Virus record (IMG/VR): IMGVR_UViG_3300018080_000098
Location: 124,001 to 188,000 of that record
Length of the DNA: 64,000 nt
Reading direction: 5' to 3' (one strand)
The position numbers and the translations under genes were made by a program. A model generated the notes under the pieces. That model ran no database searches and had not been told where the DNA came from. It worked only from the letters and a program-made list of their open reading frames with translations. How positions within the stretch are numbered: position 1 is the stretch's first letter; every line of letters begins with the position of its first letter. This document shows, in pieces, positions 1 to 64,000 of the stretch.

Positions 1-3000
1 TTTGTACAATTGTAGAAGCGCCTGTGCCACCCGCAGGCATCAATAAATGGTAAAAAGCATTCAAAGGAGAAAACGCGCTACCCATATCCGATGTGGTCCC
101 CTGACCCGCCTCCGTAACCTCTGGGTAGGTTAACGGTCTCCCCATTATACCGAACAAGACTATCCGATTCCACTTGTCCAACAAATGCCTTCCAGGAATA
201 TTTTTATATGCTTGCGCTGTATTTCGTTTGTCTGTGTAAGACGCTAGCTTTGTAATGAATCCTCTAAATATAGGTGTCTGCTCACAACACAGATACTCTA
301 TCGCTTGCTCGAATGACTTCCCCATTAAAGGATGCGGTTGGTCACCCATTTTACTCAAAAGGTCTGCAAAAATCCCAGCGTGCTTCTTCTCGAAGTGAGC
401 AAACTTCAGCAGTGCGTCCGCTGTGGTGTGTACGCGCTTCGTTTCTTCTTTGCCCTTCTCCGTTGTACGTCGTAGGTGCTGTAGAAAACGTCCTATGCGA
501 TCTAATCCGACGATTGTCGCAGACCCCTTCACCATGTTCCGCAGCTGCTCCCGCTTCCAGTTCACCCACCGTAGCGCTTCGCTTATATTCACTCCGCGTT
601 GTTGACCAGTGAATGTGGAGATGTACGCTTGGTAGCTGCCATTAATGTTCTTTTTACTTGGAGTCAGCTGATTGAATATCTGACCCTTTATTTCCTTTGC
701 TACCCCGTCCGCTTTGTTACTAGCAATAAGGTATGACTGTTCCCACTCGTTCATCCTCGGACCCAGCGCAGCCTCAATCTCGTTCCACTTAGCGACACCC
801 AAGTTAGGGGATGTTACTGCTTCCACTTGTGTTGCCGGAACCGACCGCTCCCCACGAAAAACTACCCACCAGTCTACCCTAATTTCAGCAAATCCCAACC
901 GCTTGCGCCAAGAATTTTTCGTGCTAGCACTCGCTGGATTATCCCGCTGCTCCCTCAACTGCTTCTGCCTGTCCTCTGCTCCCTTGATTCGCTCTGCATA
1001 CCACTGCTTCTGAGCAGCGCTAGTAGCCGCCGCCTTTGCAGCGTTCAAATCTGCTATATGTTTTTTCAGAAAAGCCAGGTTTTTTTGTATAATTTCGTAG
1101 TTCTTCGTCTGAATGGGTTTCACGTCTTTGCTGAGCAGACGGTTTCCCATGCTGTATAAATTGTCATTTACATATTTGACGTACGCAGTTAGCCTCTTTC
1201 CATATTCTTTGGTTATCTCTAATGGACCCGATTGCTTTAAATCCGTTGCTTCGGCTGCTGTTATTTTTCCGCTACTACGTGCAGAATCCACCCACTTTTC
1301 CCAACCACTCGTTTTAGTAGATGACGCAAACCGTGCCAATTCACTAGTATTACTACCATAAGCTTTATACTTCATAACTGCCGCATTTAAGTACGCCGCA
1401 GCTACATAATAAATAGATGCGTCTTTGACGAAAACCTGTTTAACTGTCTTCCCGTCTTTGAATGCGTTTTTTGTAAGAGCCTCGTACGCTTTGCGCGCCA
1501 AGTACTTGACCGATGATTTCTCCGCCTTATCCGCAGTAGCTTTAGGAACATTAGCAACGGGAGCTAGCTCTACTTCTAACACCCTTCTAGTTTTCTGAAT
1601 AGACGGCCTTATCTTGCTTGCTTTACCCCTAACCAAATAGGGCTCCCCTACCAGATCGTAGATAGCCATTATATCCTGAAGAACGTACCCAAGTGAATCA
1701 GTAATGTCCTCCGCAATCTTGGACATAGAAACGTCCACTTTGGCTAACACTTGCTTTGCACAAGCATCATTGTAGTCTTCCCCAGCTTTTGAATATTCCC
1801 CTCTACTAATATCGAGCTTACCCTTGCGACCTAAACACGCTTTTGTTTTCCCACCACCGCTCATTTCTTTCGCAGTCCACAAACGATGAAGGTCGATATA
1901 AGTATCTTCTAAATAGAAACCATCACGTCCATAAATATATGGATTACTATTTTTAGCGTAGAGTGCTTGGGTAGAGGAGATAGCGTAGACTTCTTTGAGC
2001 TTCTTTCCCCAAGCTTCCCCAATACGAACAGCTCGTCTTAGATAAGCAAACTTTTTGTGCGACGCTTCCCTGGTTCCTGTGCGTTTATTCGTTTTTCCAT
2101 CTTCACGCTTGCCGCTTCCTTCCGGAGTAGATTTTCCAGTACCAGATTCCCTTCCTCCTGTGTTGGGCAGTGCATGGACACGTACACGCATTCGCTCAAA
2201 CAACGCTCGATAGTCGTAGCAAGTGATGCTGACGGACCGCTTGCCTTCGATGGGGTAGTCGCTCCATGAATACTTGTCGATGAAGCCAGTGAATGCGGGC
2301 ATCCAAAGGTCGTACCATTCTTTCATGCCTTTGTTCAGGACGGCAGGCACGTGGGGCAGTCGAACGAAAACTCGTACAGCGTCGTTCTTGTTGAAGATAC
2401 AGCTGAACGGGTTGAGGGGGTATAGCCACATACCGGTGAAGGTATCTATTTGCTTTTTCCCTCCGGTGGGGTTGACGCGCTCGTACTTACTTTTGTAGAT
2501 TTGCCATTTAGCGAGCTCATCCACACGCCAGGTGTGTCGGGTGACAGATTTGTAGACGTAGTGGCGACCCTTACGAGATTTCCAGCGATTCAGTCTCCAT
2601 GCGCCGACGTTGTACGGACCAGCGCAAACGTTCTCTGGTGTGACAATGAAAGCGTCCTGGGTATTGTTCAGAACGAATCTGCAGGTATTCACTCCGCCTG
2701 TGGATTCTATGGTCCAGCTGATCGAGCCTTCGACGTAAGGGGTGACCTCCGCGCCTTCAATAAAAACCCGGAACTCGTTCTCCTGGTTCTGGTACTTACG
2801 CTCCCTAAATTTGATCACCCCATCCAGAGTCTTCTCACACAACCACTTTCCCTGCGCACCTCTACGCACCGCTGGCCTTTGGCTCGCGGGTGTGTACACA
2901 GTTAGGTCCGGTTTGCACTCTGCCCCCGGAGGCGATGTTCTCCGCTTTGCCGCTATCGCGTTGAAGGAAGGAGTGTTGTACTGGGCGATGACTTGTTTAG

Positions 3001-3220
3001 CTCTACGTTGGGCGTTGTTTTGTGCTATTCGTCTAGCACGTTCTTTGTGGCCAACAACTCCAGGAGTCCCGTAAGAGTAAATTACGCCGCCTTTAACATC
3101 AGAAGATTTCTTCGCCCTGGTGAAAGTTAGAAAAGAAGTCGAAGAATCATGCGACTTCCCTTGAGGCGTCTTCTTGGTCTTATTTTCTGGCTGCTTCTTG
3201 CCTGTTTTAGGTGTAGCCAC
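1..3220 (-). CDS. Large (>1073 aa) putative virion/baseplate-hub-like protein, truncated by the window start; absent from the ORF track
   Basis: Hand translation of the minus strand is stop-free from GTG at 3220 (VATPKTGKKQPENK...) to position 1, starting 2 nt after the stop of 3223..3708. Segment ENEFRVFIEGAEVTPYVEGSISWTIESTGGVNTCRFVLNN resembles the N-terminal strands of baseplate hub/tail proteins (product is inference). Confidence 0.7.
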   Translation of the reverse strand, partial: MATPKTGKKQPENKTKKTPQGKSHDSSTSFLTFTRAKKSSDVKGGVIYSYGTPGVVGHKERARRIAQNNAQRRAKQVIAQYNTPSFNAIAAKRRTSPPGAECKPDLTVYTPASQRPAVRRGAQGKWLCEKTLDGVIKFRERKYQNQENEFRVFIEGAEVTPYVEGSISWTIESTGGVNTCRFVLNNTQDAFIVTPENVCAGPYNVGAWRLNRWKSRKGRHYVYKSVTRHTWRVDELAKWQIYKSKYERVNPTGGKKQIDTFTGMWLYPLNPFSCIFNKNDAVRVFVRLPHVPAVLNKGMKEWYDLWMPAFTGFIDKYSWSDYPIEGKRSVSITCYDYRALFERMRVRVHALPNTGGRESGTGKSTPEGSGKREDGKTNKRTGTREASHKKFAYLRRAVRIGEAWGKKLKEVYAISSTQALYAKNSNPYIYGRDGFYLEDTYIDLHRLWTAKEMSGGGKTKACLGRKGKLDISRGEYSKAGEDYNDACAKQVLAKVDVSMSKIAEDITDSLGYVLQDIMAIYDLVGEPYLVRGKASKIRPSIQKTRRVLEVELAPVANVPKATADKAEKSSVKYLARKAYEALTKNAFKDGKTVKQVFVKDASIYYVAAAYLNAAVMKYKAYGSNTSELARFASSTKTSGWEKWVDSARSSGKITAAEATDLKQSGPLEITKEYGKRLTAYVKYVNDNLYSMGNRLLSKDVKPIQTKNYEIIQKNLAFLKKHIADLNAAKAAATSAAQKQWYAERIKGAEDRQKQLREQRDNPASASTKNSWRKRLGFAEIRVDWWVVFRGERSVPATQVEAVTSPNLGVAKWNEIEAALGPRMNEWEQSYLIASNKADGVAKEIKGQIFNQLTPSKKNINGSYQAYISTFTGQQRGVNISEALRWVNWKREQLRNMVKGSATIVGLDRIGRFLQHLRRTTEKGKEETKRVHTTADALLKFAHFEKKHAGIFADLLSKMGDQPHPLMGKSFEQAIEYLCCEQTPIFRGFITKLASYTDKRNTAQAYKNIPGRHLLDKWNRIVLFGIMGRPLTYPEVTEAGQGTTSDMGSAFSPLNAFYHLLMPAGGTGASTIVQ

Positions 3221-3222
3221 TA

Positions 3223-3708
3223 TTACCCACCATTTCTAGTCCGCTGCGCTCGAGCTGCAGCTTCTCGCATGTTGTGTAGCGCCAAGTCTGCATCTGTTCC
3301 TATGAACTGCTCTCCCTCGCGCGCCCGTCCTTTCGCACCGTCATTTCGAAACGACTCTCGAATCAGGTGCGTCGTGAGCTCCTCTTCGAGCTCCGTCATC
3401 TCCATCACGTCTAGAAGCTCCCGCACCAACTTCAACAAGTTGGTGCTTGTGAAGAGCTCCAAGAATTGGTCCGCGCTGAACTCTCGAGATGCTGAAGAAC
3501 CAGCAGACCGAGTTACCGCTTCACCTTCCCCAGCCGCCACCGGTTCCTGTTGCTCCTCCTCGTACCGGTCCACCACCAGCCGCTCTAACCGAGCCGCAGC
3601 TCGAGCCGCACATTCCTGACGCGTGAACGCGTCCTCTAGAACCCGAAACACCTCTCCCTCGAAGGTCTTCCACGATCTACTTTCCGTCATCAGATTCCCT
3701 CGCCCCAC
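3223..3708 (-). CDS. Hypothetical protein
   Basis: 161-aa ORF tightly packed in the minus-strand operon; no recognisable motif. Confidence 0.65.
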   Translation of the reverse strand: MGRGNLMTESRSWKTFEGEVFRVLEDAFTRQECAARAAARLERLVVDRYEEEQQEPVAAGEGEAVTRSAGSSASREFSADQFLELFTSTNLLKLVRELLDVMEMTELEEELTTHLIRESFRNDGAKGRAREGEQFIGTDADLALHNMREAAARAQRTRNGG

Positions 3709-3967
3709 CTAACTTTTCCGGGTCTCGCTCAATAGCCCCCGTGTGCACATCTACCTGTCGATGGTCCACCAAACCGTACCGCGTCGCCAAATCGTTTGAA
3801 AACGCCATCAACGTTCGACTCGCCTCCATCAACTGCAATTGAGCTGTGTCTATTTGTAGCGTGAAGAAATCTACGTTCCGATTCAACAACCGCAACTTCC
3901 AGAAATCCGCCTCGTCCAGCTTCTCCGCTTTCTGTTGGTCTACCACCGGCTTCTCTTGATTTTCCAT
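3677..3967 (-). CDS. Small helical protein next to the tail fibre (possible fibre chaperone)
   Basis: 96-aa ORF with AAAGG SD, directly downstream of the fibre gene; function inferred from position only. Confidence 0.65.
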   Translation of the reverse strand: MENQEKPVVDQQKAEKLDEADFWKLRLLNRNVDFFTLQIDTAQLQLMEASRTLMAFSNDLATRYGLVDHRQVDVHTGAIERDPEKLGGARESDDGK

Positions 3968-3983
3968 CGTAATCCTTTCCTCT

Positions 3984-5573
3984 CTACTGCAGCATCGCCA
4001 ACATCTTGATCACCTTCGTCTCCACCTCCTCACCCTCCTGCTCTACACTCTCCAACGCCTTCCCGATCACCGTCCCCGTCACCACCTCCACACCAACCTT
4101 CTGTGCCTTCCCTTCATCAGCACTTACCAACAAATCACCAGGCACCACATCCCCTCCTCCCGTCGTGCAATACACATCCACGATCCCACACACCGACAAC
4201 GGATACTGATTCTCCACCTCCACACTCCTCCCCAAATTAATTCCTGGCTCCTCAGCAATTACTCCCACCACCTTCGCATCCGCTACCGATGTAGACTTTT
4301 TGTACACTCCATCTGTATCCATGATGATCACGTTCCCGGATTCACACTCATCAGGTACTACGATCCATTCGGCTACGTCGCAACCACCCATAGGAGTGAT
4401 AGATCCATGTGCTTCAATGTCTCCGTGAGTACATACGTTCCCATTGTTCAAAACAGTAAATTGGTCAATCCAAACACCTGGGGTAGTAAACTCTACTTGA
4501 CATCGAATGAAGTGACTTTTGCTAGCTACCTGTTCAGTATCCTGATTTCTCATCAGCAGCATAGTACCGTGGTAATCGTTCATTAATCCACGGATAGCCG
4601 AGATGGCATCGTTGGTAGATCCATTTACCAAGTCGCTGTACACGATAAACTTGGGATTGAAGTTGCTCAGAATGCTGCGCCCTGGGTCCGCACCCGACCC
4701 CGTAGCAGCAGCGTTCACTTCCAAGTGCATATCGTAATTAGCATTTCGAGGAACGAAACGAATCGTCTTATCACCTAGTTCAGTATTCAATACGATATCG
4801 AAATCTTCTGTGCTGTTGCTTCCTGTGATCAATAGAGCTTTCGTATTGGTCACCCCATATGTGTAGTCACCAATGAAAAGGGTAGGTTCAGTTCCTCCGC
4901 TTACGAATCCTCCAAGCTTCACCGTCGTCCCTATAGGAATGAACCCCGAGTACCCACCACTCTTGATCCCCGTCGTGTCGTACCAAAACTCCACTGCAGG
5001 ATTAGCGCGAACCTCCATCCCGTACCCAGACCGTAACACCAACCCCTTCTCATTCCCATCCAATACCTGCTCACCACCCTCGATCACGCTATACCCATTC
5101 GTCGCTCCCAAATTATCTCGACGGCCACCTATGTACAACCGCCCTGTGCTGTACGTGTCATTTTCTCCATTACTACCCAACTGAACCGTGTCCGCCCCCA
5201 AAACCATGTCCACCCTAACATTTGTAGATGTATCCGAACTACTGTCAAAGTATACTGTGGCTAGTTGCTTCCGAGGATCCACCAGAGGTCTTGTGTCCAT
5301 ACCTCGAGTGATCCGCAGGTAGTTCTTATGCCCAGCTGCAGGCTGGTTATCAGAATCCACCATCAAATACATGTCGTCCATAGACAACACGTTCCCACCG
5401 AACCCCGCTCCGTAATCCAACCCAGCTACGATCGCGTCCACTTCAGCATCAGTTAAATTGGCATCCAACTCTCGAAGTGTCTGTGCCGATCCATCGTTTG
5501 CGTATACTGTTGCGTAACGCAATGACCGAATTATCCCGTCCACCACTCGACTCTGCACGTAAGGAATGCCCAT
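3984..5573 (-). CDS. Tail fibre/tailspike-like protein with C-terminal intramolecular-chaperone (peptidase G2-like) domain
   Basis: Gly/Thr/Asn-rich beta-type body; C-terminus GGCDVAEW...VVGVIAEEPG...GDLLVSADEGKA...GTVIGKALE matches the D-x-A-E...GKAL pattern of phage fibre autocleavage domains. Confidence 0.75.
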   Translation of the reverse strand: MGIPYVQSRVVDGIIRSLRYATVYANDGSAQTLRELDANLTDAEVDAIVAGLDYGAGFGGNVLSMDDMYLMVDSDNQPAAGHKNYLRITRGMDTRPLVDPRKQLATVYFDSSSDTSTNVRVDMVLGADTVQLGSNGENDTYSTGRLYIGGRRDNLGATNGYSVIEGGEQVLDGNEKGLVLRSGYGMEVRANPAVEFWYDTTGIKSGGYSGFIPIGTTVKLGGFVSGGTEPTLFIGDYTYGVTNTKALLITGSNSTEDFDIVLNTELGDKTIRFVPRNANYDMHLEVNAAATGSGADPGRSILSNFNPKFIVYSDLVNGSTNDAISAIRGLMNDYHGTMLLMRNQDTEQVASKSHFIRCQVEFTTPGVWIDQFTVLNNGNVCTHGDIEAHGSITPMGGCDVAEWIVVPDECESGNVIIMDTDGVYKKSTSVADAKVVGVIAEEPGINLGRSVEVENQYPLSVCGIVDVYCTTGGGDVVPGDLLVSADEGKAQKVGVEVVTGTVIGKALESVEQEGEEVETKVIKMLAMLQ

Positions 5574-5653
5574 TTTTTCCTGCTCCTCTAGCCTGTCTCA
5601 GAATAAATTCCGCCACCGAAACCGCTTACCACGCGGTTTCTCCTTAAATCTAA

Positions 5654-6190
5654 CTAGCTTCCGCTGTATCTACGTGTCCAATTTGCATTCTCATCCAATT
5701 TGATCTGCAACCGCACCGTATCCTTCGCATCACCCAAATGCTTCAGCACATTCCCGCACAACTTCTCGAACGATTCCCACGTCTGCTGATAAATAGCCAA
5801 CTCCGGTACCACCAGCCCCACAGCCTGTCGAGCCCCCGCTCCACTCGTCCGCCCATTGATCACCCCCACCCGAGCCAACTCCTGACGCACTAACACCTCC
5901 AACTTCCCCAACGCACGTACCACCTTCATCGTACTCATCTGTACCGCCATCATACGGTCCACACCAGCCTGCAAACGATGCACTGCCTCCTGTGACCGGC
6001 CCACCGAATCAGCATCCCCACTGTTCACTCGCTTAGGTATCCACCGCGCTACATCCATATACGAACGCACTTCACCCACCAAATCCCCACCTATCTCCAG
6101 CACTTCAGCCTTGCGTTCCAGCTCCCCCAGTACCTCCCTCACCCCACCTCGATCACGGATCCCATCTACGTCCAAAACTTCCTTAGCCAT
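5654..6190 (-). CDS. Hypothetical protein
   Basis: 178-aa ORF preceded by the CTTGTAAAAT element at 6222-6231. Confidence 0.7.
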   Translation of the reverse strand: MAKEVLDVDGIRDRGGVREVLGELERKAEVLEIGGDLVGEVRSYMDVARWIPKRVNSGDADSVGRSQEAVHRLQAGVDRMMAVQMSTMKVVRALGKLEVLVRQELARVGVINGRTSGAGARQAVGLVVPELAIYQQTWESFEKLCGNVLKHLGDAKDTVRLQIKLDENANWTRRYSGS

Positions 6191-6434
6191 CGATCACACC
6201 TCGATCACAACTTCCCCTCATATTTTACAAGACTTCACACCCCTCACAAAAGAGACGCACAAACAACCCCTTATACCCTCGAACACTCGCGCGCAACACG
6301 GGGGGCTCTTTTGGAACAAAAAGAAAAACCCAAAAAAAGACCACATCGTAAATGTGTCACAGATACACCAGCACAAATCTCCCCAACGTCTCAACGTTTC
6401 AAATTGTCTTTGTGTGTTTCAGGGACCCGTTCAA

Positions 6435-6472
6435 AGAAAAAAGCGAGCCCACCTTCCACAGTGGACCCGCTT
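6435..6472 (-). terminator. Intrinsic terminator
   Basis: Minus-strand stem AAGCGGGTCCAC/GTGGGCTCGCTT followed by a T run. Confidence 0.7.
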
Positions 6473-6564
6473 CAAGTCATCATGCAACCAATGGTACCCA
6501 CTAAGTGCTTTGACCGATCGATGGAATGAACGAACAGTGGATACCCAGCTACACGATCAACGTC
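6435..6564 (-). ncRNA. Putative ~130-nt rod-shaped small RNA
   Basis: Lies between a sigma70-type promoter and an intrinsic terminator. GGUAUCCACU/AGUGGGUACC and CGUGUAGCUG/UGGUUGCAUG pair fully only on the minus strand (G-U wobbles). Confidence 0.55.
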
Positions 6565-6569
6565 TCCCG

Positions 6570-6598
6570 TTTCTACTCACGTTCCGCGGCAAAGTCAA
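6570..6598 (-). promoter_or_regulatory. sigma70-type promoter
   Basis: TTGACT-17 nt-TAGAAA preceded by a T-tract (TTTTTTACTTGAC). Confidence 0.65.
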
Positions 6599-6769
6599 GT
6601 AAAAAATCGCCCCAAGTACAAAAAAGTTCCGCCTTCCTCTCCTACCGGTTCACCAGTAATTACCCCACCTTCCAACCAGAAAATAGACTAAAATGCCCAA
6701 AAGAATACACCACCCCATCCCTTGGCCGTAATTGCAAGGAAAATACCCCTCAGAACAACGCCGCACTAT

Positions 6770-7945
6770 TTATTCAGGAGGTCCTCGAGCCCACCAGCCC
6801 ACCGCAGACTCTCGGCTACAGCAGTCCTCGTACCGCACCACCGCACCGAAGTTGGCAGGATTCTGGAGGCGCTCCTTTCGCAGCGTCCACAGAACCAAGC
6901 AGGTCAGCGTGATCTCCAGCAGCTTCTGCTGCACACCACGCCATAGTAGCCGCCGCAGCAGCACCAGGTCATCCCACGCCTCGAACTCCGACACTGTCCA
7001 GTGGCCACGCCACAGAAGCTCCCCGTCCCCGTACGCTAGCAACCGACGCACGTACCGAGGGTGGAAGTCCTCCACCGCTTCAGCACCCTCCCCCAGCAAC
7101 CGAGGTACCGGACTGTAGAGCTCAGGCTGCTTGAACAGCGCAGACTCCTGCTGGTACAGAAGAGCCGTCTGCAACCGAGGCATCAGCCAGTCGAAAGCTG
7201 GTGGATGGTGCAACTGCCAGCGAGCTCTATCAGGATGGTCGTAGCGCCGCTCTACCTGAGAAGGATACCGGAGCAGGTACGACCAGCTCTCCCGCAGCAC
7301 ATCCTCCACCATCCGCGCCAGACGTTTCACCGCTTCGAGCGGGATACCAATCTCAGTACACTCGTTGACTATCATCCCCCGGTGGTCGTTTACCACCCTG
7401 CGGATGTAGAAGGTGTACTGCTTCCGTGGATGACATTGACGCAGCCGTCTTCGCCACGCCTCCGCGCGTATTGCTGCGTTCCTGGCTAACAGCTTGTTGG
7501 AAGGCTTGCGGTAGTTCGCGTTCTCGCAGTGCAGCTCCAGGATTTCAGAGCCTGTGCCCGCCACACCATCCATCGTATCCCGAAGCCGCAGCTCCGTACG
7601 CCCCAGCACCCGACGCTCCCCGTAGGACATCTTGCCCTTCGTGTTGGACCCCTCCAGCGCAGCTGCCATCGCAGTCAATCGGCTGAAGGTCGTCAGGAAG
7701 GCTTTCAGATGCTCCTTGTCCGCCAGGTTGTAGCAGAGCGCCCGTGTGGTCTGCTTGAATCGGTGAGGCTTCTTGATTCCACGCTTGGTGAGCCCACCAG
7801 TGACCCGTAGCCCCTTGGCCAGCTGTAGTAGCAGAGTGCTTTGGTGTTCTTGCACACCAACCCACGTCTGCTCGGGTCGACCGTGATACCAACGGTCCGA
7901 CTCTACAGCTCGAAGAAACCTGGCGCTTCTCACGTCCAAGGACAC
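6770..7945 (-). CDS. Hypothetical protein
   Basis: 391-aa ORF; CTTGTAAAAT element at 7981-7990 upstream. Confidence 0.75.
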   Translation of the reverse strand: MSLDVRSARFLRAVESDRWYHGRPEQTWVGVQEHQSTLLLQLAKGLRVTGGLTKRGIKKPHRFKQTTRALCYNLADKEHLKAFLTTFSRLTAMAAALEGSNTKGKMSYGERRVLGRTELRLRDTMDGVAGTGSEILELHCENANYRKPSNKLLARNAAIRAEAWRRRLRQCHPRKQYTFYIRRVVNDHRGMIVNECTEIGIPLEAVKRLARMVEDVLRESWSYLLRYPSQVERRYDHPDRARWQLHHPPAFDWLMPRLQTALLYQQESALFKQPELYSPVPRLLGEGAEAVEDFHPRYVRRLLAYGDGELLWRGHWTVSEFEAWDDLVLLRRLLWRGVQQKLLEITLTCLVLWTLRKERLQNPANFGAVVRYEDCCSRESAVGWWARGPPE

Positions 7946-8013
7946 AGCTCTACCTCAGTGGGACAGGCCCACCTCCCCCTATTTTACAAGGTGCACGTTG
8001 TCTTCGAGGGCGC

Positions 8014-8955
8014 CTAGAGAGACGCGCGAGCAGATTCTGTCGAGCTTACCTCATTGGAAGGAATTTCTTGAGTAGTTTCAGCTATCTTGCCAACACCGCC
8101 CGACACCTCTTCGAGCTCCGCCAGCACCTTCTGCACCAGCGAATCCTCCTGGTTCAACCTGCACGCGCTCACCTTGTTCTCGGACTCGTCGATGTTGTCT
8201 CGCTCGTAGACCTCCAGGTACCCACGCTCCTTTGCCGCCTGGAACACCTCCTGGCAGAGCCGCACCTCTCGGAACTCCTCTCCCAAACGCCACATCACTC
8301 GAGTGATGAAATATTTGACACCAACGAAGGGCATCATTCCCTCACTCGCTGCCAGAAGCCGAATCAAGCTCGCGTAGTTGAACCCGTCCATATCGAAGGA
8401 AGACTCTTTGTACTGGTCACGGTACTTGTTCTCAAACAGCGTCCTGGTGGGAACGTAGATGCAGTTGTCGGGGGCTACGATACGTTGAGCACGCTGGTAC
8501 CTGCACACCATCACCACCCCCATCCCTTCCTGCACCAGCCGCTTGGCGAGCTCGTTGTAGTTCACTCCGCCCACTACCAGTACTACAACGTCGAACTGCT
8601 TGCGCGCCAGCGTGCCGTGCGCGTCGAACAGAAGATTGAGGTTCAGGTCGTCCTCCGTGAACCCATCTTCTTGCGTGTAGACTTTTGCGAATCCTCGAGA
8701 ACGCCACGCTCGGTGGTCCACCCCATCGCCCGATACGATGTCCCGGCTGTAGTAGACTGTCCCACTACAGAACCTTCCTACGGACTGCACGAACTTCTGT
8801 ACGCCGCGGGCGATCACTTCGTCCTGCAAATCGTCCCTCTCAGCCAACAAACCGTCCAAGTCGATAAACACCCCAATCTTGGGACGATTCTGCATCTCAT
8901 CAATCCTGTCTCTAATCTGTTTTACCTGTTGGGAAGACATTTCCACTTCCTCCAT
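8014..8955 (-). CDS. NYN (LabA/DUF88, PIN-like) domain protein, degenerate active site
   Basis: IGVFIDLDGL, DLNLLFDA and FDVVVLVVGGVNYNELAKRLVQEGMGVVMV follow the NYN pattern, but the SGDGDF motif reads GGVNY. Confidence 0.7.
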   Translation of the reverse strand: MEEVEMSSQQVKQIRDRIDEMQNRPKIGVFIDLDGLLAERDDLQDEVIARGVQKFVQSVGRFCSGTVYYSRDIVSGDGVDHRAWRSRGFAKVYTQEDGFTEDDLNLNLLFDAHGTLARKQFDVVVLVVGGVNYNELAKRLVQEGMGVVMVCRYQRAQRIVAPDNCIYVPTRTLFENKYRDQYKESSFDMDGFNYASLIRLLAASEGMMPFVGVKYFITRVMWRLGEEFREVRLCQEVFQAAKERGYLEVYERDNIDESENKVSACRLNQEDSLVQKVLAELEEVSGGVGKIAETTQEIPSNEVSSTESARASL

Positions 8956-8957
8956 TG

Positions 8958-11063
8958 CTATCTGCGCCGGTAGCTCTGGTTACGATTGTAGCCACCTCTG
9001 CGCCGTTTATTCACGCGTTTATTCCCTCCCCGCTTCTTGTTCAGTGTGCCTATCAGGTAGCTTCCAGCTGATGTACCTGCCAGGGTTTCATGCTCTATAT
9101 TGTCTCCAAGTTCGTCTAGGAATCGAGAAGGAGTGCAATCAATCACGGAGTTGTATCGAAACTCCTCCCTCGTGTGCGTGATTGTTAAGTAGCGTTCCGC
9201 ACGTGTGAGCGCCACGAAGAATATCCGCCTTTCCTCCTCGATGTCTTTCTGCATCTGCTTAGTAGACTTGAGTTGACCAAAGTCGTCTTCTTGCCTCACG
9301 ATGGGCATTACTCCATCAATAGCACCAATCACGTACAGACGAGGTAACTCCAGCCCCTTCGCCGCGTGGCACGTCATCAGATGCACCCGGTCGTCGTTTT
9401 CGTCTTCATCAGTAGATTGCATCAAAGCGGTCCACTCGATGAAGCGGAGAAGACCGCTTCCATGCGCTTCATCGAATTCCTGCGCCGCTTGGATGAGCTC
9501 ATCAATGTGCTCGAGCTTCCCTAAACTTTTGGCGTCCCCGTCTGTTTCTAGCACCTGCCGATACCGTGTTACCTCCACCACCTTCTCGATCATCGGGGCT
9601 ACCAAATCCCGCGGCATCTGATGTAGCGCTGCCAGAACCTCCCGGATGTTCTCAGCCCCCCGCAAAGAGCGCCCCTTGAGCACCCCTTCGTAGTCACGCT
9701 TCTTGAACACCGTCAGAATATGGCAACCAAGCTCCTCTTTGAGCTTGTAGAGCTTTGCGTAGCTCGTTTCCCCAAAGCCTCTGGGCGGCTTGTTGTAGAT
9801 ACGGATGAAGCTAGCGTCGTCCGCACCATTCAGGACGAGCTTGAGGTACGCTAAGATGTCCTTCACAATCGACCGATTGTAGAATCCAAGACCACCAATG
9901 ATTCGGTGAGGAACGTTGTTCGTGACCATGAGCTCTTCAAAGATACGAGACTTCGTGTGCATCCGGTACAGGATGGCAAAGTCGCCCCAGTTGGCTTTCT
10001 CTTTTCGTACCTCCGTAAGGATTTGGTCCACCACCACAGCTGCTTCCTGTTTAGGGTCGAGGCACTCAAGGCAGCGCACAGGTTCCCCATCTACTCGTGC
10101 TCGGATTTTCTTAGGTTTCCTTCCTTCGTTGTGCTCGATGAGCTCGTTGGCCACTTCAGCAATCTGGTGGGTTGAGCGAAAGTTGTCTTCCAGGAAGTAC
10201 ACCTTCAAATCCGGGAAGTCCTGCTCCATTGCATTCATGTTTTCAGGTCGTGCTCCTCGGAAGGCATAAATAGACTGGTCGTCGTCCCCGATAACATACA
10301 CATTGCCATGGGAACTGGCTAGGTGTTTAACCAATTCGTATTGGCTGAGATTGGTGTCCTGACCTTCGTCTACTAGTAGGAACTGAGTCCGCTCAGCATA
10401 TTTAGTTCTGACATCCTCATCTTCTCGAAGTAGTAGAACTGTTTTCATAATGAGGTCATCAAAGTCTAGCGTACGCGTTTTTTCTAGCGTAGCAGCGTAG
10501 CGTCTGTATACCTTCGCGTAGAAGACGTCTTCTTTGCTAGACCCTTCATCCAGCGCATCATAGACGTCATTAGGGAGATAAAGCTGCTGTTTCTTTTTTG
10601 AGATAAACCGTTTTGCACGGTCGGGTGATTGATAGTTTTTCTGTCCCTTAACCTTTTTCGGATCGGTCCCTGTCTCCAACGCAATAGCTTGCACTACATA
10701 CGCTTTTGAGTCGGAGTCATCACAGATGGTGTAATTTTCAGGCAACCCTGCTGCTTTGTGTTCGTACCGAAGCAGTCTGGCACATAGGGAATGGAAGGTA
10801 GAGACATGCACCATCTGAGCTGCGGATTTAGGTAACATCTGGGCTACACGTTCTCTCATCTCATCCGCTGCTTTGTTAGTAAACGTAATCGCTACGATGT
10901 TTCGTGGGCTCACCTTGTGGTGTTTGATTAGGTGCGCAATGCGATGTGTAGCGCAGCGGGTTTTCCCTGACCCGGGGCCGCTTACCACCAGTGCCGCCCC
11001 CTCAAAGTGTGTCGTCGCTGCTCGTTGCTGTGGTGTAAGATGCTCTAAGTAATCTTGTTCCAT
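8958..11063 (-). CDS. uvrD: UvrD/PcrA SF1 DNA helicase
   Basis: SGPGSGKT, AITFTNKAA, LLVDEGQD, GDDDQSIYAFRGA, NFRST, MTCHAAKGLE, EERRIFFVALTRA. Confidence 0.95.
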   Translation of the reverse strand: MEQDYLEHLTPQQRAATTHFEGAALVVSGPGSGKTRCATHRIAHLIKHHKVSPRNIVAITFTNKAADEMRERVAQMLPKSAAQMVHVSTFHSLCARLLRYEHKAAGLPENYTICDDSDSKAYVVQAIALETGTDPKKVKGQKNYQSPDRAKRFISKKKQQLYLPNDVYDALDEGSSKEDVFYAKVYRRYAATLEKTRTLDFDDLIMKTVLLLREDEDVRTKYAERTQFLLVDEGQDTNLSQYELVKHLASSHGNVYVIGDDDQSIYAFRGARPENMNAMEQDFPDLKVYFLEDNFRSTHQIAEVANELIEHNEGRKPKKIRARVDGEPVRCLECLDPKQEAAVVVDQILTEVRKEKANWGDFAILYRMHTKSRIFEELMVTNNVPHRIIGGLGFYNRSIVKDILAYLKLVLNGADDASFIRIYNKPPRGFGETSYAKLYKLKEELGCHILTVFKKRDYEGVLKGRSLRGAENIREVLAALHQMPRDLVAPMIEKVVEVTRYRQVLETDGDAKSLGKLEHIDELIQAAQEFDEAHGSGLLRFIEWTALMQSTDEDENDDRVHLMTCHAAKGLELPRLYVIGAIDGVMPIVRQEDDFGQLKSTKQMQKDIEEERRIFFVALTRAERYLTITHTREEFRYNSVIDCTPSRFLDELGDNIEHETLAGTSAGSYLIGTLNKKRGGNKRVNKRRRGGYNRNQSYRRR

Positions 11064-11071
11064 CGTAGTAA

Positions 11072-11371
11072 TCAGCGCCGCTCTAGCGCGTCCCCAATAG
11101 TAGCCCGCTCCTGCGGGTCCAGTTCGTTCTGTGAGCTCCGCGCCAAATCCCGCTTGAGCTCAGCTTCTTGTATCCCCTGTTCTATCGCTTTTTCCGACCA
11201 ACCGCAAGGCTTAAATCCATAGAGCTTCTTGTACTGCCTACGCAAACTCTCCAACCGCGTCAGCTCCTTCGGCCCCTGATGCCAATGTGGAACCACTCCA
11301 CTAGAGTCCGTCTTTCCACTGTCCTGCTGTTTCGAGGTGAGTTGCTCCATCGCTGAATCCTGCTTCGTCAT
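11072..11371 (-). CDS. Hypothetical protein
   Basis: ORF track 11072..11410; start moved to the ATG of MTKQDS; start uncertain. Confidence 0.55.
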   Translation of the reverse strand: MTKQDSAMEQLTSKQQDSGKTDSSGVVPHWHQGPKELTRLESLRRQYKKLYGFKPCGWSEKAIEQGIQEAELKRDLARSSQNELDPQERATIGDALERR

Positions 11372-11771
11372 GTTCCTTCGTCTTCCCCTTGTACACGAGG
11401 TGATAATCACACTCGCCTATTCCGGCCTTCCACAGCCGGATGTTGTCGTCCGCAGCTATCGGTACCGGGTCCTTCCGACGTATGTCGTCCGCGTCCGAGT
11501 ACGCAATCGCCAGATACCAGGTATGCAGATGTATAATAGGAGTGCCAACGTACAGCAAGATATAACCTAGTAGACGCTCCCGAGAAAATTTCGCCGCCTT
11601 CCCATACACGCCCACCAGAGATACCCGGTCTCCATGCTGCTTGATCACTTCATGGTGAGGCTGCTCATCATGGGCGATGGACTTCAGTTTTAACACAAAC
11701 CCGTGGTCACCGCAACGGGTAATAAACGCACTCTCGTAAAGGTTCCACTGCTCGACCGCAGTCCGCAACAC
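11301..11771 (-). CDS. Hypothetical protein
   Basis: 3' part of ORF 11301..11888, filling the gap after the clamp gene; start uncertain. Confidence 0.55.
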   Translation of the reverse strand: MLRTAVEQWNLYESAFITRCGDHGFVLKLKSIAHDEQPHHEVIKQHGDRVSLVGVYGKAAKFSRERLLGYILLYVGTPIIHLHTWYLAIAYSDADDIRRKDPVPIAADDNIRLWKAGIGECDYHLVYKGKTKEHDEAGFSDGATHLETAGQWKDGL

Positions 11772-11776
11772 TCCCT

Positions 11777-12979
11777 CTAACTCGCTAGACTCTCCTCTAG
11801 CATGTCCAGGTCGATCTGCGACATGAAGTACTCGATCCTCCCGTTGTCGCTCTCCGCTGCCCTTACGATTACTTTTCTTCCGTTCCATAGCTCTACCGTC
11901 AATGGCGTTACCTCAGGAGCCAGATTCAAAATGCTCTCGAAGTAATGCTGGTTGAGATACATAATCACCGGACCGCCCCCACGAGCCTTCGCCGTCGATG
12001 TAGGAATCTTCGACAACCCCGTCTTCCCATCCTTCTGCGCCGCCAACAGCACCTCGCTCTTCTCCACCTTCACATTCAACGTCAACGGCTCCGTTGCCGT
12101 CGAACTTACCTTCCCCACCGTCGACACCGCTTCCCGAATGTTCTTCCGAAGCGCCGTGAACATGCAGTCCATCTGCCCCTCCACCGTCTCCTTGTACACC
12201 GCGTCCGCATCCATGAATGGAGCCTCGATCGTCGGGTAGAACAAGTCCGCGTCCGCAGACTTGAACCGCACCATCCGAGTCTCCTCTATGTTACGCTCCA
12301 CCCCAATCTCCACCATAGACCCCTCGATGCTCCCCAGTATCGTGCTCAACGATACCGCCTTCAGTATGAACCGAGCGTTCGTACGTACCTTGATGTCTGT
12401 CGACCGCAGAAGACAGCGCCCGTAACTGTAGAAGTCGAGCCCCACCATCTCCAGCAACGCGCGCCCATCACCACCAGCCGGGCCAAGCTTGAACTGCATC
12501 CGCATCTCTTCTTGCTTCAGCCCCGGCTTGATCGCCACAAACCCAGCCGTCCGTGCCAACGCGTCCGACGGTATCCGCGCCACAATTGGCATCTCGTAGT
12601 CCGTAGGCTTCGTGTTCTCTATCACGTCCGCCGCTTCCTGGTCCGCGGGCAAGTCATACTTCGTCTTCTTCGTCGAAAAGTGCACCAATCGAACGTTGTA
12701 GTCGTACTCGATGGTCACCGTCCCCGACAACCGGTACTTCGCTACCTCCACCAGATCTACCCCGATGCTCCCCTCCCGCAACGTCTTCGCCTTCACAGCT
12801 TTCTGTACGTACGCTCCGTTGTTAGCTACATCGATCAGCAGTAGCCCCTCTACCACCTTCAAACGCCCCTTGAACCCACCGTCCCCCGTCTTCTTCGTGC
12901 TTTCAGTGCTCAGCTTCTGAAGCGTCTGTAACGCCTTCACCGTCTTCTTCAGGTCCTTCGCCGCTATTTGCACTTTCAT
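11777..12979 (-). CDS. dnaN: DNA polymerase III beta-like sliding clamp
   Basis: 400 aa, N-terminal MKVQIAAKDLKKTVKAL, repeated alpha/beta segments, C-terminal LNQHYFESIL...LTVELW...IEYFMSQI; a DnaX-like loader is also present. Confidence 0.6.
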   Translation of the reverse strand: MKVQIAAKDLKKTVKALQTLQKLSTESTKKTGDGGFKGRLKVVEGLLLIDVANNGAYVQKAVKAKTLREGSIGVDLVEVAKYRLSGTVTIEYDYNVRLVHFSTKKTKYDLPADQEAADVIENTKPTDYEMPIVARIPSDALARTAGFVAIKPGLKQEEMRMQFKLGPAGGDGRALLEMVGLDFYSYGRCLLRSTDIKVRTNARFILKAVSLSTILGSIEGSMVEIGVERNIEETRMVRFKSADADLFYPTIEAPFMDADAVYKETVEGQMDCMFTALRKNIREAVSTVGKVSSTATEPLTLNVKVEKSEVLLAAQKDGKTGLSKIPTSTAKARGGGPVIMYLNQHYFESILNLAPEVTPLTVELWNGRKVIVRAAESDNGRIEYFMSQIDLDMLEESLAS

Positions 12980-13866
12980 CAGGATGGCTCCTTTCGTGTG
13001 AGCCGGTCTATCGTTGGCACGTCTACCCGGTACAACTGCTGCTCAGCCAGGAACTTCATCAGCCCAGTCGGGTTCCCATCCTGGCGCTTCGAGAGCAAAC
13101 GTAACCCATCGCGCAGCTTCACCAATCGGTAGTTGAGCTCAATCTGCTCCCTGTATTTTACAACACGTTCCAGCTGTTTCCCCGTCAACACCCCCTTGGC
13201 CTTCGCTACCCTGTATGCCGCTCCAGGGGATGTCCCACACCCAGCGAGCTCCGTCAGAAGCACTGTCTTCATCCTCGGCACCCCTCGAGGAATGTTGTCC
13301 GAGTCCCCCAGAAACGCCTTCATGCACGCCACGTTCTCCGGAGGAACGCCCAGTGTTTCCTTGCACTTGTGTGCATCTATTAGACCTCCTTTACGCACTA
13401 CGGCGCACACCCGCTCCCCGCGGATTAGTTGCCAGAGATCTCTGTCTTCACTGATCATGAACGCCCGCTCACCCTTTTCCAACTTCTGAACGAAACAAGC
13501 TATCGCATCATCCGCTTCACCATGAGGAGCTTTTATTAGCTTTCCACGCATAAAATCTAGCAACTTCAGTGTTTTAGCCATAAACCCCTCGAACTCCAGA
13601 TCCCTTTTTCTGTCCCCCTTATACCCCGGAAACATACGAGCCCGGATCTCCCTGCCATCCCCCTCCAAAGCAACAACTAATTCAGCTCCAGGATACTCGC
13701 GCCGCAATTTTGCCAACATAAATATAAGCAATTCCAACGCCTTGGGCCGGTCCGTTGAATGATAAGCGCGCCTAACAAAGTTCGCCCAGTCCACAATTAC
13801 ATATTGTTTTTGCTGTGGAAATATAGGCGACATGCCTGATTTCATTGGGTTTTTAATACTTATCAT
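12979..13866 (-). CDS. 5'-3' exonuclease / flap endonuclease (PolA N-terminal / T4 RNase H family)
   Basis: IVDWANF, MFPGYKGDRK, EADDAIA, ISEDRDLWQL, FLGDSDNIP. Confidence 0.9.
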   Translation of the reverse strand: MISIKNPMKSGMSPIFPQQKQYVIVDWANFVRRAYHSTDRPKALELLIFMLAKLRREYPGAELVVALEGDGREIRARMFPGYKGDRKRDLEFEGFMAKTLKLLDFMRGKLIKAPHGEADDAIACFVQKLEKGERAFMISEDRDLWQLIRGERVCAVVRKGGLIDAHKCKETLGVPPENVACMKAFLGDSDNIPRGVPRMKTVLLTELAGCGTSPGAAYRVAKAKGVLTGKQLERVVKYREQIELNYRLVKLRDGLRLLSKRQDGNPTGLMKFLAEQQLYRVDVPTIDRLTRKEPS

Positions 13867-13888
13867 CCTTTTTCTGCTAATTTTTTAC

Positions 13889-13917
13889 TTGACAGCGTCA
13901 AGGCCCATTGCCACAAT
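13889..13917 (+). promoter_or_regulatory. sigma70-type promoter
   Basis: TTTTTTAC-TTGACA-17 nt-CACAAT, upstream of the 58-aa ORF. Confidence 0.7.
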
Positions 13918-13958
13918 TAGGGTATAGTGTACTTTTAACACTGGAAAGGAGTTGACCC

Positions 13959-14135
13959 ATGCAAAACCGAAATCGTCATCTCCGAGTGAGCCAAACGCAG
14001 CTTCAGACCCTCAACCGTTACCCGCGCCACCCCGGCGTTTGGCGCCAGCTCGGCGTGCGCCTGGGTAGAGGTACTCGTGTCGTTGTCGGCAACCACGGTG
14101 TACGCCTCGTGCGTCCGGGAGGTACCCGTCGCTAG
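13959..14135 (+). CDS. 58-aa Arg-rich small protein (below the ORF-track cut-off)
   Basis: AAGGAG SD, ATG 13959, MQNRNRHLRVSQTQLQTLNRYPRHPGVWRQLGVRLGRGTRVVVGNHGVRLVRPGGTRR*, own promoter; stop overlaps the dnaB stop. Confidence 0.65.
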   Translation: MQNRNRHLRVSQTQLQTLNRYPRHPGVWRQLGVRLGRGTRVVVGNHGVRLVRPGGTRR

Positions 14136-15517
14136 TACGTGGAGTTTGTCCAACCTTCACTATTCGCGCTCATCGCTCCCGTTTCCCTTTTCTTGCCTTG
14201 CTGCACTCCTTGACCTCCCTGAGCTGAAGAAACCTCAATCCGCATGATGTCCAACTTGAATTTGGCGCTAAACCGTCTAGGGCGCCCATGCCGTGCCTTG
14301 GCCAAGCGGATCTCCACGTTCCCACTTTCCTCCTCCTCAGGACCGTAGGGCCACCATATCCAGTAATCTGTGTTCTCCTGGATAGCCCGACCGTACTTCA
14401 CCTTCTCGTCTTCCGAAAGCTGTGACAGCAGGATGACCACGCAGTTGAGCCTCTTCGCCAACATCGCCAAGTAGCGAGAATACTCCATCTGCATCTGCCA
14501 TGTGCTCTGGTTATTGCGCGTGTGCATCAACGTGATGTAGTCGACGATGATGCTGTCGTACATCAGAGGCGCCGTCGTAGCCTCCACCTTCTGAGGCGTG
14601 AATATCGGGTCCTTCACAGGCCAGATTGTGTAGCAGCATTCATTGTTACTGCCATGCTTCTGCCACTTTTGGAACGCACGCTCAGTTTCCTTCCGCTCCT
14701 CAGCGTTCAAGTACTTGGTCACACGAACCTTGTCGTGAGGTACCCGGCTGATGTTTGACATCACACGCCGTAGGAACTCCCTCTTCGTCATCTCGATAGA
14801 AACGTAGCAAACGTTGTGGTTCGCTTTGAGGTACTGGTTGATGCTCATCTGCATCGCCAGCGTGCTTTTACCCCCTGCTGGCGGAGCGGATATAGTTACT
14901 AGATTACCCCGCTCGAATCCATGTATGTGATCGTCCAGACCCTTTAATCCCGTAGAAACGAATTGCGCCGGGCTGTACGTCATAAGGTCATCGTACTCCC
15001 GCTTCGCCTCCATCCCCGATGACCTGCTGCCGAAGTGTACCAGCGTTTGCTTCTCGTATCCTCCGTGTAGCTCTCCCAGCCCCTTCTCCCACGCCGCACG
15101 AATCTGCTCGATCTCCTCCTCGCTCACATTCCCCTCAGCAAGAGTGTTGACCTCCTGCTGAATGCTGTAGATGGCGCGCACCTGCTCGTAGGTCTTCAGC
15201 TTCTGAATCAGGTCCGCTACACGCTTCTTGTCAAATTTCCCAGCCGCCCGTCGACGCTCGGGCGTAGCTTGCAGGAACGCTACCGCCCCCTTCGAACTCG
15301 AGATAGCAGCGTCCGAAGCAAAGTCTCTTGCAGTGCCAAAACTCTTTCCAGCCCTGAGCAGCACGTTCATGCGCCTGCGTATCAACTGCCCGTATTCCGA
15401 ACCGTATGTGTCCTCGTCCGTCTCCGCTAGTACCATCGCACGGATCGTTTCGCTCCTCGTCTCCAGTGCACAGATGAGTATCTTCTGCTCGAGCTCCGTG
15501 TTGTACAGATGCGCCAT
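14132..15517 (-). CDS. dnaB: Replicative DnaB-like helicase
   Basis: TGLKGLDDHIHGFERGNLVTISAPPAGGKST, ISIEM-like VSIEM, IIVDYITLM, LSQLS, AKARHG. Confidence 0.9.
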   Translation of the reverse strand: MAHLYNTELEQKILICALETRSETIRAMVLAETDEDTYGSEYGQLIRRRMNVLLRAGKSFGTARDFASDAAISSSKGAVAFLQATPERRRAAGKFDKKRVADLIQKLKTYEQVRAIYSIQQEVNTLAEGNVSEEEIEQIRAAWEKGLGELHGGYEKQTLVHFGSRSSGMEAKREYDDLMTYSPAQFVSTGLKGLDDHIHGFERGNLVTISAPPAGGKSTLAMQMSINQYLKANHNVCYVSIEMTKREFLRRVMSNISRVPHDKVRVTKYLNAEERKETERAFQKWQKHGSNNECCYTIWPVKDPIFTPQKVEATTAPLMYDSIIVDYITLMHTRNNQSTWQMQMEYSRYLAMLAKRLNCVVILLSQLSEDEKVKYGRAIQENTDYWIWWPYGPEEEESGNVEIRLAKARHGRPRRFSAKFKLDIMRIEVSSAQGGQGVQQGKKRETGAMSANSEGWTNSTY

Positions 15518-16090
15518 CTACTCAGCCCTCAGTTGTTCAGGAGTCAAATCTTTCACACGAAGCACCACATCCGGGTACAGCCCCGCCTTCGACACCGCCC
15601 ACCGTTCCGGTTCTTTCGTCCCACTAATCACCACCAGCCTCACTGTGTAGTGAAACCTCGCGATGATATCCCGCACACTCTGCACCCGTTCAGGAGTTGC
15701 CTTCTCCAAGATGTTGTGAAGAATCATGCACCCTGGATACGTCTCCAACCTCGGCACATCCTGAGCCGTGTCTACCGTAGCTACGTCACGCCCCGTCAAC
15801 TTGTTGTACTCCACCAGCATGTAGAGAGCCAGGTGCAGCCCACCTGTATCCGTCGGCTCAGACCCAATCACTACCAAAGGAGCTTTCCGTGGAATGCTTT
15901 TCGCAAGCTTCTTCACCCATTGCTTCTGCGCTACAGCAGATAAGGAGACTCCTCGGAATTTCGTTGCCCGAAAGTGGATGAGCTCTGTTCGAGGATTCCA
16001 GAGGTAGGCTGGAATGCGCATTCGGCACAGCAGACGTTCCTGATCTGTTTTGACTATCGCCGCGTCCGGGCTACTTTTTCCGCTTCGCAT
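15518..16090 (-). CDS. Hypothetical protein, possible degenerate helicase-loader/P-loop fold
   Basis: Immediately upstream of dnaB; alpha/beta pattern without an intact Walker A motif. Confidence 0.55.
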   Translation of the reverse strand: MRSGKSSPDAAIVKTDQERLLCRMRIPAYLWNPRTELIHFRATKFRGVSLSAVAQKQWVKKLAKSIPRKAPLVVIGSEPTDTGGLHLALYMLVEYNKLTGRDVATVDTAQDVPRLETYPGCMILHNILEKATPERVQSVRDIIARFHYTVRLVVISGTKEPERWAVSKAGLYPDVVLRVKDLTPEQLRAE

Positions 16091-17606
16091 AGTTCTTCCA
16101 GACTCCCACTCTGCCTGCTTGTTCAGTTCCCACTGGTACTACTTTTACATCCCAGCCATGTGATCTACACAGCCTCATCCGGTTGTTGTACGCACCGGAT
16201 AGCTGCCCACCACCTTCATCCACGTAATCCCGAATGATGGGCTTCTTCTTTCCCGCCAACCAACGACGCGCCCTCCCGTACGCCTGCTTCGTCTCCCCTT
16301 TGGAGCTGGCTGGAGTTACATAGTGCAAACAGTCCACACGTGGCAGGTTGACGAGCTTGTTCAGGACCTTCCCAGCGAACAGTATCTGCACCTTCCCTTC
16401 GCGCACCTCTTTATAGATGAGCTTGCGAACAGGCTTTTTCACTTTCCCGTCTACGTACCGGACGTCATAACCGTCCTGAGACAGTAGAAGGTGAAGCTTC
16501 TTTGCGACTGCTGTACGTTGGGGCGCAACGCAAGCGATTACCCGCCCCGCGTCCGCGTCCTTCCGAAGGTACTCTTGGATGATTCGGTAGCGGTCATCAT
16601 CTTGGATGAGGTGGTCCATGATGACTTTCCACTGATAGTGTCGCGGGAAGTTTTTCTTGTACTGCCAGGTGGGGCACTGCGATCCGGTTTCGATGAAGTG
16701 AACGGTGGGAGGCATCTGTTTCGCCTTCCCTTTTGCTACCACCGGGCCTACCATGTCGAAGATGAGATGGTGGCGGTTGTCCTTCCTATCCACAGTGGCA
16801 GTAAGCCCCAGTGTCGCGAGAGGGTTCAGAGCTTGCACTACTTTTGAGAATTGTTCAGCCCCGAAGTCCTGTACCTCGTCTATCACGAGGAGACCGAAGT
16901 CGTTGCGATGTTGGCGAAGCCATTTCTTCCCTCGTGTTTTGATGAAGGATTGGACCGTCCCAACGGTGATCGGGAAGAAGTTTTTCTTTCTGTTGGCTTT
17001 GAATGGGCCGACGAGCTTTCTTCCTGTAATTTCCTCAAGTTCCCGTATGTTCGTGTGCTCTTCGAGCTCCTCTATCCACTGATCTGTTCCGTCTGTCAAG
17101 GAGCTGAGAATCAACGTCGTCATCCCCAGCATGGCGATAACACCGACTCCCATCACCGTCTTACCGCTACCGGTGTCCCCTTCGATGATGCCGTAGCCCC
17201 GTTTCAGGTACTCGTGGATGCAGCGTTCTTGGTCTGCCCAGCGGTGGTCTTCGAGGGTGCTCTCGCTCATTTCGAGTTGCACCTCGAGGGGAACAACTGG
17301 GCGCAGGTCCTGGTAGCCCTGCCGGAGAAACGGTTCCAGCTTCTCCAGGTTGCCTCGGGGGAAGGAGATGTAGCTCGTTCCGTCTTTGCCAAACAACTCC
17401 CGGTACGTAAGGAACGACTCCTCTACATCCTGCTTCTGCCTTATGGGCTCGTCGTACTCGTCGTGTAGTACTTCCCCAAACTCATTTTCTTTCAGGCTGT
17501 ACTTGCGCTCCTTCCACTTGTAGTGAAACGCCCGCAGGTCACGGTTGGTAACCAGGTCAGCAGGCACAATAAGTCGGTTGGATAAGGTAATGTTGCTACG
17601 AGCCAT
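16071..17606 (-). CDS. Superfamily II DNA helicase (UvsW/ResIII-like)
   Basis: EGDTGSGKT, LLVIDEVQD, LGLTAT, QAYGRARR. Confidence 0.9.
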   Translation of the reverse strand: MARSNITLSNRLIVPADLVTNRDLRAFHYKWKERKYSLKENEFGEVLHDEYDEPIRQKQDVEESFLTYRELFGKDGTSYISFPRGNLEKLEPFLRQGYQDLRPVVPLEVQLEMSESTLEDHRWADQERCIHEYLKRGYGIIEGDTGSGKTVMGVGVIAMLGMTTLILSSLTDGTDQWIEELEEHTNIRELEEITGRKLVGPFKANRKKNFFPITVGTVQSFIKTRGKKWLRQHRNDFGLLVIDEVQDFGAEQFSKVVQALNPLATLGLTATVDRKDNRHHLIFDMVGPVVAKGKAKQMPPTVHFIETGSQCPTWQYKKNFPRHYQWKVIMDHLIQDDDRYRIIQEYLRKDADAGRVIACVAPQRTAVAKKLHLLLSQDGYDVRYVDGKVKKPVRKLIYKEVREGKVQILFAGKVLNKLVNLPRVDCLHYVTPASSKGETKQAYGRARRWLAGKKKPIIRDYVDEGGGQLSGAYNNRMRLCRSHGWDVKVVPVGTEQAGRVGVWKNYAKRKK

Positions 17607-17612
17607 GGGAAG

Positions 17613-18194
17613 CTACTTGCGGATGCCTTCGATCACTGCGTACCGGTCCAGTATATACGGTAGAACGCTGGGGTCAACAGGTTGCCCATCCGGATCGTGC
17701 ACCACCTCGTAGTCCTGCTTCCTACGCGACCACAACATCAACTTCCGGATTGCAAACTGGTCCTGCATAGGAGCGAGGTCACAGTTCACTCGAACAACAC
17801 ACAGCTTCTGTACGGTCACCACTACTGCATCCCAGTTGAGGATGTTGTCGTGGCGAGTGATACCCGATCGACTGTAGATGACGTGTAAGTGGTTCTTCGC
17901 GTACTCTGGCATCGCTCGGTAGACGTCATCGGGCTTGGCTTCAGTTTCGAAGATGGGGGCTATCAGGAGGGCGATCGGGATGATGTAGCGCCGTTCATAC
18001 CCAACTAGCAGGTCCGTCTGCTTCGTGGGCATTCCTACTTCGTAGATTTTTGCAGATGGAGGCAGCTCGAGGATAGGGTGCCCCTTTGGTGGTTTGAGCT
18101 CCCCACCTCCCAGTACGTTCACCTCACGTCCGATGCCCTTCTCCGACATGGTGTTCAGTATTTTCTGTGCGTCGTCGTTCTGCGTCATAGTCAA
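17613..18194 (-). CDS. Hypothetical protein
   Basis: 193-aa ORF in the operon. Confidence 0.7.
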   Translation of the reverse strand: MTMTQNDDAQKILNTMSEKGIGREVNVLGGGELKPPKGHPILELPPSAKIYEVGMPTKQTDLLVGYERRYIIPIALLIAPIFETEAKPDDVYRAMPEYAKNHLHVIYSRSGITRHDNILNWDAVVVTVQKLCVVRVNCDLAPMQDQFAIRKLMLWSRRKQDYEVVHDPDGQPVDPSVLPYILDRYAVIEGIRK

Positions 18195-18202
18195 TCCCCA
18201 TT

Positions 18203-18598
18203 CTACTTCTGCACCGGGCGGATTCTGATCTCTTTCGCCTTGTTTACCACGTTCCCGTCTTCATCCTTCACGTCCATGTCTTCGTATCCGAAGGATGCGT
18301 ACAGGTCTGTCTCCGCAGCTCCCACTATCGAGATGTCGCCGTAGAACGCAGGTGCGGACTTGTCAGCTTCAAACTCTTTCGTTACCACCTCGTCCCCCTC
18401 TACCCCAACCGCTTTGATACGCCAGCCACCGAAACCAGACTCGTCGATGTCCCACGCTACCACCAACAGCTGCCCCGGGTACCCCACTAGAACAAACGCT
18501 TGTCGCTTATCGGGGTCAAACTCGACAGGGGTAGCCTCTTCACCACCGAAGTTGATAACGATGGGTGCAGGTTGCTGCTTACTCTTCTTTTTCGGCAT
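18203..18598 (-). CDS. Hypothetical protein
   Basis: Start set at the ATG of MPKKKSKQQ. Confidence 0.65.
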   Translation of the reverse strand: MPKKKSKQQPAPIVINFGGEEATPVEFDPDKRQAFVLVGYPGQLLVVAWDIDESGFGGWRIKAVGVEGDEVVTKEFEADKSAPAFYGDISIVGAAETDLYASFGYEDMDVKDEDGNVVNKAKEIRIRPVQK

Positions 18599-19136
18599 CG
18601 TTTTTCTCGTCGGTGTCCTCGTCTTGCTCAGCAGCCAGCATTTCCGCAGCACGCTTCTTGGATTCCCGTAGTTTGGCAGCGCGCTTCTTCAACTCCTCTG
18701 CGAATGTGTCATCTACCAGCTTGTCCCAGGCTTCACGGTCTATCCATGCTAGCCTGCGGCTATCGTGCATCAACCCATCGTGCTTGAAGATGTGCGCGCT
18801 GTAGCTGTCCCCTGATTGAGACGCACGGAGTACCAGAATAGGAGTTACTCGAGTTGGCGTCAGCGGACCTTGAGGAGCATCCGCTACGCCGGTTTCCAGG
18901 TAGTACCCCTGGAACTTTGTGAGGTCCACACCGAATCGTTCGTAGAACATGCCTACCGTAGCAGCTTCATTGGCGAAGAACTTCTGCACTGCGTCCGCCA
19001 TCTCCTTCTTGTTGCCCAGACGACTGAACTCGACCCAGTTGGGAAGCATAGCCTCGACAGCATCGAACTCCTCTGGTGCAGGCGCGTTTTCAATATCAGC
19101 TAGGGTGGGCCCGCTCCCGTTGCTCTCATTACTCAT
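18579..19136 (-). CDS. Hypothetical protein
   Basis: Start set at the ATG of MSNESNG; acidic C-terminus. Confidence 0.65.
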   Translation of the reverse strand: MSNESNGSGPTLADIENAPAPEEFDAVEAMLPNWVEFSRLGNKKEMADAVQKFFANEAATVGMFYERFGVDLTKFQGYYLETGVADAPQGPLTPTRVTPILVLRASQSGDSYSAHIFKHDGLMHDSRRLAWIDREAWDKLVDDTFAEELKKRAAKLRESKKRAAEMLAAEQDEDTDEKNDAEKEE

Positions 19137-20016
19137 CCTCTTCCTCCTCTTCATCGTTGCCAAGGAATGCTTCCTCCAGCTCGTCCACGTCCTCTCCCCG
19201 TTGCCGTGCCTCTTTCAGCAACTGTTGCATCTGTGCATCTGATATTATGTCTGGGTAGTCTTCAAGCTCTTCTTCTGATATAGGTTGCGCCATAATTCGA
19301 TACACGTCGTCCAGATGTAGCGGTTCCACCTTCTTCCCCGTGTGCAAGGCAATAGCCATTCCGGTCGTAAGCAGTTCCGCATTGAGCTCCACAAACATGA
19401 AGTCATTGTCATTCCCCTCTATAGGCACCACTACCATAATAATCGCGTCCAGTATGTTCATCTCGTACGGTGGTTCCTGCGACTCGAAATTAGCTGCTAT
19501 TAGTAATGTAACAGAGTATTTTCCTATGGGCCATTTGTGGATATTCAACGAGTCCAGTGCACCAGCATGAATAAAATCTGGGCAGCTCAATGCTGGAGTG
19601 AACGCGGGTGCCCCCACTATCTCCCAAATAGGTTCGTCAACACTATCTGGGTGTTCTTCGTGTTTATCTATTTCGACGCTTATTGTAAATCCGTTGGCGT
19701 ATAACGCGTACAGCGTTTGGTGGTTTTCATCAACCAAGCTGAAAACAGATAGCCCCTTTTCCGCTACCTCTTCGGAGGCCACGTTGGCAAGCGTTGCTGT
19801 GTTCACCACTGTGCCTACTCGTTTCAACTCCTTACGGCCCGTTAGCTCCCCTGTTTTCGGGTCTGCTTCTTCGAAGGTGATCAAATCTCCTTCCCGTAAC
19901 GAGAATACCCCATCGTTGAGCTTCAGGTCGAACGTCTTCGTACCGTTCTTGTACTGCTCGAACTCTTCCGGATCACAAGCGTGCTTCAGATGCTGTACAG
20001 GTTCTCTTGTCAACAT
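19129..20016 (-). CDS. ASCH/DUF3850-like N-terminal domain protein
   Basis: KNGTKTFDLKLNDGVFSLREGDLITFEE...TGRK matches the G-x-K-x-x-E/D-x-R/K-x-N-D...GD pattern; start at MLTREP, 3 nt after the RNR stop. Confidence 0.6.
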   Translation of the reverse strand: MLTREPVQHLKHACDPEEFEQYKNGTKTFDLKLNDGVFSLREGDLITFEEADPKTGELTGRKELKRVGTVVNTATLANVASEEVAEKGLSVFSLVDENHQTLYALYANGFTISVEIDKHEEHPDSVDEPIWEIVGAPAFTPALSCPDFIHAGALDSLNIHKWPIGKYSVTLLIAANFESQEPPYEMNILDAIIMVVVPIEGNDNDFMFVELNAELLTTGMAIALHTGKKVEPLHLDDVYRIMAQPISEEELEDYPDIISDAQMQQLLKEARQRGEDVDELEEAFLGNDEEEEEDE

Positions 20017-20018
20017 TT

Positions 20019-22754
20019 TTAGCACTCCGTGTGCATGCAGGTTACACAGTAGGGACACTTGCCCGGGATATTGACGTACGTAGCGTTTCCACACTTTGGG
20101 CAGATGTCGAAGTCGAACCCGACGTGGTCGATTTCTGTGTCTTCTTCGTTGAACACGTCCCGGTCCTCGTTAGTAATCCAAGCAGTTACTTCTTGCTGGT
20201 CCACCTCCTGGTCGCCCGCCAACTGCTTCAGGAATGGTTCCACTTGGTCTTCCCCCATCGGAACGTTCGCCATCGGGAAGTTCCCAGACAGGTACTCGTG
20301 TAGTATCTGAGCGATACCATCCGGCAACGACATCACCTTGTCTGGGCCAAATCCTACCTGCCCACGTCCCGGTATCCGATGTAGTTGGTCTCGGATAATC
20401 TCTAGGCGAGCCTCCTGTGAAATAGTTTCCCCGTCTGGCATCCGCAAAATCACCGATATCAGCCGACCCAGCGCTTGCACGTCCGCGGATACGTCCCCCT
20501 TCCCACTCACCAAAAACAGATCGTACGGCTTCCCTGTCTTGTGGTGCATCCGTAACGTCGCATGCAGACGCCCAACCGGGGTCTGCTTGCTCATCGTGAC
20601 CCCTATGCCACTCTCGATTTTCGGTCGCAGCACCGCCATGCCGTTCTGCTTCTTGTACTCGTCCACCACCACTACTGGAATGTCCCTTTCCTTCGGCTTG
20701 CTTCGCTTTTTCTCTTCTTCCTTGTAGTAGAGCACCTGCTTGTCTCGGCTACCATCTCGGTAGACTGTTCCACCCTTGCAGCCGAGGTCGTACATCAGCT
20801 TGTACGCTCGAGCTACATCGTCCCGCGTAGCACTGTTGGGCAAATTAACAGTTTTGGAAATAGATGCATCTATCCATTTTTGTGCTGCGGCCTGCGTGCG
20901 CACATGTTCCTCTGGAGTGATATCCTGCGTCGTTACGAAGTAATTGGGGAATTCGTTACCGTACTTCTTCCTCATCTCAGTGAGGATATTGGCTTCTTCA
21001 TCCGCTGATCCTATCCGGCTTCGCGCAACCCATGCTGGTAGGAAGTAAGGTTCGATACTTGTTGTTGTCCCTAAGTACGTTCCTACTGAACCTGTAGGGG
21101 CAATTGTGTTCAGCGTTACATTGCGTATACCATGGCTACGTATATTATCTACGAGGTCCGGGTGCGCCTCTGTGAGCTTTTGTACAAACCTAGACTGCAA
21201 ATACTTGTTGGCATCAAACTTTGGGAATGGTCCACGTTCTTGCGCAAGCTGTATTGATGTACAATAGCTCGTATATGCTAACTCACGGAATAGGGCGTCT
21301 GTGAACTTGATAGCAGCGTCGGAGCCATAGCGAAGCCCTAATCGCACGAGGAGTTCACCGTATCCAAGAATGCCCACCCCCACACGGCGTTCATCGTGCT
21401 GCTGTTGCTCATTTTCTTTAATGTGATAATTGTTTAGGTCTGTTACATTGTCGAGGAACCGCACCACCATAGAGACCACGGCTTTGAACTGGTCTTTGTT
21501 AAATGCTTGCCACGCGTCTTCCCAGGTCGCTCCTTTTTTCGGAAGATGCTCCACTCCATTTTTTACGAACTTTGCTAGGTTAACGTGCCCTAAATTGCAC
21601 ACGCCGAACTTTGGCAAATTTTGCTCGCCACAAGGATTTGTACAACTAAGCCTATTGAAGTAATAGGAGTTCGACATCTTGTTGGAGCGTTCCATGAACA
21701 GCAGCCCCGGCTCTCCGGACGCCCATGCATGATCGATGATCAGCTGCCAAAGCCATTTCGCTTTCACCACGTTGTGAACGTTGACCGGCTTTCCCTCTTC
21801 TTTCCATTTGTCTAGGTCCCCGTCCCAGCTTTTGTCGTAGGAAGGATGGGTTGTGTCTGGAAACACAAGTTCCCAATCTTCGTCACGTTCTACTGCTTCC
21901 ATGAAGGAGTCAGAAATTAGAACGGACACGTTCGCGTTTTTCAGCAGCTCTTTGCTACGGGAAATTTTTTTCCCATCGACTACAAACTCTTCACGTAACG
22001 ATTTTGCTTGAATGAATTCGACGATGTCGGGATGCCAACACCACAATCCACATAATGCGGCACCCCTTCTCGAGCCACCTTGTTCGACGGCTCCAGTGAT
22101 CTGTGAGTACTGCTCCATCCAACTTACTGCACCACTACTCCTCCCGTTCACTTTTTTCACCACAGCACCACGAGGTCGATGGCTGCTATTGTCCCACCCA
22201 ACACCTCCGCCAAGACTGAAGGTGTCAAACAAGAGCGCCCAATGATTCGCAATGCCCCTGCGGCTATCGTGTGGAGGAGGAAACACGTAGCAATTGAAAA
22301 AAGTAAGCGTCCGGTCCTTGCAGCCCAGACCCGCCAAGATACGCCCAGCCGGAATAAACTCCCGATTCACCATCGCTTGGTAAACCGCGTCCTGAAACTC
22401 CTTGTTGTCAGGCTCGTTCTCTACCACCCCCGCAGACACCCTCCTGCAGATGTCCTCGTAACAGGTCTCCTTGAGCACCTCAATCTTGTGCCGTTCCAAC
22501 CCCGTAGCCACCTCCCACTCCTCTTCCGGTAACGAACGGTCCACCAGCTTGACGCTGAAAAGAGGAGCCCCACCGCCATCCTCCTTCTTCATTACCACCC
22601 CCACCTCGCGCGATTCGATCTCCTCCCCATCCCTCTCAAAACGTCGCTTCATCGATACCACCACCCGAGCTCCAATCTCCACCTCTGCTGTAGCGTCTTT
22701 TTGTGCGTAGCGATCAGCTAGGATCCTCTCCTGGTAGTCCTTCGACGATGGCAT
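20019..22754 (-). CDS. nrdJ: Class II (adenosylcobalamin) ribonucleotide reductase with C-terminal TSCPD-like and Zn-ribbon domains
   Basis: FIPAGRIL, FNCYV, GGGVG, TNPCGEQ, CNLGHVNL, TIAPTGS, SISKTVN, YRDGSR, C-terminal CPKC...CPYCVTC; no NrdB in the window; start set at MPSSKDY. Confidence 0.9.
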   Translation of the reverse strand: MPSSKDYQERILADRYAQKDATAEVEIGARVVVSMKRRFERDGEEIESREVGVVMKKEDGGGAPLFSVKLVDRSLPEEEWEVATGLERHKIEVLKETCYEDICRRVSAGVVENEPDNKEFQDAVYQAMVNREFIPAGRILAGLGCKDRTLTFFNCYVFPPPHDSRRGIANHWALLFDTFSLGGGVGWDNSSHRPRGAVVKKVNGRSSGAVSWMEQYSQITGAVEQGGSRRGAALCGLWCWHPDIVEFIQAKSLREEFVVDGKKISRSKELLKNANVSVLISDSFMEAVERDEDWELVFPDTTHPSYDKSWDGDLDKWKEEGKPVNVHNVVKAKWLWQLIIDHAWASGEPGLLFMERSNKMSNSYYFNRLSCTNPCGEQNLPKFGVCNLGHVNLAKFVKNGVEHLPKKGATWEDAWQAFNKDQFKAVVSMVVRFLDNVTDLNNYHIKENEQQQHDERRVGVGILGYGELLVRLGLRYGSDAAIKFTDALFRELAYTSYCTSIQLAQERGPFPKFDANKYLQSRFVQKLTEAHPDLVDNIRSHGIRNVTLNTIAPTGSVGTYLGTTTSIEPYFLPAWVARSRIGSADEEANILTEMRKKYGNEFPNYFVTTQDITPEEHVRTQAAAQKWIDASISKTVNLPNSATRDDVARAYKLMYDLGCKGGTVYRDGSRDKQVLYYKEEEKKRSKPKERDIPVVVVDEYKKQNGMAVLRPKIESGIGVTMSKQTPVGRLHATLRMHHKTGKPYDLFLVSGKGDVSADVQALGRLISVILRMPDGETISQEARLEIIRDQLHRIPGRGQVGFGPDKVMSLPDGIAQILHEYLSGNFPMANVPMGEDQVEPFLKQLAGDQEVDQQEVTAWITNEDRDVFNEEDTEIDHVGFDFDICPKCGNATYVNIPGKCPYCVTCMHTEC

Positions 22755-22931
22755 AGATTGTCCTTTTACAACTGATTCCAAGGTGTTGCGAACCATTCCC
22801 TCCTTGCGCACTCGACAATAATTGTGGCGCTCTCCGTTCTAGCACCAGCTGTGCGCAGGAGGAGGAAAGCCGACCACCACGGCCCGGCTTCCCCTTACAA
22901 CAGTTTTACAAGGTAGCGTTGGATTCTGACG

Positions 22932-23132
22932 CTAACGGCGGCAGCCGCAGCGAGGGCAGACTTGCATGTCCCGACCAGGATGCTGTGTAGACCCCGTTCG
23001 GAACATCTTCCGGTTCATTCCACCACCACAATTCGGGCAGCCACCAGAAGTCCCAACCTTCCTACTCGCTCCTCCCGGAACGGTCGACTCTCTCTGGACG
23101 TCCGCATCCGTGTTCTCTTTCTCCGATGGCAT
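22932..23132 (-). CDS. Small Zn-ribbon protein
   Basis: CPNC...CPRC; start at MPSEKEN. Confidence 0.6.
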   Translation of the reverse strand: MPSEKENTDADVQRESTVPGGASRKVGTSGGCPNCGGGMNRKMFRTGSTQHPGRDMQVCPRCGCRR

Positions 23133-23142
23133 CCTCTTCCTC

Positions 23143-23805
23143 CTAGTCTTCACCGAGCAGCTTGTCCACCTCAGAGCTCGGCAACACGATAGCACCCGTA
23201 GAGCCCAAAGGACCGCTCGTCGGCTTGAACTCACAGTCAATACGCATGAGCTCGTCGGTCTCGTTTACCTCCAACACCTTGAGCACCCGCAACCCCGTTA
23301 CAGGCTCCAGCTCTGCACGCTCTGCCAGCTGCTTCTCGAGCTCCTCTCGGTCAGCAACCAGTTTGGCGTTTTCAGCCTTCGCACCATCCAGCTGACGCAG
23401 CAGCTCAGCCTGCGTCTCCTGATGCTTGCCCTTTACCGCCTCGAGCTCCTCCTTCAACTTATCAACCTGATCATCCTGCCCCTCTCCGTCAAGAGCCTCC
23501 TCCAATTTCCCCTCAAGCTCCGCATTCCTCCTCTCCAACCCCTCGATCTTCTCGTTGATAGCTTCCTGGTCCTTCTCCCATCTACTCCGCATATCCGCGA
23601 GCTTCTCCGCCTCCGCTTTCACCACCTGAAGTTCCTCGTTCTTCGCCCGCAGCTCCACCACTTTCTTCTGCAGCTTCTCCACACCTACGTCTTCCTGTGC
23701 CTGCTGGCCCATCGGAGGCCCCATGTGTACATCTGTGTGTGGCGCTTTCTGTGGCTTGATTCTGCTGAGCTCCCCACGACGAAGTCTTTGCATGTTCTTG
23801 CGCAT
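23143..23805 (-). CDS. Coiled-coil protein
   Basis: Long E/K/L heptad-rich stretch. Confidence 0.7.
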   Translation of the reverse strand: MRKNMQRLRRGELSRIKPQKAPHTDVHMGPPMGQQAQEDVGVEKLQKKVVELRAKNEELQVVKAEAEKLADMRSRWEKDQEAINEKIEGLERRNAELEGKLEEALDGEGQDDQVDKLKEELEAVKGKHQETQAELLRQLDGAKAENAKLVADREELEKQLAERAELEPVTGLRVLKVLEVNETDELMRIDCEFKPTSGPLGSTGAIVLPSSEVDKLLGED

Positions 23806-23820
23806 GTCTTTTCCCTTTTG

Positions 23821-24348
23821 CTATTCGGTCCGAAGATGGACCAATTTATAGTCGTGTGCGTACTTGGCAACATTGGCCGCATCCACTTCATGTTCAGTGC
23901 TCAGATGCTGCCACTCCTTGTACGTTGTGATGTCGTACTTCTTTTTGATCTTCCCCTTCACCTTTTTATTGGAATACCCCACCTCGAAATTCCGCGCGAG
24001 CCACGCTTTGTGCTCAGCTGCCGTAACAAGCTCGCAGCCTATGCCATGGAAACGACAGATCATCCGGCACTGCCCAATCATCAAGTTCACGAGCTCCATG
24101 TTCTTCACAGAACCACGACCAGGACGTTGATGAAACCGCTCGATACAACAGATGTCCGCTTCAGCATACCGAACTACCCGCTCGAAGAAAACACCCACGG
24201 TGTCCAATCTGTCAATAGTTTCAGCACCTTCTATGACTTCGGTCTCCTCGAGACCGTCGTCCCCGTAGATGGCCCATGCGAAATTGACTTTGCCAGGGTC
24301 GCAGCCCAGCACCCGAAAATCAGGAGTTTCTATAGCTGAATCAGACAC
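23821..24348 (-). CDS. ruvC: RuvC-like Holliday junction resolvase
   Basis: VLGCDPGKVNFAWAI, CIERF, EHEVDAANVA (D, E, D acidic set). Confidence 0.8.
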   Translation of the reverse strand: MSDSAIETPDFRVLGCDPGKVNFAWAIYGDDGLEETEVIEGAETIDRLDTVGVFFERVVRYAEADICCIERFHQRPGRGSVKNMELVNLMIGQCRMICRFHGIGCELVTAAEHKAWLARNFEVGYSNKKVKGKIKKKYDITTYKEWQHLSTEHEVDAANVAKYAHDYKLVHLRTE

Positions 24349-24379
24349 CGTAATTTGCCTCGTAATATATTTTACAACA

Positions 24380-24997
24380 TCAGTAATTGATAACCTGGTT
24401 GGTGTTCAGTACGATCCCTGAGATGATTTGGTGTTTGTGCATCCGGAAAAGTCCGTGCAACTCCCGTAAAGCGTCAATGCACTGTGGAAGTGTAGCCGCT
24501 ACTACTGTGGTTGCGTTTACTACGTCGTTGTTTGGATGAACTCCGGCAGCTGTTCTGTGCGCATCGTATTTCCCTTGGAGGGCTCCAATGAATATTACCA
24601 AGGCGGCAAGGTTAGTAGGTGCAGCAGACGTCTCCAGGTTGCCTGTATCGGCCAACGAGTGCACGGCGAGGCTGACAATGTGAGCATTGTAGGCGTTGCG
24701 GATGTCGTCTGCAGTGCTAAGCGCAGACGGAAGGTCGAAGGCTCCAAAGGGTGCAGGAAGGTGGCCAAGGTCGTTCACTATGTGTACGTTGGTGAGCTCC
24801 ACCACCTCGAGCTCCCCTCTTTGCATGTAGCTGGCGAGGTCTGATTTCGATCCAGCACCCCATTTTTTGAGCTCCTCCTGCGTAATCTGTCTGGTCTGCC
24901 CTGGACCGAGACCAATGTAGATAGGACGCCCCTGCGCACCCATGTAACTGGAGGCAACGCCAACTCGGTAGGTAGATGTATTTCGGATTTCGATCAT
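24380..24997 (-). CDS. Putative virion protein, paralog A
   Basis: Colinear similarity to 25014..25646 throughout. Confidence 0.7.
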   Translation of the reverse strand: MIEIRNTSTYRVGVASSYMGAQGRPIYIGLGPGQTRQITQEELKKWGAGSKSDLASYMQRGELEVVELTNVHIVNDLGHLPAPFGAFDLPSALSTADDIRNAYNAHIVSLAVHSLADTGNLETSAAPTNLAALVIFIGALQGKYDAHRTAAGVHPNNDVVNATTVVAATLPQCIDALRELHGLFRMHKHQIISGIVLNTNQVINY

Positions 24998-25013
24998 GAA
25001 GGAGCTCCAGTTG

Positions 25014-25646
25014 TTAGTAGGTAATTATCTGGTTCGGGTTCAATACGACCCCTGCAGGCGGATTCCATTGGCGCTTGTGCTGTCTGAATTTCCAGTCAAG
25101 CTCTTTGAGAGCATCGATGTTCTGAGCTAGTGTGCCTGTGGCAGCAGCTACTGTGTTCCATATGTCGGCTACCACATGGGTGGCTGCCCCAAGGCCAAGA
25201 TGTGTGTTGAAGTTTCCTTGCAGGGATACAATAAACGCGGTAAGCAGAGGTAATGTGGTAGGTTTGCCCAACGTTTCCAGATTCGCAAGGTCGGGCGCGA
25301 GGTGAATGTTAGCGCTGACGATGTGCCCGTTGTAGGCGTTGCGAATGTCATCTGCAGTATCGCAGGCAGACGGCAAGTCAAACGCTCCGAACTGAGCTGG
25401 CTTGTTCCCCAGATCGTCCACAATGTGCAGCGCAGTCAGCTGGGTTACCTGGAGGATTCCACGCTGAACGTAGCCTGCGAGATCTGCCTTCGACCCATCC
25501 CCCCAGTTACGCAGCTCCTCCTGCGTCAGCCGTTTCAACTCTGACGGGCCAAGTCCTATGTAAAGTGGGCGTCCCTGTGCTCCTGTGTAGCTAGAGGACA
25601 GGCCGACCCTGTACTGTGACGGATTGAAAATTTCGACCATTCCCAT
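25014..25646 (-). CDS. Putative virion protein, paralog B
   Basis: YRVGLSSSYTGAQGRPLYIGLGP versus YRVGVASSYMGAQGRPIYIGLGP in paralog A. Confidence 0.7.
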   Translation of the reverse strand: MGMVEIFNPSQYRVGLSSSYTGAQGRPLYIGLGPSELKRLTQEELRNWGDGSKADLAGYVQRGILQVTQLTALHIVDDLGNKPAQFGAFDLPSACDTADDIRNAYNGHIVSANIHLAPDLANLETLGKPTTLPLLTAFIVSLQGNFNTHLGLGAATHVVADIWNTVAAATGTLAQNIDALKELDWKFRQHKRQWNPPAGVVLNPNQIITY

Positions 25647-25656
25647 GGTGTACTTC

Positions 25657-26595
25657 CTACCGCGGCACCTTCATGAACGGCTGCCCCTCCTGGACCACCT
25701 TCGCCTGAACGTCCCAACTCGTGAGCTGCCCATGTGGTGCGAATTCTTTCGCCTCGAAGATCTTCCATCGGGAATCCCCCTCAACAGAAGCCAGAAAATC
25801 TTCGGTGGTTATCGATTTGAGCGTACTATCCATCCAAAACAACTGGATCTCCCAGTTGTCAATCAGCCCCAACTCTTCCAACATATCACTCTTCCCAGTA
25901 CGAGGAATGTTGGCCTTGACCACGTTGTTGTGAATATTTTTGTAACGTAGGTACACCGTCTTCAAAAACGGCGACGGGGTCTTTGGTGACTCCCGACTCA
26001 TCTCCACTCGAATATCTATCCACGGATTGAACAACCGCTGCTGCACGTTGGCCCGAGTAAGCAGCACCCACGTCTGGTCGGATGGAGCTTTCACGTACGC
26101 CTTCATACTTGTCCCAGGTTCAATCAGATAGTCGGAGTGCAGCGCGTCAATCTCCCCTGTAGTAGACGTCAAAGGAATCCTCGCTTCAATAGAACCGAAA
26201 CGAGCTCCATCGATCAGCACCAAAGGAGTCGGCTTCCTTCTCCTCTTCCAATCAGGAATAACATTCGACGTACGCAGATTCGGGTAAGTAACATCCACCA
26301 CCTGCAGCGTCGTGCCGTACTTCTGATACCCACCAACAATTCCTGTGCCAAAGCACGCTCGACACATCCCGTCCGGGCTCGTCTCCACATCAAAGCAGCT
26401 GCACCGACGTCCTGCACGTATCGCCTGGTAGAAGAAAATACTGATGGGAACTGTTTTCACAGCCATCTTGTTCCGCTGCTCAATTCGTGGAATGAGCTGC
26501 TCTACCGCAATGTCGTGAGCATGCTTCTCCAGTATTTGTGACCCATCAGTCACTGGAGCTGCTTTGTGGGTGGGCCTGTAGCTTCTTGTAGCCAT
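25657..26595 (-). CDS. Putative neck/head-closure protein
   Basis: RRCSCF...CRACFGTGIVGGY Cys cluster typical of large-myovirus head-tail connector proteins; product is inference. Confidence 0.55.
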   Translation of the reverse strand: MATRSYRPTHKAAPVTDGSQILEKHAHDIAVEQLIPRIEQRNKMAVKTVPISIFFYQAIRAGRRCSCFDVETSPDGMCRACFGTGIVGGYQKYGTTLQVVDVTYPNLRTSNVIPDWKRRRKPTPLVLIDGARFGSIEARIPLTSTTGEIDALHSDYLIEPGTSMKAYVKAPSDQTWVLLTRANVQQRLFNPWIDIRVEMSRESPKTPSPFLKTVYLRYKNIHNNVVKANIPRTGKSDMLEELGLIDNWEIQLFWMDSTLKSITTEDFLASVEGDSRWKIFEAKEFAPHGQLTSWDVQAKVVQEGQPFMKVPR

Positions 26596-26711
26596 TTATT
26601 CACACAAAAATGCACTCCACCTTCGTGGCGTACATATCCGTTTATACCTAACCTAAATCTGAAACGTTATTGTTACCTTATAAGTAACGGCGGAAACAGG
26701 AACAACAAGTA

Positions 26712-27896
26712 ATGCAGTATGCTCGTGCTACATCGGCAGTGTTTGAAGCTTCCTTTGTAAACCAGGATGGCGAGCCCATCCCCGCTTTGAACACAACGAA
26801 CTCCCCGACGGTCGATATCAAGGACCCAGCTGGTACTTCTGTTGCTACTGGCATTGGAAAGCCGTTGGGAGGCGGAAAATACTCCTTCCAGTGGTTTGTT
26901 CCGGCGGATGCGGAAATCAACACGATGGATCGCCCCTGGTCCATCACTTGGTTCTTCGTTACCGATACAGGCCACAACAAGGACTACGAAGAGACTTTCA
27001 ACGTAGTCGACGAGGTAGAACCCGAGCCTGAGGAGCGCAAGTGGACCTATCTTACGCGTTCCGGGAAGAGCGAGCGCATCTTACTCCCATTGGACGCGCA
27101 GCCAGAAGAGATGGGACTGGACATTCTGGATGCCTCTAACAACATGTACGTCAGCATCACTCCAGGCACGAACACGGTAACGGATGACGTGAAGGCTGCT
27201 TCGACTGCGACCGCTCTTGCTAGTCGGAAAATCGGGCGCATTATTCGGGATGGTAGGTATCACTACTTTTTCGATACAGACCCGTTGGAGATGGGTGAGT
27301 ACCTGGTCTTCTGGCGTATTCGCGAGACGTCCGTGTCTCCGGAGGATGAAATTCAGCAGCTATTACGAGTGCCAGAAATGAATTTCTGGCGATTGGTACA
27401 GCCGTTACGGATACTCATTGACAAGCTGCAGAAGCGCATCGGTTGGGTACAAGCGTATGCGGACAGTGATGTCTACGAGTACATATTACGTGGGATGGAC
27501 GCGGCCAACTTCGTACAACCAACTACGAATTGGACGTTGAGCTCCCTTCCGCTCAAATCGTCTCGCGGCGTAATTAGCGCGGTGTTACTTTACGCTGCTA
27601 CGTGGGGCCTCATCTCTCAGCAGATATTGGAGGTGGAGCTTCAGTACGACCATGGTGGTCAGACGGTTCAGCTAACTTACAATCACGATTACTCGGGAAT
27701 ATTAGGGCTCATCAACGGGTTGCTGGACAACTTCAAGGAAAGCAAGCAGCACATCTACCGGATCGCCAACGGTCCGGGGCTCGTTGGTGTACGTCCGAAG
27801 AACTGGCGCTACAACAATCGTGTGTGGCGCGTGGATAACTGGGGCAGTGGGTCGCCCTACGATGTAGCAGCGCTTGCGACTTCGCTCGGTCTGTAG
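26712..27896 (+). CDS. Putative head-tail adaptor/virion protein
   Basis: N-terminal Ig-like segments; C-terminal helical part ending YDHGGQTVQL resembles neck adaptors; product is inference. Confidence 0.55.
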   Translation: MQYARATSAVFEASFVNQDGEPIPALNTTNSPTVDIKDPAGTSVATGIGKPLGGGKYSFQWFVPADAEINTMDRPWSITWFFVTDTGHNKDYEETFNVVDEVEPEPEERKWTYLTRSGKSERILLPLDAQPEEMGLDILDASNNMYVSITPGTNTVTDDVKAASTATALASRKIGRIIRDGRYHYFFDTDPLEMGEYLVFWRIRETSVSPEDEIQQLLRVPEMNFWRLVQPLRILIDKLQKRIGWVQAYADSDVYEYILRGMDAANFVQPTTNWTLSSLPLKSSRGVISAVLLYAATWGLISQQILEVELQYDHGGQTVQLTYNHDYSGILGLINGLLDNFKESKQHIYRIANGPGLVGVRPKNWRYNNRVWRVDNWGSGSPYDVAALATSLGL

Positions 27897-27927
27897 GACT
27901 GGGTAGCAAGCACAAAGGAGTTTCGAG

Positions 27928-28731
27928 ATGGATATTCAGGAGATGGTGGACAAGAACATTCCGATTTACGTAGTGAACCGCAGTGCGCGAGTGTTGGGGA
28001 AGGCACACGTGCTGGTGATCGAGTTTCCGCATCCGACGGGTGCGCGGGGCAGCACGGTGAAGATTCCTCCCATCAAGCATCCGATCAATCTGACGCGCCG
28101 GGTAGCACCTCCGCAGGCCATTCCGTTGAGCACAGCGTTCATTGATTGGGTGAACAAGGGGGTGTTGGAGATTATCGATGTAGATCGGGCGAAGGAGATT
28201 CTGTCGGACCCGGAAGTCCAGGCTTCTATTACGCACGCGTACAAGAAGTTGGACACTCGTCGTGGGGAGGCGTTGGTAAACCGGCCGCAGTTCGCAGTGA
28301 AGGCTGGTGGTTCTCGGGAGACACACGCGGTGGCAGATTTGTCGGATGCACGTTTGAGCATGACAGATTTCCAGAGCAGTGTGCCACCGGGGATGGATTT
28401 GCCTCAACCGAAGCCACAGGGTGCGTTGGAGGTGTCAGCGGAGACGATTAAGATTAATCCTAAGCTCCAGCAGTTCTGTGCGGACCTGCAGGAGGACCCT
28501 TCCTTGAAGGGGGACTATCTGTTGGAGCTCAAGGGATGGGATGAGGAGACGTTGAGTGACGACGATGTTGGGTATATGCTGTCTCACTTGAGCGAGTTCG
28601 ACAACATCTGTGCGTACCTGCGGTCTATCAAGGCGGATCGGGCTGGGGAGAAGCCGAAGGCTACTTCTAAGAAGCGCGGTCGGAAGCGCGGTAACAAGGG
28701 CCCTTCCATCATGAATGAGGACGACCTGTAG
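27928..28731 (+). CDS. Hypothetical protein
   Basis: 267-aa ORF with AAAGGAG SD; basic C-terminus KKRGRKRGNK. Confidence 0.75.
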   Translation: MDIQEMVDKNIPIYVVNRSARVLGKAHVLVIEFPHPTGARGSTVKIPPIKHPINLTRRVAPPQAIPLSTAFIDWVNKGVLEIIDVDRAKEILSDPEVQASITHAYKKLDTRRGEALVNRPQFAVKAGGSRETHAVADLSDARLSMTDFQSSVPPGMDLPQPKPQGALEVSAETIKINPKLQQFCADLQEDPSLKGDYLLELKGWDEETLSDDDVGYMLSHLSEFDNICAYLRSIKADRAGEKPKATSKKRGRKRGNKGPSIMNEDDL

Positions 28732-28747
28732 GAGTTTAGGAAAGCCA

Positions 28748-30070
28748 ATGGCGAAAGTTAGCCGTTTAAAGGCGCTAGGGAAAATTTCGCGAGCCAACCG
28801 TAGAGCTACGGGAGGTTTGACGGAGGCGGCACACGATGTTGTGCTTGACACCCCTCCTTACTGGGAGAGAGCTTTCCAGGGTTACCGCAGCGCTATGGTG
28901 GTGACGAGTAGCCATTGGCTTTATCAAAACAAATACATTGTCCTTTATGTGAATCCACGAGAGATGTCGTGGAACATGCCAAAGCGTGAAAGCGTGTCAA
29001 AGACAGCTGCTGGCTCGATCAGGAACGCGTGGCGAAACCGTTTCCGTGGCACCTACTACGATGAGCCCACGATAAACATCACTTTCCAAACAGGCAACCT
29101 GATGCCTGGGTCTGGTATTCCAACGCATCTTTTTGGGCGTCGTGGTATTGAGTATTATACAGCAGATAATGGTTCTCAAATCCCTCGTAATATACGGTAT
29201 GGGGAGAACGCAGATGCAGTAGCCCATTTGCTTCAAACTCCTCCTGTTCCTCCTGGATTGAACAATTTCTACGACTTCTTGTCGTTAGTAGACCAACCCA
29301 TGCTTGGTGGCGGCAACGGGGAAAATAGGCACATCTTGCTGTACCGTACGCGGGTGTTTCCCAGGATGCGGTTGGAGGGCTACTTCACAGGGGACCCGAT
29401 CACGTTCACGGAAAGCGCCGACAACGCAAACACGATTACGTGGAATGCCACGTTTATGGTGTACGATTCCTACCCCAAATTCTGGTCCGCCACTGCGTTA
29501 AAAGTGGCTTTCTCAGATGCAATACGCTCCTACGGTGGGATGAGTGAAGTTGTCCCTCGTGACTTTGATCTTGAGGAGTTCCAGCGTTATTGGGAAGAAA
29601 CTCGTGGAGAGGATCTCGAGGATGCAGACCTTCCCTATAAAACAGCGAAACTGGATTCTCAGACTGGTAGGAAAAAGAAGAAGGCTGGATTGGTGGCTAC
29701 CACTCCTGGTAAGACGGCTACCAAGGCAGCAGACAAAATGATTCTAAGTAACGAGGCTATAGCCAGTGATAATGTGTTCGCCACGAAGAAAATCCTCAGC
29801 TCTTACGAAGGCGCAAACGAGCCACCGGGAGACTACGCTGGCAAAACAATAGCACAGACGCAGTACTGGCCAGACATACAGCAGGCGATACAGGACGAAT
29901 TCTTGGCCGGAAGAGACCCCAAAGATCCACCTCCTTCTGTTAGCGAGGTCAATGAGTTTGCCGCAATGTGGATGAAGCAGAATATGCTTCCAGAGGACCA
30001 GGCGCGCTACGGCGATCTGATCCGTCGCCTTGAAGGAGCAAGTGGTCCATCCGGTGTCGCTGGTCCTTAG
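28748..30070 (+). CDS. Putative baseplate/tail-tube-initiator-like protein
   Basis: LYVNPREMSWNMPKRESVSKTAAG...YYDEPTINITFQTG and FTESADNANTITWNATF resemble phage tube/hub folds; start at MAKVSR. Confidence 0.55.
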   Translation: MAKVSRLKALGKISRANRRATGGLTEAAHDVVLDTPPYWERAFQGYRSAMVVTSSHWLYQNKYIVLYVNPREMSWNMPKRESVSKTAAGSIRNAWRNRFRGTYYDEPTINITFQTGNLMPGSGIPTHLFGRRGIEYYTADNGSQIPRNIRYGENADAVAHLLQTPPVPPGLNNFYDFLSLVDQPMLGGGNGENRHILLYRTRVFPRMRLEGYFTGDPITFTESADNANTITWNATFMVYDSYPKFWSATALKVAFSDAIRSYGGMSEVVPRDFDLEEFQRYWEETRGEDLEDADLPYKTAKLDSQTGRKKKKAGLVATTPGKTATKAADKMILSNEAIASDNVFATKKILSSYEGANEPPGDYAGKTIAQTQYWPDIQQAIQDEFLAGRDPKDPPPSVSEVNEFAAMWMKQNMLPEDQARYGDLIRRLEGASGPSGVAGP

Positions 30071-30082
30071 CGGCGCCTTCAG

Positions 30083-31015
30083 TTAGAGCTTCCTTTCCTG
30101 CTCCCGTACTACTTCCCACAACCTGTGCAAGTACTCCTTTGGCATGTTGCCGGGGTCCTTCCCGTCCGGGCACACGAAGTGCTTCACGTCAAACATTTCT
30201 CGCAAGCTAGGGGCGATTTCCAGCCGTGCCGATTCCCCCGCCTCATCCGAGTCCATCGCTAAAATCACCCCTCGAGCTCCAGCGTTCATCATGTGTATCC
30301 TGTTGTCGTCGTGGTAATTTCCCGTCCCCAAGATGGAAAGTGCGGGGATACCATAGTTCACCAGTCGGATAGCATCGTAAGGCCCCTCCACCAACACCAC
30401 CACACGACGCTTCATTTTGATAACGTAATCTAACGGGTACAGAACATCCAACGATGACATATCGGTGGCGTTACGGTAGGGTGTATCCAGCTTCTGCCCC
30501 GGAGGAGCCTTGTCCGTACGTCGTGCTACCCATCCTTCTATTTCTCCGTACATGGGAACGGGAAACAGCACACGCTCACAGCGGTCCCGAGGATTCGAGT
30601 CGTCGTACCACCGCAACGCATCCAGCCTACGCAGCGTATCGTTGGGGACGTGCCGGAACGGTTTCTTCCATGGTTCCACGTCCCAGGGGATGTCTACCGA
30701 TGCGACTGCTTTCTGAATGTGCTTCTCCAGCTGCTTGTTCATCAGCATGAAGGGGTCTGGCATCGCCTCTTCGGACAGCTGGTCGGCGTTAATGTGGGCT
30801 GCCAGAGCGTTCCAGTTGCGTCCCTTCACATGGCAGCCGAAGCACCAGAACATCCCGTCCCAACGTCGGATGGACAAGCTGGGGGTCTTGGCGTCGTGGC
30901 CACGGAAGCAGTAGGTCTTCAGGTTGTCTCTGGTGCTGTCCGCGCCGAAGACAGGCATTCCTTTCGCATTGAGCTGTGCGACGATAAAGTCGGTGAGGTC
31001 GGTGGGGGTGCCCAT
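30083..31015 (-). CDS. dnaG: DNA primase (Zn finger + TOPRIM)
   Basis: CFRGHDAKTPSL...FWCFGC, VLVEGPYDAI, ILAMDSDEAG, GKDPG. Confidence 0.9.
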   Translation of the reverse strand: MGTPTDLTDFIVAQLNAKGMPVFGADSTRDNLKTYCFRGHDAKTPSLSIRRWDGMFWCFGCHVKGRNWNALAAHINADQLSEEAMPDPFMLMNKQLEKHIQKAVASVDIPWDVEPWKKPFRHVPNDTLRRLDALRWYDDSNPRDRCERVLFPVPMYGEIEGWVARRTDKAPPGQKLDTPYRNATDMSSLDVLYPLDYVIKMKRRVVVLVEGPYDAIRLVNYGIPALSILGTGNYHDDNRIHMMNAGARGVILAMDSDEAGESARLEIAPSLREMFDVKHFVCPDGKDPGNMPKEYLHRLWEVVREQERKL

Positions 31016-31079
31016 ATTGTAAAACTATAGTAGCGGCAGCTACTTTGTGCCCTTCATTTTACATCACTAGGAGCCTGTT

Positions 31080-32009
31080 TTGTCAATCTTCGACGTTCCC
31101 AGAGCTGAAAAACTTGACCGGGATCTCAACAAAAGCTTCAACGAAATTAAGTGGATGCGTCGGAAGGTCGAGCATTCCGAGTACATTCAGCTTCGTGCGA
31201 GCAGCTTCCCGATTTGTCCTCGCGCGTACGTTATATACCGTCGTCTTCCAGTACGCAAGCGACCTCGACGTGAGGAGACGTTCATTGCGGAGAGCTCGGC
31301 GTGGATGGGAACTGCGTTGCACTTGGCGTTGCAGAAGTGGTTTGCGCTCGAGGGGCAGCTTCATGGGAACTGGGTGTGCGTGCATTGCAAGCTGATTCGT
31401 CGGCACTGTACGGGGATGCAGAAGTGTCAGAAGTGTGGCCGCGAGATGGTCTACCATGAATACGCCATCAAGCGCACGAAGAGTGTTCCATTCACGGGTC
31501 ACATTGATGGTATTCTGCGTACGCGTACCTGTAACTACCTGATTGACTTCAAGGGTTCAAGTTTGGATAAGATACGTAATTTCCGAGCGGATGGGAGGCC
31601 GAAGGAGTCTCACTATCTGCAGATCAATGCGTACGCGAATGTGGTGAATGACAACCTGGCGGAGTATGGGTTAAAGGAAAAGCTGAGGAAGATAATTATT
31701 ATCTACGTAGACAGGGGCACGCCTTGGAAGACGTGGTTGCCACTCCAGGTACCTATCAACCGTCAGGTGTACAACGATGTGCTTGGGCGGATACGTCTTG
31801 CGCAGGAGTGTCTGAAGACGGGCAAGGTGCCTCGCGGTTTGTGCACTGCACCGTCCGACGATTACGCTAAGTACTGTCCTTGGCGCACGGTTTGTTTTTC
31901 GCCTGCTGTAGAGGGAATCCTGAGCAGGAAGGTAGAGATTGAGGGTCATCCTCAGGAGGTGTCTGAGCACGAGCTTTTCCTTCTCGCATCGTTTTTGGAA
32001 TCGCACTAG
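31080..32009 (+). CDS. Cas4-like / PD-(D/E)XK exonuclease
   Basis: ICPR...GTALH, TGHIDG...LIDFKG, HYLQINAY, C-terminal C...YCPWRTVC Fe-S-type cysteines. Confidence 0.85.
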   Translation: MSIFDVPRAEKLDRDLNKSFNEIKWMRRKVEHSEYIQLRASSFPICPRAYVIYRRLPVRKRPRREETFIAESSAWMGTALHLALQKWFALEGQLHGNWVCVHCKLIRRHCTGMQKCQKCGREMVYHEYAIKRTKSVPFTGHIDGILRTRTCNYLIDFKGSSLDKIRNFRADGRPKESHYLQINAYANVVNDNLAEYGLKEKLRKIIIIYVDRGTPWKTWLPLQVPINRQVYNDVLGRIRLAQECLKTGKVPRGLCTAPSDDYAKYCPWRTVCFSPAVEGILSRKVEIEGHPQEVSEHELFLLASFLESH

Positions 32010-32027
32010 CAGAGAAAGGATAGACAG

Positions 32028-32504
32028 ATGTCTGATCAGGACCAGGTCATTGAAGAAGTCGACGAAGAGATTGAGAGATCAGACGAAGAGCTCCAGCCGC
32101 CGGGTTTTCAGTGCGCGGCGGATTTCGTGGATGCTGAGATTGACTTATTGGACGATGGTTCAATAAGTGATTTGAGTGTGGAAGCGCTGGTAACACTCAC
32201 AGTGTTGCGCATTGTGGACAACCCGGATGAACTGCGTGTGAACATCACTCGAGCGAGCAGGATGACTGTCATCGAGTTGGACGTTCACGAGGACGACTTG
32301 GGGAAGGTCATCGGGAAGTACGGGCACACGATTGACGCCATTCGTTCGATAGCTCGTTCCGCAGCTGGGGAATCACCTATCGAGTATGACATCGTGCCGT
32401 TGGAGAAGGGGAAGCCCCCAGCGCGCAACCGGCGTCGTCGTGGGAACCACAACAACTGGCGCAGGTATCGTGGTGCAGATCGCCGTCGGCACTACAATCG
32501 ATAG
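32028..32504 (+). CDS. khpA: KH-domain RNA-binding protein, KhpA-like, with acidic N-tail and Arg-rich C-tail
   Basis: IELDVHEDDLGKVIGKYGHTIDAIRSIARSAA fits the KhpA pattern with an intact GxxG loop. Confidence 0.8.
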   Translation: MSDQDQVIEEVDEEIERSDEELQPPGFQCAADFVDAEIDLLDDGSISDLSVEALVTLTVLRIVDNPDELRVNITRASRMTVIELDVHEDDLGKVIGKYGHTIDAIRSIARSAAGESPIEYDIVPLEKGKPPARNRRRRGNHNNWRRYRGADRRRHYNR

Positions 32505-33122
32505 CTAGGGAATTTCAACGAGGTCGCCGCCTCGGTCGGGGGAGACGAATTTTTTGGGTGGGATTCGTTGGTGGGCAGGTTTCTGCGCCATCCGGGTAAG
32601 CTGTTGTTTGGCAGCTGCTGTTTTCGCCTCTTGCATGGCCTCCATGCGTCGCGCTGCCAGGTCGTCTGTTTGCTGCAGGGCGAACTTGGAAGCGTTTATC
32701 AGGTGCTTGCAAAGGTGGGGGAACATCTGGCGGTTTCGTACGATGGGCAGTTGCCCATTTGACTGTAGAATAGACGAACTATTATAACGTGTTAGGCACA
32801 CTTCGAGCGAGAAGCAGAACATTGGGCAGGAACACCAGACCCAGACGGGTGTAGTGGGTTCTGGGGGCCCGTAAAAGCGTACGTAGCTGATTCGTTTTCC
32901 GTCTGTACATACGGAGTAGAAGCGTACTTCGTTGTAGAAGATCCGGTCTGGGCTGTAAACTCTTTTGAATCCGTCACGGCTGCCAACGTTGTACTCTTTA
33001 CGAATCGTGTGACACTGTTGGTTGGCTCGCTTGATGACTTCAGGGTACCTCGCGTTGGTAGCGAAGATGAGCTGCTTGAGGTTCATGCGCCGAACAGGTG
33101 TAGCGGCGTATTTCTTGGGCAT
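32505..33122 (-). CDS. SWIM-type Zn-finger protein
   Basis: VWCSCPMF...LCKHL (CxC-n-CxH). Confidence 0.7.
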   Translation of the reverse strand: MPKKYAATPVRRMNLKQLIFATNARYPEVIKRANQQCHTIRKEYNVGSRDGFKRVYSPDRIFYNEVRFYSVCTDGKRISYVRFYGPPEPTTPVWVWCSCPMFCFSLEVCLTRYNSSSILQSNGQLPIVRNRQMFPHLCKHLINASKFALQQTDDLAARRMEAMQEAKTAAAKQQLTRMAQKPAHQRIPPKKFVSPDRGGDLVEIP

Positions 33123-33154
33123 AATATTTGTACCTTGCGGTTTCTGTTTGACTT

Positions 33155-33164
33155 CTTGTAAAAT
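33155..33164 (+). promoter_or_regulatory. TTGTAAAA element (representative copy; 13 copies listed in findings)
   Basis: CTTGTAAAAT upstream of the sigma-factor gene; the same core precedes many DNA-metabolism genes. Confidence 0.65.
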
Positions 33165-33232
33165 TTAATACAAGATTTGGGATCAGGGTCCTACTTCAGA
33201 GGATAACTAACCCTGCTGGATAGGTCAAGCGG

Positions 33233-34678
33233 ATGCATGCGGTAAATCATTCTCAAGCGGAAAACTGGAGTACTTTTAATGACTTAGCCAAGAGGACTCT
33301 TGAATATGATCCTTTGGTGAAAGAGGATCTAACTCGGACGTTCCTCCAAATCGAACAGTTGATATTCAAGGGTGTAGACTATCTCCTGATGGCTACTACG
33401 TTCGTGGAAGACAATTTGTGCTATCTTCTCGCAGAGATAGCGTCTGGAGTCATTAAGAGCCGGAAGGTCTACAAGGGGAAACGGGTCCGCCGACGAGTTG
33501 CCATGAACGACGAGATAGAAATGGGCGCTGAAAACAAGCGGATCTTCGGTATCGGCTTCGATCTCTTCAAACTCTCACGCATGGATCGCCAACACGCAGT
33601 TCCCTTCTCCAAACGTATCATTCGCACACTCCGCATTTCTACCAGCCACTACGAAAACATCCTTACCGCGTTCGCTAAGGTGGGCGCCCGCTACATTGAA
33701 GTATCCGACGATCTCGCCCACACTACCCTGCGCTTGATCAACCAACGCCAGAAAAACGAGAAGCGTGCTACGAAAAAGGGAGCAGCTTCCGAAACAGCGC
33801 TTACCAAGCAGGCCGAAGAGTTCATCGATCAAATGGACCTCCTCGAGCTCGATATGGGGTGCGTTGAGCCCAATCTTCTCTACGGCACCATCCGCGCAGT
33901 AGTTCGCATCCTGAAGCGCGTGCGCGTTCTGCAAGAGCGCATTCTGAAAGCGTACTCCCGTTTGGTGCTGAAGCCAGTGAAAGGCCGCGCACAAACAGAG
34001 ATGGAGGCCCTTGACCTGTTTCAATCAGGTAGCCTGGGCCTCTCACGCGCCATCTCCTTGTACGATCTCCGCTGCGGCACCAGCTTCCCTACCTTCGCAA
34101 ATTGGTGGATACGTCAGAAAATACTCGGGAGCGCGAAGCACAGCGGTTCCCTCATCAAGTTACCTGGTTCCGTAATCGAACGCTACCAGGAGATCACGAA
34201 AGCTGAACGTTTCTTTGAATCCAACCCCGACCTCCGCGATTCTTATACTATAGAAGATGTAGCCGCACGTTGCAAAACTACAGCCAAGTCCGTCGAGCTT
34301 GTACTCCGAAAAGTGCGCAGCACCCGTGTGGTCTCTCTAGAGTCGATGGTGAGCAGCAACGAGGAGGGGTACGAAAGTGACCTGGCAGCCGACCGAGCTC
34401 TGCTTGATGAGTCAATGGAAGAAGAGGAGGCGCTTCAGGCCACCTCCGAGTTCGTTTCTCAAGTACTCAGTCATGTAGAGGAAAGCCAACGCAACCTCGT
34501 GTGCCTGCGTTACGGAATCATTGAGCGCGTGGTATCTAAACTTGACCCTCGTCAAGAGGTACGTGAGCTCTTCCGCCAAGCTGCATGCAAAGCTTTGCTG
34601 CAGCAGAAGATGTCGATGCGTGCTAACAGCCATCTAGCGATGCTCCGGGTGGAGGAGCTTCCCGCCGACCAAAAATAG
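33233..34678 (+). CDS. Phage RNA polymerase sigma factor (RpoD/sigma70 family)
   Basis: Region 2 DLFQSGSLGLSRAISLYDLRCGTSFPTFANWWIRQKI, LIKLP, region 3 TIEDVAARC...VVSLE; region 4 degenerate. Confidence 0.88.
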   Translation: MHAVNHSQAENWSTFNDLAKRTLEYDPLVKEDLTRTFLQIEQLIFKGVDYLLMATTFVEDNLCYLLAEIASGVIKSRKVYKGKRVRRRVAMNDEIEMGAENKRIFGIGFDLFKLSRMDRQHAVPFSKRIIRTLRISTSHYENILTAFAKVGARYIEVSDDLAHTTLRLINQRQKNEKRATKKGAASETALTKQAEEFIDQMDLLELDMGCVEPNLLYGTIRAVVRILKRVRVLQERILKAYSRLVLKPVKGRAQTEMEALDLFQSGSLGLSRAISLYDLRCGTSFPTFANWWIRQKILGSAKHSGSLIKLPGSVIERYQEITKAERFFESNPDLRDSYTIEDVAARCKTTAKSVELVLRKVRSTRVVSLESMVSSNEEGYESDLAADRALLDESMEEEEALQATSEFVSQVLSHVEESQRNLVCLRYGIIERVVSKLDPRQEVRELFRQAACKALLQQKMSMRANSHLAMLRVEELPADQK

Positions 34679-34785
34679 CCCAGACGTGTAGAAACCACAC
34701 CTTCTCTTGTAAAATACGAGAAGGCAGAACACTGCTGAGCTGTGACACGGAATCACTACCGTTTACCGGATACTGAAAGGAGCCA

Positions 34786-36078
34786 GTGAGCATGGCAAAG
34801 AAAACACCGTATGGTAGAGGACGCAGATCGATTTCTAACGCCCCCGGTGGCGGAAATTATGCCGAGAAGTGGCATCAGAAGCTGGATTATTTGGAGAAGC
34901 CGAAGAACAAGAAGCCGAAGGAGATTCGAATTGTCGGTGGGCTGTTCACCATTTTCCAGCACTTCGTCCGCTTCAAGCGCAAGGACGGCAGCAAGGGTGG
35001 TTTTTACGAGGTTTGCCCGGATTTCGATTGGGAGACTGGAGAATTTCGTAAGGGGCCCGATGCGGTGTGCCCGCTGTGCGCGGATTTCCAAGCGGATGAC
35101 CTTCCGCAGGATTTGCGCCTGCTAGGGTCCTTCCGTTACTACATGGACGTTTTCGATGTGTCTGCCGCGAAGGAAGGCCGCAAGGACGGTCTTTTCGGGG
35201 TCGTTTTCACCAACAAGTATGGAAAGAACGACCTGGCAACGATCGGGGACATCCTGGGCGCCGAGGTTGATGATCTCAAGAACGGCTGCACGGTACACTG
35301 GCACTACAACGATAAAGCACAGGACCCGAAGGACCGCGTGCGCTTCTATCAGGGCAACAAGCTGCCGGTCGGGTTCGACGAGGACAAAGGAGTTTTCGTT
35401 CTGAAGGGTGGAGGGATGCGCTTCGAGGGCAACCCGACGCCGTTCGACGAGATTGTGGAAGTGAAGAGCGCCGACGATATCCGAGCCGACCTGAAGCGGT
35501 TGGGTCTGTACAAGAAGCTGGACGAGGTGCTCGAGGTGGTGGCGAGTCGGGAGGAGAACACGGGTGGCCGTGGGAACGCTTCTCGGGATGCTTCTTCGGG
35601 TGGCTGGGGTGATAATGAGCAGTCCGAGGAACCCCGTCGGCAGAGGCAACAACGTTCCTCCGGTAATAAGGGTGGGAGTAAGCAGGAATCGTTCTCTTCC
35701 GACAGTGGTTGGGGTGACGACTCGTCTGGTTCTGAGGAGCTCGAGACCGCTCCCGCTGACGAAGGGTGGGGCGACGATAGCCAAGCTTCTTCCTCCTCTT
35801 CAAATGAAGGGTGGGGAGAGGAGAGCAGCTCCTCTTCCTCCGACGAAGGTTGGGGCGAAGATTCTTCTAGTGGTGGAAACGGCGCTTCCGATGAAGGGTG
35901 GGGAGAGGAGAGCAAAGCGTCTTCCTCTGATGACAGCTGGGGCGAAGCTCCTTCTGGTGGCGGCGATAGCGCTCCCACACACGACGACAGCTTCTTCGGG
36001 AGTGACGAGGGGTGGGGAGATGACTCTTCTAGCGGCTCCTCCAGTAAATCTTCGGGCGACGACCCTGATGGGTGGTAG
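34786..36078 (+). CDS. ssDNA-binding protein (gp32-like) with long acidic Ser/Gly GW-repeat tail
   Basis: FYEVC...CPLC core, aromatic-rich OB-like body, long acidic tail, position just upstream of recA. Confidence 0.65.
   Translation: MSMAKKTPYGRGRRSISNAPGGGNYAEKWHQKLDYLEKPKNKKPKEIRIVGGLFTIFQHFVRFKRKDGSKGGFYEVCPDFDWETGEFRKGPDAVCPLCADFQADDLPQDLRLLGSFRYYMDVFDVSAAKEGRKDGLFGVVFTNKYGKNDLATIGDILGAEVDDLKNGCTVHWHYNDKAQDPKDRVRFYQGNKLPVGFDEDKGVFVLKGGGMRFEGNPTPFDEIVEVKSADDIRADLKRLGLYKKLDEVLEVVASREENTGGRGNASRDASSGGWGDNEQSEEPRRQRQQRSSGNKGGSKQESFSSDSGWGDDSSGSEELETAPADEGWGDDSQASSSSSNEGWGEESSSSSSDEGWGEDSSSGGNGASDEGWGEESKASSSDDSWGEAPSGGGDSAPTHDDSFFGSDEGWGDDSSSGSSSKSSGDDPDGW
35602..36078 (+). repeat. Imperfect (D/E)-x-G-W-G peptide repeats
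   Basis: 7 x GWG, 1 x SWG and a terminal GW, separated by Ser/Asp/Glu spacers; DNA unit like GA(C/T)GA(A/G)GG(G/T)TGGGG. Confidence 0.85.
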
Positions 36079-36098
36079 CAGGTTTCTCGAGCAAGCTA

Positions 36099-36446
36099 GT
36101 GTGCATCGATAGAACTATCAGAGATTTCGCAGGGAATGTTTACCCCGTTTCGTGGGATGCCGCGCTGGCCCTCCGTGACCTGGGAGCTGAGTTTTTCCTG
36201 CTTGTGTCTAATGATAGTCCTTTGTGTGATCGCTTCGAGAAAACTTTGTTGGGGTTCCTTCAGCACCAGAAACTATTGGTGTACGTGGCCAGAGTTTCTG
36301 TTGCTGAAGACCCCACCGCTGCAGTGCACTTGGGAGTTACGTACGTACCCCAAGTGCGCTTCTACCGAGATGGCGAGGAGATTGGACGTCATCGAGGATT
36401 GGCGTCCTACGAAACCTTCTCCCGTCTTATCGGTTTGATGGAGTAA
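36099..36446 (+). CDS. Thioredoxin-fold protein lacking CxxC
   Basis: SPLCDRF...LGVTYVPQVRFYRDGEEIGRHRG; start GTG uncertain. Confidence 0.6.
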   Translation: MCIDRTIRDFAGNVYPVSWDAALALRDLGAEFFLLVSNDSPLCDRFEKTLLGFLQHQKLLVYVARVSVAEDPTAAVHLGVTYVPQVRFYRDGEEIGRHRGLASYETFSRLIGLME

Positions 36447-36452
36447 CACAGC

Positions 36453-37730
36453 ATGGGCGCGAAGAAAAAAGCCAAGCCTGTCATCGTGCATCCAGCGGAA
36501 GCTGCGTCCGCAGCATTCGACGAGATGACCGAACTCGACTGTATCAACCTACGCCAGGGACAGCGAGTAAAAGATGTTCTGTCTACCGGCAGCCTGTCGC
36601 TAGACCTGATTCTTGGAGGTGGCTTTAAACCAGGTCTTATGGGCACCATCTTCGGTCCCGAAGGTAGCGGCAAATCCACGCTTCTGCTTTCCATCCTTGC
36701 CAGCTCGCAGCTGCTGAATATCCCTGCATGCCTCTACGACCCTGAAGCAGGTTCGGACCCCGTGTACATGCGCACGATGGGCATCGATCTCAACTACCAA
36801 ATCAAATACAAAGAAGGAAAAAAGACCCACACCCGCTCAGGCTTCTTCTACACACAGCCCGATACAGGGGAAGCAGTTTACCGCCACATCCTTCGAGTGC
36901 TCAGCAAACTGCCTATCGTGGATGATGGACCACCCCGTATGCTGTTCCTCATAGACAGCTTTGCCGGTATGGGCAGCGAAGAAGTCGATGAGGTTGGCGA
37001 TGGAGGACGCATCGCAGATGAAGCCCGTATGCACAGCTACTTCCTTAAAAGGGTTGTTCCCCGCCTGCGCCGACGAGGAGCTCTCCTCATCGGTACAAAC
37101 CAGATGCGCACTAATATCGGTGGCTACGGAGCCCCCCAACAAGAAGCTGGCGGCAAAGCGCTTCGATTCTGGCCAGGCTACAAAATCCGCTCCTCTGTGA
37201 AGCGCGTAGAACCCGATAAGATTGGTGTTCAGACAGTGCCAGTCATCTGGCGTACCACGAAGAACAAAGCGTTCCCTCCCTTCCGCAGTACAGACATGCG
37301 TCTGATGCTTGGTAGGGGACTCGATAAATCGTACGACGCCTTCTACTTCTTGAAGCACCTTGGGCTTCTCGAAATCCGTGCTGGCAAGCAGAAGATCCAT
37401 ATCGATGGGTACGATAACAAGGTACTCAGTTGGGCAGATTTCCGTCGCACCGTAGAGCAACCCAGTTTCCGCGATATGTGCTTCGCGATGCTCCGGGAGA
37501 ACTCTACGTACAAAACGTACTTCGAGAACAGCAACGAAGCAACCTACTTCTACGACGCCGACTATGACGACCCTGACGACCCTTCCGAAGATGATCTCAA
37601 GCAGCAGGTAGAAGACGAAGCAGCTGAGTACGCAGAGGGTCGACAAAAACGTCTCAAAGCTGGTAAAAAGCCTGCCAGCAAAAGCAAGCGAGAAGACCAC
37701 GAAAGTGTAAGCTTCGACGAATCGTTCTGA
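36453..37730 (+). CDS. recA: RecA/UvsX recombinase
   Basis: STGSLSLDLILGGG, IFGPEGSGKSTL, IDSFA, NQMR, GGKALRFW, KNK. Confidence 0.95.
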   Translation: MGAKKKAKPVIVHPAEAASAAFDEMTELDCINLRQGQRVKDVLSTGSLSLDLILGGGFKPGLMGTIFGPEGSGKSTLLLSILASSQLLNIPACLYDPEAGSDPVYMRTMGIDLNYQIKYKEGKKTHTRSGFFYTQPDTGEAVYRHILRVLSKLPIVDDGPPRMLFLIDSFAGMGSEEVDEVGDGGRIADEARMHSYFLKRVVPRLRRRGALLIGTNQMRTNIGGYGAPQQEAGGKALRFWPGYKIRSSVKRVEPDKIGVQTVPVIWRTTKNKAFPPFRSTDMRLMLGRGLDKSYDAFYFLKHLGLLEIRAGKQKIHIDGYDNKVLSWADFRRTVEQPSFRDMCFAMLRENSTYKTYFENSNEATYFYDADYDDPDDPSEDDLKQQVEDEAAEYAEGRQKRLKAGKKPASKSKREDHESVSFDESF

Positions 37731-38770
37731 TGTCTGAAGGACTCGCATCTATTACCGACGTATTCAGCTCGCTTTTCGTCTTGCTGAAACGTCGCGACGA
37801 TGGCACCTACGGGGCGCTGGCTATCACCGCTGCGCCCAGCCTTCACGGACCCGCTCTCCCATTCGATGCAGTAGAGCCCGGTGTGTACCGGTTCCATTGG
37901 ACTGCCGATGAAGCGAAGCAGGTTTCCATGGCGCTGCGTAAGCTGGGCTACATCACCTACTTTTTCAACTTTGAGCGCTTACAGGAACAATTCACGCCAC
38001 TACGTGAACTGACTCCTCTTGCGGGCGCACAGCCCACGTACCCACATCTAGCGGAGATTGCCGAATACCTTCCCGAATGCCAGATCTACGTAGAAGTGTT
38101 CGGAGGACGCACCCCACTTTTGATGGCGCGCACTCCAGCTCCCGTCGAAGTTTTCAACGATTACGCTCGAGCAGCCATCTCCTTTTTCCACGTTCTGCGA
38201 GACCCTGAGCTGTTCACTGATTTCTACCTCCTTGGGCGTGTTCTGCCACCGTCGCTGCAGCTCCCTGCGTTCCATCTGTTTTCCGCGTGGGAACTGCTCA
38301 GCGACAGCGATGCGGCCCTTGCATCTTACGCGTGGTACTGTTATGTTCGCCAGGCGTTCCCAGAGGTATCTGTACCAGAAGAACGGCAGGAAATACCAGA
38401 CGGCACACCAGCAAAGGTGATGGCAGCTCTCCACAGCGTAGACTACATGCTTCCGCGGATACACAACCGTTTGTACCGTGTGCAGATAGAGCACAATATC
38501 ATAGATGCAGTGCTCAAAATTTACGATTCGGACAAAACCCTCTTTTGGGTAGACCCTCCCCACGAAGGGGCAGGAGCACTCGACCTCGCAGGTACCTACG
38601 ATCTGCTGTCCCATCTGGATATGCAGGAAGGCTCTGTAGCCCTGTACGACAATCAGAATCCAAACATCCGACAGATGATGCGGATTAAAGATGGACCCTG
38701 GAAAAACTGGGAACCGGCGCAGTTCGGTCCCGCAACAGTGTACCTGAAACAGTGTACAACCGATGCCTGA
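37730..38770 (+). CDS. D12-class (Dam-like) DNA adenine methyltransferase homolog with altered motifs and N-terminal extension
   Basis: IYVEVFGG, VEVFND, VQIEH...IYDSDKTLFWVDPPH (canonical YxEPFxG and DPPY). Confidence 0.75.
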   Translation: MSEGLASITDVFSSLFVLLKRRDDGTYGALAITAAPSLHGPALPFDAVEPGVYRFHWTADEAKQVSMALRKLGYITYFFNFERLQEQFTPLRELTPLAGAQPTYPHLAEIAEYLPECQIYVEVFGGRTPLLMARTPAPVEVFNDYARAAISFFHVLRDPELFTDFYLLGRVLPPSLQLPAFHLFSAWELLSDSDAALASYAWYCYVRQAFPEVSVPEERQEIPDGTPAKVMAALHSVDYMLPRIHNRLYRVQIEHNIIDAVLKIYDSDKTLFWVDPPHEGAGALDLAGTYDLLSHLDMQEGSVALYDNQNPNIRQMMRIKDGPWKNWEPAQFGPATVYLKQCTTDA

Positions 38771-39038
38771 AAAGGAGAAAATCATGGCAGCCAAAAAGAA
38801 AAGTAAGAAGGTTCTCACCGAGCAGCAAATGAGGAAGGCCACTGGCGAGTTCTTCAAAACGTACGGCCCTAAAGTCATCACGGCTTCGCGTGTGAAAGAG
38901 TACTACGGTTCCCTCGGCCTCCGTGTCGACAGCACGTTGGCAGAGTCGCTCGCGCGGAAGTACACCGAGATGATGCTCAACGCAGCCCTTCGTTGCGTTG
39001 GCAACAAGCGTGGTACCGTGCGCCCGGTAGACCTGTAG
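38763..39038 (+). CDS. Bacterial-type histone-fold protein with Lys-rich N-terminal extension
   Basis: VITASRVKEY...LRVDS...LARKYTEMMLNAALRCVGNKRGTVRPVDL aligns by eye with the Bd0055-type histone fold, including the R-x-T-V-x-x-x-D L2/alpha3 signature. Confidence 0.85.
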   Translation: MPEKEKIMAAKKKSKKVLTEQQMRKATGEFFKTYGPKVITASRVKEYYGSLGLRVDSTLAESLARKYTEMMLNAALRCVGNKRGTVRPVDL

Positions 39039-39054
39039 GCCACAGCGAAGTAGT

Positions 39055-40131
39055 ATGCCAAAGTTTCTGCACACCGCAGACCTGCACCTCAACGCCCTCA
39101 GGCGCTTCAGCCAGTTCTACCTGGAGCGCGCTCAGGAGTGCCTTCGGTCGATTCACCAAATCGCCAAAGAGCACCACGTAGAGTTCATTGTGGTCGCAGG
39201 AGATATCTACGACCGACGTGATATCACCCACGCGGAAAGGTTACTCCTGTCGGAGTGGCTGGCTGATTGTGACATTCCCATTATCATGATTAGCGGTAAC
39301 CACGACAAGCGCTCCGCAGAAATTGGAGATACCTGCATCAGCTACCTCTCCACTTTCTCCCACCGCTTGGGTGACCACCACGTCTACGATGGACCTCCCT
39401 CCGTCTACGAGCGCTTCGGCTGCTACTTCGCCCTCTTCCCTTTCCAGGGATGGATGGATCAGGAGCTCTTCCTCATCCTACAAACCCTCATCGCAGACCA
39501 CTGCCCGAACCAGTCCCTCCCGGTCATCGTGGTCATGCACGAGGCTGTGTACGGTTGTAAAACGGATGTCGGAATGACTATTACCAAGTCAAACCAAATC
39601 CGCCTCGACACCAGCTTTCCTCGAGTAACCTATTGGGCACTCGGGGATATGCACCTCCCACAACGTATCTCCGACTTCGCTCGTTACTCCGGGTCGCCAC
39701 ATCAAACCCGTTTCGATGAAGTCGAAGATAAGGGGGTGCTCATCGTTGATACCGACAACCCTGCATATCCGGAATTCGTTCCTGTTCCATCCATCCCCCT
39801 TCGTATCGTTACCGAGGAACCAGACCATTGGCCCTCTCCACAGGAAGCGCTTATCCAGTTTCGGCCCGATGGACCGTTCCCCGAACGTGCCCTGCCACTC
39901 AATGTGGAGTTTCACCCTAGCGTCGTCGCCCTCCACCACACCCAGGAACGAGACCGCAACGCCATCCGCGTAGGCATCTTCGAAGGACTCGACGCCGCAT
40001 TGCAGCGCGCCCGACTCCACGAAGACCTGTTCCCACTCGCGTGGCGCCTCGCCGTGAAATTAGCGAAAACAGCCGGAGTAGAAGTACCTCTACCCGATAG
40101 ATACCAGACCGAGGATACATCCGATGAGTGA
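39055..40131 (+). CDS. sbcD: SbcD/Mre11 nuclease
   Basis: LHTADLH, VAGDIYD, ISGNHD, MH, ALGDMH, YSGSP. Confidence 0.92.
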   Translation: MPKFLHTADLHLNALRRFSQFYLERAQECLRSIHQIAKEHHVEFIVVAGDIYDRRDITHAERLLLSEWLADCDIPIIMISGNHDKRSAEIGDTCISYLSTFSHRLGDHHVYDGPPSVYERFGCYFALFPFQGWMDQELFLILQTLIADHCPNQSLPVIVVMHEAVYGCKTDVGMTITKSNQIRLDTSFPRVTYWALGDMHLPQRISDFARYSGSPHQTRFDEVEDKGVLIVDTDNPAYPEFVPVPSIPLRIVTEEPDHWPSPQEALIQFRPDGPFPERALPLNVEFHPSVVALHHTQERDRNAIRVGIFEGLDAALQRARLHEDLFPLAWRLAVKLAKTAGVEVPLPDRYQTEDTSDE

Positions 40132-41278
40132 ACAGAACCTGCACCTGGCAGCAAAGTGGCGCCCCAAATCCTTCGACGAAGTCGTAGGCCAACAGGAAAT
40201 TGTGGACAGCCTCCGAGGGATGATCCTCAGCAAGAAAATCGACCCCGTTCTCATCTTCCACGGTCCCTACAGTACCGGCAAGACTACCCTCGCAAGACTC
40301 GTTGCCTACTATATCAACTGCCAGAAACCCAACGGCATCGAGCCCTGCAAAGAGTGCCCCAGCTGTAAACAGATGCAGCCCGTACTCCTCGGGCGCTCCC
40401 AACACCCCGATGTGACTGAGCTCAACATCGCACTGCACGGAGGCATCGACGAGTTCCGCCGCCTCTCCTCCATCGCACCACAAGCCCCCCGTTACAACTT
40501 CCGCGTCTTCATCCTGGACGAAGCTCACCAGACCACCGCTGCCGCTTTCCAAGCCGCTCAGAAGATGTTCGAGGACCCACCGCGCCGCACTCGCTACATT
40601 CTGTGTACCACCGAGTTCCAGAAGCTCCCCGCTACTATTCGTAGCCGATCAGCTATCTTCTCAACGCAACCACTCCCAACCGAGCTGGTAGCACGCCGCC
40701 TCTTTCACGTCGCCGCACAAGAAGGCTTCAAGCCCCCCAAGGAGCAGCTGAAGCAGCTCTGTCTCCAGATCGCCACCGTTAGCGATGGCCACCTGCGCGA
40801 CGCCCTCAATCTGCTGAGCACCGTTATCAACAACGCCAAGGCCACAAAAAGCAAAACATCCGACTGGCAGGAGCTACTCACTGAGGTAGTGAAACAATCT
40901 ACCGAGCTGCAAACTAGCGAAGTCATCCGTGCGTACATGAAAGCCGTAGTCACCAGAGATATACCAGCGGCCTTCTCAGCTCTGCGTCACGTGACAAACG
41001 ATGTGTACTTTACGCAGCAGGTTATCATCGCCTTCCAACAGATTTTCTACTTCTGGATTGACGAAGACCTCTGCGACCGCGGTAAGCTCTGGCTCATCAA
41101 AGGTGTCCCAAGGGTCCCCACACCATCCAACACTGTGGAGACCATCCCAGCCATCCTGGATGAGTATGTTGGCGCCCTGGAACGGCTCCGAACTTACGCC
41201 ACAGACCCTCTCGCTGTGCTCGAAGCAGCCACGCTCCGCGTGATGAAAATGATGCCACCCAAACCCCAGCGTAGCTAG
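40124..41278 (+). CDS. dnaX: Clamp loader, DnaX (gamma/tau)-like AAA+
   Basis: KWRPKSFDEVVGQ, GPYSTGKTTLAR, C...PCKECPSC, FILDEAH, TIRSR, GHLRDALNLL. Confidence 0.92.
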   Translation: MSEQNLHLAAKWRPKSFDEVVGQQEIVDSLRGMILSKKIDPVLIFHGPYSTGKTTLARLVAYYINCQKPNGIEPCKECPSCKQMQPVLLGRSQHPDVTELNIALHGGIDEFRRLSSIAPQAPRYNFRVFILDEAHQTTAAAFQAAQKMFEDPPRRTRYILCTTEFQKLPATIRSRSAIFSTQPLPTELVARRLFHVAAQEGFKPPKEQLKQLCLQIATVSDGHLRDALNLLSTVINNAKATKSKTSDWQELLTEVVKQSTELQTSEVIRAYMKAVVTRDIPAAFSALRHVTNDVYFTQQVIIAFQQIFYFWIDEDLCDRGKLWLIKGVPRVPTPSNTVETIPAILDEYVGALERLRTYATDPLAVLEAATLRVMKMMPPKPQRS

Positions 41279-41283
41279 CTACA

Positions 41284-43725
41284 ATGCCCCTCATCGAATA
41301 CGAATCCCTCGATTTCGAGAACGCCTACATCTACCGGAAGTGTAGCTTCCCCCTGGAAAATCAGGGGCTCGTGCTCGTCCGCGGCCTCAACGTCGACGAT
41401 GGCGGCTACCTGGGTGCTGGCAAGTCTTCTATCTTTGAGGTGTTTGCTTCCCTTCAGGTGGGAAGAGGCGGTAAAAGAGAGCGCCGCCAAGGCAACTTCC
41501 GCACCAACCTGGTGAACTCGTTCGTCGGGGAAGATATGGTAGCTTCCCTCAAGCTCCGCGTCGACGGCCATCCGTACGAAATACGACAGTACCAGCAGCA
41601 CCACCGTTTTCACAACAAAATACTGGTCATCGATCGCGTGACCGGACAGGACATCCGACCCCGCTCCAGTGGCCACTCTCCCTTCAAATGGGTGCGTGAT
41701 GAGTTTCTGCGTATCGATGAGACTACGTTCTTCAATCTCATCTATCTGGTGCAGGAGCTTAATAATGTGATGATCCACGGGAAGGAGTACGAGCGCCGCA
41801 ATCGCTTGACAGCGATGTTCGATTTGGATATCTACGATGAGCTCCGCGCACTAGCTAAACGGGCCCTCTCAATGCATACTACTTCCATGTCGGACTTCGA
41901 GGAAGTCCGCAGCGAGCTTAGAGAGGTAAAACAGAAAATCTTCGCCCTACCGGACTTGGTAGACCTCGAAGCGGAGTTCGAAACAGCGGAAGCCCTCCTG
42001 AACCATATGCAGGAGCAGCACGAAGAGGATACTCAGGAATACACGCAGGTAGCCGATCTCTGCTCAAAACTTCGGCAACGCTCCACAGGACGTCGGCAAA
42101 TCATGTCGAAGTTCAAAGGCAGCTCCCTGACAAACACGTTCGACCACCCCAAGGATATTACCATTCGCAACGTGAAAAGATGGAAGAGTCGCTATGATAA
42201 CTTCAGCGCTGACTACATGGCTGCCCAGACAGACCTCGAGAAGCTCGAGAAACGCGATGCCCTTCGTGCCCAACTATTGAAGCTGAGCGACCGTGATGCA
42301 GAAGAGATTCAGGACGACTTGACCGACACCAAGACGAAGCTCACCTATATGAATCAGGTCGAGCTCCCTCAATCGGAAGAACGTCAGAGCCTGCTCATCA
42401 AATTGCAGCGGTTGACGGAGCCCGTTACACCGCTGGAAGAGCTTGAGGATGAGTTGGAAGCTGAGCAAAAGGAAGAGACAGAACTCAAGCGTGACGTGAA
42501 GGACCTGGATGCCGAAGTGCGTGAAGCTGTATGCCCACACTGCAAGCGCCCCTTTGATATGACAGCTGAGGAGCTAGCGGAGAAGCGAGGACGCTTAGCT
42601 ACTGCGCGGGACAGACTGCAGGAGCTTACACGAACAATCCATAAGCTGAAGAAGGAAATCAAGGCCTCCCGCGACATCAAAAACATCCGTGGGCGACTCA
42701 AGGCGTTCGAGACGCAGCGCTCCCCCGAGGAAGTGACAGAAGATATTCGGGAGCTTTCAGGTAAAGAGCGCAGGCTCGCCTCCGAACTCGAGACGTCGCG
42801 CCAGCGTACCAGGATAGAAGCAGAACTGGAGACGATGCCCACCGCGAGCAAAGATGAGCTCATCGAAAAGTGCAGCAAGCTTCGTCGCAGTGTCGAACGC
42901 GCCAGGGAACGCCACGAGGTGGGGAAGTTCATTGTGGAGAAGTTGGAGGAGTTGAAAAACCTCCCCAAGGGAAGCTTGGACGAAGCACAAGGACTACTAC
43001 GAGAACTTCAAGGACGCATGACGAGGATGTCGTCGAAAATTTCACAGGCGAGCGCAGATGCAACACACCTGAAAGAGCGTGTCAACGAGCTGCGTCAGCT
43101 ACTTCGGCGGGAGACCACCCTGAAGCGCACGTTGGAAAAGCAGAAAGCAATCGTCTCCGAGATTACGTGCTTGGAAGCCCTGAACAAAGCGTTCGGCACC
43201 AACGGTATGAAACAAGACCGCTTCGCCACCATCCTATCCGATGCGGCTGAGCGTACAGTCCCTGCATACTCAGATATCCTGTGGCCAAACCGTAACGTTT
43301 CCCTAGACTTGTCCGGTGAAGATGGCTCCTCGCTCCAGTTTGCGCTGGGGCGCCAGTCGGGAAATGTGGCCACCAGAAGCAGTATGCTCTCTGGCGGCGA
43401 ACGCCATAAAGCAGGGCTCGCTTTCCTTTTCGGGCTGCGCGACCTCAAGGAGCTCTACACGGGCAGCCGGTCCAACGTTCTTATCGTGGACGAGCCCTTC
43501 GGAAACCTCGATCCTCTCGGAACCGAAGGACTCATTTCCATCTTCGCTCTGCTCAAACAGAAGTTCGGTTCCGTCTTCGTCATCAGTCACAGACCAGAAG
43601 TTCTGTCCCATCCAGTGTGGGACCAGACGTGGTGGGCCATTCGCGAAAACAACAACGCGACACTTTATTTGGAAGACCCACCAGCGCGGTACCATCAAAT
43701 TGCCAACAACCTTGTAAAACAATAA
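41284..43725 (+). CDS. sbcC: SbcC/Rad50 ATPase
   Basis: GAGKSS, Q-loop YLVQ, coiled coil with CPHC Zn hook, LSGGE, IVDEP, VISH. Confidence 0.92.
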   Translation: MPLIEYESLDFENAYIYRKCSFPLENQGLVLVRGLNVDDGGYLGAGKSSIFEVFASLQVGRGGKRERRQGNFRTNLVNSFVGEDMVASLKLRVDGHPYEIRQYQQHHRFHNKILVIDRVTGQDIRPRSSGHSPFKWVRDEFLRIDETTFFNLIYLVQELNNVMIHGKEYERRNRLTAMFDLDIYDELRALAKRALSMHTTSMSDFEEVRSELREVKQKIFALPDLVDLEAEFETAEALLNHMQEQHEEDTQEYTQVADLCSKLRQRSTGRRQIMSKFKGSSLTNTFDHPKDITIRNVKRWKSRYDNFSADYMAAQTDLEKLEKRDALRAQLLKLSDRDAEEIQDDLTDTKTKLTYMNQVELPQSEERQSLLIKLQRLTEPVTPLEELEDELEAEQKEETELKRDVKDLDAEVREAVCPHCKRPFDMTAEELAEKRGRLATARDRLQELTRTIHKLKKEIKASRDIKNIRGRLKAFETQRSPEEVTEDIRELSGKERRLASELETSRQRTRIEAELETMPTASKDELIEKCSKLRRSVERARERHEVGKFIVEKLEELKNLPKGSLDEAQGLLRELQGRMTRMSSKISQASADATHLKERVNELRQLLRRETTLKRTLEKQKAIVSEITCLEALNKAFGTNGMKQDRFATILSDAAERTVPAYSDILWPNRNVSLDLSGEDGSSLQFALGRQSGNVATRSSMLSGGERHKAGLAFLFGLRDLKELYTGSRSNVLIVDEPFGNLDPLGTEGLISIFALLKQKFGSVFVISHRPEVLSHPVWDQTWWAIRENNNATLYLEDPPARYHQIANNLVKQ

Positions 43726-43736
43726 TAGGTGGCTGT

Positions 43737-44249
43737 GTGCTTACTCGAGCTTTTGTTTCGTTATCCAAACAGTCACCCGATGAGGTGTTGGAGTGGCTGT
43801 GTGGCGTCCTGAACGCAGACTCCGTTGAAGTTCCCGGAGTTAGCGGTGATGAGGTAAGAATAATTGCCCGTAAGGGTGATGAGCAACAGCAGCCTCTTTG
43901 GGACGATAAAAAGCTTCTGGCAACGTTGGAACGTACTGCCAATACGCCTTTGGGCATGGCAGTTGTATGGCTACTGCTTTGTTTTCATGACGTTTATTAC
44001 GATACCGACATTTTGTTGCGAGATTACGTGAAGCATGTAAGTGGAGTCCAGTTAGAGCCAGTACCGTTCGAGTTATCGGATGGCCACCTCGTTACAGCTT
44101 GCAGTCCGTCTGTATGTACGAGTAAACCAGAAAATTCTGGCCAGGTGATTTTTCGGGTTGACAAAAACAGTATGCACGTGTTACTCCCTTTAAGCAGTTC
44201 TGAATTGAGAGACCTGCTTTTAGGGCGGCTTCGGAGGAACGGTTCATGA
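43737..44249 (+). CDS. Hypothetical protein
   Basis: GTG with AGGTGG SD, downstream of the CTTGTAAAAC element at 43711. Confidence 0.6.
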   Translation: MLTRAFVSLSKQSPDEVLEWLCGVLNADSVEVPGVSGDEVRIIARKGDEQQQPLWDDKKLLATLERTANTPLGMAVVWLLLCFHDVYYDTDILLRDYVKHVSGVQLEPVPFELSDGHLVTACSPSVCTSKPENSGQVIFRVDKNSMHVLLPLSSSELRDLLLGRLRRNGS

Positions 44250-45085
44250 GCCAGCCTGCCTTGGTGAAAGCAGTCGGATTTGCATTTATCAGTCCGGAAG
44301 CGTTCGTGTTGGTAGCAAACCACAAGCGGGACCACATTCACTTGTTCCCTGCAAAGAAAAACAGCGAACCTCTGGTGTTCCAGCGGGAGCAGCGGCGTCA
44401 AGTTGTAGCTCTCCGTGCGGTGGAGCGCATGGGGCAGCTCATCCCTCACGCGGACAAAATCGATTTAATTGTAGCCTTCGGGGAGGCAGCGGACTTGCAG
44501 GAGCTTGGCATTCCTATGATGGATGCTGGGTTCGATGAGGACGGTAAGCTGGTGGGGCATCCTCGTCAGAGCCGTGATGAGCTTCTCGCGCGCATAGAGA
44601 AGGAAGCTGTTGAATTACAGGTGGATAAGTCCCTTTCTACCGTGAAGCGTGCTCGTCGTCGTGCAAAGGAGTCCGCAGCTTATTCTGGGCCCACTTTCCG
44701 TGACCAGATGCGTGGCATTCGTGATGCTGTACGAGCTTCTGGAGCTGAGGGTTTTGACTTTGTCAACGAGGCTGCTATTCCTGCGGTGCTTCGGTTGATG
44801 GGAGACACAAATCAGGCGGATTTCAAGAGTGCTTGTCAGGGGATGATTAAGCGCGGTGGGGTGCCCGAAGAGACAGCGAAGAGCTTCTTCAAGTGGGTTG
44901 AGGGAATCGATGGCATCGGGCCCGAGCTTGGGAAAGCGGTGGATGCGTTGCTGTTCACAGATGATGATGTGGAGCGCACCGAGGACGAGATGGCTACGCA
45001 GTACGGGGTGGATGTGAAGGACGTGGCCTTGGTGGCGAACAGCTACAGACAGATAACAGAGACAGAAACCGAAGACGACGAATAG
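44246..45085 (+). CDS. Hypothetical protein
   Basis: 279-aa ORF, ATGA-coupled. Confidence 0.75.
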   Translation: MSQPALVKAVGFAFISPEAFVLVANHKRDHIHLFPAKKNSEPLVFQREQRRQVVALRAVERMGQLIPHADKIDLIVAFGEAADLQELGIPMMDAGFDEDGKLVGHPRQSRDELLARIEKEAVELQVDKSLSTVKRARRRAKESAAYSGPTFRDQMRGIRDAVRASGAEGFDFVNEAAIPAVLRLMGDTNQADFKSACQGMIKRGGVPEETAKSFFKWVEGIDGIGPELGKAVDALLFTDDDVERTEDEMATQYGVDVKDVALVANSYRQITETETEDDE

Positions 45086-45124
45086 AACCAGCAGCGTTCA
45101 CGCATTATTGGAGGAGATTAACAG

Positions 45125-46270
45125 ATGGCGAAGAAAGACGTTACGAAGGGACTCGACCCTGATCTGTTCGATGCGGGGCTCGACGATGACGAGTCTGATA
45201 AAGAAGAGATTACGGAGGAGGGTAGCTCCGAGGAGGAAGCTCCCTCTGAGGAGACCCCTTCCGTTGCTGAAGAGGCTCCTCCTACCGAGGAAGAGGCTTC
45301 CGAGGAAGCTGCAGCCGATGAGTCCAAAGATGAGGAGCAAAAAGACGACGTGCCGGAAGAGGCTGTTTCGGAAGAGAACGACCCGGAGTCTGAAGAGGCT
45401 ACTGAGGAGGGCACAGCCGACGAAAGTACGGAAAAGCATACAGAGGAGAACGATGGTGCTCCTGAGGAGGCCAGCAAGAAGGGTGATGGGGGAGGGGAGG
45501 ACGGTGGGGACCCTTCGAAGGAAGAGGAACCAATCGCTCCTGCGGACATAGATTCAATAGCGGCCACTTATGTGGTACAGCGCGGTTTCACAGATACGAA
45601 TGGAAAGACGTACCATCCTGGGGACGTCATTCCTATTCAGTGTCGCCACTGTGCTTTGTGGGAGCGAGAATGGTTGGGCAAAAAACGTTGTAGTCCTGGA
45701 CGTCGTTTGGACGAAGATACTGTGATGCATCCAGAGCGCTATTCTTGCGAGACCTTCTTTATTTGCAAGGAGAACGACCCGGAGCTCACTACGTTCCTCA
45801 ACATGTCGGTGCCTGAAATTCTGACCGTACGCGCAATGCTGCCTGGCATCAAGAAGATTCTGCGCGCGGCTGATTTTCTCGACAAGTGGGCGGAGCGTGA
45901 GGATTTCAAGGGTGATAAGGGGGAGGTGTTCACGAACGCCAAGGGTTTCGTGACAGTTTTTAGTAGCTTGGAGCAGCTACTCTTGGCGGAAGGATTCATG
46001 CGTGAGTACATCAAGGCAGCATCCAAGCGTGCTGCCTACACCAAGCGTCCCCCGCGCCCGAAGTTCGAGCCAGGTGATTGGATCGAGTGGAAGGATTTGA
46101 AGACAGGTGAGACGATAGAAGGCATCCTTCTTTCCAAGGGAGCTGGTAATATCCACTTCGCGGGTACCAAGGTACACGCAGGGCAGAAGTTCACGTTCAA
46201 GCTCAAGGAGTGGAAAAAGAAGTGCGAGCCCAAGATTACCCGGAAGACGTCTTCTCCTGATGTCGAGTAG
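45125..46270 (+). CDS. Protein with long acidic disordered N-terminus and Cys-rich core
   Basis: GGAGGAG SD; ~130 aa D/E/S/A-rich region; CRHC...C...C. Confidence 0.75.
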   Translation: MAKKDVTKGLDPDLFDAGLDDDESDKEEITEEGSSEEEAPSEETPSVAEEAPPTEEEASEEAAADESKDEEQKDDVPEEAVSEENDPESEEATEEGTADESTEKHTEENDGAPEEASKKGDGGGEDGGDPSKEEEPIAPADIDSIAATYVVQRGFTDTNGKTYHPGDVIPIQCRHCALWEREWLGKKRCSPGRRLDEDTVMHPERYSCETFFICKENDPELTTFLNMSVPEILTVRAMLPGIKKILRAADFLDKWAEREDFKGDKGEVFTNAKGFVTVFSSLEQLLLAEGFMREYIKAASKRAAYTKRPPRPKFEPGDWIEWKDLKTGETIEGILLSKGAGNIHFAGTKVHAGQKFTFKLKEWKKKCEPKITRKTSSPDVE

Positions 46271-46294
46271 ACCTGCAATCACGAGGAAATTACG

Positions 46295-47932
46295 ATGGAA
46301 CGAGACCTCAGTTATCTCGATACTCTAGAAGTCGATACACTCAAGGAAGCTATCCTTGTCCTCGAGGAGCTGGAGGAGACATCCGGCCCGAAAGCCCGCA
46401 AGCAGGTCATCGAAAAGCACAAGACCAACCCTGTACTTCAGGAGTTCTTCTTGCGTGCGTTGGGGACCGAGAAGTACTACGTTCGTTTCAAAGAGGAAAT
46501 CCTGTCCGCCGCCGAGAGCTATTCTCCTCTCGATTCGTACAAGAAATTTCTCTCCGCTCTCAATGCATTGTGCGAGCGTAGGGTTACGGGAGATGAAGCT
46601 CGAGAGAGAGTGACTACGTTCCTTTCTAAATGCCATCCCCGCCTTCGGAAGTGGTACCTGCGAGTGCTCGACCACGATCTGCGTATTGGTGTAGGCCGTA
46701 CCAGTATCAACAAAATATACGGGACTGGTTTCTGGTTCGGAGTGGAGGAGGACGAGTTTCACTATCATGGGTGCTGCCTTGCGAAAGACTACGAAAAAGT
46801 GGTCACGGAGGAGAAGCCCCTCACCTACCCGGTGGCCGTCGAGTTCAAGCTGGATGGCGAACGCGCTTTGGTGTACGTGTTTCCTGACAAGCGTGAGATC
46901 CAGGTGTACACCCGTGGGCTGCTTCGGAAGACCGAGGTGGAGGGTGTGGAAGCGCTCGTGGACCAGTTTATCCAGGTGACCGCGAAGCTGAACGAGCTGC
47001 GTGGGGAGCCTGAGAACACCCCGTTGTTTTTGGATGGGGAGTTCCTGGCCACGGTTTGGAATGACACCTCGAGTGTGGTGGGTAGCACGACGAACTTCGA
47101 TGCGGAGGAGTTCCTGGCGGACGTGAAGGTTCTCTTGTTCGACTGGGCTCCTGTCGAGGACTACATCAAAAAGAAGTTCGACGTTCCGTGGAAGCCCCGG
47201 AAGCAGTTGCTCATGCGGGCGGCTGGTGCCAAGGGTCCTTACGAGAAGGTAATGCAGGCGGCGGACAACATCTACGTGCTGGGTCATCGTATTGTACATA
47301 GTGAGGAGGAGCTCAACGCTTTTCATGCGTGGGCGTTGGATGGTGATTTTGAGGGGACGATGATCAAGGTGCTTGACGCGCCGCACGTTTTCCATCGGAG
47401 GCACAAGTACGTTCTGAAGCTGAAGCCTACGAAGGAGGAGACGGGTGTTATCGTGGGGGCTGTAGCGGGGGAGAAGCAGAACGCTGCAGCGTCTCCTCGA
47501 GACAAGGAAATCATTTGGAACGCGATGGTGGATGATTTCGAGGGGGCGGAGAATGACGGGTACTACTACCATTGCTACGTGGACAATCCTGAAGAGGTAG
47601 CGGAGCACTTGCGGACGTTGGTGAAGGATGATAGAGATCGTCGAATCACCACTCATATAGATGGTGCTGTTTCCTATCGTTACAGTGCTCGGTTGGGTGC
47701 GTTCGTGGTGAAGTTGGGTGAGGATGAGGTGAACATTGGTGGTGGGTACAAGTACAAGGCGGGGCAGGATGAGCGAATGGAGTTCTGGCAACGTCGCGAA
47801 GAGTTGGTCGGCGTTAAGATAGATGTGAAGCTACAAGGAGACAAGGTCAAAGTAGCGAAGGCCAGGTTTAACAGTTTCGTGAGGCTTCGTTGGGACCTGA
47901 CGGAACAGCAGAACAGCGAAGAAAGCGCATAG
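46295..47932 (+). CDS. ATP-dependent DNA ligase
   Basis: EFKLDGER (motif I KxDG), LDGEF, LFD, EGTMIK, KLKP, OB domain with GGG and RFNSFVRLRWD. Confidence 0.92.
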   Translation: MERDLSYLDTLEVDTLKEAILVLEELEETSGPKARKQVIEKHKTNPVLQEFFLRALGTEKYYVRFKEEILSAAESYSPLDSYKKFLSALNALCERRVTGDEARERVTTFLSKCHPRLRKWYLRVLDHDLRIGVGRTSINKIYGTGFWFGVEEDEFHYHGCCLAKDYEKVVTEEKPLTYPVAVEFKLDGERALVYVFPDKREIQVYTRGLLRKTEVEGVEALVDQFIQVTAKLNELRGEPENTPLFLDGEFLATVWNDTSSVVGSTTNFDAEEFLADVKVLLFDWAPVEDYIKKKFDVPWKPRKQLLMRAAGAKGPYEKVMQAADNIYVLGHRIVHSEEELNAFHAWALDGDFEGTMIKVLDAPHVFHRRHKYVLKLKPTKEETGVIVGAVAGEKQNAAASPRDKEIIWNAMVDDFEGAENDGYYYHCYVDNPEEVAEHLRTLVKDDRDRRITTHIDGAVSYRYSARLGAFVVKLGEDEVNIGGGYKYKAGQDERMEFWQRREELVGVKIDVKLQGDKVKVAKARFNSFVRLRWDLTEQQNSEESA

Positions 47933-47945
47933 AAGGAGGCAAATT

Positions 47946-48569
47946 ATGCCGAGGAAGAAAGCCCAGCAAGTAACATTGGTAGGAGTTCGCGGAGCCAAGC
48001 TGCCTGTCTCCGAGTGTCTGTTGGTAAGCGAGGACGCTGACAGCTACGTGGTACAGGCGGTCCGGAAGACACGCGGGCGTGCAGCGAACAAGCTCGCCAC
48101 GTACGTGCTGCCGAAGTCGATGGTGCAGTACTATTATTCGGAGGAGGACATCGAGGGTGACGTTGACGGTGTCCCCGTGGCGGCTGCGAAGGCTGCTCCT
48201 CGCGCGGCAGCCAAGAAACCCGCAGCGAAAAAGAAGGTGGCGAAGAAACCCGCAGCGAAAAAGAAGGTGGCGAAGAAGGCCGCTGCTCCGAAGAAGCGTG
48301 GTCGTCCGAAGGGCAGCAAGAACAAGCCCAAGGAAGGTGCTGCTGCTCCGAAGAAGCGTGGTCGGCCTAAGGGCTCGAAGAACAAGTCCAAGGAAGGTGC
48401 TGCTGCTCCGAAGAAGCGTGGTCGTCCGAAGGGCAGCAAGAACAAGCCCAAGGAAGGTGCTGCTGCTCCGAAGAAGCGTGGTCGGCCTAAGGGCTCGAAG
48501 AACAAGTCCAAGGATGCCGGTTCGGCCAAAGCGAATAAAGCTGCATCACTTTTCGATGAGAGCTTCTAG
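47946..48569 (+). CDS. Histone H1-like / HMGA-like DNA-binding protein with four AT-hooks
   Basis: AAKKPAAKKKVAKK repeats followed by 4 x PKKRGRPKGSKNK. Confidence 0.85.
   Translation: MPRKKAQQVTLVGVRGAKLPVSECLLVSEDADSYVVQAVRKTRGRAANKLATYVLPKSMVQYYYSEEDIEGDVDGVPVAAAKAAPRAAAKKPAAKKKVAKKPAAKKKVAKKAAAPKKRGRPKGSKNKPKEGAAAPKKRGRPKGSKNKSKEGAAAPKKRGRPKGSKNKPKEGAAAPKKRGRPKGSKNKSKDAGSAKANKAASLFDESF
48213..48513 (+). repeat. In-frame tandem repeats: 2 x 30 bp, then 4 x ~60 bp (ABAB, a 120-bp duplication)
   Basis: AAGAAACCCGCAGCGAAAAAGAAGGTGGCG at 48213 and 48243; the 60-nt lines starting 48301 and 48421 are identical. Confidence 0.95.
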
Positions 48570-48684
48570 TAGCTTAGCAGTGTAGCTACCCCTCCATTAC
48601 CCCTCAAAATTACCCCAATATTACCGTTGCGCCGACATTACGTCGGCCATCCTCTACGTCAATTTGCTGTATTGGGGAAGTCCC

Positions 48685-49539
48685 ATGCCCACAAAAAAAG
48701 TGCGCCACGATTGCGCCTCTTACGAAGTTTGTCAAGACCTCCGAAACCTACTTTTAAAGTTTAAAGTACCTAAAGGAGAGCTGACCGAGCTGTGTGACAC
48801 CTCAGATGCTACGTGGCCCTGCAGTGCAATGCTACACTATGTGCGACAGCTCTATGATAATATCTCTCCCTCTAACGCTACGGAGGTACTAGAGTTCATC
48901 ACACCCCTGTTTGCAAAACGCGAACAACTTGTTAGCAGCCGCTTCGATCAACATTCGGGAGATGCCCCTTTTCACTGCCCCGAGCTCGATGTAGACATGT
49001 ACCAGCCGTGCCTGACCACTTCGTGCGCGTTCCACACCGCAGACCCGTGGGCACTCAACTGCATCCTGTTCTACCGGTTACGCTACGAGCGCGACACACT
49101 CAATCTGAACGAGCTCTCCTTCTTACTTAATAAGGAAGTTGGGGTGCTGCGGTCCATCCTCAATCGCACCTTTCGACAACTAAGCCAGGGAGCACTCAAG
49201 GAAACCATCGCTCGGGATGGGGACAGTGAGCTCGTTCTGCGGGTGCACTCAGATAATGTGTGCGTAGTGTGTGAGCATAAAATAGAGGCTCGCCGCAAGA
49301 CTATTACCAAATCTGGCTTCACCTATTGTAGTAAAGGGTGCGCAACGTACAAACCTCCCCAGGTTATCCGGATGGAGCAGGAATTCGAGCTACCTATTGA
49401 ACGGGTGCTGGACCTGTGTGTGCAGCGCTTTTCCAGTGTGAAAAACATGTGCGCCGCGTTGGGGGTTGGGCCTTCCGTGTTCTCGAATTGGTGTGATCGC
49501 TATTCTGTTATAATCCCTCCCGCCAAGATTTCTAAGTAG
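48685..49539 (+). CDS. Cys-rich protein with HTH-like segments, putative transcription factor
   Basis: CLTTSC, CVVC...YCSKGC; TLNLNELSFLLNKEVGVLRSILNRTFRQL resembles a sigma region-4 HTH. Confidence 0.65.
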   Translation: MPTKKVRHDCASYEVCQDLRNLLLKFKVPKGELTELCDTSDATWPCSAMLHYVRQLYDNISPSNATEVLEFITPLFAKREQLVSSRFDQHSGDAPFHCPELDVDMYQPCLTTSCAFHTADPWALNCILFYRLRYERDTLNLNELSFLLNKEVGVLRSILNRTFRQLSQGALKETIARDGDSELVLRVHSDNVCVVCEHKIEARRKTITKSGFTYCSKGCATYKPPQVIRMEQEFELPIERVLDLCVQRFSSVKNMCAALGVGPSVFSNWCDRYSVIIPPAKISK

Positions 49540-49710
49540 CCTACAATCTTTTCTCCCCCTCCGCCATTATCTTCCACCGTTTGAAGGTTAATATCTATAC
49601 GTAGTTGCGGCTCAAGCCACAAGGTTGCCTTCGTGTGTTCGTTGCTTCTTGTGCCTTGCCGTTCGGATTCTCACGGATAAACCCAGGTGGTTAAGTAGGA
49701 GAAACAACAG

Positions 49711-50496
49711 ATGTCGGATTACAAAAATGACATTGCTGCTCGACTCAGCGAGCGCCTGCAGCAGCGAGTAGCCAGCACACGCAGTGGGCGCTTCGACCTG
49801 AAGCTGGCTGACTACGCCATCACGAGCCCCCACGAGGCACGTGTTATGGTGGCTTTCACTTCGGAAATGGGGCAGCCGAAACGCTCCGAGCTCGACCAGT
49901 GGGTCACGTCGTCCTTCAACGGAAACGTGAGCCTCACACTCGAGACTCTGCGTCTGTACCCGGACCTCAACGTCGTTACTGCATTCGTGCGTAAGAACCG
50001 TCGGTATCGTCCGCTCGAGGACACCAAGAAGTACCGCATGGCTTCTGTAGGCAAGAACCAGTACATGGACGACGAGAAGGTCATCTGGGAAGTCATGAGC
50101 AACGGGGACGAGCGCTTCCTAGCCCGCGCTGAAAAGGACGACCTCGAGGAAATCATGCGCGTACGCCTCTCCCGCGAGCGCACTGCTTCCATGCATCACC
50201 GGTTGCGCCTGTCCGACATCGTGACCGCTGGTATCAATAGCCTCGAGTCCGGTGACCGCGTGTCCTTCTCTTATGAGGGCATCCTTCAGCAGGGCGAAGT
50301 GAGCAACGTCGGCAAGGATACAGTCACCATCAAGGCCAACGGTAAGTCTGTCACCGTGGACCGCCTCGCAGTGGTCGACGTGACCGAGAAGGCTCCGAAA
50401 GCTCAGGCTGAGCAGAAGCGGTTCTTGGAGGACTTCTTCACCCGCGCTTACGGTGACAAGGCGTTCGCCAAGGAACTCGTATCCAAGGGTGACTAG
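49711..50496 (+). CDS. Hypothetical, possibly head-associated protein
   Basis: 261-aa ORF with AGGAG SD; heads the motif-protein array. Confidence 0.75.
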   Translation: MSDYKNDIAARLSERLQQRVASTRSGRFDLKLADYAITSPHEARVMVAFTSEMGQPKRSELDQWVTSSFNGNVSLTLETLRLYPDLNVVTAFVRKNRRYRPLEDTKKYRMASVGKNQYMDDEKVIWEVMSNGDERFLARAEKDDLEEIMRVRLSRERTASMHHRLRLSDIVTAGINSLESGDRVSFSYEGILQQGEVSNVGKDTVTIKANGKSVTVDRLAVVDVTEKAPKAQAEQKRFLEDFFTRAYGDKAFAKELVSKGD

Positions 50497-50509
50497 AGGG
50501 AGACTTCTC

Positions 50510-50938
50510 ATGAGCGCCCCTTCGCACATCAAGTACAAAGGCGCTACGTATCGCCGTCGCTGCCGGGTGGCCGTATGGGAACCCTCTAAAGGTGAGAAGA
50601 ATTTCAGCGCAGCTTCTTTGCTGGAAGCTTTTCCAGACCTTTCCGAAGGGGTAGTCAACCAGCTTGCCGAAGATGCTAAAGGTGTCTACGGTAAGAACGC
50701 CTCAGCTTTCTTGGAAAAGGCCGATACCGCTATCGGCGGTTTCGGTGTAGAAGCTGTTCGTTCTGAAGGTGCGTGGGATTCCTACTACGGTGACGTCGTT
50801 GCCGAATATGTAAATACTGGCGATACGTACAACGCAACCCTTCTCCACGACATCGAAGATGATGAGATCTACTTGACGACATATGGAGATTGGGTTCAGG
50901 CCTGGGAATACGAGAAGGAAAAAGAGGACAATCAATGA
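50510..50938 (+). CDS. YxG-motif protein 1
   Basis: N-terminal HIKYKGATYRR. Confidence 0.75.
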   Translation: MSAPSHIKYKGATYRRRCRVAVWEPSKGEKNFSAASLLEAFPDLSEGVVNQLAEDAKGVYGKNASAFLEKADTAIGGFGVEAVRSEGAWDSYYGDVVAEYVNTGDTYNATLLHDIEDDEIYLTTYGDWVQAWEYEKEKEDNQ

Positions 50939-51645
50939 CCACTCCCAAGTACATCCGTGTAGCTGGGCAGCTTTACCGTCAGCGTGAAGAGGAAATTCCT
51001 GCGTTCGTCAAGCACGACGGCTGGATCTACAAGCTCGCACAGACGGGAGCAGAGAACGTCGCTGCTATCGACGCACTTACCAAGCTGTCAAACCTGGCGA
51101 AGAAAATGGCCGACAGCGTAAAGGACCAGCAGATCTCCAAATTGCTTCAACAGGCTTACGGAGAGCTCGGTGTCCTCGCTACCAAGCTGGCCAAAGGTGA
51201 CTTCGAGGCGAAGTCCGCTGCGTTGAAAAACTGGGAAGACCTCAAAAAGGGCCTTTCCCAGTTCGCCCAACAGCTCGAAAAAGCGCAGCTGTCCAAACTC
51301 AGCAGTGCACTCACCAAGATGCTACAGGACAGCGATACCGCCCTTTCCGAACTCCAGAAAGCCGAAGGACTCGGCGCCGAGTTCGGTACCCCGGGTGGCG
51401 TCACTCCTTCTGGTAAGCCCAGCGTCGATTGGGGAGAGCACGCGCCGAAGAAGGATGAGCCTCAGCCGCTGCACGCGTCTACCGTGCCGGGCTTTTTCAC
51501 ACACAAGGGTGAGCAGTACCGTCCTCTCCTCCCGATTACCAAGGAAGCCGTTGCCTGGGCGACGTCTACCGATCCGAACGTGATCGCGGAGCGAAAGACG
51601 TTCCCACCCCTCGTGGTGCACCTGCTCGCGTCCGGTGTAGCGTAG
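50935..51645 (+). CDS. YxG-motif protein 2 (3 copies)
   Basis: PKYIRVAGQLYRQ, PAFVKHDGWIYKL, PGFFTHKGEQYRP. Confidence 0.75.
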   Translation: MTTPKYIRVAGQLYRQREEEIPAFVKHDGWIYKLAQTGAENVAAIDALTKLSNLAKKMADSVKDQQISKLLQQAYGELGVLATKLAKGDFEAKSAALKNWEDLKKGLSQFAQQLEKAQLSKLSSALTKMLQDSDTALSELQKAEGLGAEFGTPGGVTPSGKPSVDWGEHAPKKDEPQPLHASTVPGFFTHKGEQYRPLLPITKEAVAWATSTDPNVIAERKTFPPLVVHLLASGVA

Positions 51646-51654
51646 GCCCAGGTC

Positions 51655-52458
51655 ATGGCCAAGCACGGCCCAGACTTCTACAACGTTACCATCACGGCTG
51701 TCCGCAACTACGAACCCGGTAAGGGACCGCCGAGGAAGGCACAGTTTTGGAACTTCTCCCAGGCTGTGCAATCCAACAGCGGGCCATCGGGAGCCCTCGC
51801 CGCGATGGTGGACAAGTTTTTCAGGTACTACCCCAACCATGCTGTCGTCCTCCCTGATGGAGAACGTGGTCAAAAAATTCTCACGTGTGAAAACCGTTCC
51901 GGGGTAGAGAGCTACTTGTCCGGAAGAACTACGCGTTCTCATGGCGACATAATGCTTGAGAGCGCAGATTCTACACTACTCATTAAGAAGATGCGCGCTC
52001 TCTCCGGAGAAACCCCTATAGGTCTCACGCCCAAGAGCGAAAAAGAGTACGACGACGCGCTGCAGGGTAACATGGAATCCTATAAGTGGTGGCAGGACCC
52101 AATCGTGCAGATGCCCGCCCCCATCTACGTTTTAGATAAAGCAGCCGAGTCCGAAGATGCTCCCGGTACCATTCGGTACAAAGGGCGCCTCTACAGACGG
52201 GCAGCTGCAACTTCTTTGGCAGACCTCCCGCCCGAGAAGGCTAAAGCACTTTTCTTTGGCATCATGGAGAAGGTGACAGAAGGGATAACCACCGTTCATC
52301 AGCTCCTCGTGGACGCTGGGGAACAGCTGCAAACGGAAGAGGGAGACGCTACTCCTCTCCTCGCAGATGCTGCCAAACGAACATACAAAGAAGTACTCCC
52401 GCTCATCCTGGACGCTCGAGATATCGCGCATTCTTTAAAGGAGCTTCCCAGTGAGTAG
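51655..52458 (+). CDS. YxG-motif protein 3 (internal copy)
   Basis: PGTIRYKGRLYRR. Confidence 0.75.
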   Translation: MAKHGPDFYNVTITAVRNYEPGKGPPRKAQFWNFSQAVQSNSGPSGALAAMVDKFFRYYPNHAVVLPDGERGQKILTCENRSGVESYLSGRTTRSHGDIMLESADSTLLIKKMRALSGETPIGLTPKSEKEYDDALQGNMESYKWWQDPIVQMPAPIYVLDKAAESEDAPGTIRYKGRLYRRAAATSLADLPPEKAKALFFGIMEKVTEGITTVHQLLVDAGEQLQTEEGDATPLLADAAKRTYKEVLPLILDARDIAHSLKELPSE

Positions 52459-52960
52459 GCAGCTCCTCAGATACCGCGGCGTCCTCTACAAAAGAGTAGA
52501 GGCCACCCAACATCCGGTCAGCGGAGATGAGTTGAAGTCGTTGGCCACGGAGCTTGAGGTTGCACAAACTCATCTTGCAGAAGTGATCGCAGACGCTGAA
52601 AAAGTCACCAACGATGCGAAGAAGCTTCAAAAATCTCTCGCTACCGGAGCTCACGAGGTGCTACGGTCTCTTCGTAGTGACGGAGAGGTAGACCCCAGCG
52701 AGGTTCGGTTGCTCACTCCGGAAGGACGGCAAGAAGGGTATATGAATCCTCTCCGTTCCATGGAGAAGGCCAACCGGATGCTCAACTACACCGTGGACGC
52801 TGCCATCGCTGCTATCAAGACCAGCATCGAGCAGGTCGATACGATGGTAGATGAGTGGCACGCCGCTCTCGATGAAATGAATTCACCTAACACGTCCCGC
52901 GAGCTCACCGCTCCCATGGTGATGACTGATAGTCCCGCGGACGACGTGCCAACGCTTTGA
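52451..52960 (+). CDS. YxG-motif protein 4
   Basis: N-terminal LLRYRGVLYKR. Confidence 0.7.
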   Translation: MSRQLLRYRGVLYKRVEATQHPVSGDELKSLATELEVAQTHLAEVIADAEKVTNDAKKLQKSLATGAHEVLRSLRSDGEVDPSEVRLLTPEGRQEGYMNPLRSMEKANRMLNYTVDAAIAAIKTSIEQVDTMVDEWHAALDEMNSPNTSRELTAPMVMTDSPADDVPTL

Positions 52961-52968
52961 GGTTGCCT

Positions 52969-53427
52969 ATGCGCCCTACTAGAACACTCACAGATCCACT
53001 CAACATGGACCTCGAGGCCCGCCTGCGCCAGCGGTTCGCAGAGTTCCCTCGACAGGCTGCAGAACCAGAGCTCGAGGCAACAGAAGGGGACCCGGTTCCA
53101 GTAGAGCAGCCTCTTCCAGTAGCAGAAGATGGCATTTCTTCCGAAGAGCTCGCCATCCAACAGCTTCGCCCACTCTACGAGAACCTGTTGCGCGCTCGTC
53201 GTCAGCTGAACAGCCTCTCTGGAGAGCTCACTCGAAGGAAGCTCACCGATTCCCAGTTCAAAGATCTAGGCATCGTAGAAGACTGGCTCGGTGTCACCAA
53301 GAGCATCGCACGCCAGTACGGCGAAGCGCTCATTCAGATGGAACAGATTCTCGAGCAGCTCATTGAAGGCGTCATCGCGTATCGAGCCAAGTTCAACAAG
53401 GATCCCAGTTTCCTCGAAGGCGAGTAG
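52969..53427 (+). CDS. Hypothetical helical protein
   Basis: In-operon ORF; start uncertain; no motif copy. Confidence 0.65.
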   Translation: MRPTRTLTDPLNMDLEARLRQRFAEFPRQAAEPELEATEGDPVPVEQPLPVAEDGISSEELAIQQLRPLYENLLRARRQLNSLSGELTRRKLTDSQFKDLGIVEDWLGVTKSIARQYGEALIQMEQILEQLIEGVIAYRAKFNKDPSFLEGE

Positions 53428-53431
53428 CACC

Positions 53432-53749
53432 ATGGACGTTGGGTTTCGTAACGGACAGGGTTACTACGATCGCGAGCAGCGTCGCACCGATTGGATCACA
53501 GCCTACGACAAAGATACCCTCGAAAAAGTAGGCACCGTCCTGTTCCGCGTTCACGGAAACAAATGCTACGTGCAAGACGTTTTCGTGTTCCCAAATTTTC
53601 GTAGACAAGGATTCGCTACTCGCCTTGTACAAGCGATGATCTCCAACACCAAGCTCCCCTACCAACAACTTCGGTGGGGAATCAAATCGGATGATGGAGT
53701 GGCATTGAAACGAGCTCTAGACCGCCGATTCGGGAAAGGAGACCAATGA
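53432..53749 (+). CDS. GNAT-family acetyltransferase
   Basis: YVQDVFVFPNFRRQGFATRLV contains the acetyl-CoA-binding motif A (RxxGxA). Confidence 0.8.
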   Translation: MDVGFRNGQGYYDREQRRTDWITAYDKDTLEKVGTVLFRVHGNKCYVQDVFVFPNFRRQGFATRLVQAMISNTKLPYQQLRWGIKSDDGVALKRALDRRFGKGDQ

Positions 53750-53976
53750 GCCGAGTGAGAGTAAGACGATGCCGGGCAAACTCCGGGAGCCCCATCCGCT
53801 ACGTCAACTACGGTTACGGCCCCGCTGCCACACCAGGCAGACCGTCTCCAGGACGAATCGTGCGCGTAGCTCCCGGTCTCCCCTGGGCCAACCGAGGTGT
53901 GCGCTACCCCGTGCATCCACTCAACTACGTTGACACTTCCAGGTACTTTTTTAATCGTAATCCTGGTTACTTTTAG
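53746..53976 (+). CDS. Small Arg/Pro/Tyr-rich protein
   Basis: ATGA-coupled 76-aa ORF with AAAGGAG SD. Confidence 0.6.
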   Translation: MSRVRVRRCRANSGSPIRYVNYGYGPAATPGRPSPGRIVRVAPGLPWANRGVRYPVHPLNYVDTSRYFFNRNPGYF

Positions 53977-53984
53977 AGGTCGTT

Positions 53985-54638
53985 ATGGATCAGCACTCGC
54001 TTCTACAACAGCATCTGCAGTTCCTGCGCCGCCTCGCGGGTCCCTCGAGAGCTCGTACGGCCGCGGGTGACTTCGAGGTGTTCAGCACCCATCCATCGGT
54101 ACACATCTACCAGCGTGTGCCTACCATCAAAGCAGCCGTCGAGCTCGTGCACAAGCTCGCTCCTGAGCACCCGGATGTGATGTTGAACGTGTGGACGCCT
54201 GAGCAGAAGCACGCCTACCAGGCTATCTTCCGCGCAGACGAGGGTAGGCTCGACGTGCTCATCGGTAGCCAGTGGAGCCCTAAGGAGCTTCCGAGAGCCG
54301 CTGAAATTATTCGGTATCGGGGAGCTACGTATTACAAGGAAGGGCCCAACATGCCAAAGCCCCCAAAGAAGATCAAAGTTAATGGGCAGGTCTACGAGTT
54401 GGCAAGTGTGAAGAAGGAAGCTGCGCATTACAAACCTGTGGATACTGCTCCACCGGAAACCAAGTATCAGTTCCTGATTTCCTTGGGTCCCAAACAGTAC
54501 GTGTTTTTCTTTGATGGTGACCGACGCTTTCTCGGATGGGCTCCTTCTATGGCGCAAGGCTTGAACATTCCCGAAGATGCAGAGGTAGCAGAGACCAACT
54601 ACCAGTTAGCTTTGATCCCGGGCCAATGGACCAAGTAG
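53985..54638 (+). CDS. YxG-motif protein 5 (2 copies)
   Basis: EIIRYRGATYYK, PKKIKVNGQVYEL. Confidence 0.75.
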   Translation: MDQHSLLQQHLQFLRRLAGPSRARTAAGDFEVFSTHPSVHIYQRVPTIKAAVELVHKLAPEHPDVMLNVWTPEQKHAYQAIFRADEGRLDVLIGSQWSPKELPRAAEIIRYRGATYYKEGPNMPKPPKKIKVNGQVYELASVKKEAAHYKPVDTAPPETKYQFLISLGPKQYVFFFDGDRRFLGWAPSMAQGLNIPEDAEVAETNYQLALIPGQWTK

Positions 54639-54641
54639 CTC

Positions 54642-54669
54642 TTGACATCCAGCATCGCTCTGCTACATT
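54642..54669 (+). promoter_or_regulatory. sigma70-type promoter for the ncRNA
   Basis: TTGACA-16 nt-TACATT with a TG extension. Confidence 0.6.
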
Positions 54670-54675
54670 GTGGCC

Positions 54676-54895
54676 ATCGAAGGATTAGCTGAGTCAATGA
54701 GAACACGGAAACAGACAGCAACGTCAGTGTTGGGAGCGCGGATGCGCTGCGTCCCAGCACATCCGTGCCTCTTCGGGGCCAATTGGGAGAGTCTGTACGG
54801 CATCTCCACCGACCCCGAAGATCCGGGTGGCTAATCCGTGTAGAAGCAGAAAAGGATACACGAGAAAGCCACCCGGGAAACCAGGTGGCTTTTTT
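54676..54895 (+). ncRNA. Orphan multi-helix, pseudoknotted ncRNA (~220 nt)
   Basis: Helices 54682-89/54830-37, 54704-09/54762-67, 54727-35/54752-60, 54770-78/54813-21 and 54786-90/54803-07; pseudoknot 54711-16/54791-96; promoter and terminator flank it. Confidence 0.7.
54865..54895. terminator. Intrinsic terminator, possibly bidirectional
   Basis: AAAGCCACC/GGTGGCTTT stem with a GAAA-capped top, followed by TTTTTT. Confidence 0.8.
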
Positions 54896-55072
54896 GTTGC
54901 TCACACCCAGTGAGCCAGCGTAGATAGGTTGGGACCAGGTTGTAGGTAGGCTGGTTTGCGGGTGAGACGTAGACCCAGATTCTGGATTCGTCTGGACCTG
55001 TGGGACGTCAAGAGAGGGTGAGCAGATTCATACGGCAGCCTTCTTGCCAACCGAAAGGCTGCAGTCCCTCCG

Positions 55073-55126
55073 AGGGTGGGGCGGCGACGGCGTTCGCTGT
55101 TGGAGCGCCGCCCCACCCTTGTTTTT
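55073..55126 (+). other. Perfect 14-bp GC-rich hairpin followed by TGTTTTT (terminator-like)
   Basis: AGGGTGGGGCGGCG 55073-86 / CGCCGCCCCACCCT 55106-19. Confidence 0.6.
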
Positions 55127-55435
55127 CTACTCGTCTTTTAGCGCTGCCAGAAGTGCTTCGAGGCGACTTGGTAGGGTGGGCACCACGCTGGATAGGTAGG
55201 ATTTGTCACCTGCTGCCAAAGCTGTCGCTGTCATCACAAGCTTCTCCATGAGCTCAGCCATAGCGTACTCAGGTGAACTCGTTTCTCCTGCTTTGTGCAG
55301 TCCATTGAGAAGGTTCGAAATCTCGCGATGGGCTGTTCCTAGTGATTTGTCTATCTGCCGCAGCTTCGCGGAAAAGTCTTCATCCGCTTTGCGGTACAGA
55401 TGTCCCCCAACTTTGATGTAGGCAGGAATTTTCAT
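55127..55435 (-). CDS. YxG-motif protein 6
   Basis: MKIPAYIKVGGHLYRKAD. Confidence 0.7.
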   Translation of the reverse strand: MKIPAYIKVGGHLYRKADEDFSAKLRQIDKSLGTAHREISNLLNGLHKAGETSSPEYAMAELMEKLVMTATALAAGDKSYLSSVVPTLPSRLEALLAALKDE

Positions 55436-55439
55436 GCGC

Positions 55440-55796
55440 CTAGTCGTCGAGCTCGTACAGTGCGCCCCGAAAGCGGATCTGCTTCGGCGCAGCTTCCACC
55501 TTCCTATAGACGTGACCACCGACCTTGATGCGGTCCGGTACCACACCCGCTTCCTTCTTGCCCTTGCCAGCTTCCTGGCCCTTCTCGGCCAGCAGGTCCA
55601 TCGTCTTCTCGACGGTGTTCTCCGGACCCTTCACCTCGGTGAGGTTCGGTGTCTGAAGACTCTTCTCCCAATCCTTGATTTCACTGGTAGGAACCTTCTC
55701 TTCCGGTCCACCCTCGTTGGGAATTTCCACTTCGGGAGAGTCGCCCAGGTTGCCCTGCAGGTTGTTGTCCACTTCTAGTTTCTTCTCGTCTGCCAT
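55440..55796 (-). CDS. YxG-motif protein 7 (2 C-terminal copies)
   Basis: PDRIKVGGHVYRKV, PKQIRFRGALYEL. Confidence 0.75.
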   Translation of the reverse strand: MADEKKLEVDNNLQGNLGDSPEVEIPNEGGPEEKVPTSEIKDWEKSLQTPNLTEVKGPENTVEKTMDLLAEKGQEAGKGKKEAGVVPDRIKVGGHVYRKVEAAPKQIRFRGALYELDD

Positions 55797-55845
55797 GACT
55801 TCTTCCTTTGCGTTTTCAAAAGTCGTGTGAAATATTTCTCAGCAG

Positions 55846-56193
55846 CTAACCGCCGCCGTTGCCTCCACCGTTTCCGCCACCACCCCCATCCCCACCAGCT
55901 CCTGCGCCACCATCACCACCTAGAGCTCCAGCGTAATCGCCTTCACCGATATCCGGATTCACTCCAGTCTCAATTTGACTGGGGTGCTTGACCTTCTTTT
56001 CCGCCTTCTCCCGCGGGAGTGAGTAGATGTCCTTGCTCTGCTTGATGGCGTCCTGGACCTTCTTGTTCTCGCCCTTCTCGCGAGGCTGCTCGTCGCTGAT
56101 AGGTACGGCGACGGCGCCGTAGTCACCTTCGCGCAGGATGTACGTGGCTCCCTTGTAAATCAATTTTTTGGTCGGTTTGTTTTTACGCACCAT
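55846..56193 (-). CDS. YxG-motif protein 8 with Gly-rich tail
   Basis: KKLIYKGATYILR; C-terminal poly-Gly. Confidence 0.7.
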   Translation of the reverse strand: MVRKNKPTKKLIYKGATYILREGDYGAVAVPISDEQPREKGENKKVQDAIKQSKDIYSLPREKAEKKVKHPSQIETGVNPDIGEGDYAGALGGDGGAGAGGDGGGGGNGGGNGGG

Positions 56194-56212
56194 GCTGAAC
56201 CTTCTTTGCAGA

Positions 56213-56539
56213 CTACCAGTTGATGACTACCTTGGCGTTCAAGGCTTCACCGATCTGCTCCTCTAGTCGATGTTGCACCTTACGAAATTCATCACTCTGT
56301 GCTTCGTGCTTCACGTCCCGCAGGAATTCCACACGCTGCGCTGTATCTACAAAGCCCATCTCTCGAGCCACTTTGCTCAGCGCACTCAGAGCGCGGTACA
56401 CATCCATGTGAGCGTCGAAGAGGGCTTTGAAGTCTTCGTGGAGCCACTTGTATCCTTTCTCCACTGTTTCTTTGTCAGCACCTGTTCGGAGATAGGTGGC
56501 GCCTCTGTACTTGATTTTATCGGGTGCTTCTTTACTCAT
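56213..56539 (-). CDS. YxG-motif protein 9
   Basis: PDKIKYRGATYLR. Confidence 0.75.
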   Translation of the reverse strand: MSKEAPDKIKYRGATYLRTGADKETVEKGYKWLHEDFKALFDAHMDVYRALSALSKVAREMGFVDTAQRVEFLRDVKHEAQSDEFRKVQHRLEEQIGEALNAKVVINW

Positions 56540-57083
56540 CGTTTCCTCTCCGTGTGTACTTACGCCCTTTGTACTCGATAGCAGTTGGAGCCGAGCTCGA
56601 GGACCAATGAAGCGTCTTCAGCCCTAGTGGATAGATAGCCTCTTCCGGACCTTCCGCTCCAGGAACTCCCTTCCAGTCGGTGATGTCGCCGCCAGTGATT
56701 GGCTCTCTGCCTTCCTCACTTTCCTGCTGCACGTCACGCTCACGTACCGACCAGGGGAAGTAGCTCGAGGCCAGCTCCGGGTCGAGAATACCAGCTCGCA
56801 AGAAAGTACGCACAGTACGTTGGAGTATCTTGTTGGCTGCTTCCATAGGAGCCGCGAGCCCTGTTAGTCGATTGGCCACCCTCCCATACGATTTTACATC
56901 TTCAGGGTCCCCATGGTCGATTTCCCGCTTGAGGGTGTCCGCACTTTCTGCTACTATGTCGAGGATGGTCGCCAGCTCACCTACCCGCTGTCGGGCCTTG
57001 CGGTACTGCTGGTTCTGAGCGGACACGAGTCGGTATACTCGACCGTGAACACGAATGTGTGTGGGAAGCTTTTCCTGAGACAT
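56532..57083 (-). CDS. YxG-motif protein 10 (copies at both ends)
   Basis: PTHIRVHGRVYRL, PTAIEYKGRKYTR. Confidence 0.75.
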   Translation of the reverse strand: MSQEKLPTHIRVHGRVYRLVSAQNQQYRKARQRVGELATILDIVAESADTLKREIDHGDPEDVKSYGRVANRLTGLAAPMEAANKILQRTVRTFLRAGILDPELASSYFPWSVRERDVQQESEEGREPITGGDITDWKGVPGAEGPEEAIYPLGLKTLHWSSSSAPTAIEYKGRKYTRRGNDE

Positions 57084-57191
57084 AGTTCTACTTCTTTGAA
57101 CATACACGGGAAGGTTCTTTATACTATAACTAGAAAGAACTGAGCTCCCGCTGCGGAAAGCTGTCTTGTAAAACAGAGTAGAGAGGTAACA

Positions 57192-57449
57192 ATGTCACGC
57201 GTGTACAGCAACAATTGGCTCCAGTTGGAAGGTGGCGAACTGGAAGGTTACTATAACGAAGCTATGCAATGGGTGGTCTACAAGAGCTCTAACGACGGTT
57301 TCTGGTACGGCTTTCACAAGAAGTCAGAGCCTGTGTGGCAGATAGGTCCGTACGATACACGAGAGGACGCCATGAATTGGTGCCTCCGTGTTCAGCTGCA
57401 CGCGGATTTCGTGCATGGCAGGGAGCCAAGCACTGTGGCTGCTGGGTGA
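57192..57449 (+). CDS. Hypothetical protein
   Basis: GAGG SD; CTTGTAAAAC element at 57165. Confidence 0.7.
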   Translation: MSRVYSNNWLQLEGGELEGYYNEAMQWVVYKSSNDGFWYGFHKKSEPVWQIGPYDTREDAMNWCLRVQLHADFVHGREPSTVAAG

Positions 57450-57456
57450 ATGTGCC

Positions 57457-57828
57457 ATGTCTGTCGAGCAAGCACTATCTTATTTCGAGAGTGCTCTGCA
57501 CGCGGTGGAGAGCGATCGTGAGCGGGAGTGCGACGAAACCGATTACCACGCTGCTATGGTGTATGTAGGCTACGGGATTTTGCGGCTTCCCGAAGCAGAG
57601 GAACCAAAGGATTGGTTCTGGTTGGTAAAGGAAGACTACTATCAGCTGGTTTCAGCGCTTGTCATGTGGGGCAAAATCGACCACAATCACTTTGTTAAAT
57701 ATCTTAAACGCATGGTCAATCGAGTGAAGCACGACGATCCAGATGGACCAAGCATTGCTTTCAAACGTCGAAAGACTCAGTGGGAGAAAATGCGCGACGG
57801 CGAATTAATTCTTCCGGAGGATTTATAA
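57457..57828 (+). CDS. Hypothetical protein
   Basis: Start at MSVEQAL. Confidence 0.6.
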   Translation: MSVEQALSYFESALHAVESDRERECDETDYHAAMVYVGYGILRLPEAEEPKDWFWLVKEDYYQLVSALVMWGKIDHNHFVKYLKRMVNRVKHDDPDGPSIAFKRRKTQWEKMRDGELILPEDL

Positions 57829-58019
57829 TGCAAGCACAGATACCAGCGCCCGTACCGTTTGAGCCTGCTAGCTTTGTGGACGGGAAGATGCCGAAACGAA
57901 AACAGGTAGTAAGGGAAATGAATATCCACGTCTGTGCAAAGTGCGACGCAGAATTGGAGTACAGCTACCCCACTTACACCTGTCCAGAGTGTGGCGAGAC
58001 TTACACGTTCAAGGTATAA
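57828..58019 (+). CDS. Small Zn-ribbon protein
   Basis: GGAGG SD; CAKC...CPEC. Confidence 0.7.
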   Translation: MQAQIPAPVPFEPASFVDGKMPKRKQVVREMNIHVCAKCDAELEYSYPTYTCPECGETYTFKV

Positions 58020-58023
58020 ACGT

Positions 58024-58251
58024 ATGGTTGACGCACCAGTTGGAACATTCAGGGCTATTGATCGGTGGGCACCTGGCTGCCAGATGGGATCGTTGAAGGT
58101 GTCCCCCTCCGAGTGGTCTGCTGATGGGCGCTACGTCGACTTCCATTGCAAAATCACATTTCTTCCTTTTCCCTGCGAAGCTACTGCTGCACCTGAAGTT
58201 CTGGGAGATGACGATGATTTACACGTTTGGACGGACATTCACTTACGATAA
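58024..58251 (+). CDS. Small protein carrying the PCEATxAPEVLxD motif
   Basis: The motif is shared with 62517..62702. Confidence 0.6.
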   Translation: MVDAPVGTFRAIDRWAPGCQMGSLKVSPSEWSADGRYVDFHCKITFLPFPCEATAAPEVLGDDDDLHVWTDIHLR

Positions 58252-58513
58252 GTACCTGCGCACGGCAATGTTCCCCGAGAAGCTAGGACGAAGCAACGGT
58301 TACCCGGGAGGTTCTGTGTGGAAGACACGTGAGGAAGCTCAGGCTTTCGTTGATAGCTTTCCCAACGGCCACTGTCCTGATTGGGAACCTGAGGACTTTT
58401 CTGTCTACGGCGTGGAAGCTGATTGGGAAACTGATACTTACATCTACGCAGGTGATCACCGAGCTCCTTGGCGGTCCTTGAAGCGCAACGCCAAACTAAT
58501 CAAACTGTCATGA
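58208..58513 (+). CDS. Hypothetical protein
   Basis: Start at MTMIYTF; ends in an ATGA overlap with the next gene. Confidence 0.6.
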   Translation: MTMIYTFGRTFTYDKYLRTAMFPEKLGRSNGYPGGSVWKTREEAQAFVDSFPNGHCPDWEPEDFSVYGVEADWETDTYIYAGDHRAPWRSLKRNAKLIKLS

Positions 58514-59067
58514 ACTACGCAGGTATAGGCACGCGGTACCCTTCCGAGGAACAGGCAGCACTCTGTTCTAAGATTGGTACGTACCTGGCTGTGCGTGGCT
58601 ATGTGCTCCACACGGGAGCAGCTCCCGGTGTAGACCAATTGTTCACTCGAGCAGCTCTCAAAGCTGGAGGCCGAGTAGTCCTGCATCTACCGTGGCCGAA
58701 GCACGAGCAGGAGTTTCGAGATAGCATACCAAAGGAGCTCCAGCAGTTCGTCGAGGTTCGCGTGCTCCAGTCGAAGAAGAAAGAGCGCGACCATATTGCT
58801 TTCGATTCAGTAGACGAGTATCACCCTGCATCCACGAGGCTCAGTTGGGGCGCTCTCTGCCTGCACGCGCGAAACTATCGCATCGTGGTGCCGGAGGACG
58901 ACCACCCAGTGGACTTCGTGCTCGCCTACCCCAGCCCCCACGGTGGCGGAACGATGCAAGGTGTGCGAATAGCTCACGCGCTCGAACGACCGGTAGTGCG
59001 GTTGGACCAGCTTTCGCCTTCTGAAGCAAGAGCCTGGATTAACGACTTGACGCGCACGCACACGTAG
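58510..59067 (+). CDS. SLOG-superfamily (DprA/YspA-like) protein
   Basis: YAGIGTR, LHTGAAPGVD, GGTMQGVRIA. Confidence 0.75.
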   Translation: MNYAGIGTRYPSEEQAALCSKIGTYLAVRGYVLHTGAAPGVDQLFTRAALKAGGRVVLHLPWPKHEQEFRDSIPKELQQFVEVRVLQSKKKERDHIAFDSVDEYHPASTRLSWGALCLHARNYRIVVPEDDHPVDFVLAYPSPHGGGTMQGVRIAHALERPVVRLDQLSPSEARAWINDLTRTHT

Positions 59068-59085
59068 CGCAAAAAGGATAAATTA

Positions 59086-59364
59086 ATGGCAGACACACGT
59101 GTCTACACAGAAGTGACTTCAGATGTTCTATCTTCCTTGCGCGTCCTGCTTGCGAAGAAGCACGTAGAGATGCCTACGGGTGACAGTGGAGACTTCGTGG
59201 TACAGCATGGAGGGCTGGTCACCATCGAGCTCTCCTTCAGTCGGGACGACGAAACCGACGAGCTCGTGCTAGAAATTACGGACAAGCCCGAATACGTTCC
59301 CGAGGACAACGTGTGGAAAGTGTTCGACAAGGGCATTACGGATTGCGGTGGGCAGACTGTTTAG
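59086..59364 (+). CDS. Hypothetical protein
   Basis: AAAGGA SD; 92 aa. Confidence 0.7.
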   Translation: MADTRVYTEVTSDVLSSLRVLLAKKHVEMPTGDSGDFVVQHGGLVTIELSFSRDDETDELVLEITDKPEYVPEDNVWKVFDKGITDCGGQTV

Positions 59365-59380
59365 TGCAGCTATTGTTTCT

Positions 59381-59453
59381 GCTGGCGTAGCTCAACTGGT
59401 AGAGCAGCTGATTTGTAATCAGCCGGTTGGGGTTTCGAGCACCTCCGCCAGCT
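59381..59453 (+). tRNA. tRNA-Thr (UGU), CCA not encoded
   Basis: Acceptor GCTGGCG/CGCCAGC, D stem GCTC/GAGC, anticodon stem GCTGA/TCAGC with TGT at 59414-16, T loop TTCGAGC. Confidence 0.92.
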
Positions 59454-59534
59454 TTCCTCTCTAGTTATCCTCCAATGTACGCCTATTTTACTTGACCTTT
59501 CTAACTAACTCCTATACTGTACGGAGGAAAACTG

Positions 59535-59825
59535 ATGACCACTAAGGTCCCTATGCTAGGTTCCCACTATTTGGAGTCCAGGTTGTACAAAACGTGGCCA
59601 ATATTCAACTACTTAACCTGCACCATCTGCGGCCAGAAGTTTCGGCGCCAATGGATATGGAAATTCCTGAAGCGCCGCAAGTACACCCTTGAGCGTCAGG
59701 AGTACAAATTCGCCTGCCACAGCTGCACCTCGAGTAACTACAACACCGCAGTGAAAGCGTTGGACAAACACTACCAGGAGCTAGCTCTACGACCTTGGAG
59801 AAAAAAGAAACCTTCCCAAAAGTAG
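59535..59825 (+). CDS. Small Cys-containing protein
   Basis: GGAGG SD; CTIC...CHSC; upstream TTTTACTTGACC...TATACT promoter-like site with a short 15-nt spacer. Confidence 0.7.
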   Translation: MTTKVPMLGSHYLESRLYKTWPIFNYLTCTICGQKFRRQWIWKFLKRRKYTLERQEYKFACHSCTSSNYNTAVKALDKHYQELALRPWRKKKPSQK

Positions 59826-59859
59826 CCACATCTTGTAAAATTACCAGAGACGAATTACC

Positions 59860-60516
59860 ATGCTCACGCAAATCGTTTGCATAAGCGACACCCACGGTCG
59901 GCAGGGCGCCCTCCGTGTGCCGGACGGCGACATCCTGATCGTAGCCGGAGACCTTACCGCCTACGGCAAGCGGTCAGAGTACCGCCGATTCAACACTTGG
60001 CTCGAGGAGCTGCCACACAAACACAAAATCGTCATCGCGGGCAACCACGACAAAGCACTCTACTACATGCCCAAAGAGAGCTCACAGGAACGTCTGTCCA
60101 ACGCGACTTACCTTATGGACGATGAGGTAACCGTCGAGGGTATCAGAATTTACGGCTCCCCCTGGACACCGACTTTCTATCACTGGTATTTCATGCTGGA
60201 CCGCGGTCCCGAAATCCGTGCCAAGTGGGACCTGATTCCCGAAGGTATCGATATCCTCGTAACCCACGGACCGCCAGCTGGCTACTGTGACTGGTCCTAC
60301 TACAGTGAAACGTACATGGGCTGCGAGGAGCTCCGCGCTGCCGTAGAACGTGTGCAGCCCAAGTTGCACGTGTTCGGGCACAACCACAGTGACTACGGGC
60401 AAGCCCGTAACGCAAATACGTTGTTTGTGAACGCCTCAGTGTGCACGGAGAGCTACGAACCGATGAACGATCCGGTGGTGATTCACTGGCCCTTTGAAGT
60501 GTGGAAGGATTTGTAA
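59860..60516 (+). CDS. Calcineurin-like metallophosphoesterase
   Basis: ISDTHG, VAGDLT, IAGNHD, LVTHGPP, HVFGHNH. Confidence 0.92.
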   Translation: MLTQIVCISDTHGRQGALRVPDGDILIVAGDLTAYGKRSEYRRFNTWLEELPHKHKIVIAGNHDKALYYMPKESSQERLSNATYLMDDEVTVEGIRIYGSPWTPTFYHWYFMLDRGPEIRAKWDLIPEGIDILVTHGPPAGYCDWSYYSETYMGCEELRAAVERVQPKLHVFGHNHSDYGQARNANTLFVNASVCTESYEPMNDPVVIHWPFEVWKDL

Positions 60517-60767
60517 TGGGACGAGCATTGCGTAGACACCATCGCCAACGCCTCTGGCGAAAGCGCCGCAGATACTACGGCTGCGAGTTCGACCTGGAAG
60601 CAGGATGGCCAGCTAGCTCAGCTAGTAAGCGTGTCGTCATCAACACGCCCAAATTGTGCAGCACCTGTTGCAGCGGTAACTACATGCGCAGATTCTTCGG
60701 TCACGTAACCAGAAAAGAAGAGCTCGCGGAGCTGAAGGAAAAGGAACAGCTGCAGGAGCTCGAGTAG
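60516..60767 (+). CDS. Small basic Cys-containing protein
   Basis: Arg-rich N-terminus; TPKLCSTCC. Confidence 0.6.
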   Translation: MGRALRRHHRQRLWRKRRRYYGCEFDLEAGWPASSASKRVVINTPKLCSTCCSGNYMRRFFGHVTRKEELAELKEKEQLQELE

Positions 60768-60795
60768 CGCCTGTTTATTACGAAGGAGAATTACC

Positions 60796-61029
60796 GTGCT
60801 GAAGAAAGTTGACCTTCAAGGCGAAAGTAACGGCGTAGCGTTGGAGAACGTTCGCCGCATCATTATCGATCGAGGCGACAAAGGTGAAGTGATTATTACG
60901 GAACGAGAAGGCAAACTGTCTGTCTACAGCCAGGGCCGCGTTCTCTATAGTGAGGAAAGTAGACGAGTTACGAGAGGGGCGCGAGGAAACCCTGGTGAGG
61001 GTGCGTATCCAGATACTGATGATTTGTAG
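60796..61029 (+). CDS. Hypothetical protein
   Basis: GAAGGAG SD, GTG start. Confidence 0.65.
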   Translation: MLKKVDLQGESNGVALENVRRIIIDRGDKGEVIITEREGKLSVYSQGRVLYSEESRRVTRGARGNPGEGAYPDTDDL

Positions 61030-61042
61030 TCGAGCAACGTAA

Positions 61043-61115
61043 CGGGGATGTGGTGTAATCTGGTAACACACGTGCTTTGGGAGCACGAATTGCCGTTCAA
61101 ATCGGACGTCCCCGA
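61043..61115 (+). tRNA. tRNA-Pro (UGG) with atypical 8-bp acceptor and shortened T stem
   Basis: CGGGGATG/CGTCCCCG, D stem GTGT/ACAC, anticodon stem CGTGC/GCACG with TGG at 61078-80, T loop TTCAAAT, C1-G72 and A73. Confidence 0.85.
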
Positions 61116-61135
61116 TAAACAAGGAGGGTCAGAAA

Positions 61136-61624
61136 ATGACCGCTAAACAGATCAAAAAATCAGATCTCCGGGAAACACGTTTCCGCCTCGCCCACGAAGA
61201 CCTCAGAGATTCAGGGTCGGGCTGCCTCATCTATCACGTACCAACGAAACAGAGCTGGGTATCAGAAGTAGACCAACACTACATCGACAACAAGAAGACA
61301 GCCATCGAACAGATGTGCAAAGATCTCGGCACTACCGTTGAAGCACTTCAGCAACAACAGGATTCCACCGCCTTCCCTCACTGGGAAACCACCGAGCTGC
61401 ACCACCGGACCATCGGAGGTACCACCATCACGGTGTTCTTCCTTCGAGAAGAGGAAGACCCCGAGCTACGTGGTTGGACGTGGGGACTCGATGACGATCG
61501 AATCGAGTACGATCCCGGTATCTACGAAACAGCCGCAGCAGCCATACGTGCCGCCGAGAAGTGGGCAGACGAAACCCTCGTCGTCAAAGCGTCAGAGAAA
61601 ACTGATGACAGTAAGCCCGATTGA
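61136..61624 (+). CDS. Hypothetical protein
   Basis: AGGAGG SD; 162 aa. Confidence 0.7.
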   Translation: MTAKQIKKSDLRETRFRLAHEDLRDSGSGCLIYHVPTKQSWVSEVDQHYIDNKKTAIEQMCKDLGTTVEALQQQQDSTAFPHWETTELHHRTIGGTTITVFFLREEEDPELRGWTWGLDDDRIEYDPGIYETAAAAIRAAEKWADETLVVKASEKTDDSKPD

Positions 61625-61901
61625 TAGCGTAATCGCTCAGCTGCACAGTAATCTGAGTACCCTCGAGAAATTCGAGAACTTTATCGAACGCGCAACCAAC
61701 GGGCGTTACGACAACGATATGCAGGTGGAAAACCAGGAAGAGGTCAAGGACAACGCCGACCTCCTCATGGCCGCACGAGGTGCCTTGGTCTACCATGTGT
61801 TCGCACGAGCAGCCCAGCTTCTGATGACGGAGGGTGAGCTGGCCGATCTAGTAGAAGACGTCGAAGAGCCTCCAGGTGACGAGGACGATGGGAAAAATTG
61901 A
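61605..61901 (+). CDS. Hypothetical protein
   Basis: Start at MTVSPID. Confidence 0.6.
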   Translation: MTVSPIDSVIAQLHSNLSTLEKFENFIERATNGRYDNDMQVENQEEVKDNADLLMAARGALVYHVFARAAQLLMTEGELADLVEDVEEPPGDEDDGKN

Positions 61902-62118
61902 ATGGTGGCGGATAGACACCCGTTGGGCTTGTGGTGGCCTTCAAACCAGAGATGGTGTAGTCGTCCATGGAGCTCCCATCTTCAAAAAGTTCAAGGGCCA
62001 AACGATCTCCAGATTACGACGCTCCTACCACGTGGAGAAATTAAATGATGGCCCTACAGAAGAGAGAAGCCCTGGCCGAAATCGACCCCGAAATCCTGAC
62101 CTTTCATGGGTTCGATGA
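61888..62118 (+). CDS. Hypothetical protein
   Basis: Start at MGKIEWW; overlaps the next ORF by ~70 nt. Confidence 0.45.
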   Translation: MGKIEWWRIDTRWACGGLQTRDGVVVHGAPIFKKFKGQTISRLRRSYHVEKLNDGPTEERSPGRNRPRNPDLSWVR

Positions 62119-62314
62119 CGCCCTCATCGGCTACACCGACAGTTGGGGACCTGAAAACTCTCGAGATCTCCGCGCCGTCTACAGCTACGAAAAATGCATC
62201 ACCGTCTTGCTGGATGATGGCCTGTCGTACGAGGAAGCTGTGGAGCACCTCGAATTCAACACCCTCGGTGCGTACGTAGGTACGCGGACCCCGGTGGTCG
62301 TACATTTGGTGTAA
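62045..62314 (+). CDS. Hypothetical phage protein
   Basis: GFDDALIG...AVYSYEKC...EEAVEHLEFNTLGAYVG...TP looks like a widespread small phage family (recall, not searched). Confidence 0.7.
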   Translation: MMALQKREALAEIDPEILTFHGFDDALIGYTDSWGPENSRDLRAVYSYEKCITVLLDDGLSYEEAVEHLEFNTLGAYVGTRTPVVVHLV

Positions 62315-62317
62315 ATC

Positions 62318-62515
62318 ATGAAAGAAGACAGCTTCCCTGAACGTTTAGTAGAAGCTGCCAGATTGACAGAGCCCATGTTGCGTGAGTACAGCCAATCCTT
62401 GGCTGACCGACACGACGCCAGCTTGGAAGGGCTTAAACGGTTGCTTACCAACATACACGATATTGAGCCTGAGTTTGCTCAGGTTGTAGAGGACAATTTC
62501 TGGGACTTGGTGTAG
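62318..62515 (+). CDS. Hypothetical protein
   Basis: 65-aa ORF in the packed operon. Confidence 0.55.
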   Translation: MKEDSFPERLVEAARLTEPMLREYSQSLADRHDASLEGLKRLLTNIHDIEPEFAQVVEDNFWDLV

Positions 62516-62516
62516 T

Positions 62517-62702
62517 ATGCCTACGAAGAACCTCCGCGCACATTACTACTCCGAGTGCCGCATGGGGTGTGGCTTCCTTGTAGGAAACGCAACTCCATTG
62601 AAGGTGTGTGCGGTGTGTCGGCAAGAGCTCGAGCTTCCTCCCTGTGAGGCTACTACAGCACCAGAAGTACTAGAAGACGAGTGGAAAGAAATATTACCAT
62701 GA
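62517..62702 (+). CDS. Small Cys-rich protein carrying the PCEATxAPEVLxD motif
   Basis: CRMGC...CAVC; the motif is shared with 58024..58251. Confidence 0.6.
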   Translation: MPTKNLRAHYYSECRMGCGFLVGNATPLKVCAVCRQELELPPCEATTAPEVLEDEWKEILP

Positions 62703-63238
62703 CTACTATTACCGAAGTATTAGGCAAAGCTGCGTCCTCCCAGAGCAGCGTCATCGGCAAGAACGCGAAGCCTGTAGGTATCACACCCGCTATCGCGCTC
62801 ACCAACCCGAAGTTTGCCCACAACGTCGGCGCCGCTCAGCGAGCAGCCTCCTGCTTCGGCGTCCAGCAACTCTGGTTCACCGGCAACAGGGTTTCGCTCG
62901 AGCCCGAGAAGGGCCAGCGTCTTCCCCGCGAAGAACGCATGAAGGGATACAAGGACGTCGAGCTCATCCAATTCGACTACTTCTTCGACCAGTTCACGGA
63001 CGTGACGCCTGTTGCTGTAGAGCTCCGGCCCAACAGTGAGAACCTCGTCCACTTCGAGCACCCCGAAAACGCGCTTTATATTTTTGGCCCCGAAGACGGT
63101 TCCATCCCGCAGGTAGCTCTGCGGCACTGCCACCGCTTCGTCACCATACCAACCAGACACTGTGTGAACCTGGCAGCAGCGGTCTACATCATCCTGTACG
63201 ACCGACTGCTCAAACAGACAAGAGAGGGTAGCTTATGA
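62699..63238 (+). CDS. SpoU/TrmH-family (SPOUT) RNA methyltransferase
   Basis: LTNPKFAHNVGAAQRAASCFG, IFGPEDGSIP, VTIP...VNLAAAVYIILYDR. Confidence 0.88.
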   Translation: MTTITEVLGKAASSQSSVIGKNAKPVGITPAIALTNPKFAHNVGAAQRAASCFGVQQLWFTGNRVSLEPEKGQRLPREERMKGYKDVELIQFDYFFDQFTDVTPVAVELRPNSENLVHFEHPENALYIFGPEDGSIPQVALRHCHRFVTIPTRHCVNLAAAVYIILYDRLLKQTREGSL

Positions 63239-63525
63239 GCGAAGAGAAGAAGGGTGACCTGGTAAAAATCGGCGCGTTGTGGACCAACACAGACAGAAAT
63301 GGTAACAGATGTCTCACTGGGAGAATGGGAGACGCTGTCCTTCTGGTTTTCAAGAACCAGTTCAAGCAAGAAGACAAGCAACCAGACTACATTGCATACG
63401 TTGCGCGTCCTACTGAGAAGAAAGAAGACGGTCCGCAAGATTCCAAAGCCAAGTCGCTTTTCGATGGAAATAGCGGCAACCCCAACGTCGTGAACGCGGA
63501 TGACGGTGCAGATATTCCGTTTTGA
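63235..63525 (+). CDS. DUF736-like small protein ending in an SSB-type DIPF tail
   Basis: KIGALW...G...LTG...VFKN...KQPDY; C-terminus DDGADIPF. Confidence 0.7.
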   Translation: MSEEKKGDLVKIGALWTNTDRNGNRCLTGRMGDAVLLVFKNQFKQEDKQPDYIAYVARPTEKKEDGPQDSKAKSLFDGNSGNPNVVNADDGADIPF

Positions 63526-63528
63526 TCC

Positions 63529-63798
63529 ATGATTTGTAAAGACTGCAAAACTATCATCGGTTTCGAAGAGGAAACCGATACCACAGATTGCCACGTTTGC
63601 CGCGGTGTGCTCTGTCCCGTGTGTACCAAAGAGGGCGATATATGGTACTGCTATAAATGCGACCTGGTGATTTGTGACCAGTGTGTAACCGTAGTCAGCA
63701 GCGACGCCCACGACGACGACATTGATGACGCATCGGAATCCTACACAGTTTGCCCTCTATGTGGCAGAGAGGTTATGCTGTTTAACGACTATTTGTAA
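63529..63798 (+). CDS. Cys-rich Zn-finger protein
   Basis: Six CxxC pairs in 89 aa. Confidence 0.7.
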   Translation: MICKDCKTIIGFEEETDTTDCHVCRGVLCPVCTKEGDIWYCYKCDLVICDQCVTVVSSDAHDDDIDDASESYTVCPLCGREVMLFNDYL

Positions 63799-63809
63799 AA
63801 GATACGCCA

Positions 63810-64000
63810 ATGTCGATCACTAAAAAGCAAGCGAAGCTCCTCCAGCTTCCCGTTGTCCGCCTCCTTTGCTGGGACCTCGAGCTCGGTCACCCCCGGCGCC
63901 CCAAACCTAATGAAAGACAGCCCAACATCATCTACAGCCTTGACGACCTCGAAATTTCCACTAAAGTAGTCAAACTTTCAGACAAACGAAAACCGGAAGA
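63810..64000 (+). CDS. Partial CDS running off the window end
   Basis: ATG 63810, MSITKKQAKLLQLPVVRLL..., open to 64000. Confidence 0.55.
   Translation, partial: MSITKKQAKLLQLPVVRLLCWDLELGHPRRPKPNERQPNIIYSLDDLEISTKVVKLSDKRKPE

What the first reader, a model, noticed from the sequence alone, without database searches (positions are those of the whole stretch)
6222..63801. TTGTAAAA element ahead of a dozen genes: a -35-less phage promoter or operator
Seen by eye, 13 copies: minus strand 6222, 7981, 13155, 22763, 22903, 24369; plus strand 31016, 33155, 34706, 43711, 57165, 59832, 63792. All are co-oriented with a start codon about 10-180 nt downstream (nrdJ, ruvC, Cas4-like, sigma, SSB, clamp, phosphoesterase and others); only 13155 is deep inside a CDS. 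A variant GATGTAAAAT near 31056-31065 faces dnaG. No shared -35 is visible. Established: T4 gp55 uses -10-only promoters. Inference: the middle-gene promoter of the phage sigma, or the binding site of the AT-hook protein.
Basis: partly seen in the sequence, partly recalled or inferred. Interest (0 to 1): 0.65.

Follow-up and report, generated by a model that had tools for sequence, protein, structure and literature searches.

The report
Phage promoter motif without a -35 box
A 13-base signal (core TTGTAAAA) sits just upstream of dozens of replication, recombination and packaging genes in an uncultured 350-kb phage and is kept in its relatives, so it is most likely this phage group's own promoter, a new sequence of a familiar type, though no transcript data exist to prove it.

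Summary
TTGTAAAA occurs 14 times in the window (1.3 expected) and 43 times in the complete 349,793-bp phage genome (9 for the reversed control). It is the most over-represented sense-strand 8-mer. 42 of 43 copies point the way the local genes do, and about 27 of 43 lie in the 15% that is non-coding. Intergenic copies share A-T-C-TTGTAAAA-T-A and no -35 element. One-mismatch variants are not enriched.

It behaves like a -10-region promoter. Start codons, often with a ribosome-binding site in between, lie 8-25 nt downstream in 21 of 53 cases. One copy sits at -10 spacing behind a consensus TTGACA. Copies occupy divergent spacers. The motif is kept at orthologous sites in relatives with about 50% protein identity (Fisher p = 4e-5), and drifts to CTGTAAAS or TTGTTAAA in sister lineages.

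It precedes replication, recombination and packaging genes, so it is not middle-only. A separate sigma-70-like class (TTGACA-N17-TATTTT) precedes tRNAs and genes near the genome ends.

That the phage's single RpoD-like sigma reads it is inference (about 0.5). The AT-hook operator idea is not supported. No RNA data exist. Verdict: a new member of a known kind, of moderate interest.

The parts
6223..6230 (-). Motif copy, intergenic, 32 nt before the ATG of a 178-aa gene of unknown function (5654-6190).
   Evidence: The G004 orthologue carries the exact motif upstream.
7982..7989 (-). Motif copy, intergenic, 36 nt before the GTG of a 391-aa gene of unknown function (6770-7945).
   Evidence: Exact motif upstream of the G004 orthologue.
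13156..13163 (-). Motif copy inside the 3' fifth of an exonuclease gene (12979-13866), 176 nt before a 400-aa gene (11777-12979). Probably an internal promoter.
   Evidence: Exactly conserved in G003 and in G004, where the distance is also 176 nt. Coding constraint may contribute to the conservation.
22764..22771 (-). Motif copy overlapping the ribosome-binding site of nrdJ, 9 nt before the real ATG at 22754. Doubtful as a promoter.
   Evidence: not conserved in G003. A 2-nt indel upstream shows that nrdJ starts at 22754, giving 911 aa as in L026.
22904..22911 (-). Motif copy, intergenic, 149 nt before the nrdJ ATG and followed by a conserved hairpin. Likely the main nrdJ promoter.
   Evidence: Exact in G003 within indel-rich DNA. 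At most one mismatch in G004. CTGTAAAC plus a hairpin at the same place in L026.
24370..24377 (-). Motif copy, intergenic, 21 nt before the GTG of a RuvC-like resolvase gene (23821-24348).
   Evidence: Exact in G003. Not found upstream of the G004 orthologue.
31017..31024 (+). Motif copy in the 64-bp divergent spacer, 55 nt before the TTG start of the PD-(D/E)XK nuclease gene (31080-32009).
   Evidence: The orthologous site reads TTGTAAAG in G003, TTGTAAAC in L025/G004 and CTGTAAAC in L026.
31057..31064 (-). One-mismatch variant ATGTAAAA(T) in the same spacer, facing the DnaG-like primase gene (30083-31015). It lies face to face with the 31017 copy.
   Evidence: Kept as CTGTAAAA in G003 and L025 and as CTGTAAAG in L026, while the spacing between the two copies varies from 12 to 33 nt.
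33156..33163 (+). Motif copy in the divergent spacer, 69 nt before the ATG of the sigma gene.
   Evidence: The position turns over in relatives: TTGTAAAT 25 nt further upstream in G003, CTGTAAAG in L026, TTGTTAAA in L027, and an exact copy 284 nt upstream in L025.
33233..34678 (+). The phage's only detectable sigma factor: 481 aa, RpoD-like regions 2 to 4 plus a clade-specific N-terminal domain of about 220 aa. Proposed, but not shown, to read the motif.
   Evidence: Pfam Sigma70_r2. Aligns with solved SigA/RpoD chains through region 4.2. About 47 orthologues at 34-100% identity.
34707..34714 (+). Motif copy, intergenic, 71 nt before the GTG of a conserved 430-aa gene of unknown function (34786-36078).
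   Evidence: The best-conserved site. Exact in G003, L025/G004 and G006; CTGTAAAC in L026; TTGTTAAA in L027.
39555..39562 (+). Motif copy in the middle of the Mre11-like phosphoesterase gene (39055-40131), with no gene start nearby. Probably a chance copy.
   Evidence: G003 reads CTGTAAAA at this place, within conserved coding sequence.
43712..43719 (+). Motif copy overlapping the last codons of the SMC/Rad50-like gene (41284-43725), 17 nt before the GTG of a 170-aa gene.
   Evidence: Exact in G003 and in L025.
57166..57173 (+). Motif copy in a divergent intergenic region, 18 nt before the ATG of an 85-aa ORF (57192-57449), with a ribosome-binding site in between.
59833..59840 (+). Motif copy, intergenic, about 380 nt after tRNA-Thr and 19 nt before the ATG of a metallophosphoesterase gene (59860-60516).
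63793..63800 (+). Motif copy 9 nt before the ATG of a 113-aa ORF (starts at 63810), with no ribosome-binding site. A candidate leaderless transcript.
   Evidence: Not conserved upstream of the G004 orthologue.

Best explanation
TTGTAAAA is the invariant core of a 13-nt promoter element (A-T-C-TTGTAAAA-T-A) that lies in the -10 region and works without a -35 box.

RNA polymerase would melt the A-rich part. Either TAAAAT is the -10 hexamer with TTG directly against it, or TG-T-AAAATA is an extended -10 with an unusual hexamer. Transcription would start about 6-10 nt past the last A of the 8-mer.

The element heads the phage-specific transcription units: replication, recombination, nucleotide metabolism, the sigma gene itself, portal, a terminase-like gene and the structural blocks. 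A separate class of textbook sigma-70-type promoters (TTGACA, 17 nt, TG-n-TATTTT) serves tRNAs and the genes near the genome ends, presumably through the unmodified host enzyme.

The most likely reader is host core RNA polymerase carrying the phage's own 481-aa RpoD-like sigma. Weak recognition of TAAAAT by the host sigma could give the first sigma transcripts, and the phage sigma would then amplify its own synthesis.

Shown: the motif's statistics, orientation, geometry and conservation. Inferred: that it is a promoter (my estimate about 0.85), where transcription starts, and which protein reads it (phage sigma about 0.5).
For: Statistics:
- 14 copies in the window against 1.29 expected, and 43 in the genome against 9 for the reversed control.
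- It is the top sense-strand 8-mer: 39 observed against 3.6 expected under an order-4 Markov model.
- 42 of 43 copies are co-oriented with the genes, and about 27 of 43 lie in the 15% that is non-coding. Binomial p = 5e-12 and 1.7e-12.

Specificity:
- One-mismatch variants are not enriched. Only 3 of 45 such sites in the window are intergenic.
- Flanks are conserved only from -3 to +9, so this is not a longer repeat, and there is no -35 element.

Geometry:
- In 21 of 53 sense copies with a downstream start in G000 and G004, the start codon lies 8-25 nt downstream, commonly with a ribosome-binding site in between. Any transcription start must therefore lie within about 8 nt of the motif, which fits a -10 element and rules out a -35 element.
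- Seven copies have a start codon 8-11 nt downstream with no ribosome-binding site by my scan. These are candidates for leaderless transcripts.
- At genome 224749 a consensus TTGACA lies 15 nt upstream of a copy, which puts TAAAAG at an 18-nt spacer.

Need for a promoter:
- Copies sit in divergent spacers, where nothing can read in from upstream.

Conservation:
- In G003 (about 70% nucleotide identity), 5 of 9 copies are exact, four of them islands in indel-rich intergenic DNA.
- In G004 (median protein identity 50%), 7 of 18 orthologues keep the exact motif and 12 of 18 keep it with at most one mismatch, against 4 of 124 and 19 of 124 for genes without it (p = 3.9e-5).
- Sister lineages carry CTGTAAAS (L026) or TTGTTAAA (L027) at the same gene junctions.

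Reader:
- Only one sigma gene is detectable and no RNA polymerase subunits are found.
- Sigma region 2.4 and 3.0 residues differ between lineages with different motif variants.
Against: - There are no transcript data at all: no RNA run holds this sequence.
- The sigma gene itself sits behind the motif, so something else must fire it first.
- The sigma keeps the region 4.2 residues that read a -35 box (E, R and Q are invariant across the clade), yet these promoters have no -35.
- G006 keeps TTGTAAAA at two sites although its sigma region 2.4 differs (QWIRQRIRIF against WWIRQKILGS). G005 and G007 have the sigma but no enrichment of the motif.
- The TG is one base closer to a TAAAAT hexamer than in canonical extended -10 promoters.
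- Motif copies are not regularly preceded by terminator-like hairpins, although my finder was crude.
- A few copies (39555, 68566, 263272, 289887 and the antisense 268190) sit deep in coding sequence.
- Gene calls come from my own crude ORF caller.
- The variant motifs in L026 and L027 were picked after looking at only 21 kb of each contig.
Confidence: 0.55

Rival explanations
1. It is a promoter, but it is read by the host's primary sigma rather than the phage sigma. A phage protein would disable -35 recognition, as gp39 of Thermus phage P23-45 or AsiA of T4 does. That would shut off the TTGACA-type promoters and leave only -35-independent, extended -10-like promoters such as TTG-TAAAAT active.
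For: TAAAAT matches TATAAT at 5 of 6 positions, with T at the -7 position in 30 of 36 intergenic copies. A TG lies just upstream. The genome has two sharply different classes, one dependent on -35 and one not, which is the situation described for P23-45 (PMC3950348). This reading also removes the bootstrapping problem, because the sigma gene itself lies behind the motif.
Against: Eight invariant positions with no tolerated mismatch is far stricter than the putative host-type class in the same genome, whose -10 hexamers vary. The TG is displaced by one base from the canonical position. No gp39-like or AsiA-like protein was identified, although none was specifically searched for.
Confidence: 0.2
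2. It is a promoter for a phage-encoded RNA polymerase that is too divergent to be recognised, either single-subunit or split multi-subunit as in other jumbo phages.
For: A short, invariant, asymmetric element is typical of phage polymerase promoters. Several proteins of 900-1982 aa have no family match at all.
Against: No match to RNA polymerase beta (PF00562), beta-prime (PF00623) or T7-like (PF00940) families in six-frame searches of the complete genome. The T7-like search had no positive control. The phage invests in a sigma factor, which implies use of the host core enzyme. Published surveys find that jumbo phages carry either their own polymerase or sigma factors (PMC7824862).
Confidence: 0.08
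3. It acts in the RNA (UUGUAAAAUA) as a processing site or as the binding site of an RNA-binding protein, for example the KH-domain protein encoded two genes upstream of sigma. It would cut or regulate polycistronic transcripts between genes.
For: A sense-strand, between-genes distribution is equally expected for an RNA signal. A conserved KH-domain gene lies in the sigma cluster. Copies at the very ends of upstream genes (43712, 63793) would suit processing.
Against: Copies lie in divergent spacers, where a promoter is required and no other conserved block is present. One copy sits at -10 spacing behind a consensus TTGACA. The distance to start codons is variable, not fixed.
Confidence: 0.07
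4. It is an operator: the DNA site of a phage regulator, either the four-fold AT-hook protein (47946-48569) or a helix-turn-helix protein, which represses or activates nearby promoters.
For: The AT-hook protein exists, with four tandem KKRGRPKGSKNK repeats. The motif contains an A4 tract. In the primase/nuclease spacer two copies form an inverted pair.
Against: The element is not palindromic and is strictly oriented with the downstream gene (42 of 43). The spacing of the one inverted pair varies from 12 to 33 nt between relatives. AT-hooks read the minor groove of A/T runs with low specificity, yet TTGTTAAA, TTGTATAA, TTATAAAA and TTTTAAAA are not enriched, and the G and flanking T's are invariant. 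No other promoter-like element accompanies the copies, so the genes would be left without promoters.
Confidence: 0.05

Closest known systems
T4-type late promoters (TATAAATA, read by gp55 with gp33 and the gp45 clamp)
   Same: A short, nearly invariant, A/T-rich 8-mer in the -10 region (T4: -13 to -6; PMC1524935), no -35 element, dozens of copies per genome, and strict orientation. In T4-like phages a diverged gp55 goes with a diverged consensus (Aeh1; PMC1524935), which resembles the drift seen here between sister lineages.
   Different: The sequence differs. The only sigma found here is a full-length RpoD-like protein with regions 2 to 4, not a minimal gp55. No gp33 was identified, and dependence on the sliding clamp is untested. 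The motif also precedes replication genes, not only late genes.
Extended -10 promoters (TGnTATAAT), including the middle and late promoters of Thermus phage P23-45
   Same: A TG next to an A/T-rich hexamer, independence from a -35 element, and use by a phage to set its later genes apart from -10/-35 promoters (PMC3950348).
   Different: Here the TG either abuts the TAAAAT hexamer (one base too close) or is canonically spaced from an atypical AAAATA hexamer. Conservation is much stricter than for host-sigma promoters.
Phage-encoded sigma-70-family factors with their own promoter consensus (SPO1 gp28 and gp33/34, and the RpoD-like sigmas of jumbo phages)
   Same: A phage sigma redirects host core polymerase to a phage-specific consensus. 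Jumbo phages that lack their own polymerase encode minimal or RpoD-like sigmas (PMC7824862; SPO1 in the abstract of PMC13401047).
   Different: The SPO1 sigmas use two-part (-35 and -10) promoters (from my own knowledge, not checked here). This sigma clade has a unique N-terminal domain of about 220 aa, and its apparent promoters have a single block.

Membership tests
Promoters without a -35 element, defined by the -10 region alone (T4-late type) | A short conserved A/T-rich element with no conserved -35 element upstream | tested here: met
   Information profiles of 43 copies and of 36 intergenic copies: 13 conserved positions, and nothing above about 0.5 bit from -45 to -5 relative to the motif start.
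Promoters without a -35 element, defined by the -10 region alone (T4-late type) | The element lies about 6-13 nt upstream of a mapped transcription start | not testable with these tools
   No RNA run holds the sequence. Indirect support: ribosome-binding sites and start codons 8-25 nt downstream in 21 of 53 copies, and one copy at -10 spacing behind TTGACA.
Promoters without a -35 element, defined by the -10 region alone (T4-late type) | Read by a minimal gp55-type sigma together with gp33 and the sliding clamp | not tested
   No gp55 or gp33 profile was searched. The only sigma-family matches are the RpoD-like sigma, a sub-threshold region-2 match at genome 297414 that contains a stop codon, and a weak region-4-like match that proved to be an XRE-type helix-turn-helix protein.
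Extended -10 promoters (TGnTATAAT) | TG exactly one base upstream of a -10 hexamer that has A at -11 and T at -7 | tested here: inconclusive
   Two registers fit only in part. TTG-TAAAAT has a good hexamer (T at -7 in 30 of 36) but the TG is one base too close. TG-T-AAAATA has canonical TG spacing but A at -12 and at -7.
Sigma-70 family (for the gene at 33233-34678) | Region 2 (core binding and -10 reading), plus regions 3 and 4 | tested here: met
   Pfam Sigma70_r2 at 35.7 bits, above the cut-off. phmmer alignment with solved SigA/RpoD chains covers residues of about 146-459, through region 4.2. Pfam's region 3 and region 4 models do not reach their thresholds.
Operator of a dimeric repressor | Two-fold symmetric site, or an inverted pair at fixed spacing, working in either orientation | tested here: not met
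   The core is asymmetric, and 42 of 43 copies are co-oriented with genes. The single inverted pair has 12-33 nt spacing across relatives.
AT-hook binding site | A/T-rich minor-groove site that tolerates A/T exchanges | tested here: not met
   A/T-swapped one-mismatch variants occur 1-11 times each, no more often than their reversed controls (1-42), against 43 for the core. The G and T positions are invariant.
Chi-like or replication-oriented polar sequences | Oriented with replication, and located mostly inside genes | tested here: not met
   About 63% of copies lie in the 15% that is non-coding. Copies follow single inverted genes inside blocks of the opposite strand, for example genome 217607 and the variant at 31057.

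The most novel reading that the evidence does not exclude
The sigma clade found here (about 47 members, each with a unique N-terminal domain of about 220 aa) reads a single-block 13-nt promoter in which the TG-like dinucleotide abuts the -10 hexamer. Sigma and promoter have co-evolved across the clade: TTGTAAAA, CTGTAAAS, TTGTTAAA, and possibly GTTAATCT-N2-AGTA in the most distant lineage. Nature would thus have produced a graded series of mutually orthogonal sigma/promoter pairs that keep an intact but unused -35-reading region 4.
Probability: 0.3. Interest if true: 0.6.

Novelty: new member of a known kind. Interest (0 to 1): 0.45.

Why it matters
If confirmed, the motif gives a ready map of about 40 transcription units in an uncultured 350-kb phage whose genes are mostly unannotatable. 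It also separates a host-type promoter class from a phage-specific one. It would link a previously undescribed clade of RpoD-like phage sigma factors to a stringent promoter with no -35 element. The lineage-specific variants at the same gene junctions form a natural experiment on how a sigma and its promoter change together. Short, strict, orthogonal sigma/promoter pairs are also useful parts for synthetic biology. As a phenomenon, a phage-specific -10-only promoter is already well known from T4 and P23-45, so the advance is in detail, not in kind.

Tried and rejected
- **Close cultured relatives.** Megablast of 20 kb against GenBank phages found nothing. A terminase-based search of IMG/VR returned only a 100%-identical fragment.
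- **Terminator adjacency.** My hairpin-plus-T-run finder showed no regular terminator upstream of motif copies and found more antisense than sense hits, so it is uninformative. One call to the built-in scanner was rejected for exceeding the size limit and I did not repeat it.
- **Reading the motif as a -35 element (TTGTAA resembling TTGACA).** Rejected: nothing like a -10 element lies 16-19 nt downstream, and in many copies the start codon is too close.
- **A longer mobile repeat or promoter cassette.** Rejected: there is no conservation beyond -3 to +9.
- **A second sigma.** The weak region-4-like match at genome 254450 is an XRE-type helix-turn-helix protein. The weak region-2 match at genome 297414 contains a stop codon and lies antisense to a gene.
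- **Annotation.** Pfam and PHROGs left most downstream genes and all the largest proteins blank. The major capsid gene was not found.
- **Literature searches by motif string** returned only chance matches.
- **GACTTGCC in G006.** This apparent motif is only a 12-nt tandem repeat at the contig end.

Full report
**Where the window lies.** The window is bases 124001-188000 of a 349,793-bp IMG/VR virus record with direct terminal repeats. CheckV rates it complete, and its G+C content is 53.7%. It is a jumbo phage from a sediment metagenome with no close cultured relative.

**Checking the observation.**
- An exact search finds 14 copies of TTGTAAAA in the window. Dinucleotide-preserving shuffles give a mean of 1.29 and a maximum of 6.
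- Genome-wide there are 43 copies, against 9 for the reversed, non-complemented control.
- I built a crude gene model: a codon-usage-scored, non-overlapping ORF caller that gave about 403 genes and left 15.2% of the genome non-coding.
- Against that model, TTGTAAAA is the single most over-represented 8-mer on the sense strand. It occurs 39 times against 3.6 expected under an order-4 Markov model, and only 4 times antisense.
- Three of those four 'antisense' copies lie in divergent spacers and in fact face the correct gene, so 42 of 43 copies are co-oriented with a downstream gene (binomial p = 5e-12).
- About 27 of 43 copies lie in non-coding DNA (p = 1.7e-12). The copies inside genes are mostly near the 3' end of the upstream gene.

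**Anatomy of the element.**
- Aligning all 43 copies, and then the 36 intergenic sense copies of this genome plus relative G004, gives A-T-C-TTGTAAAA-T-A. C precedes the core in 30 of 36 copies, T follows it in 30 of 36, and A comes next in 31 of 36.
- There is a weak A-rich patch about 14 nt upstream, a purine-rich stretch 5-12 nt downstream, and no -35-like signal.
- Nothing is conserved beyond -3 to +9, so this is not a longer dispersed repeat.
- Recognition looks very strict. None of the 24 one-mismatch 8-mers is enriched. Of 45 one-mismatch sites in the window, only 3 are intergenic, and only one has independent support: ATGTAAAAT at 31057, minus strand, facing the primase gene.

**Why it looks like a -10-region promoter.**
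1. *Distance to the gene.* In 21 of the 53 sense copies of G000 and G004 that have a downstream start, the start codon lies 8-25 nt beyond the 8-mer, commonly with a GGAG-type ribosome-binding site in between. If the element is a promoter, transcription must begin within about 8 nt of it. That fits a -10 element and rules out a -35 element. Seven copies have a start codon 8-11 nt downstream with no ribosome-binding site by my scan, for example window 63793 and genome 189011 and 192375. These are candidates for leaderless transcripts.
2. *A composite promoter.* At genome 224749 a consensus TTGACA lies 15 nt upstream of a copy, which puts TAAAAG at an 18-nt spacer, where a -10 hexamer belongs.
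3. *Divergent spacers.* Copies occupy spacers where no upstream gene can supply read-through: 31016-31079, 33123-33232 and 57108-57191. In the 64-bp primase/nuclease spacer, the two face-to-face TGTAAAA elements are the only blocks kept across four lineages, while the distance between them varies from 12 to 33 nt.
4. *Conservation.* This is set out in the next section.

**Conservation in relatives.**
- *G003* is a 35.7-kb fragment collinear with window 12186-48133 at about 70% nucleotide identity. Five of the nine window copies in that span are exactly conserved. Four are islands in intergenic DNA full of indels (22904, 24370, 34707, 43712) and the fifth (13156) lies inside a coding sequence. 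Two more are one-mismatch versions (31017 and the in-gene copy 39555). The copy before sigma is replaced by TTGTAAAT 25 nt further upstream, and 22764 is lost.
- *G004* is a 260-kb record whose sigma is 64% identical and whose median reciprocal-best-hit protein identity is 50%. It has 23 copies against 2 for the control. Of 18 orthologous genes with the motif within -300 to +60 in G000, 7 have the exact motif and 12 have it with at most one mismatch in G004. For genes lacking it the figures are 4 of 124 and 19 of 124 (Fisher p = 3.9e-5).
- *L026* (sigma 50% identical) carries CTGTAAA(G/C) at five orthologous junctions: primase, nuclease, sigma, the gene after sigma, and nrdJ. From the counts, I expect about 0.14 such sites in 550 nt.
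- *L027* (sigma 42% identical) carries TTGTTAAA upstream of primase, sigma and the gene after sigma, about 0.05 expected. The L026 and L027 variants were chosen after seeing the sites, in only 21 kb of each contig, so they need genome-wide testing.
- *G006* (sigma 34% identical) keeps TTGTAAAA after sigma, and a TGTAAAA faces the divergent gene.
- *G005 and G007* show no enrichment. In G007 the only strongly intergenic, sense-oriented motif is GTTAATCT-N2-AGTA.

**What the motif controls.**
- In the window it precedes:
  - nrdJ (22904; the real ATG is at 22754);
  - a RuvC-like resolvase (24370);
  - a PD-(D/E)XK nuclease (31017);
  - the DnaG-like primase (the variant at 31057);
  - sigma (33156);
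  - a conserved 430-aa gene of unknown function (34707);
  - a metallophosphoesterase (59833);
  - several small or unannotated genes.
- Elsewhere in the genome it precedes a DNA polymerase A fused to a UDG domain, a DUF7873 protein, the portal gene and a terminase-like gene. It is also the only motif class at the heads of the long minus-strand blocks that hold tail-sheath and tail-fibre genes. It is therefore a general phage-specific class, not a middle class alone.

**Other promoter-like classes in the genome.**
- About 25 copies of a textbook sigma-70-type promoter are present: an A/T-rich upstream stretch, TTGACA, a 17-nt spacer, and TG-n-TATTTT. They lie mostly near the genome ends, and four of them lie upstream of phage tRNA genes, between about 40 and 480 nt away (genome 190801, 250695, 254207 and 334363).
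- A third class, TCTCTATACAAAAT, has 12 copies, and a palindrome, GGTTAAACC, has about 35. Both crowd the terminal regions.
- The simplest reading is that unmodified host holoenzyme serves the TTGACA class and that a phage-directed enzyme serves the TTGTAAAA class.

**Who reads the motif.**
- Six-frame family searches of the complete genome find one sigma gene (window 33233-34678) and no RNA polymerase beta, beta-prime or T7-like polymerase. The T7-like search had no positive control.
- Proteins of 900-1982 aa remain without any family match.
- A weak region-4-like match at genome 254450 is an XRE-type helix-turn-helix protein.
- The sigma aligns with solved SigA/RpoD chains from about residue 146 to 459, through region 4.2.
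- It belongs to a distinct clade of about 47 proteins of 440-481 aa at 34-100% identity. They share an N-terminal domain of about 220 aa of unknown function and a conserved neighbourhood: primase, nuclease, KH protein, a 205-aa gene, sigma, RecA, Mre11-like, clamp loader and Rad50-like.
- Compared with E. coli sigma-70 (numbering from my own knowledge), the residues that read the -35 box are kept: RELFRQ against RERIRQ, with E, R and Q invariant in the clade.
- Region 2.4 (WWIRQKILGS against WWIRQAITRA) and region 3.0 (the His that reads the extended -10 TG is Ser) are altered.
- Region 2.4 also differs between lineages with different motif variants: QWIKQRIFKL with CTGTAAAS, and YWINQKILGF with TTGTTAAA.
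- That fits co-evolution of sigma and promoter, but it rests on only three lineages, and G006 is an exception.
- Against the sigma as sole reader, its own gene lies behind the motif in most lineages. That requires either basal recognition by the host sigma or another factor.
- I therefore rate 'promoter' at about 0.85 and 'read by the phage sigma' at about 0.5.

**Rival explanations.**
- The main rival is the mechanism of Thermus phage P23-45. There a small phage protein displaces region 4 of the host sigma, so that only extended -10 phage promoters stay active (PMC3950348).
- An unrecognised phage polymerase, an RNA-level signal (a KH-domain protein is encoded nearby) and an operator are less likely, for the reasons given under the rival explanations.
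- The AT-hook protein is real (window 47946-48569, four KKRGRPKGSKNK repeats). However, an asymmetric, oriented site with eight invariant positions and no tolerance for A/T swaps is not what AT-hooks bind.
- A Chi-like or replication-oriented signal is excluded by the intergenic location, and by copies that follow single inverted genes.

**Comparison with known systems.**
- The closest functional analogue is the T4 late promoter TATAAATA, at -13 to -6, read by gp55 with gp33 and the gp45 clamp. In T4-like phage Aeh1 a diverged gp55 goes with a diverged consensus (PMC1524935).
- The closest structural analogue is the extended -10 promoter. Here, however, the TG is either one base too close to a good hexamer (TAAAAT) or correctly spaced from a poor one (AAAATA).
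- Jumbo phages without their own polymerase are known to encode minimal or RpoD-like sigmas (PMC7824862).
- I found no paper describing this motif or this sigma clade, within a library limited to open-access papers and preprints.

**Verdict.** The promoter interpretation is supported indirectly and strongly. Its temporal label, its reader and its exact start site remain inferences, because no RNA data exist for this uncultured phage. It is a new consensus of a known kind of element, of moderate interest. The lineage-specific drift of the consensus alongside a new sigma clade is the part most worth following up.

**Limits.** Gene calls come from my own crude caller. Most genes are unannotatable. 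The variant motifs in sister lineages were identified after the fact from short loci. Read laying, structure prediction and the large protein-representative search were not used, because nothing in the claim depended on them.

Noticed in passing
window 33190-33215, and the orthologous spacers in L019-L021, L025, L026 and L027: A second conserved box, (G)AGTAACTA, lies in the sigma 5' leader and divergent spacer. It reads GGATAACTA in this genome and GAGTAACTA in the four other lineages, including the one whose sigma is only 42% identical. It may be the promoter of the divergent 205-aa gene or a regulatory site for sigma.
   Followed up: partly
window 22860-22900 (minus strand), and L026:980-1035: A G+C-rich hairpin directly follows the nrdJ promoter-like copy at 22904. 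It recurs at the same place in G003 and L026 although the sequence differs. No Rfam family matches it. It may be a leader attenuator or a stabiliser.
   Followed up: partly
genome 2-53 kb, 217-262 kb and 305-348 kb (L001-L003, L011-L014, L016-L018); in the window at 54640: About 25 textbook sigma-70-type promoters: a T-rich upstream stretch, TTGACA, 17 nt, and TG-n-TATTTT. Many are followed by a conserved leader, GTCGGACGGAAA. Four lie upstream of phage tRNA genes.
   Followed up: partly
genome 5-33 kb and 329-349 kb (L001, L002, L017, L018): The regions near the terminal repeats are packed with three further repeats: the palindrome GGTTAAACC (about 35 copies), TCTCTATACAAAAT (12 copies, followed about 35 nt later by AAAATATT and GGTCTGGAT), and AAAATATT (42 copies genome-wide). 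GGTTAAACC-like palindromes also recur in G004.
   Followed up: partly
window 33233-33890 (sigma residues 1-220): The sigma clade shares a well-conserved N-terminal domain of about 220 aa, with many invariant residues. It has no Pfam match and no counterpart in cellular sigma factors.
   Followed up: no
window 47946-48569 (+): A 207-aa protein with four tandem AT-hook repeats (KKRGRPKGSKNK) and no family match. It may be a nucleoid-like DNA-binding protein of the phage.
   Followed up: partly
window 31016-31079: The primase and nuclease genes are driven by face-to-face promoter-like elements, so their 5' leaders would be complementary over about 12-33 nt. The arrangement is kept in four lineages.
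   Followed up: partly
genome 254300-254719 (L013:14300-14719, +): A 139-aa XRE-type helix-turn-helix protein is encoded just after a sigma-70-type promoter and tRNA-Leu. It is a candidate early regulator.
   Followed up: partly
genome 183-260 kb and 333.7 kb; in the window at 59381-59453 and 61044-61114: ARAGORN finds 18 tRNA genes in the genome, two of them with odd anticodon loops. Two lie in the window. One TTGTAAAA copy (genome 189011) starts 3 nt after the 3' end of tRNA-Ala.
   Followed up: partly
genome 224780-226900 (L012:4780-6900): About 2 kb downstream of the composite TTGACA/TTGTAAAA promoter holds no ORF of 45 aa or more starting within the first 420 nt, and no gene called by my model before tRNA-Gln. 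It may be a non-coding transcript.
   Followed up: no
L027:5046-6800 and L027:1292-1654: In the most A/T-rich relative, the sigma neighbourhood has acquired a gene with a Cas12f1-like TNB domain (TnpB-like) and an HNH endonuclease gene.
   Followed up: no
G007 (L055-L064), for example G007:100441 (-) and 100477 (+): In the most distant sigma-bearing relative, the only strongly intergenic, sense-oriented motif is GTTAATCT-N2-AGTA: 8 of 8 copies are intergenic and sense, and one pair lies back to back. It may be that lineage's counterpart of TTGTAAAA.
   Followed up: partly
G006:54-400 (L052): A 12-nt tandem repeat (GACTTGCC plus 4 variable bases, about 28 units) lies at the contig start. In k-mer statistics it looks like an enriched motif but is not one.
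   Followed up: yes

What the first reader, a model, noticed from the sequence alone, without database searches (positions are those of the whole stretch)
6435..6598. Orphan rod-shaped small RNA with its own host-type promoter and terminator
Seen: TTGACT-17-TAGAAA, then ~130 nt, then a stem with a U-run, in a 580-nt gap with no credible ORF. The 5' and 3' parts form a rod of about 25 bp around a 33-nt loop. Several pairs are G-U, so it folds only on the minus strand, which agrees with the promoter. Inference: an early sRNA (antisense, decoy, or Y/6S-like mimic).
Basis: partly seen in the sequence, partly recalled or inferred. Interest (0 to 1): 0.6.

Follow-up and report, generated by a model that had tools for sequence, protein, structure and literature searches.

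The report
Conserved small RNA gene in jumbo phages
The flagged stretch looks like a real, stand-alone gene for a folded RNA of about 130 bases, found in the same place in at least ten related uncultured giant phages, but its job and its expression remain untested.

Summary
On the minus strand of a 579-nt gene-free gap there is a T-tract, TTGACT-17-TAGAAA, about 130 nt of strongly folding sequence, and a 14-bp terminator hairpin with U6. The fold scores z -5.1 on this strand and -0.8 on the other. The window belongs to a 349,793-bp jumbo phage with terminal repeats, from a sediment metagenome.

Ten distinct relatives keep the same gap in the same gene order. Their flanking proteins are 37-60% identical. 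All keep the promoter, including the odd -10 that never ends in T. All keep a GAGAC start region, a helix that begins right after it, and the terminator. Both helices survive by compensatory changes.

The 25-bp rod with its large loop is not conserved. The interior is branched, split into two hairpins, or shorter in the relatives. No ORF is conserved and Rfam has no match. The phage encodes no Ro60, RtcB or reverse transcriptase.

A second orphan RNA with the same TAGAAA promoter and a C-rich loop lies elsewhere in this genome.

My best reading is a new family of early, host-polymerase-transcribed phage small RNA that probably acts in trans. Its target is unknown and no RNA data exist. The main rival is a terminated leader upstream of a late operon.

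The parts
6720..6739 (-). Hairpin just after the stop codon of the upstream 391-aa gene (CCTTG..CAAGG). It is present with different sequence in all relatives.
6690..6719 (-). Conserved block GATGGrsTGGT, then 16-17 nt, then (C/T)ATTTT. It is either the upstream gene's terminator region or a second, weaker sigma-70-like promoter (TGGAsw-16-TATTTT). Which one is undecided.
   Evidence: Invariant columns in the 7-way alignment; folds.
6599..6610 (-). T-rich, UP-element-like tract upstream of the -35.
   Evidence: conserved.
6593..6598 (-). -35 hexamer TTGACT.
   Evidence: CTTGAC is conserved in all relatives, except TAGACA in L007/L262.
6570..6575 (-). -10 hexamer TAGAAA, 17 nt after the -35. 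It is atypical because the last base is A.
   Evidence: Variants: TAGAAA in win, L004, L006, L299, L005, L009, L294 and L298; TATAAA in L002; TAAAAA in L262; TAGAAC in L293. In the whole genome only one other promoter carries TAGAAA.
6437..6569 (-). The RNA, counted from the base after the -10 to the end of the U-run (133 nt). The start is inferred at about 6565-6563, which gives about 127-129 nt.
   Evidence: z -5.09 on this strand and -0.83 on the other. The start site is inferred, not measured.
6547..6561 (-). 5' arm of the first helix (P1), GUUGAUCGUGUAGCU. Its sequence is conserved within clade 1. It pairs with 6476-6489.
6476..6489 (-). 3' arm of P1. Its sequence differs between relatives but pairing is kept.
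   Evidence: 7 of 14 pairs show changes on both sides.
6493..6545 (-). Upper 11-bp rod (6535-6545 paired with 6493-6503) and its 31-nt apical loop (6504-6534). This part is specific to this phage.
   Evidence: It is not conserved.
6437..6473 (-). Intrinsic terminator T1: a 14-bp stem, a 6-nt loop and U6.
   Evidence: Covariation is shown.
6362..6436 (-). A-rich spacer after T1. In this phage C 0.17 < G 0.29. The C>G pattern and the GAC(A) repeats are seen in relatives (C>G in 8 of 10).
6332..6361 (-). Weak second hairpin followed by T7 and a T-rich tract (a possible back-up terminator, T2). The T-tract and the TTTGTTCCAA motif are conserved in most relatives (not L293, L262, L005 or L294).
   Evidence: hairpin about -4 kcal/mol. 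The scanner did not call it.
6221..6231 (-). CTTGTAAAATA, a phage-specific promoter-like motif in front of the downstream 178-aa gene. The RBS GAGGTG is at 6197-6202 and the ATG at 6188-6190.
   Evidence: 29 copies in the genome against 1.3 expected. Present in all relatives, with small changes in L004, L293 and L296.

Best explanation
This is a stand-alone gene for a structured non-coding RNA of about 130 nt, and it defines a new family.

What the sequence comparison shows:
- The family occurs in a clade of uncultured jumbo phages, always between a 391-aa gene and a 178-aa gene.
- A host sigma-70-type promoter precedes it: T-tract, TTGACT, 17 nt, and a conserved but atypical TAGAAA -10.
- A strong intrinsic terminator ends it.
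- The conserved RNA features are a GAGAC start region, a helix that begins right after it (its 5' arm is sequence-conserved; its 3' arm drifts but keeps pairing), and the terminator.
- The interior evolves fast, in sequence and even in topology.

What is inferred:
- The host polymerase makes the RNA early in infection, and the RNA acts in trans.
- The paired 5' end and the terminator make it stable.
- The exposed, mostly pyrimidine-rich or C-rich loops of the variable body pair with purine-rich (Shine-Dalgarno-like) sites of host or phage mRNAs, or bind a protein.

My odds: about 0.8 that it is a genuine discrete RNA gene, and about 0.3 that it works by loop-mediated base-pairing.
For: Structure and strand bias in the window:
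- Whole RNA z -5.09 on the minus strand and -0.83 on the plus strand.

A conserved gap in a conserved gene order:
- The order is UvrD helicase, NYN protein, 391-aa gene, a 480-760-nt gap (seven aligned relatives; one search reports 616 nt for an eighth contig that returned no DNA), 178-aa gene, 529-aa gene.

What the ten distinct RNAs share:
- The T-tract, CTTGAC, a 17-nt spacer and TAGAA(A/C) or TA(T/A)AAA, then GAGAC, a first helix and a terminator, 102-154 nt in all.
- The 12 nt after GAGAC(AC) find a better partner in their own body than in shuffled bodies. Fisher's combined p is 5e-8, although the rows are not fully independent.

Covariation:
- RNAalifold recovers the first helix and the terminator in each clade separately.
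- Clade 1: 84.5% of cells are paired, against 37-48% when partners are slid. Ten pairs changed on both sides, matched by 0 of 500 shuffles.
- Clade 2: 91.7% paired, against 38-52% when slid.
- In 6 of 7 relatives tested, the sense-strand body folds better than the antisense.

Non-coding and not a known family:
- No reading frame is conserved.
- Rfam gives no match.

Promoter class:
- The promoter fits about 45 host-type promoters in this genome.
- The phage has a sigma factor but no RNA polymerase of its own that I could find.

A paralogue:
- A second orphan RNA carries the same rare TAGAAA promoter and a 29-nt C-rich loop, z -3.03.
- That loop resembles the apical loop of the syntenic RNAs in L294 and L298.

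Precedent:
- Giant phages are known to make small RNAs from a start site closely followed by a terminator, and one such RNA is conserved by position (PMC11512511).
Against: - No transcript data exist. The only runs that hold this phage are DNA metagenomes with identical sequence.
- The -10 never ends in T, the most conserved -10 position for sigma-70 (established knowledge). Promoter strength, and even which holoenzyme uses it, are therefore uncertain.
- No target was found. Loops and the 5' end pair with this phage's translation start regions no better than shuffled controls do.
- Complementarity to the neighbouring gene's start region is not conserved.
- The most conserved segment lies mostly inside a helix, which is unusual for a seed.
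- Only 2 nt separate P1 from the terminator, unlike the A/U-rich single-stranded site typical of Hfq-type sRNAs.
- The covariation rests on only 4-5 sequences per alignment.
- The host is unknown.
Confidence: 0.6

Rival explanations
1. It is a terminated leader rather than a working RNA. The promoter and T1 (with the C-rich spacer and T2) would form a checkpoint in front of the 178-aa, 529-aa and ~1,900-aa operon. The short RNA would be the by-product of termination. This resembles lambda's pR'-tR' 6S transcript or the 5'UTR-derived sRNAs of giant phages. A phage antiterminator acting at the conserved start region and first helix would let polymerase read through later.
For: - Promoter, start region and terminator are conserved while the interior is free to change.
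- In 8 of 10 relatives the 70 nt after T1 is C>G and A-rich, which is rut-like. A second hairpin with a T-tract follows.
- The unit sits directly upstream of a long co-oriented operon.
- Eight of the eleven sRNAs of phage 201phi2-1 arise by premature termination in a 5' UTR (PMC11512511).
Against: - The downstream gene has its own conserved CTTGTAAAATA promoter and RBS in every relative, so it does not need this promoter.
- The body keeps strong sense-strand structure, and the first helix is kept by compensatory changes, which a by-product would not need.
- I saw no conserved alternative pairing that would compete with T1. This was checked by eye only.
- No N- or Q-like protein was identified, and none was searched for specifically.
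- The paralogue elsewhere in the genome has the same design.
Confidence: 0.2
2. It is a protein-binding RNA (decoy or scaffold). The conserved 5' arm and first helix would be the recognition site for a host or phage protein, possibly the neighbouring 391-aa protein or the NYN nuclease. The variable body would be a tolerated appendage.
For: - One arm of the helix is conserved in sequence and the other only in pairing, which is typical of helices read by a protein.
- Synteny with the NYN and 391-aa genes is invariant.
- The 391-aa protein has a weak PUR-alpha/PC4-like match, a single-strand nucleic-acid-binding fold, over residues 73-222. VIA-align gives Z 6.0 with 96 residues aligned at rmsd 3.5; Foldseek gives probability 0.47.
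Against: - The fold match is below the level the tool calls reliable, and the model is of medium confidence (pLDDT 69.6).
- The whole gene block is syntenic, so adjacency says little.
- No Ro60 or RtcB is present, and Rfam gives no Y RNA or 6S match.
Confidence: 0.1
3. It is part of a replication origin. A transcription unit next to short repeats and a T-rich unwinding stretch, inside the DNA-metabolism gene block, would supply an activating or priming transcript, as at T7 or T4 origins.
For: - The gap lies next to helicase, 5'-3' exonuclease, DnaB-like and ribonucleotide reductase genes.
- Clade 2 has 5-8 GAC(A) repeats at about 8-10-nt spacing just after T1, followed by a T-rich tract.
Against: - A strong terminator stands between the promoter and the repeats.
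- The repeats are few in this phage (2 GAC in 70 nt).
- Cumulative GC skew shows no turning point here. It follows gene orientation.
- RNA-level covariation is not explained by this model.
Confidence: 0.06
4. There is no function of its own. A decayed early-gene promoter and RBS happens to be followed by the upstream operon's terminator.
For: - GAAACGGGAGAC resembles the early-gene leader and RBS motif GAAACGGAGAAAC of this genome.
- T1 may also end upstream transcripts.
Against: - The layout is conserved, including the odd -10 and the helix with compensatory changes, across relatives whose flanking proteins are only 37-60% identical.
- The rest of the gap is barely alignable.
Confidence: 0.04

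Closest known systems
Small RNAs of giant Pseudomonas phages (201phi2-1 sRNA005, phiKZ sRNA upstream of gp182), found by ONT-cappable-seq or dRNA-seq (PMC11512511; PMC8244752)
   Same: A short transcription unit in a jumbo phage in which a terminator closely follows a start site. It lies in an intergenic or 5'UTR position upstream of a structural-type gene and is conserved by position among related giant phages. Its structure is predicted and its function unknown.
   Different: - Those phages use their own RNA polymerases and promoters. This one has a host sigma-70-type promoter.
- There is no sequence relation (no blastn hit to the known phage collection).
- Theirs are shown by RNA-seq. This one is predicted from sequence alone.
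Lambda 6S RNA (the pR'-tR' terminated transcript) and N/Q or put-type antitermination leaders
   Same: A host-type promoter followed within about 130-200 nt by a strong terminator, placed ahead of a late operon. The conserved promoter-proximal region could be a modification site.
   Different: - The downstream gene has its own conserved phage-type promoter.
- No Q- or N-like factor or put-like double hairpin was identified.
- The first helix shows RNA-level covariation.
Lambda OOP RNA and P22 sar (phage cis-antisense small RNAs with their own promoter and terminator)
   Same: A small size, its own sigma-70 promoter, an intrinsic terminator, and a phage origin.
   Different: Those RNAs overlap a gene on the other strand. 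Here no conserved gene lies opposite.
Bacterial 6S RNA and Y RNA (YrlA)
   Same: The 5' and 3' parts pair into a long helix, and the size is about 100-180 nt.
   Different: - Rfam models give no match.
- The rod is not conserved.
- There is no central bubble and no tRNA-like module.
- The phage has no Ro60 or RtcB.
C-rich-loop sRNAs that mask Shine-Dalgarno sites (for example staphylococcal RsaE and RNAIII hairpins; established knowledge)
   Same: Stable hairpins present unpaired C/U-rich loops. This applies to the paralogue at genome position 45,9xx and to the syntenic RNAs of L294 and L298, and more weakly to the UUCAUUCCAUC loop here.
   Different: No target was found, the loop sequence is not conserved across the family, and the host is unknown.

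Membership tests
Independent sRNA gene (own promoter and Rho-independent terminator, non-coding) | Sigma-70-type promoter directly upstream | tested here: met
   TTGACT-17-TAGAAA with a T-tract. It belongs to a class of about 45 promoters in this genome and is conserved in 10 relatives. Caveat: the last base of the -10 is A or C.
Independent sRNA gene (own promoter and Rho-independent terminator, non-coding) | Intrinsic terminator at a fixed short distance | tested here: met
   14-bp stem and U6. The RNAs are 102-154 nt in all relatives. Covariation is shown.
Independent sRNA gene (own promoter and Rho-independent terminator, non-coding) | No conserved reading frame | tested here: met
   Six-frame comparison of 9 gaps: similarities appear in all frames and strands, and no frame stays open across relatives.
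Independent sRNA gene (own promoter and Rho-independent terminator, non-coding) | Structure kept by compensatory changes | tested here: met
   for the first helix and the terminator. The interior is not conserved.
Independent sRNA gene (own promoter and Rho-independent terminator, non-coding) | A discrete transcript of the predicted size | not testable with these tools
   Only DNA metagenome runs hold the phage.
6S RNA | Match to the family model, and a conserved long rod with a central open-promoter-like bubble | tested here: not met
   No Rfam hit, even at E up to 10 or at gathering scores in relatives. The rod is present only in this phage.
Y RNA / YrlA | Ro60 (TROVE) partner, usually encoded nearby, and a tRNA-like module | tested here: not met
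   No TROVE or RtcB in the 350-kb genome. No Rfam match. A host-encoded Ro60 cannot be excluded.
Cis-antisense RNA (OOP- or sar-like) | An overlapping gene on the opposite strand | tested here: not met
   Plus-strand ORFs over the RNA (for example 6111-6602) are not conserved in relatives.
Riboswitch or attenuator leader | A conserved ligand- or factor-sensing fold and an alternative pairing that competes with the terminator | tested here: inconclusive
   The interior is not conserved and Rfam gives no match. No conserved anti-terminator was seen by eye, but this was not tested formally.
Lambda pR'-tR'-type antitermination leader | Downstream genes depend on read-through, and an antiterminator protein is present | tested here: inconclusive
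   The architecture fits, but the downstream gene has its own conserved promoter. Antiterminator genes were not searched for.
Retron msr-msd RNA | An adjacent reverse transcriptase | tested here: not met
   No RVT_1 match in the genome.

The most novel reading that the evidence does not exclude
The family may be a 'handle plus variable body' RNA. A 5' handle of about 22 nt and its helix are kept, while the interior is swapped freely between phages. This genome has two paralogues under a private TAGAAA promoter type. Such an RNA could serve as a programmable partner for the invariably adjacent NYN nuclease and PUR-like 391-aa protein. That would be a new RNA-directed module that jumbo phages use against host or competitor RNAs.
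Probability: 0.05. Interest if true: 0.85.

Novelty: new member of a known kind. Interest (0 to 1): 0.5.

Why it matters
Small RNAs of virulent and jumbo phages are barely charted, and almost none has a known role. This one is a candidate defined entirely from sequence. It has ten homologues, compensatory base changes, a distinctive conserved promoter variant, and a paralogue in the same genome.

The predictions are sharp and can be tested even without the uncultured host:
- where transcription starts;
- termination at T1;
- the first helix;
- whether polymerase reads through into the late operon.

The work also sorts this phage's promoters into a host-type early class and a CTTGTAAAATA class, which probably depends on the phage's own sigma factor. 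That helps annotate the whole clade.

Tried and rejected
- **Known phages.** blastn of the gap against 50,697 phage records gave no match.
- **Flanking proteins as single queries in IMG/VR.** Nothing was found. A profile of the 391-aa family found one locus, L293.
- **DNA pattern scans.**
  - The 18-base pattern gave 0 hits in viral contigs. In metagenome contigs it gave 50 hits, of which only 4 are true: L247, L250, L262 and the phage's own genome.
  - One chance hit (L272) comes from a record titled human gut metagenome. It is a microbial contig and was not used further.
  - The clade-2 pattern gave 0 hits in viral contigs.
  - The 17-base pattern in 185,579 prokaryote genomes gave 120+ hits. 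All lie in coding-like context without the promoter.
- **Missing DNA.** The contig of P0004/P0010 could not be fetched.
- **Sequencing runs.** Three DNA metagenomes hold the phage. One is probably the source. The two others hold identical fragments that do not cover the RNA. There were therefore no natural variants and no RNA.
- **Target search.**
  - A 9-nt match links the apical loop (CCAUCGAUC) to the start codon region of the 178-aa gene in this phage. It is not conserved, and the relatives use GTG starts.
  - Loops and the 5' end tested against all 494 predicted start regions of the phage paired no better than shuffled controls.
- **Start-stop mini-ORF.** A mini-ORF after GGAG (GUG-UAG, AUG-UAG) was rejected, because L004 has GCG and others have CUG.
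- **Other classes checked and rejected.** Y RNA, retron and 6S.
- **Origin of replication.** GC skew shows no signal here.
- **Seven-way alignment.** RNAalifold on a MAFFT alignment of all seven sequences could not align the body, so the analysis was done per clade instead.
- **Fold of the 391-aa protein.** No reliable match, only a weak PUR-alpha-like lead.

Full report
**What the window is.** The window is bases 124,001-188,000 of a 349,793-bp virus record with direct terminal repeats. CheckV rates it complete. It is a jumbo phage, about 53% G+C, assembled from a sediment metagenome. Around the finding all genes run on the minus strand. In order of transcription they are ribonucleotide reductase, helicases, a 5'-3' exonuclease, a UvrD-type helicase (8958-11063), an NYN-domain protein (8014-8955) and a 391-aa protein with no family match (6770-7945). 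Then comes the 579-nt gap, followed by a 178-aa protein (5654-6190), a 529-aa protein with a weak scaffold-like hit, and a very long ORF.

**The observation.**
- A T-tract lies at 6606-6601.
- TTGACT is at 6598-6593, followed by a 17-nt spacer and TAGAAA at 6575-6570.
- The RNA runs from 6569 to 6437.
- A 14-bp terminator stem-loop sits at 6473-6440, followed by U6. It is the only terminator-like site in 5500-7500.

The minimum-energy fold has 25 pairs in three segments around a 31-nt loop, with 6-7 G-U pairs. The whole RNA scores z -5.09 (0 of 200 shuffles as good) on the minus strand and -0.83 on the plus strand. The body alone scores -2.62 and +0.56. Rfam gives nothing, even at E up to 10.

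**The promoter in context.** A scan of the genome for TTGAC, 16-18 nt, then a -10-like hexamer found 89 sites. About 45 form a clear class. They are intergenic, have a T-rich upstream stretch, read TTGACA/G-17-TATTTT or TATATT, and often carry ACGTAAAG in the spacer and a fixed leader (GTCGGACGGAAAC or GAAACGGAGAAAC). They crowd at both genome ends on the minus strand, as early regions do.

The promoter of the finding shares the T-tract, the -35 and the spacing, but its -10 is TAGAAA. Only one other site in the genome has that -10, at genome position 46,015 on the minus strand.

A second motif, CTTGTAAAA(T/C)A, occurs 29 times against 1.3 expected, mostly 16-90 nt upstream of start codons. Copies stand in front of both genes that flank the gap, at 7989 and 6230. 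The phage encodes a sigma-70-family protein (window 33233-34678) but no RNA polymerase beta subunit that I could detect. The search for a T7-type polymerase was uninformative, because its control found nothing anywhere. The host polymerase therefore probably transcribes the whole genome: the TTGACA class with the host sigma, and the CTTGTAAAATA class probably with the phage sigma. That last point is inference.

**Relatives.** The known-phage collection and single-protein scans of IMG/VR gave nothing. The large protein search found 7 relatives of the 391-aa protein (37-59% identity) and 10 of the 178-aa protein (47-60%). Their contigs come from JGI, ENA and Logan assemblies.

Wherever a contig reaches far enough, it shows the same gene order and a gap in the same place. 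The gap is 480-760 nt in the seven relatives aligned. One search reports 616 nt for one further contig, which returned no DNA. A profile scan of IMG/VR added one locus on a 260-kb contig.

This gave ten distinct full-length RNAs:
- Clade 1: the window, L002, L004, L299 and L262. These start CGGGAGACGTTGATC, with small variations in L299 and L262.
- L293, which is intermediate.
- Clade 2: L009, L005, L294 and L298. These start CCGGAGACAC (L005 has TCAGAGACAC).

There are also partial copies (L006, L008, L296, L247).

**What is conserved.** In a seven-way alignment of the whole gaps, most of the sequence is barely alignable. A few blocks are nearly invariant:
- a block just after the upstream gene (a hairpin with changing sequence, then GATGGAsTGGT and, 16-17 nt later, TATTTT);
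- the T-tract, CTTGAC, and TAGAAAC-GGAGAC;
- the base and U-run of the terminator;
- TCTTGTAAAATA, followed by the GAGGTG ribosome-binding site of the next gene.

The -10 reads TAGAAA in eight sequences (one of them, L006, a partial copy), TATAAA in one, TAAAAA in one lineage and TAGAAC in one. It never ends in T. That the departure from consensus is itself conserved is notable.

**RNA structure across relatives.** The rod with a large loop is not conserved.
- L002, L004 and L262 have a closing helix around branched interiors.
- L299 has one long, interrupted helix with a small apical loop.
- L293 is shorter, at 102 nt.
- Clade 2 has two side-by-side hairpins.

What all share is a helix that begins directly after GAGAC(AC). 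In a position-by-position table, pair types change as U-A, C-G, A-U and G-C at several positions. I tested whether the 12 nt after the anchor find a better partner in their own body than in 1,000 shuffles of that body. Five of the ten gave p of 0.008 or less. Fisher's combined p is 5e-8, although the rows are not fully independent.

RNAalifold, run per clade on plain MAFFT alignments, recovered this helix and the terminator. Pair counting gave the following.
- Clade 1: 84.5% of cells paired, against 37-48% with slid partners. Ten pairs changed on both sides, matched by 0 of 500 shuffles. Seven of those ten lie in the 14-pair first helix.
- Clade 2: 91.7% paired, against 38-52% when slid, with seven such pairs.

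Within clade 1 the 5' arm is almost invariant in sequence, while the 3' arm drifts and keeps pairing, often through G-U. In six of seven relatives the sense-strand body has a lower z-score than the antisense. The mean is about -2.3 against -0.5.

No reading frame is conserved on either strand. Rfam at gathering scores finds nothing in the relatives.

**A paralogue.** At genome positions 45,986-45,896 (minus strand; L300:987-897) the only other TTGACT-17-TAGAAA promoter drives a 91-nt unit. It is a rod with a 29-nt C-rich loop (CAGCCUUUCCCCCUCCCCAGUCCCCCCAA) and a U-run. It scores z -3.03 on the sense strand and -0.97 on the antisense strand. The loop resembles the apical loop of the first hairpin of the syntenic RNAs in L294 and L298 (ACCUUCCCAAUCCCCCACAA and its variant). 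Pyrimidine-rich unpaired stretches recur in the other family members: UUCAUUCCAUC here, GCCUCCUUC in L004, and CCCAUCUCCCAC in L009.

**How it most likely works.**

*Shown:* a conserved promoter-to-terminator unit that does not code for protein and whose first helix and terminator are under selection at the RNA level.

*Inferred:* the host polymerase makes it early. The paired 5' end and the terminator make it stable. It acts in trans through its exposed loops, which would pair with purine-rich, Shine-Dalgarno-like sites, or through a protein that reads the conserved 5' arm. I put 0.8 on a real discrete RNA gene and about 0.3 on the base-pairing mechanism.

No target was found.
- The 9-nt match between this phage's loop and the start codon region of the 178-aa gene is not conserved.
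- Loops and the 5' end pair with the phage's 494 predicted start regions no better than shuffled controls do.
- The host is unknown.

**Rivals.**
1. *A terminated leader.* The 70 nt after T1 is C>G and A-rich in 8 of 10 relatives, where the neighbouring parts of the gap are G>C. A weak hairpin and a T-tract follow. Together with T1 this looks like a layered stop in front of a long operon, as at lambda pR'-tR' or the 5'UTR-derived sRNAs of phage 201phi2-1 (PMC11512511). Against it, the next gene has its own conserved promoter, and the RNA-level covariation of the body is left unexplained.
2. *A protein-binding RNA.* The 391-aa neighbour has a weak PUR-alpha/PC4-like match (VIA-align Z 6.0 over residues 73-222; Foldseek probability 0.47; model pLDDT 69.6). 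This is a lead only.
3. *A replication origin.* The setting among replication genes and the 5-8 GAC(A) repeats in clade 2 fit. The terminator between promoter and repeats, the lack of repeats in this phage, and the featureless GC skew do not.
4. *A decayed early promoter and RBS with no function.* This is hard to square with conservation across flanking proteins of 37-60% identity.

**Comparison with known systems.** The element works like, and belongs among, stand-alone phage small RNAs. The nearest described cases are the small RNAs of phiKZ-like giant phages, which are defined by a start site closely followed by a terminator, are conserved by position, and have no known function (PMC11512511; PMC8244752). 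It differs from them in using a host-type promoter and in having no sequence relation to them.

It is not any of the following:
- a 6S RNA or Y RNA, because there is no model match, no conserved rod, and no Ro60 or RtcB in the phage;
- a cis-antisense RNA, because no conserved gene lies opposite;
- a retron RNA, because there is no reverse transcriptase.

**Limits.**
- No RNA data exist for this phage. The three runs that hold it are DNA, and their sequence is identical where they cover it.
- The covariation rests on 4-5 sequences per alignment.
- The start site, the timing, the target and the host are all inferred or unknown.
- One relative's contig could not be fetched.

**Verdict.** It is a new family of a known kind of element. 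Interest is moderate, at 0.5.

Noticed in passing
Own genome 45,986-45,896, minus strand (L300:897-987); outside the window: A second orphan unit with the same rare TTGACT-17-TAGAAA promoter. It is a 91-nt rod with a 29-nt C-rich loop and a U-run (z -3.03 sense, -0.97 antisense). The loop resembles that of the syntenic RNAs in L294 and L298. A further structured stretch and a strong terminator follow about 190 nt later.
   Followed up: partly
Window 6221-6231, 7979-7989, 13154-13163 and 24368-24377 (minus strand); 34707-34716, 43712-43721 and 57166-57175 (plus strand): The motif (C)TTGTAAAA(T/C)A occurs 29 times in the genome against 1.3 expected, mostly 16-90 nt upstream of start codons. It is probably the promoter class read with the phage's own sigma factor.
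   Followed up: partly
Window 33233-34678 (+): A 481-aa ORF with a Sigma70_r2 domain (38.8 bits). No RNA polymerase beta subunit was found, and the T7-type polymerase search was uninformative. The phage probably redirects the host polymerase.
   Followed up: partly
Own genome 2-31 kb and 328-349 kb, minus strand; outside the window: About 45 near-consensus promoters (T-tract, TTGACA, spacer often ACGTAAAG, TATTTT) with stereotyped leaders (GTCGGACGGAAAC or GAAACGGAGAAAC) stand in front of many small genes. This looks like an early region at both genome ends.
   Followed up: no
Window 6690-6739 (-), and the same place in L002, L004, L005, L009, L262, L293 and L294: A conserved block right after the 391-aa gene: a hairpin whose sequence changes, then GATGGAsTGGT, then 16-17 nt, then TATTTT. 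It could be that gene's terminator or a second promoter (TGGAsw-16-TATTTT) about 125 nt upstream of the sRNA promoter.
   Followed up: partly
L298:430-500, L294:2754-2823, L009:1670-1739, L005:6289-6358; window 6362-6436 (-): The 70 nt after the sRNA terminator is C>G and A-rich in 8 of 10 relatives. Clade 2 has 5-8 copies of (T/G)GACA(C) at about 8-10-nt spacing. This could be a rut-like site or protein-binding repeats.
   Followed up: partly
Window 6770-7945 (-): The 391-aa protein has no Pfam or PHROG match. Its predicted structure (pLDDT 69.6) shows a weak PUR-alpha/PC4-like similarity over residues 73-222 (Z 6.0), a fold that binds single-stranded nucleic acids.
   Followed up: partly
Window 6188-6196 and 6515-6523 (-): The apical loop sequence CCAUCGAUC is perfectly complementary to GAUCGAUGG, which spans the ATG of the downstream 178-aa gene. 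Relatives use GTG starts and lack the match.
   Followed up: yes
Own genome 224,736-226,621 (L301); outside the window: A 1.9-kb stretch without a called gene lies behind a sigma-70-like promoter at 224,751 (+). Rfam finds only two tRNAs further downstream.
   Followed up: no
Window 4000-9000: Two further metagenome runs (another sediment study and a seawater study) hold short fragments 100% identical to this phage. The same phage therefore occurs in more than one sample.
   Followed up: partly
Window 59381-59453 and 61043-61115 (+); own genome about 249.5, 254.2 and 335 kb: The phage carries tRNA genes (Thr-UGU and Pro-UGG in the window). At 249.5 and 254.2 kb they sit directly behind sigma-70-like promoters.
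   Followed up: no

What the first reader, a model, noticed from the sequence alone, without database searches (positions are those of the whole stretch)
38763..39038. Phage-encoded histone with a Lys-rich N-terminal tail
Seen: residues ~37-91 fit the bacterial Bd0055-type histone fold (V-I-T-A-S-R-V-K alpha1; long alpha2; KRGTVRPVDL with the R-T-D signature). They follow ~35 extra residues containing AAKKKSKK. Established: Bd0055-type histones bind DNA as essential nucleoid proteins and are essentially tailless; viral histones are best known from eukaryotic giant viruses. Inference: it coats or condenses phage DNA, shields it from host nucleases or organises recombination. It lies in the recA-MTase-sbcD-dnaX-sbcC operon, and the tail could be modifiable.
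Basis: partly seen in the sequence, partly recalled or inferred. Interest (0 to 1): 0.85.

Follow-up and report, generated by a model that had tools for sequence, protein, structure and literature searches.

The report
Phage face-to-face histone with basic tail
A 350-kb uncultivated phage encodes a small, real histone-fold protein most like the DNA-wrapping tetrameric histones of Leptospira and archaea. It carries a lysine-rich tail and an extra helix, but this class of phage histone was already described from metagenomes in 2025, so it is a well-supported new member and not a new kind of thing.

Summary
Window 38784..39038 (+) encodes an 84-aa basic protein (pI 10.2) under purifying selection. 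Residues 31-84 are an alpha3-truncated histone fold. All orthologues start at the second ATG, behind a conserved AAGGAG.

The closest solved structures are the face-to-face (FtF) histones HLp (profile E 5e-14; model RMSD 0.7 Å) and HTkC. Bd0055/HBb is more distant. The FtF tetramer residues (HLp R49/N53/R55 = R70/N74/R76), the RD clamp and the exact C-terminal end are conserved, and HBb lacks two of them. The best reading is therefore a toroidal tetramer that wraps about 60 bp, not a Bd0055-type dimer.

The N-terminal extension is a short Lys-rich tail plus a conserved helix (alpha0, residues 13-30). Proteins with alpha0 form one clade. In every context found they sit between RecA/methyltransferase-like and SbcD/clamp-loader/SbcC genes of large phages.

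[quoted passage not shown] Function in infection is untested. Novelty is modest: the alpha0 helix, the fixed place in the replication/recombination module, and apparent core-gene status.

The parts
38784..39038 (+). Histone gene, 84 aa plus TAG stop.
   Evidence: ORF list. The public gene call P0001 is 84 aa. Orthologues start at the equivalent ATG. dN/dS is 0.12-0.15. It is the only histone-fold ORF in the window.
38772..38777 (+). Shine-Dalgarno AAGGAG, 6 nt upstream of ATG 38784
   Evidence: Sequence. The same AAGGAG lies 6-8 nt upstream in L001, L004, L007, L009, L015, L016 and L022.
38784..38816 (+). Residues 1-11: short Lys-rich tail (net charge +5), predicted disordered
   Evidence: pLDDT for residues 1-10 is 47 to 61. 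Charge. Tail length within the clade ranges from almost nothing to roughly 35-50 residues ahead of alpha0 and stays basic.
38820..38873 (+). Residues 13-30: extra N-terminal helix alpha0, with a conserved hydrophobic stripe (M16, F23, F24, Y27) and basic positions (14, 17, 18, 30)
   Evidence: AF2 helix 13-30 with pLDDT about 90 using the deep alignment. Column conservation over the 31-member clade.
38874..39035 (+). Residues 31-84: alpha3-truncated histone fold (alpha1 34-43, alpha2 52-73, one-turn alpha3 81-83)
   Evidence: Gap-free alignment to HLp 9qt0. AF2 model. Foldseek RMSD 0.7-0.8 Å to 9qt0/9qt1. ESM Atlas structural neighbours are histone-fold clusters.
38991..39011 (+). R70, N74 and R76, equivalent to the HLp tetramerisation residues R49, N53 and R55. 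R76 also forms the RD clamp with D83 (39030-39032).
   Evidence: Mapping from the HLp alignment and the HLp paper. R70 is invariant and N74 and R76 are at least 90% conserved in the clade. The HTkC R45A mutant (equivalent to R70) is a dimer.
36453..37730 (+). RecA/UvsX-like recombinase, a conserved upstream neighbour
   Evidence: Pfam RecA 2.5e-28 and PHROG 97 UvsX-like 2e-50. Synteny.
37730..38770 (+). 346-aa methyltransferase-like gene (DPPH motif), directly upstream in 6 of the 7 lineages seen
   Evidence: Weak PHROG 56 and 1996 hits at 1e-7 and 1.5e-6, no Pfam hit. A syntenic 322-360 aa gene is present in all contexts; in L015 an extra 85-aa ORF separates it from the histone.
39055..40131 (+). 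SbcD/gp47-like nuclease subunit, immediately downstream
   Evidence: Pfam Metallophos 9e-15 and PHROG 100 at 3.6e-28.
40124..41278 (+). Clamp-loader subunit
   Evidence: Pfam DNA_pol3_delta2 1.9e-23 and PHROG 5846 at 5.8e-56.
41284..43725 (+). SbcC/gp46-like ATPase
   Evidence: PHROG 77 at 7.4e-55.

Best explanation
The gene encodes a phage histone of the face-to-face (FtF) alpha3 class.

Shown: it has a truncated-alpha3 histone fold nearly superimposable on HLp. It keeps the residues that hold FtF dimers together as a closed tetramer, namely R70, N74, R76 and a C-terminus ending right after D83-L84. It also keeps most backbone-contacting DNA residues: S35, R36, K38, R47, R76 and T78.

Inferred: like HLp and HTkC, two dimers form a toroidal tetramer that binds DNA without sequence preference and wraps about 60 bp around itself. 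The N-terminal extension leaves the fold at the alpha1 N-terminus, which is a DNA-contact site in HLp. The four alpha0 helices and Lys-rich tails per tetramer therefore probably add DNA contacts or bridge neighbouring particles.

Inferred from fixed gene order and the strong conserved ribosome-binding site: it is made abundantly together with the replication/recombination proteins (UvsX-like, SbcCD-like, clamp loader). It acts as an architectural protein on intracellular, replicating phage DNA, compacting or organising the very long recombination-dependent replication intermediates and limiting nuclease access.
For: Fold and subtype:
- PDB profile hits are HLp 5.2e-14, HTkC 1.3e-9 and HBb 2e-5.
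- Foldseek with the pLDDT 89.5 model ranks HLp first (RMSD 0.7-0.8 Å, TM by target 0.9, 38% identity), followed by HBb and HTkC.

Tetramer residues:
- HLp R49/N53/R55 are stated to be conserved in tetrameric FtF histones. They map to R70/N74/R76, which are invariant or at least 90% conserved in 31 clade members and at least 90% conserved in 123 relatives.
- HBb has S and D at the first two positions.
- HTkC R45 (equivalent to R70) binds the opposing C-terminal carboxylate, and R45A gives dimers.
- 29 of 31 clade proteins end at the same position.

DNA contacts: HLp A13/S14/K15/K17/T57 and HTkC S8/K9/K11/R22/R51/T53 align with A34/S35/R36/K38/R47/R76/T78.

The protein has pI 10.2 and net charge +11.

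Context:
- The order RecA, MTase-like, histone, SbcD, clamp loader, SbcC holds in seven lineages, down to 39% identity in full-length pairwise alignments and 43% over the fold for P0048.
- No + strand promoter-like or terminator-like site flanks the gene.
- AAGGAG is conserved.
- GC3 is 0.73, against 0.58-0.69 in the neighbours.
Against: - No multimer model could be run and no experiment exists for any phage FtF histone, so tetramerisation and DNA wrapping are extrapolated from 38% identity to HLp.
- Some HLp contact or interface residues differ: S52 to G73, T61 to V82, K21 to G42, T27 to V48.
- alpha0 could sterically alter or block the torus or the DNA path.
- Position in an operon shows co-expression at most, not the target DNA.
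- The GC3 excess in an 84-codon gene is weak evidence.
Confidence: 0.55

Rival explanations
1. It is a Bd0055/HBb-like dimeric histone. It binds as a dimer and bends or coats DNA without forming a tetramer.
For: It belongs to the same alpha3 superfamily. HBb is a significant profile hit at 2e-5 and superimposes at about 1.0 Å. The added alpha0 could prevent torus closure.
Against: HLp and HTkC score far better. The tetramer residues R70 and N74, absent in HBb, are conserved in the clade. Schwab et al. define bacterial dimers by the loss of these residues.
Confidence: 0.15
2. It is a host-takeover factor. The histone is made early to condense the host nucleoid and shut off host transcription and replication, and does not organise phage DNA.
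For: HLp expressed in E. coli reorganises the nucleoid (abstract). Binding is expected to be sequence-independent. The gene sits among early/middle-type DNA-metabolism genes, downstream of a phage sigma factor.
Against: Host-takeover genes are usually variable and peripheral. This gene keeps a fixed slot inside the recombination/replication module across lineages sharing only 39% identity in full-length alignments. A non-specific binder would coat the more abundant replicating phage DNA as well.
Confidence: 0.12
3. It is a recombination or replication accessory factor. Like the eukaryotic MHF (CENP-S/X) histone-fold tetramer with FANCM, it would bind dsDNA or branched DNA and recruit or stimulate the neighbouring UvsX-like or SbcCD-like enzymes, perhaps through alpha0.
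For: It is invariably placed between the recombinase and SbcD. alpha0 has a conserved hydrophobic stripe that suits a protein-protein contact. MHF chains appear among the weak Foldseek hits.
Against: There is no specific similarity to MHF beyond the generic fold. Basic tails of variable length fit bulk DNA binding better than a specific partner. The strong conserved SD suggests abundance, not a stoichiometric cofactor.
Confidence: 0.12
4. It is a virion-packaged condensing protein that neutralises DNA charge inside the very large capsid and is injected with the genome.
For: Highly basic small proteins do this in other viruses. The authors of the moraphage paper speculate similarly for an H1-like protein.
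Against: The gene lies in the replication/recombination block, not among structural or late genes. No structural gene was detected nearby in the window.
Confidence: 0.05

Closest known systems
[quoted passage not shown] 2025, hLife (PMC13681535)
   Same: They are phage-encoded, FtF-like alpha3 histone folds carrying a Lys-rich N-terminal tail of 5-40 aa, with AF2-predicted tetramers. They were mined from IMG/VR 4, the database that holds this contig.
   Different: I could not verify that this exact protein is in their set, because the supplement is not held. The main text does not mention a conserved alpha0 helix, the fixed RecA / MTase-like / histone / SbcD / clamp-loader / SbcC synteny, or a huge-phage core-gene status. 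None of these proteins has been tested experimentally.
HLp, Leptospira perolatii FtF histone (PDB 9QT0-2; PMC12701072)
   Same: It is the best sequence and structure match: 38% identity, RMSD 0.7-0.8 Å. It shares R49/N53/R55, the RD clamp, the truncated alpha3 and a C-terminus ending after the D-hydrophobic pair. HLp is a tetramer that wraps about 60 bp non-specifically.
   Different: HLp is a cellular, 63-aa protein with no tail or alpha0. Several interface and contact residues differ (S52, T61, K21, T27). HLp sits next to smc, not recombination genes.
HTkC, Thermococcus kodakarensis FtF histone (PDB 9F2C; bioRxiv 10.64898/2025.12.06.692711)
   Same: It is the second-best PDB profile hit at 1.3e-9, with RMSD 0.9 Å. 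The critical R45 corresponds to R70, and the DNA-contact R22 corresponds to the near-invariant R47.
   Different: It is archaeal, shares 22% identity, has E in place of N74 and has no N-terminal extension.
HBb / Bd0055, Bdellovibrio 'bacterial dimer' histone (PDB 8CMP, 8FVX)
   Same: It has the same alpha3-truncated fold and the RxTxxxxD motif.
   Different: It shares 19% identity and lacks the tetramer residues (S and D at the R70 and N74 positions). It is a dimer that bends DNA.
'Phage histones' of Schwab et al. 2024 (e.g. A0A2E7QIQ9; PMC11390915)
   Same: They are phage-encoded alpha3 histone folds.
   Different: They carry a C-terminal tetramerisation helix, lack RxTxxxD and are predicted to bridge DNA. 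The protein here has an N-terminal extension, ends at alpha3 and keeps the motif.
Eukaryotic H3 (alphaN helix plus basic tail) and tailed Asgard histones
   Same: The layout is analogous: basic disordered tail, then an extra N-terminal helix, then the histone fold.
   Different: This is a resemblance only. There is no sequence relationship in the extension, the oligomer geometry is different, and there is no evidence of modification.

Membership tests
Face-to-face (FtF) alpha3 histones | Histone fold with alpha3 truncated to one turn and a shortened alpha2 | tested here: met
   AF2 helices are 34-43, 52-73 and 81-83, and the chain ends at residue 84. Alignment to HLp is gap-free. RMSD to 9qt0/9qt1 is 0.7-0.8 Å.
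Face-to-face (FtF) alpha3 histones | Conserved dimer-dimer interface residues (HLp R49, N53, R55; HTkC R45) | tested here: met
   R70, N74 and R76 are present. R70 is invariant, and N74 and R76 are at least 90% conserved in the clade.
Face-to-face (FtF) alpha3 histones | RxTxxxxD motif with RD clamp | tested here: met
   R76-G-T78-V-R-P-V-D83. T78 and D83 are invariant in 123 relatives.
Face-to-face (FtF) alpha3 histones | Forms a closed toroidal homotetramer | not testable with these tools
   Only monomer prediction was available. This needs AF-multimer or SEC-MALS.
Face-to-face (FtF) alpha3 histones | Sequence-independent DNA binding and wrapping (about 60 bp) | not testable with these tools
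   Only conservation of the contact residues S35, R36, K38, R47, R76 and T78 could be checked.
VFFHFP (viral FtF histone-fold proteins, Liu et al. 2025) | Encoded by a Caudoviricetes genome | tested here: met
   The contig is an IMG/VR UViG of 349,793 bp. The window carries phage replication genes.
VFFHFP (viral FtF histone-fold proteins, Liu et al. 2025) | Lys-rich N-terminal tail of 5-40 aa ahead of an FtF-like fold | tested here: met
   The extension is 28-30 aa with 8 K/R. Part of it is a helix, not a tail.
Bacterial dimer histones (Bd0055/HBb type) | Lack of the FtF interface residues (R48/N52 of the FtF HMM); dimer only | tested here: not met
   Both residues are present and conserved. 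HBb has S and D there. The definition is from Schwab et al..
'Phage histones' sensu Schwab et al. 2024 | C-terminal tetramerisation helix; no RxTxxxD motif | tested here: not met
   The protein ends at alpha3 and keeps the motif.
DUF1931 pseudodimeric histones (Pfam PF09123) | Two fused histone folds; DNA-binding residues lost | tested here: not met
   The protein has a single fold. There is no Pfam hit for it, and only 3 of 31 relatives hit weakly at E 0.037 or worse. The 'DUF1931' label on 9qt0 is the depositor's name for HLp.

The most novel reading that the evidence does not exclude
The alpha0-bearing proteins may be a distinct, lineage-defining core chromatin protein of an uncultivated clade of large phages (contigs up to 260-350 kb). 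On this reading the extra helix and variable basic tail adapt an FtF torus to work with the recombination-dependent replication machinery, for example by loading on or protecting replication intermediates from the phage's own SbcCD-like nuclease. That would be a phage 'chromatin' that is obligatory for replication, not an accessory gene borrowed from a host.
Probability: 0.2. Interest if true: 0.65.

Novelty: new member of a known kind. Interest (0 to 1): 0.4.

Why it matters
Histones in bacteria and their viruses are a young field. HBb was characterised in 2023-24, and HLp and HTkC in 2025. No phage FtF histone has been tested.

This gene offers a clean candidate. It is small and soluble-looking, it has clear point-mutant predictions (R70A for tetramer loss) and natural truncation series (tail and alpha0), and its conserved genomic slot points to a role in replication or recombination of very large phage genomes. 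It also shows that Lys-rich tails are common on alpha3 histones outside eukaryotes and Asgard archaea. As a discovery it is incremental, because the class has already been catalogued.

Tried and rejected
- Pfam gave no hit for the protein. PHROGs gave only a weak hit to an unannotated family.
- The first AF2 model, built from 8 sequences (pLDDT 70.8), gave only noise-level Foldseek results in PDB and BFVD, with EF-hands mixed with histones. It was superseded by the 123-sequence model.
- blastn of 8 kb around the gene and tblastn of the protein against 50,697 GenBank phage records found nothing. The nearest cultured-phage RecA is 30% identical or less, so there is no cultured relative.
- The genome-contig scan could only use one strict peptide pattern. 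It returned three distant Thorarchaeota histone genes.
- The supplement of Liu et al. is not held, so membership of this exact protein in their list is unverified. The TiBS 2025 review is not held.
- The hydrophobic moment of alpha0 in this protein is not above shuffles (p about 0.29). I therefore claim a conserved hydrophobic stripe across the clade, not a strongly amphipathic helix.
- I considered stop-codon read-through past the TAG at 39036 and rejected it. All homologues end at the same residue, and that C-terminus is part of the FtF interface.
- The antisense ORF 38685..39092 was rejected as spurious, given purifying selection on the + frame.
- The 'moraphage' H1-like protein (PF07432) is a different, non-histone-fold protein.
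Full report
**1. What is there**

The window has an ORF at 38763..39038 on the + strand. Two in-frame ATGs are available. The second, at 38784, is preceded by AAGGAG 6 nt upstream. Three things point to it as the real start. The public gene call for this contig is the 84-aa product (P0001). All relatives begin at the equivalent methionine ('MA.KK...'). The same AAGGAG lies 6-8 nt upstream of the start in seven other loci. The first ATG overlaps the stop of the upstream gene and is not conserved.

The gene is therefore 38784..39038. It encodes 84 aa of 9.4 kDa, with pI 10.2 and net charge +11. Against orthologues at 73% and 59% identity, dN/dS is 0.12 and 0.15. The frame is under purifying selection and the long antisense ORF is spurious. 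It is the only histone-fold ORF in the 64-kb window.

**2. Is it a histone fold?**

Pfam is silent, but other evidence is clear.
- The single sequence hits PDB 9qt0 at E 1e-3 over residues 31-83 without gaps.
- A profile of eight close homologues gives E 5.9e-13.
- A profile of the 31-member clade gives 9qt0 at 5.2e-14, 9f2c at 1.3e-9, and 8cmp/8fvx at about 2e-5, followed by NF-YB and H4 at the noise edge.

9qt0 is HLp of Leptospira perolatii, a face-to-face (FtF) histone that forms tetramers and wraps about 60 bp. 9f2c is the archaeal FtF histone HTkC. 8cmp and 8fvx are Bd0055/HBb.

A first AF2 model from 8 sequences was mediocre (pLDDT 70.8) and its Foldseek hits were uninformative. With 123 homologues the model reaches pLDDT 89.5 and pTM 0.71, with helices at 13-30, 34-43, 52-73 and a single turn at 81-83. 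Foldseek then ranks HLp first (prob 1.00, RMSD 0.7-0.8 Å over 53 residues, TM by target 0.89-0.90, 38% identity). HBb follows at about 1.0 Å and HTkC at 0.9 Å, then eukaryotic histones and NF-Y. ESM Atlas structural neighbours are also histone-fold clusters.

**3. Which kind of histone?**

Schwab et al. [quoted passage not shown] Bacterial dimers are recognised by loss of the two FtF interface residues. Their 'phage histones' have a C-terminal tetramerisation helix and lack RxTxxxD.

The HLp paper names R49, S52 and N53 of one monomer, contacting R55, T61 and F63 of the other, as the dimer-dimer contacts. R49, N53 and R55 are conserved in tetrameric bacterial FtF histones, and R55-D62 forms the RD clamp. 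The gap-free alignment has an offset of +21. These residues map to R70, G73, N74, R76, V82, D83 and L84.
- In the 31-sequence clade, R70, T78 and D83 are invariant, and K38, R47, N74 and R76 are at least 90% conserved.
- In 123 broader relatives, T78 and D83 are invariant, and S35, A67, R70, N74 and R76 are at least 90% conserved.
- HBb has S and D at the R70 and N74 positions (alignment).
- In HTkC the equivalent arginine (R45) salt-bridges to the C-terminal carboxylate of the opposing dimer, and R45A turns tetramers into dimers. Consistent with this, 29 of 31 clade members end at exactly the same residue after the D-hydrophobic pair.

The protein therefore meets every sequence-level criterion of the FtF class. 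It fails the criteria of the Bd0055 type and of Schwab's 'phage histones'. Tetramer formation itself could not be tested, because only monomer prediction was available.

**4. DNA-contact residues**

The HLp-DNA crystals implicate A13, S14, K15, K17, K21, T27, G29, T56 and T57. The HTkC-DNA crystals implicate K7, S8, K9, K11, R22, V23, R51, K52 and T53. Their counterparts here are as follows.
- Conserved: A34, S35, R36, K38, R47, V48, R76 and T78.
- Not conserved: G42 (for K21), V48 (for T27), S50 (for G29) and G77 (for T56/K52).

The core of the 'paired ends of helices' and loop contacts is kept. With a net charge of +11, non-specific DNA binding is a reasonable inference.

**5. The N-terminal extension**

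The extension is not simply a tail.
- Residues 2-11 are Lys-rich (net charge +5) and low-confidence.
- Residues 13-30 are predicted as a helix (alpha0) at pLDDT about 90 with the deep alignment.

Across the clade, alpha0 keeps hydrophobic residues at positions 16 (81%), 23 (87%), 24 (71%) and 27 (52%). It keeps basic residues at 14, 17 and 18 (61-68%) and at 30 (94%), an acidic residue at 26 (77%), and Gly at 28. The hydrophobic moment of this one sequence is not above shuffles, so I rely on the conservation pattern only.

The segment in front of alpha0 is very variable in length, from a few residues to roughly 35-50, and it stays basic, with up to 25 K/R in the whole N-terminal region.

A maximum-likelihood tree was built only from the 56 fold columns, leaving alpha0 out. 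It places all 30 alpha0-bearing proteins, plus one more, in a single clade (SH-aLRT 88) nested among tail-less or simply tailed FtF-like proteins. HLp lies elsewhere and HBb was used as the outgroup. The alignment is short and most of the backbone is unresolved, so this is suggestive and not firm.

**6. Genomic context**

The contig is IMGVR_UViG_3300018080_000098, 349,793 bp. The window is a DNA-metabolism region. It carries UvrD-like, DnaB-like and SF2 helicases, ribonucleotide reductase, a sigma factor, a UvsX/RecA-like recombinase, a weak Dam-like methyltransferase, SbcD, a clamp loader, SbcC and a DNA ligase. No + strand promoter-like or terminator-like site flanks the histone gene, and the intergenic gaps are 13 and 16 nt.

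The order RecA, ~350-aa MTase-like gene, histone, SbcD, clamp loader, SbcC recurs in several other contigs.

| Protein | Identity to P0001 | Contig |
|---|---|---|
| P0007 | 59% | 260 kb |
| P0004 | 73% | up to 38.5 kb |
| P0009 | 45% | 3.6 kb |
| P0013 | 39% | 163 kb |
| P0048 | 43% over the fold | 80 kb |
| P0022 | 39% | 15 kb |

Such a fixed slot over this divergence marks a vertically inherited module gene, not a recent host-derived moron.

A tail-only relative (P0008, 65 aa) lies on a different phage-like 137-kb contig, so FtF-like histones occur in more than one phage lineage. No homologue exists in 50,697 GenBank phage records, and the lineage has no close cultured relative.

**7. Mechanism proposed**

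Shown: an FtF-type fold, interface and clamp residues, most DNA-contact residues, strong basic charge, a conserved strong SD, and operon membership.

Inferred:
- The protein forms a toroidal homotetramer that wraps about 60 bp without sequence preference, as HLp and HTkC do.
- alpha0 and the tail emerge at the alpha1 N-terminus, a DNA-contact site. Four such arms per tetramer would add DNA contacts or link neighbouring particles.
- Co-expression with UvsX-like, SbcCD-like and clamp-loader genes places its action on replicating phage DNA, either compacting and organising it or limiting nuclease access.

Rivals are a Bd0055-like dimer, host-nucleoid condensation, an MHF-like recombination cofactor, and a virion-packaged condensing protein. 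Each is listed with its refuting experiment.

**8. Comparison with the literature and novelty**

Liu et al. 2025 mined IMG/VR 4 with the prokaryotic histone profiles (hLife, PMC13681535; bioRxiv Dec 2024). I could not confirm that this very protein is on their list.

What I did not find in the main text of that paper, or of Schwab et al. 2024 and the HLp paper:
- the conserved alpha0 helix;
- the monophyly of alpha0-bearing proteins;
- their invariant position in the recombination/replication module of large phages;
- the residue-level match to the HLp and HTkC tetramer interface.

None of the phage FtF histones has been studied experimentally. I therefore rate this a new member of a known kind, of moderate interest.

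Noticed in passing
window 34786..36078 (+): A 430-aa protein has no Pfam or PHROG hit. Its C-terminal ~170 residues are acidic and Ser-rich, with at least seven repeats of a (D/E)EGWG(D/E)(D/E)S-like motif. It lies between the sigma factor and RecA, where an SSB might be expected. Syntenic unannotated genes of 401-439 aa occur in L001 and L004.
   Followed up: no
proteins P0015, P0016, P0019, P0029, P0032, P0055, P0118 and P0020, P0046, P0064, P0065, P0077, P0079: Some metagenomic alpha3 histone folds ('SKPKEIVVVGSKVKE...') follow what look like signal peptides or transmembrane segments. Others are fused to RRM-like 'KLFVGGLS' domains, and several are tandem doublets. These are odd contexts for a DNA-binding fold.
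   Followed up: no
proteins P0063, P0083, P0108, P0111, P0156: Many FtF-like hits without alpha0 carry long AKK-repeat tails, up to about 60 aa with 25 K/R. Lys-rich tails are therefore common in this superfamily, contrary to the 'tailless' picture.
   Followed up: partly
L022:7001-7198 (137-kb contig): A 65-aa FtF-like histone without alpha0 (P0008) lies in a second phage-like lineage. It is next to an intein-containing helicase, deoxynucleoside and dNMP kinases, and a ParB_N protein.
   Followed up: partly
window 37730..38770 (+): The gene directly upstream of the histone in 6 of the 7 lineages seen (in L015 an extra 85-aa ORF lies between them) has only weak methyltransferase similarity (PHROG 56 and 1996). 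It carries DPPH in place of the DPPY motif, so its activity is uncertain.
   Followed up: partly
window 38772..38777 and gene 38784..39035: The histone gene has the clearest Shine-Dalgarno of the operon and a higher GC3 than its neighbours (0.73 against 0.58-0.69). This is consistent with high expression.
   Followed up: partly
window 33233..34678 (+): A phage-encoded sigma-70-family factor (Sigma70_r2, PHROG 351) heads the co-directional gene string that contains the histone. It is conserved in the syntenic loci.
   Followed up: no
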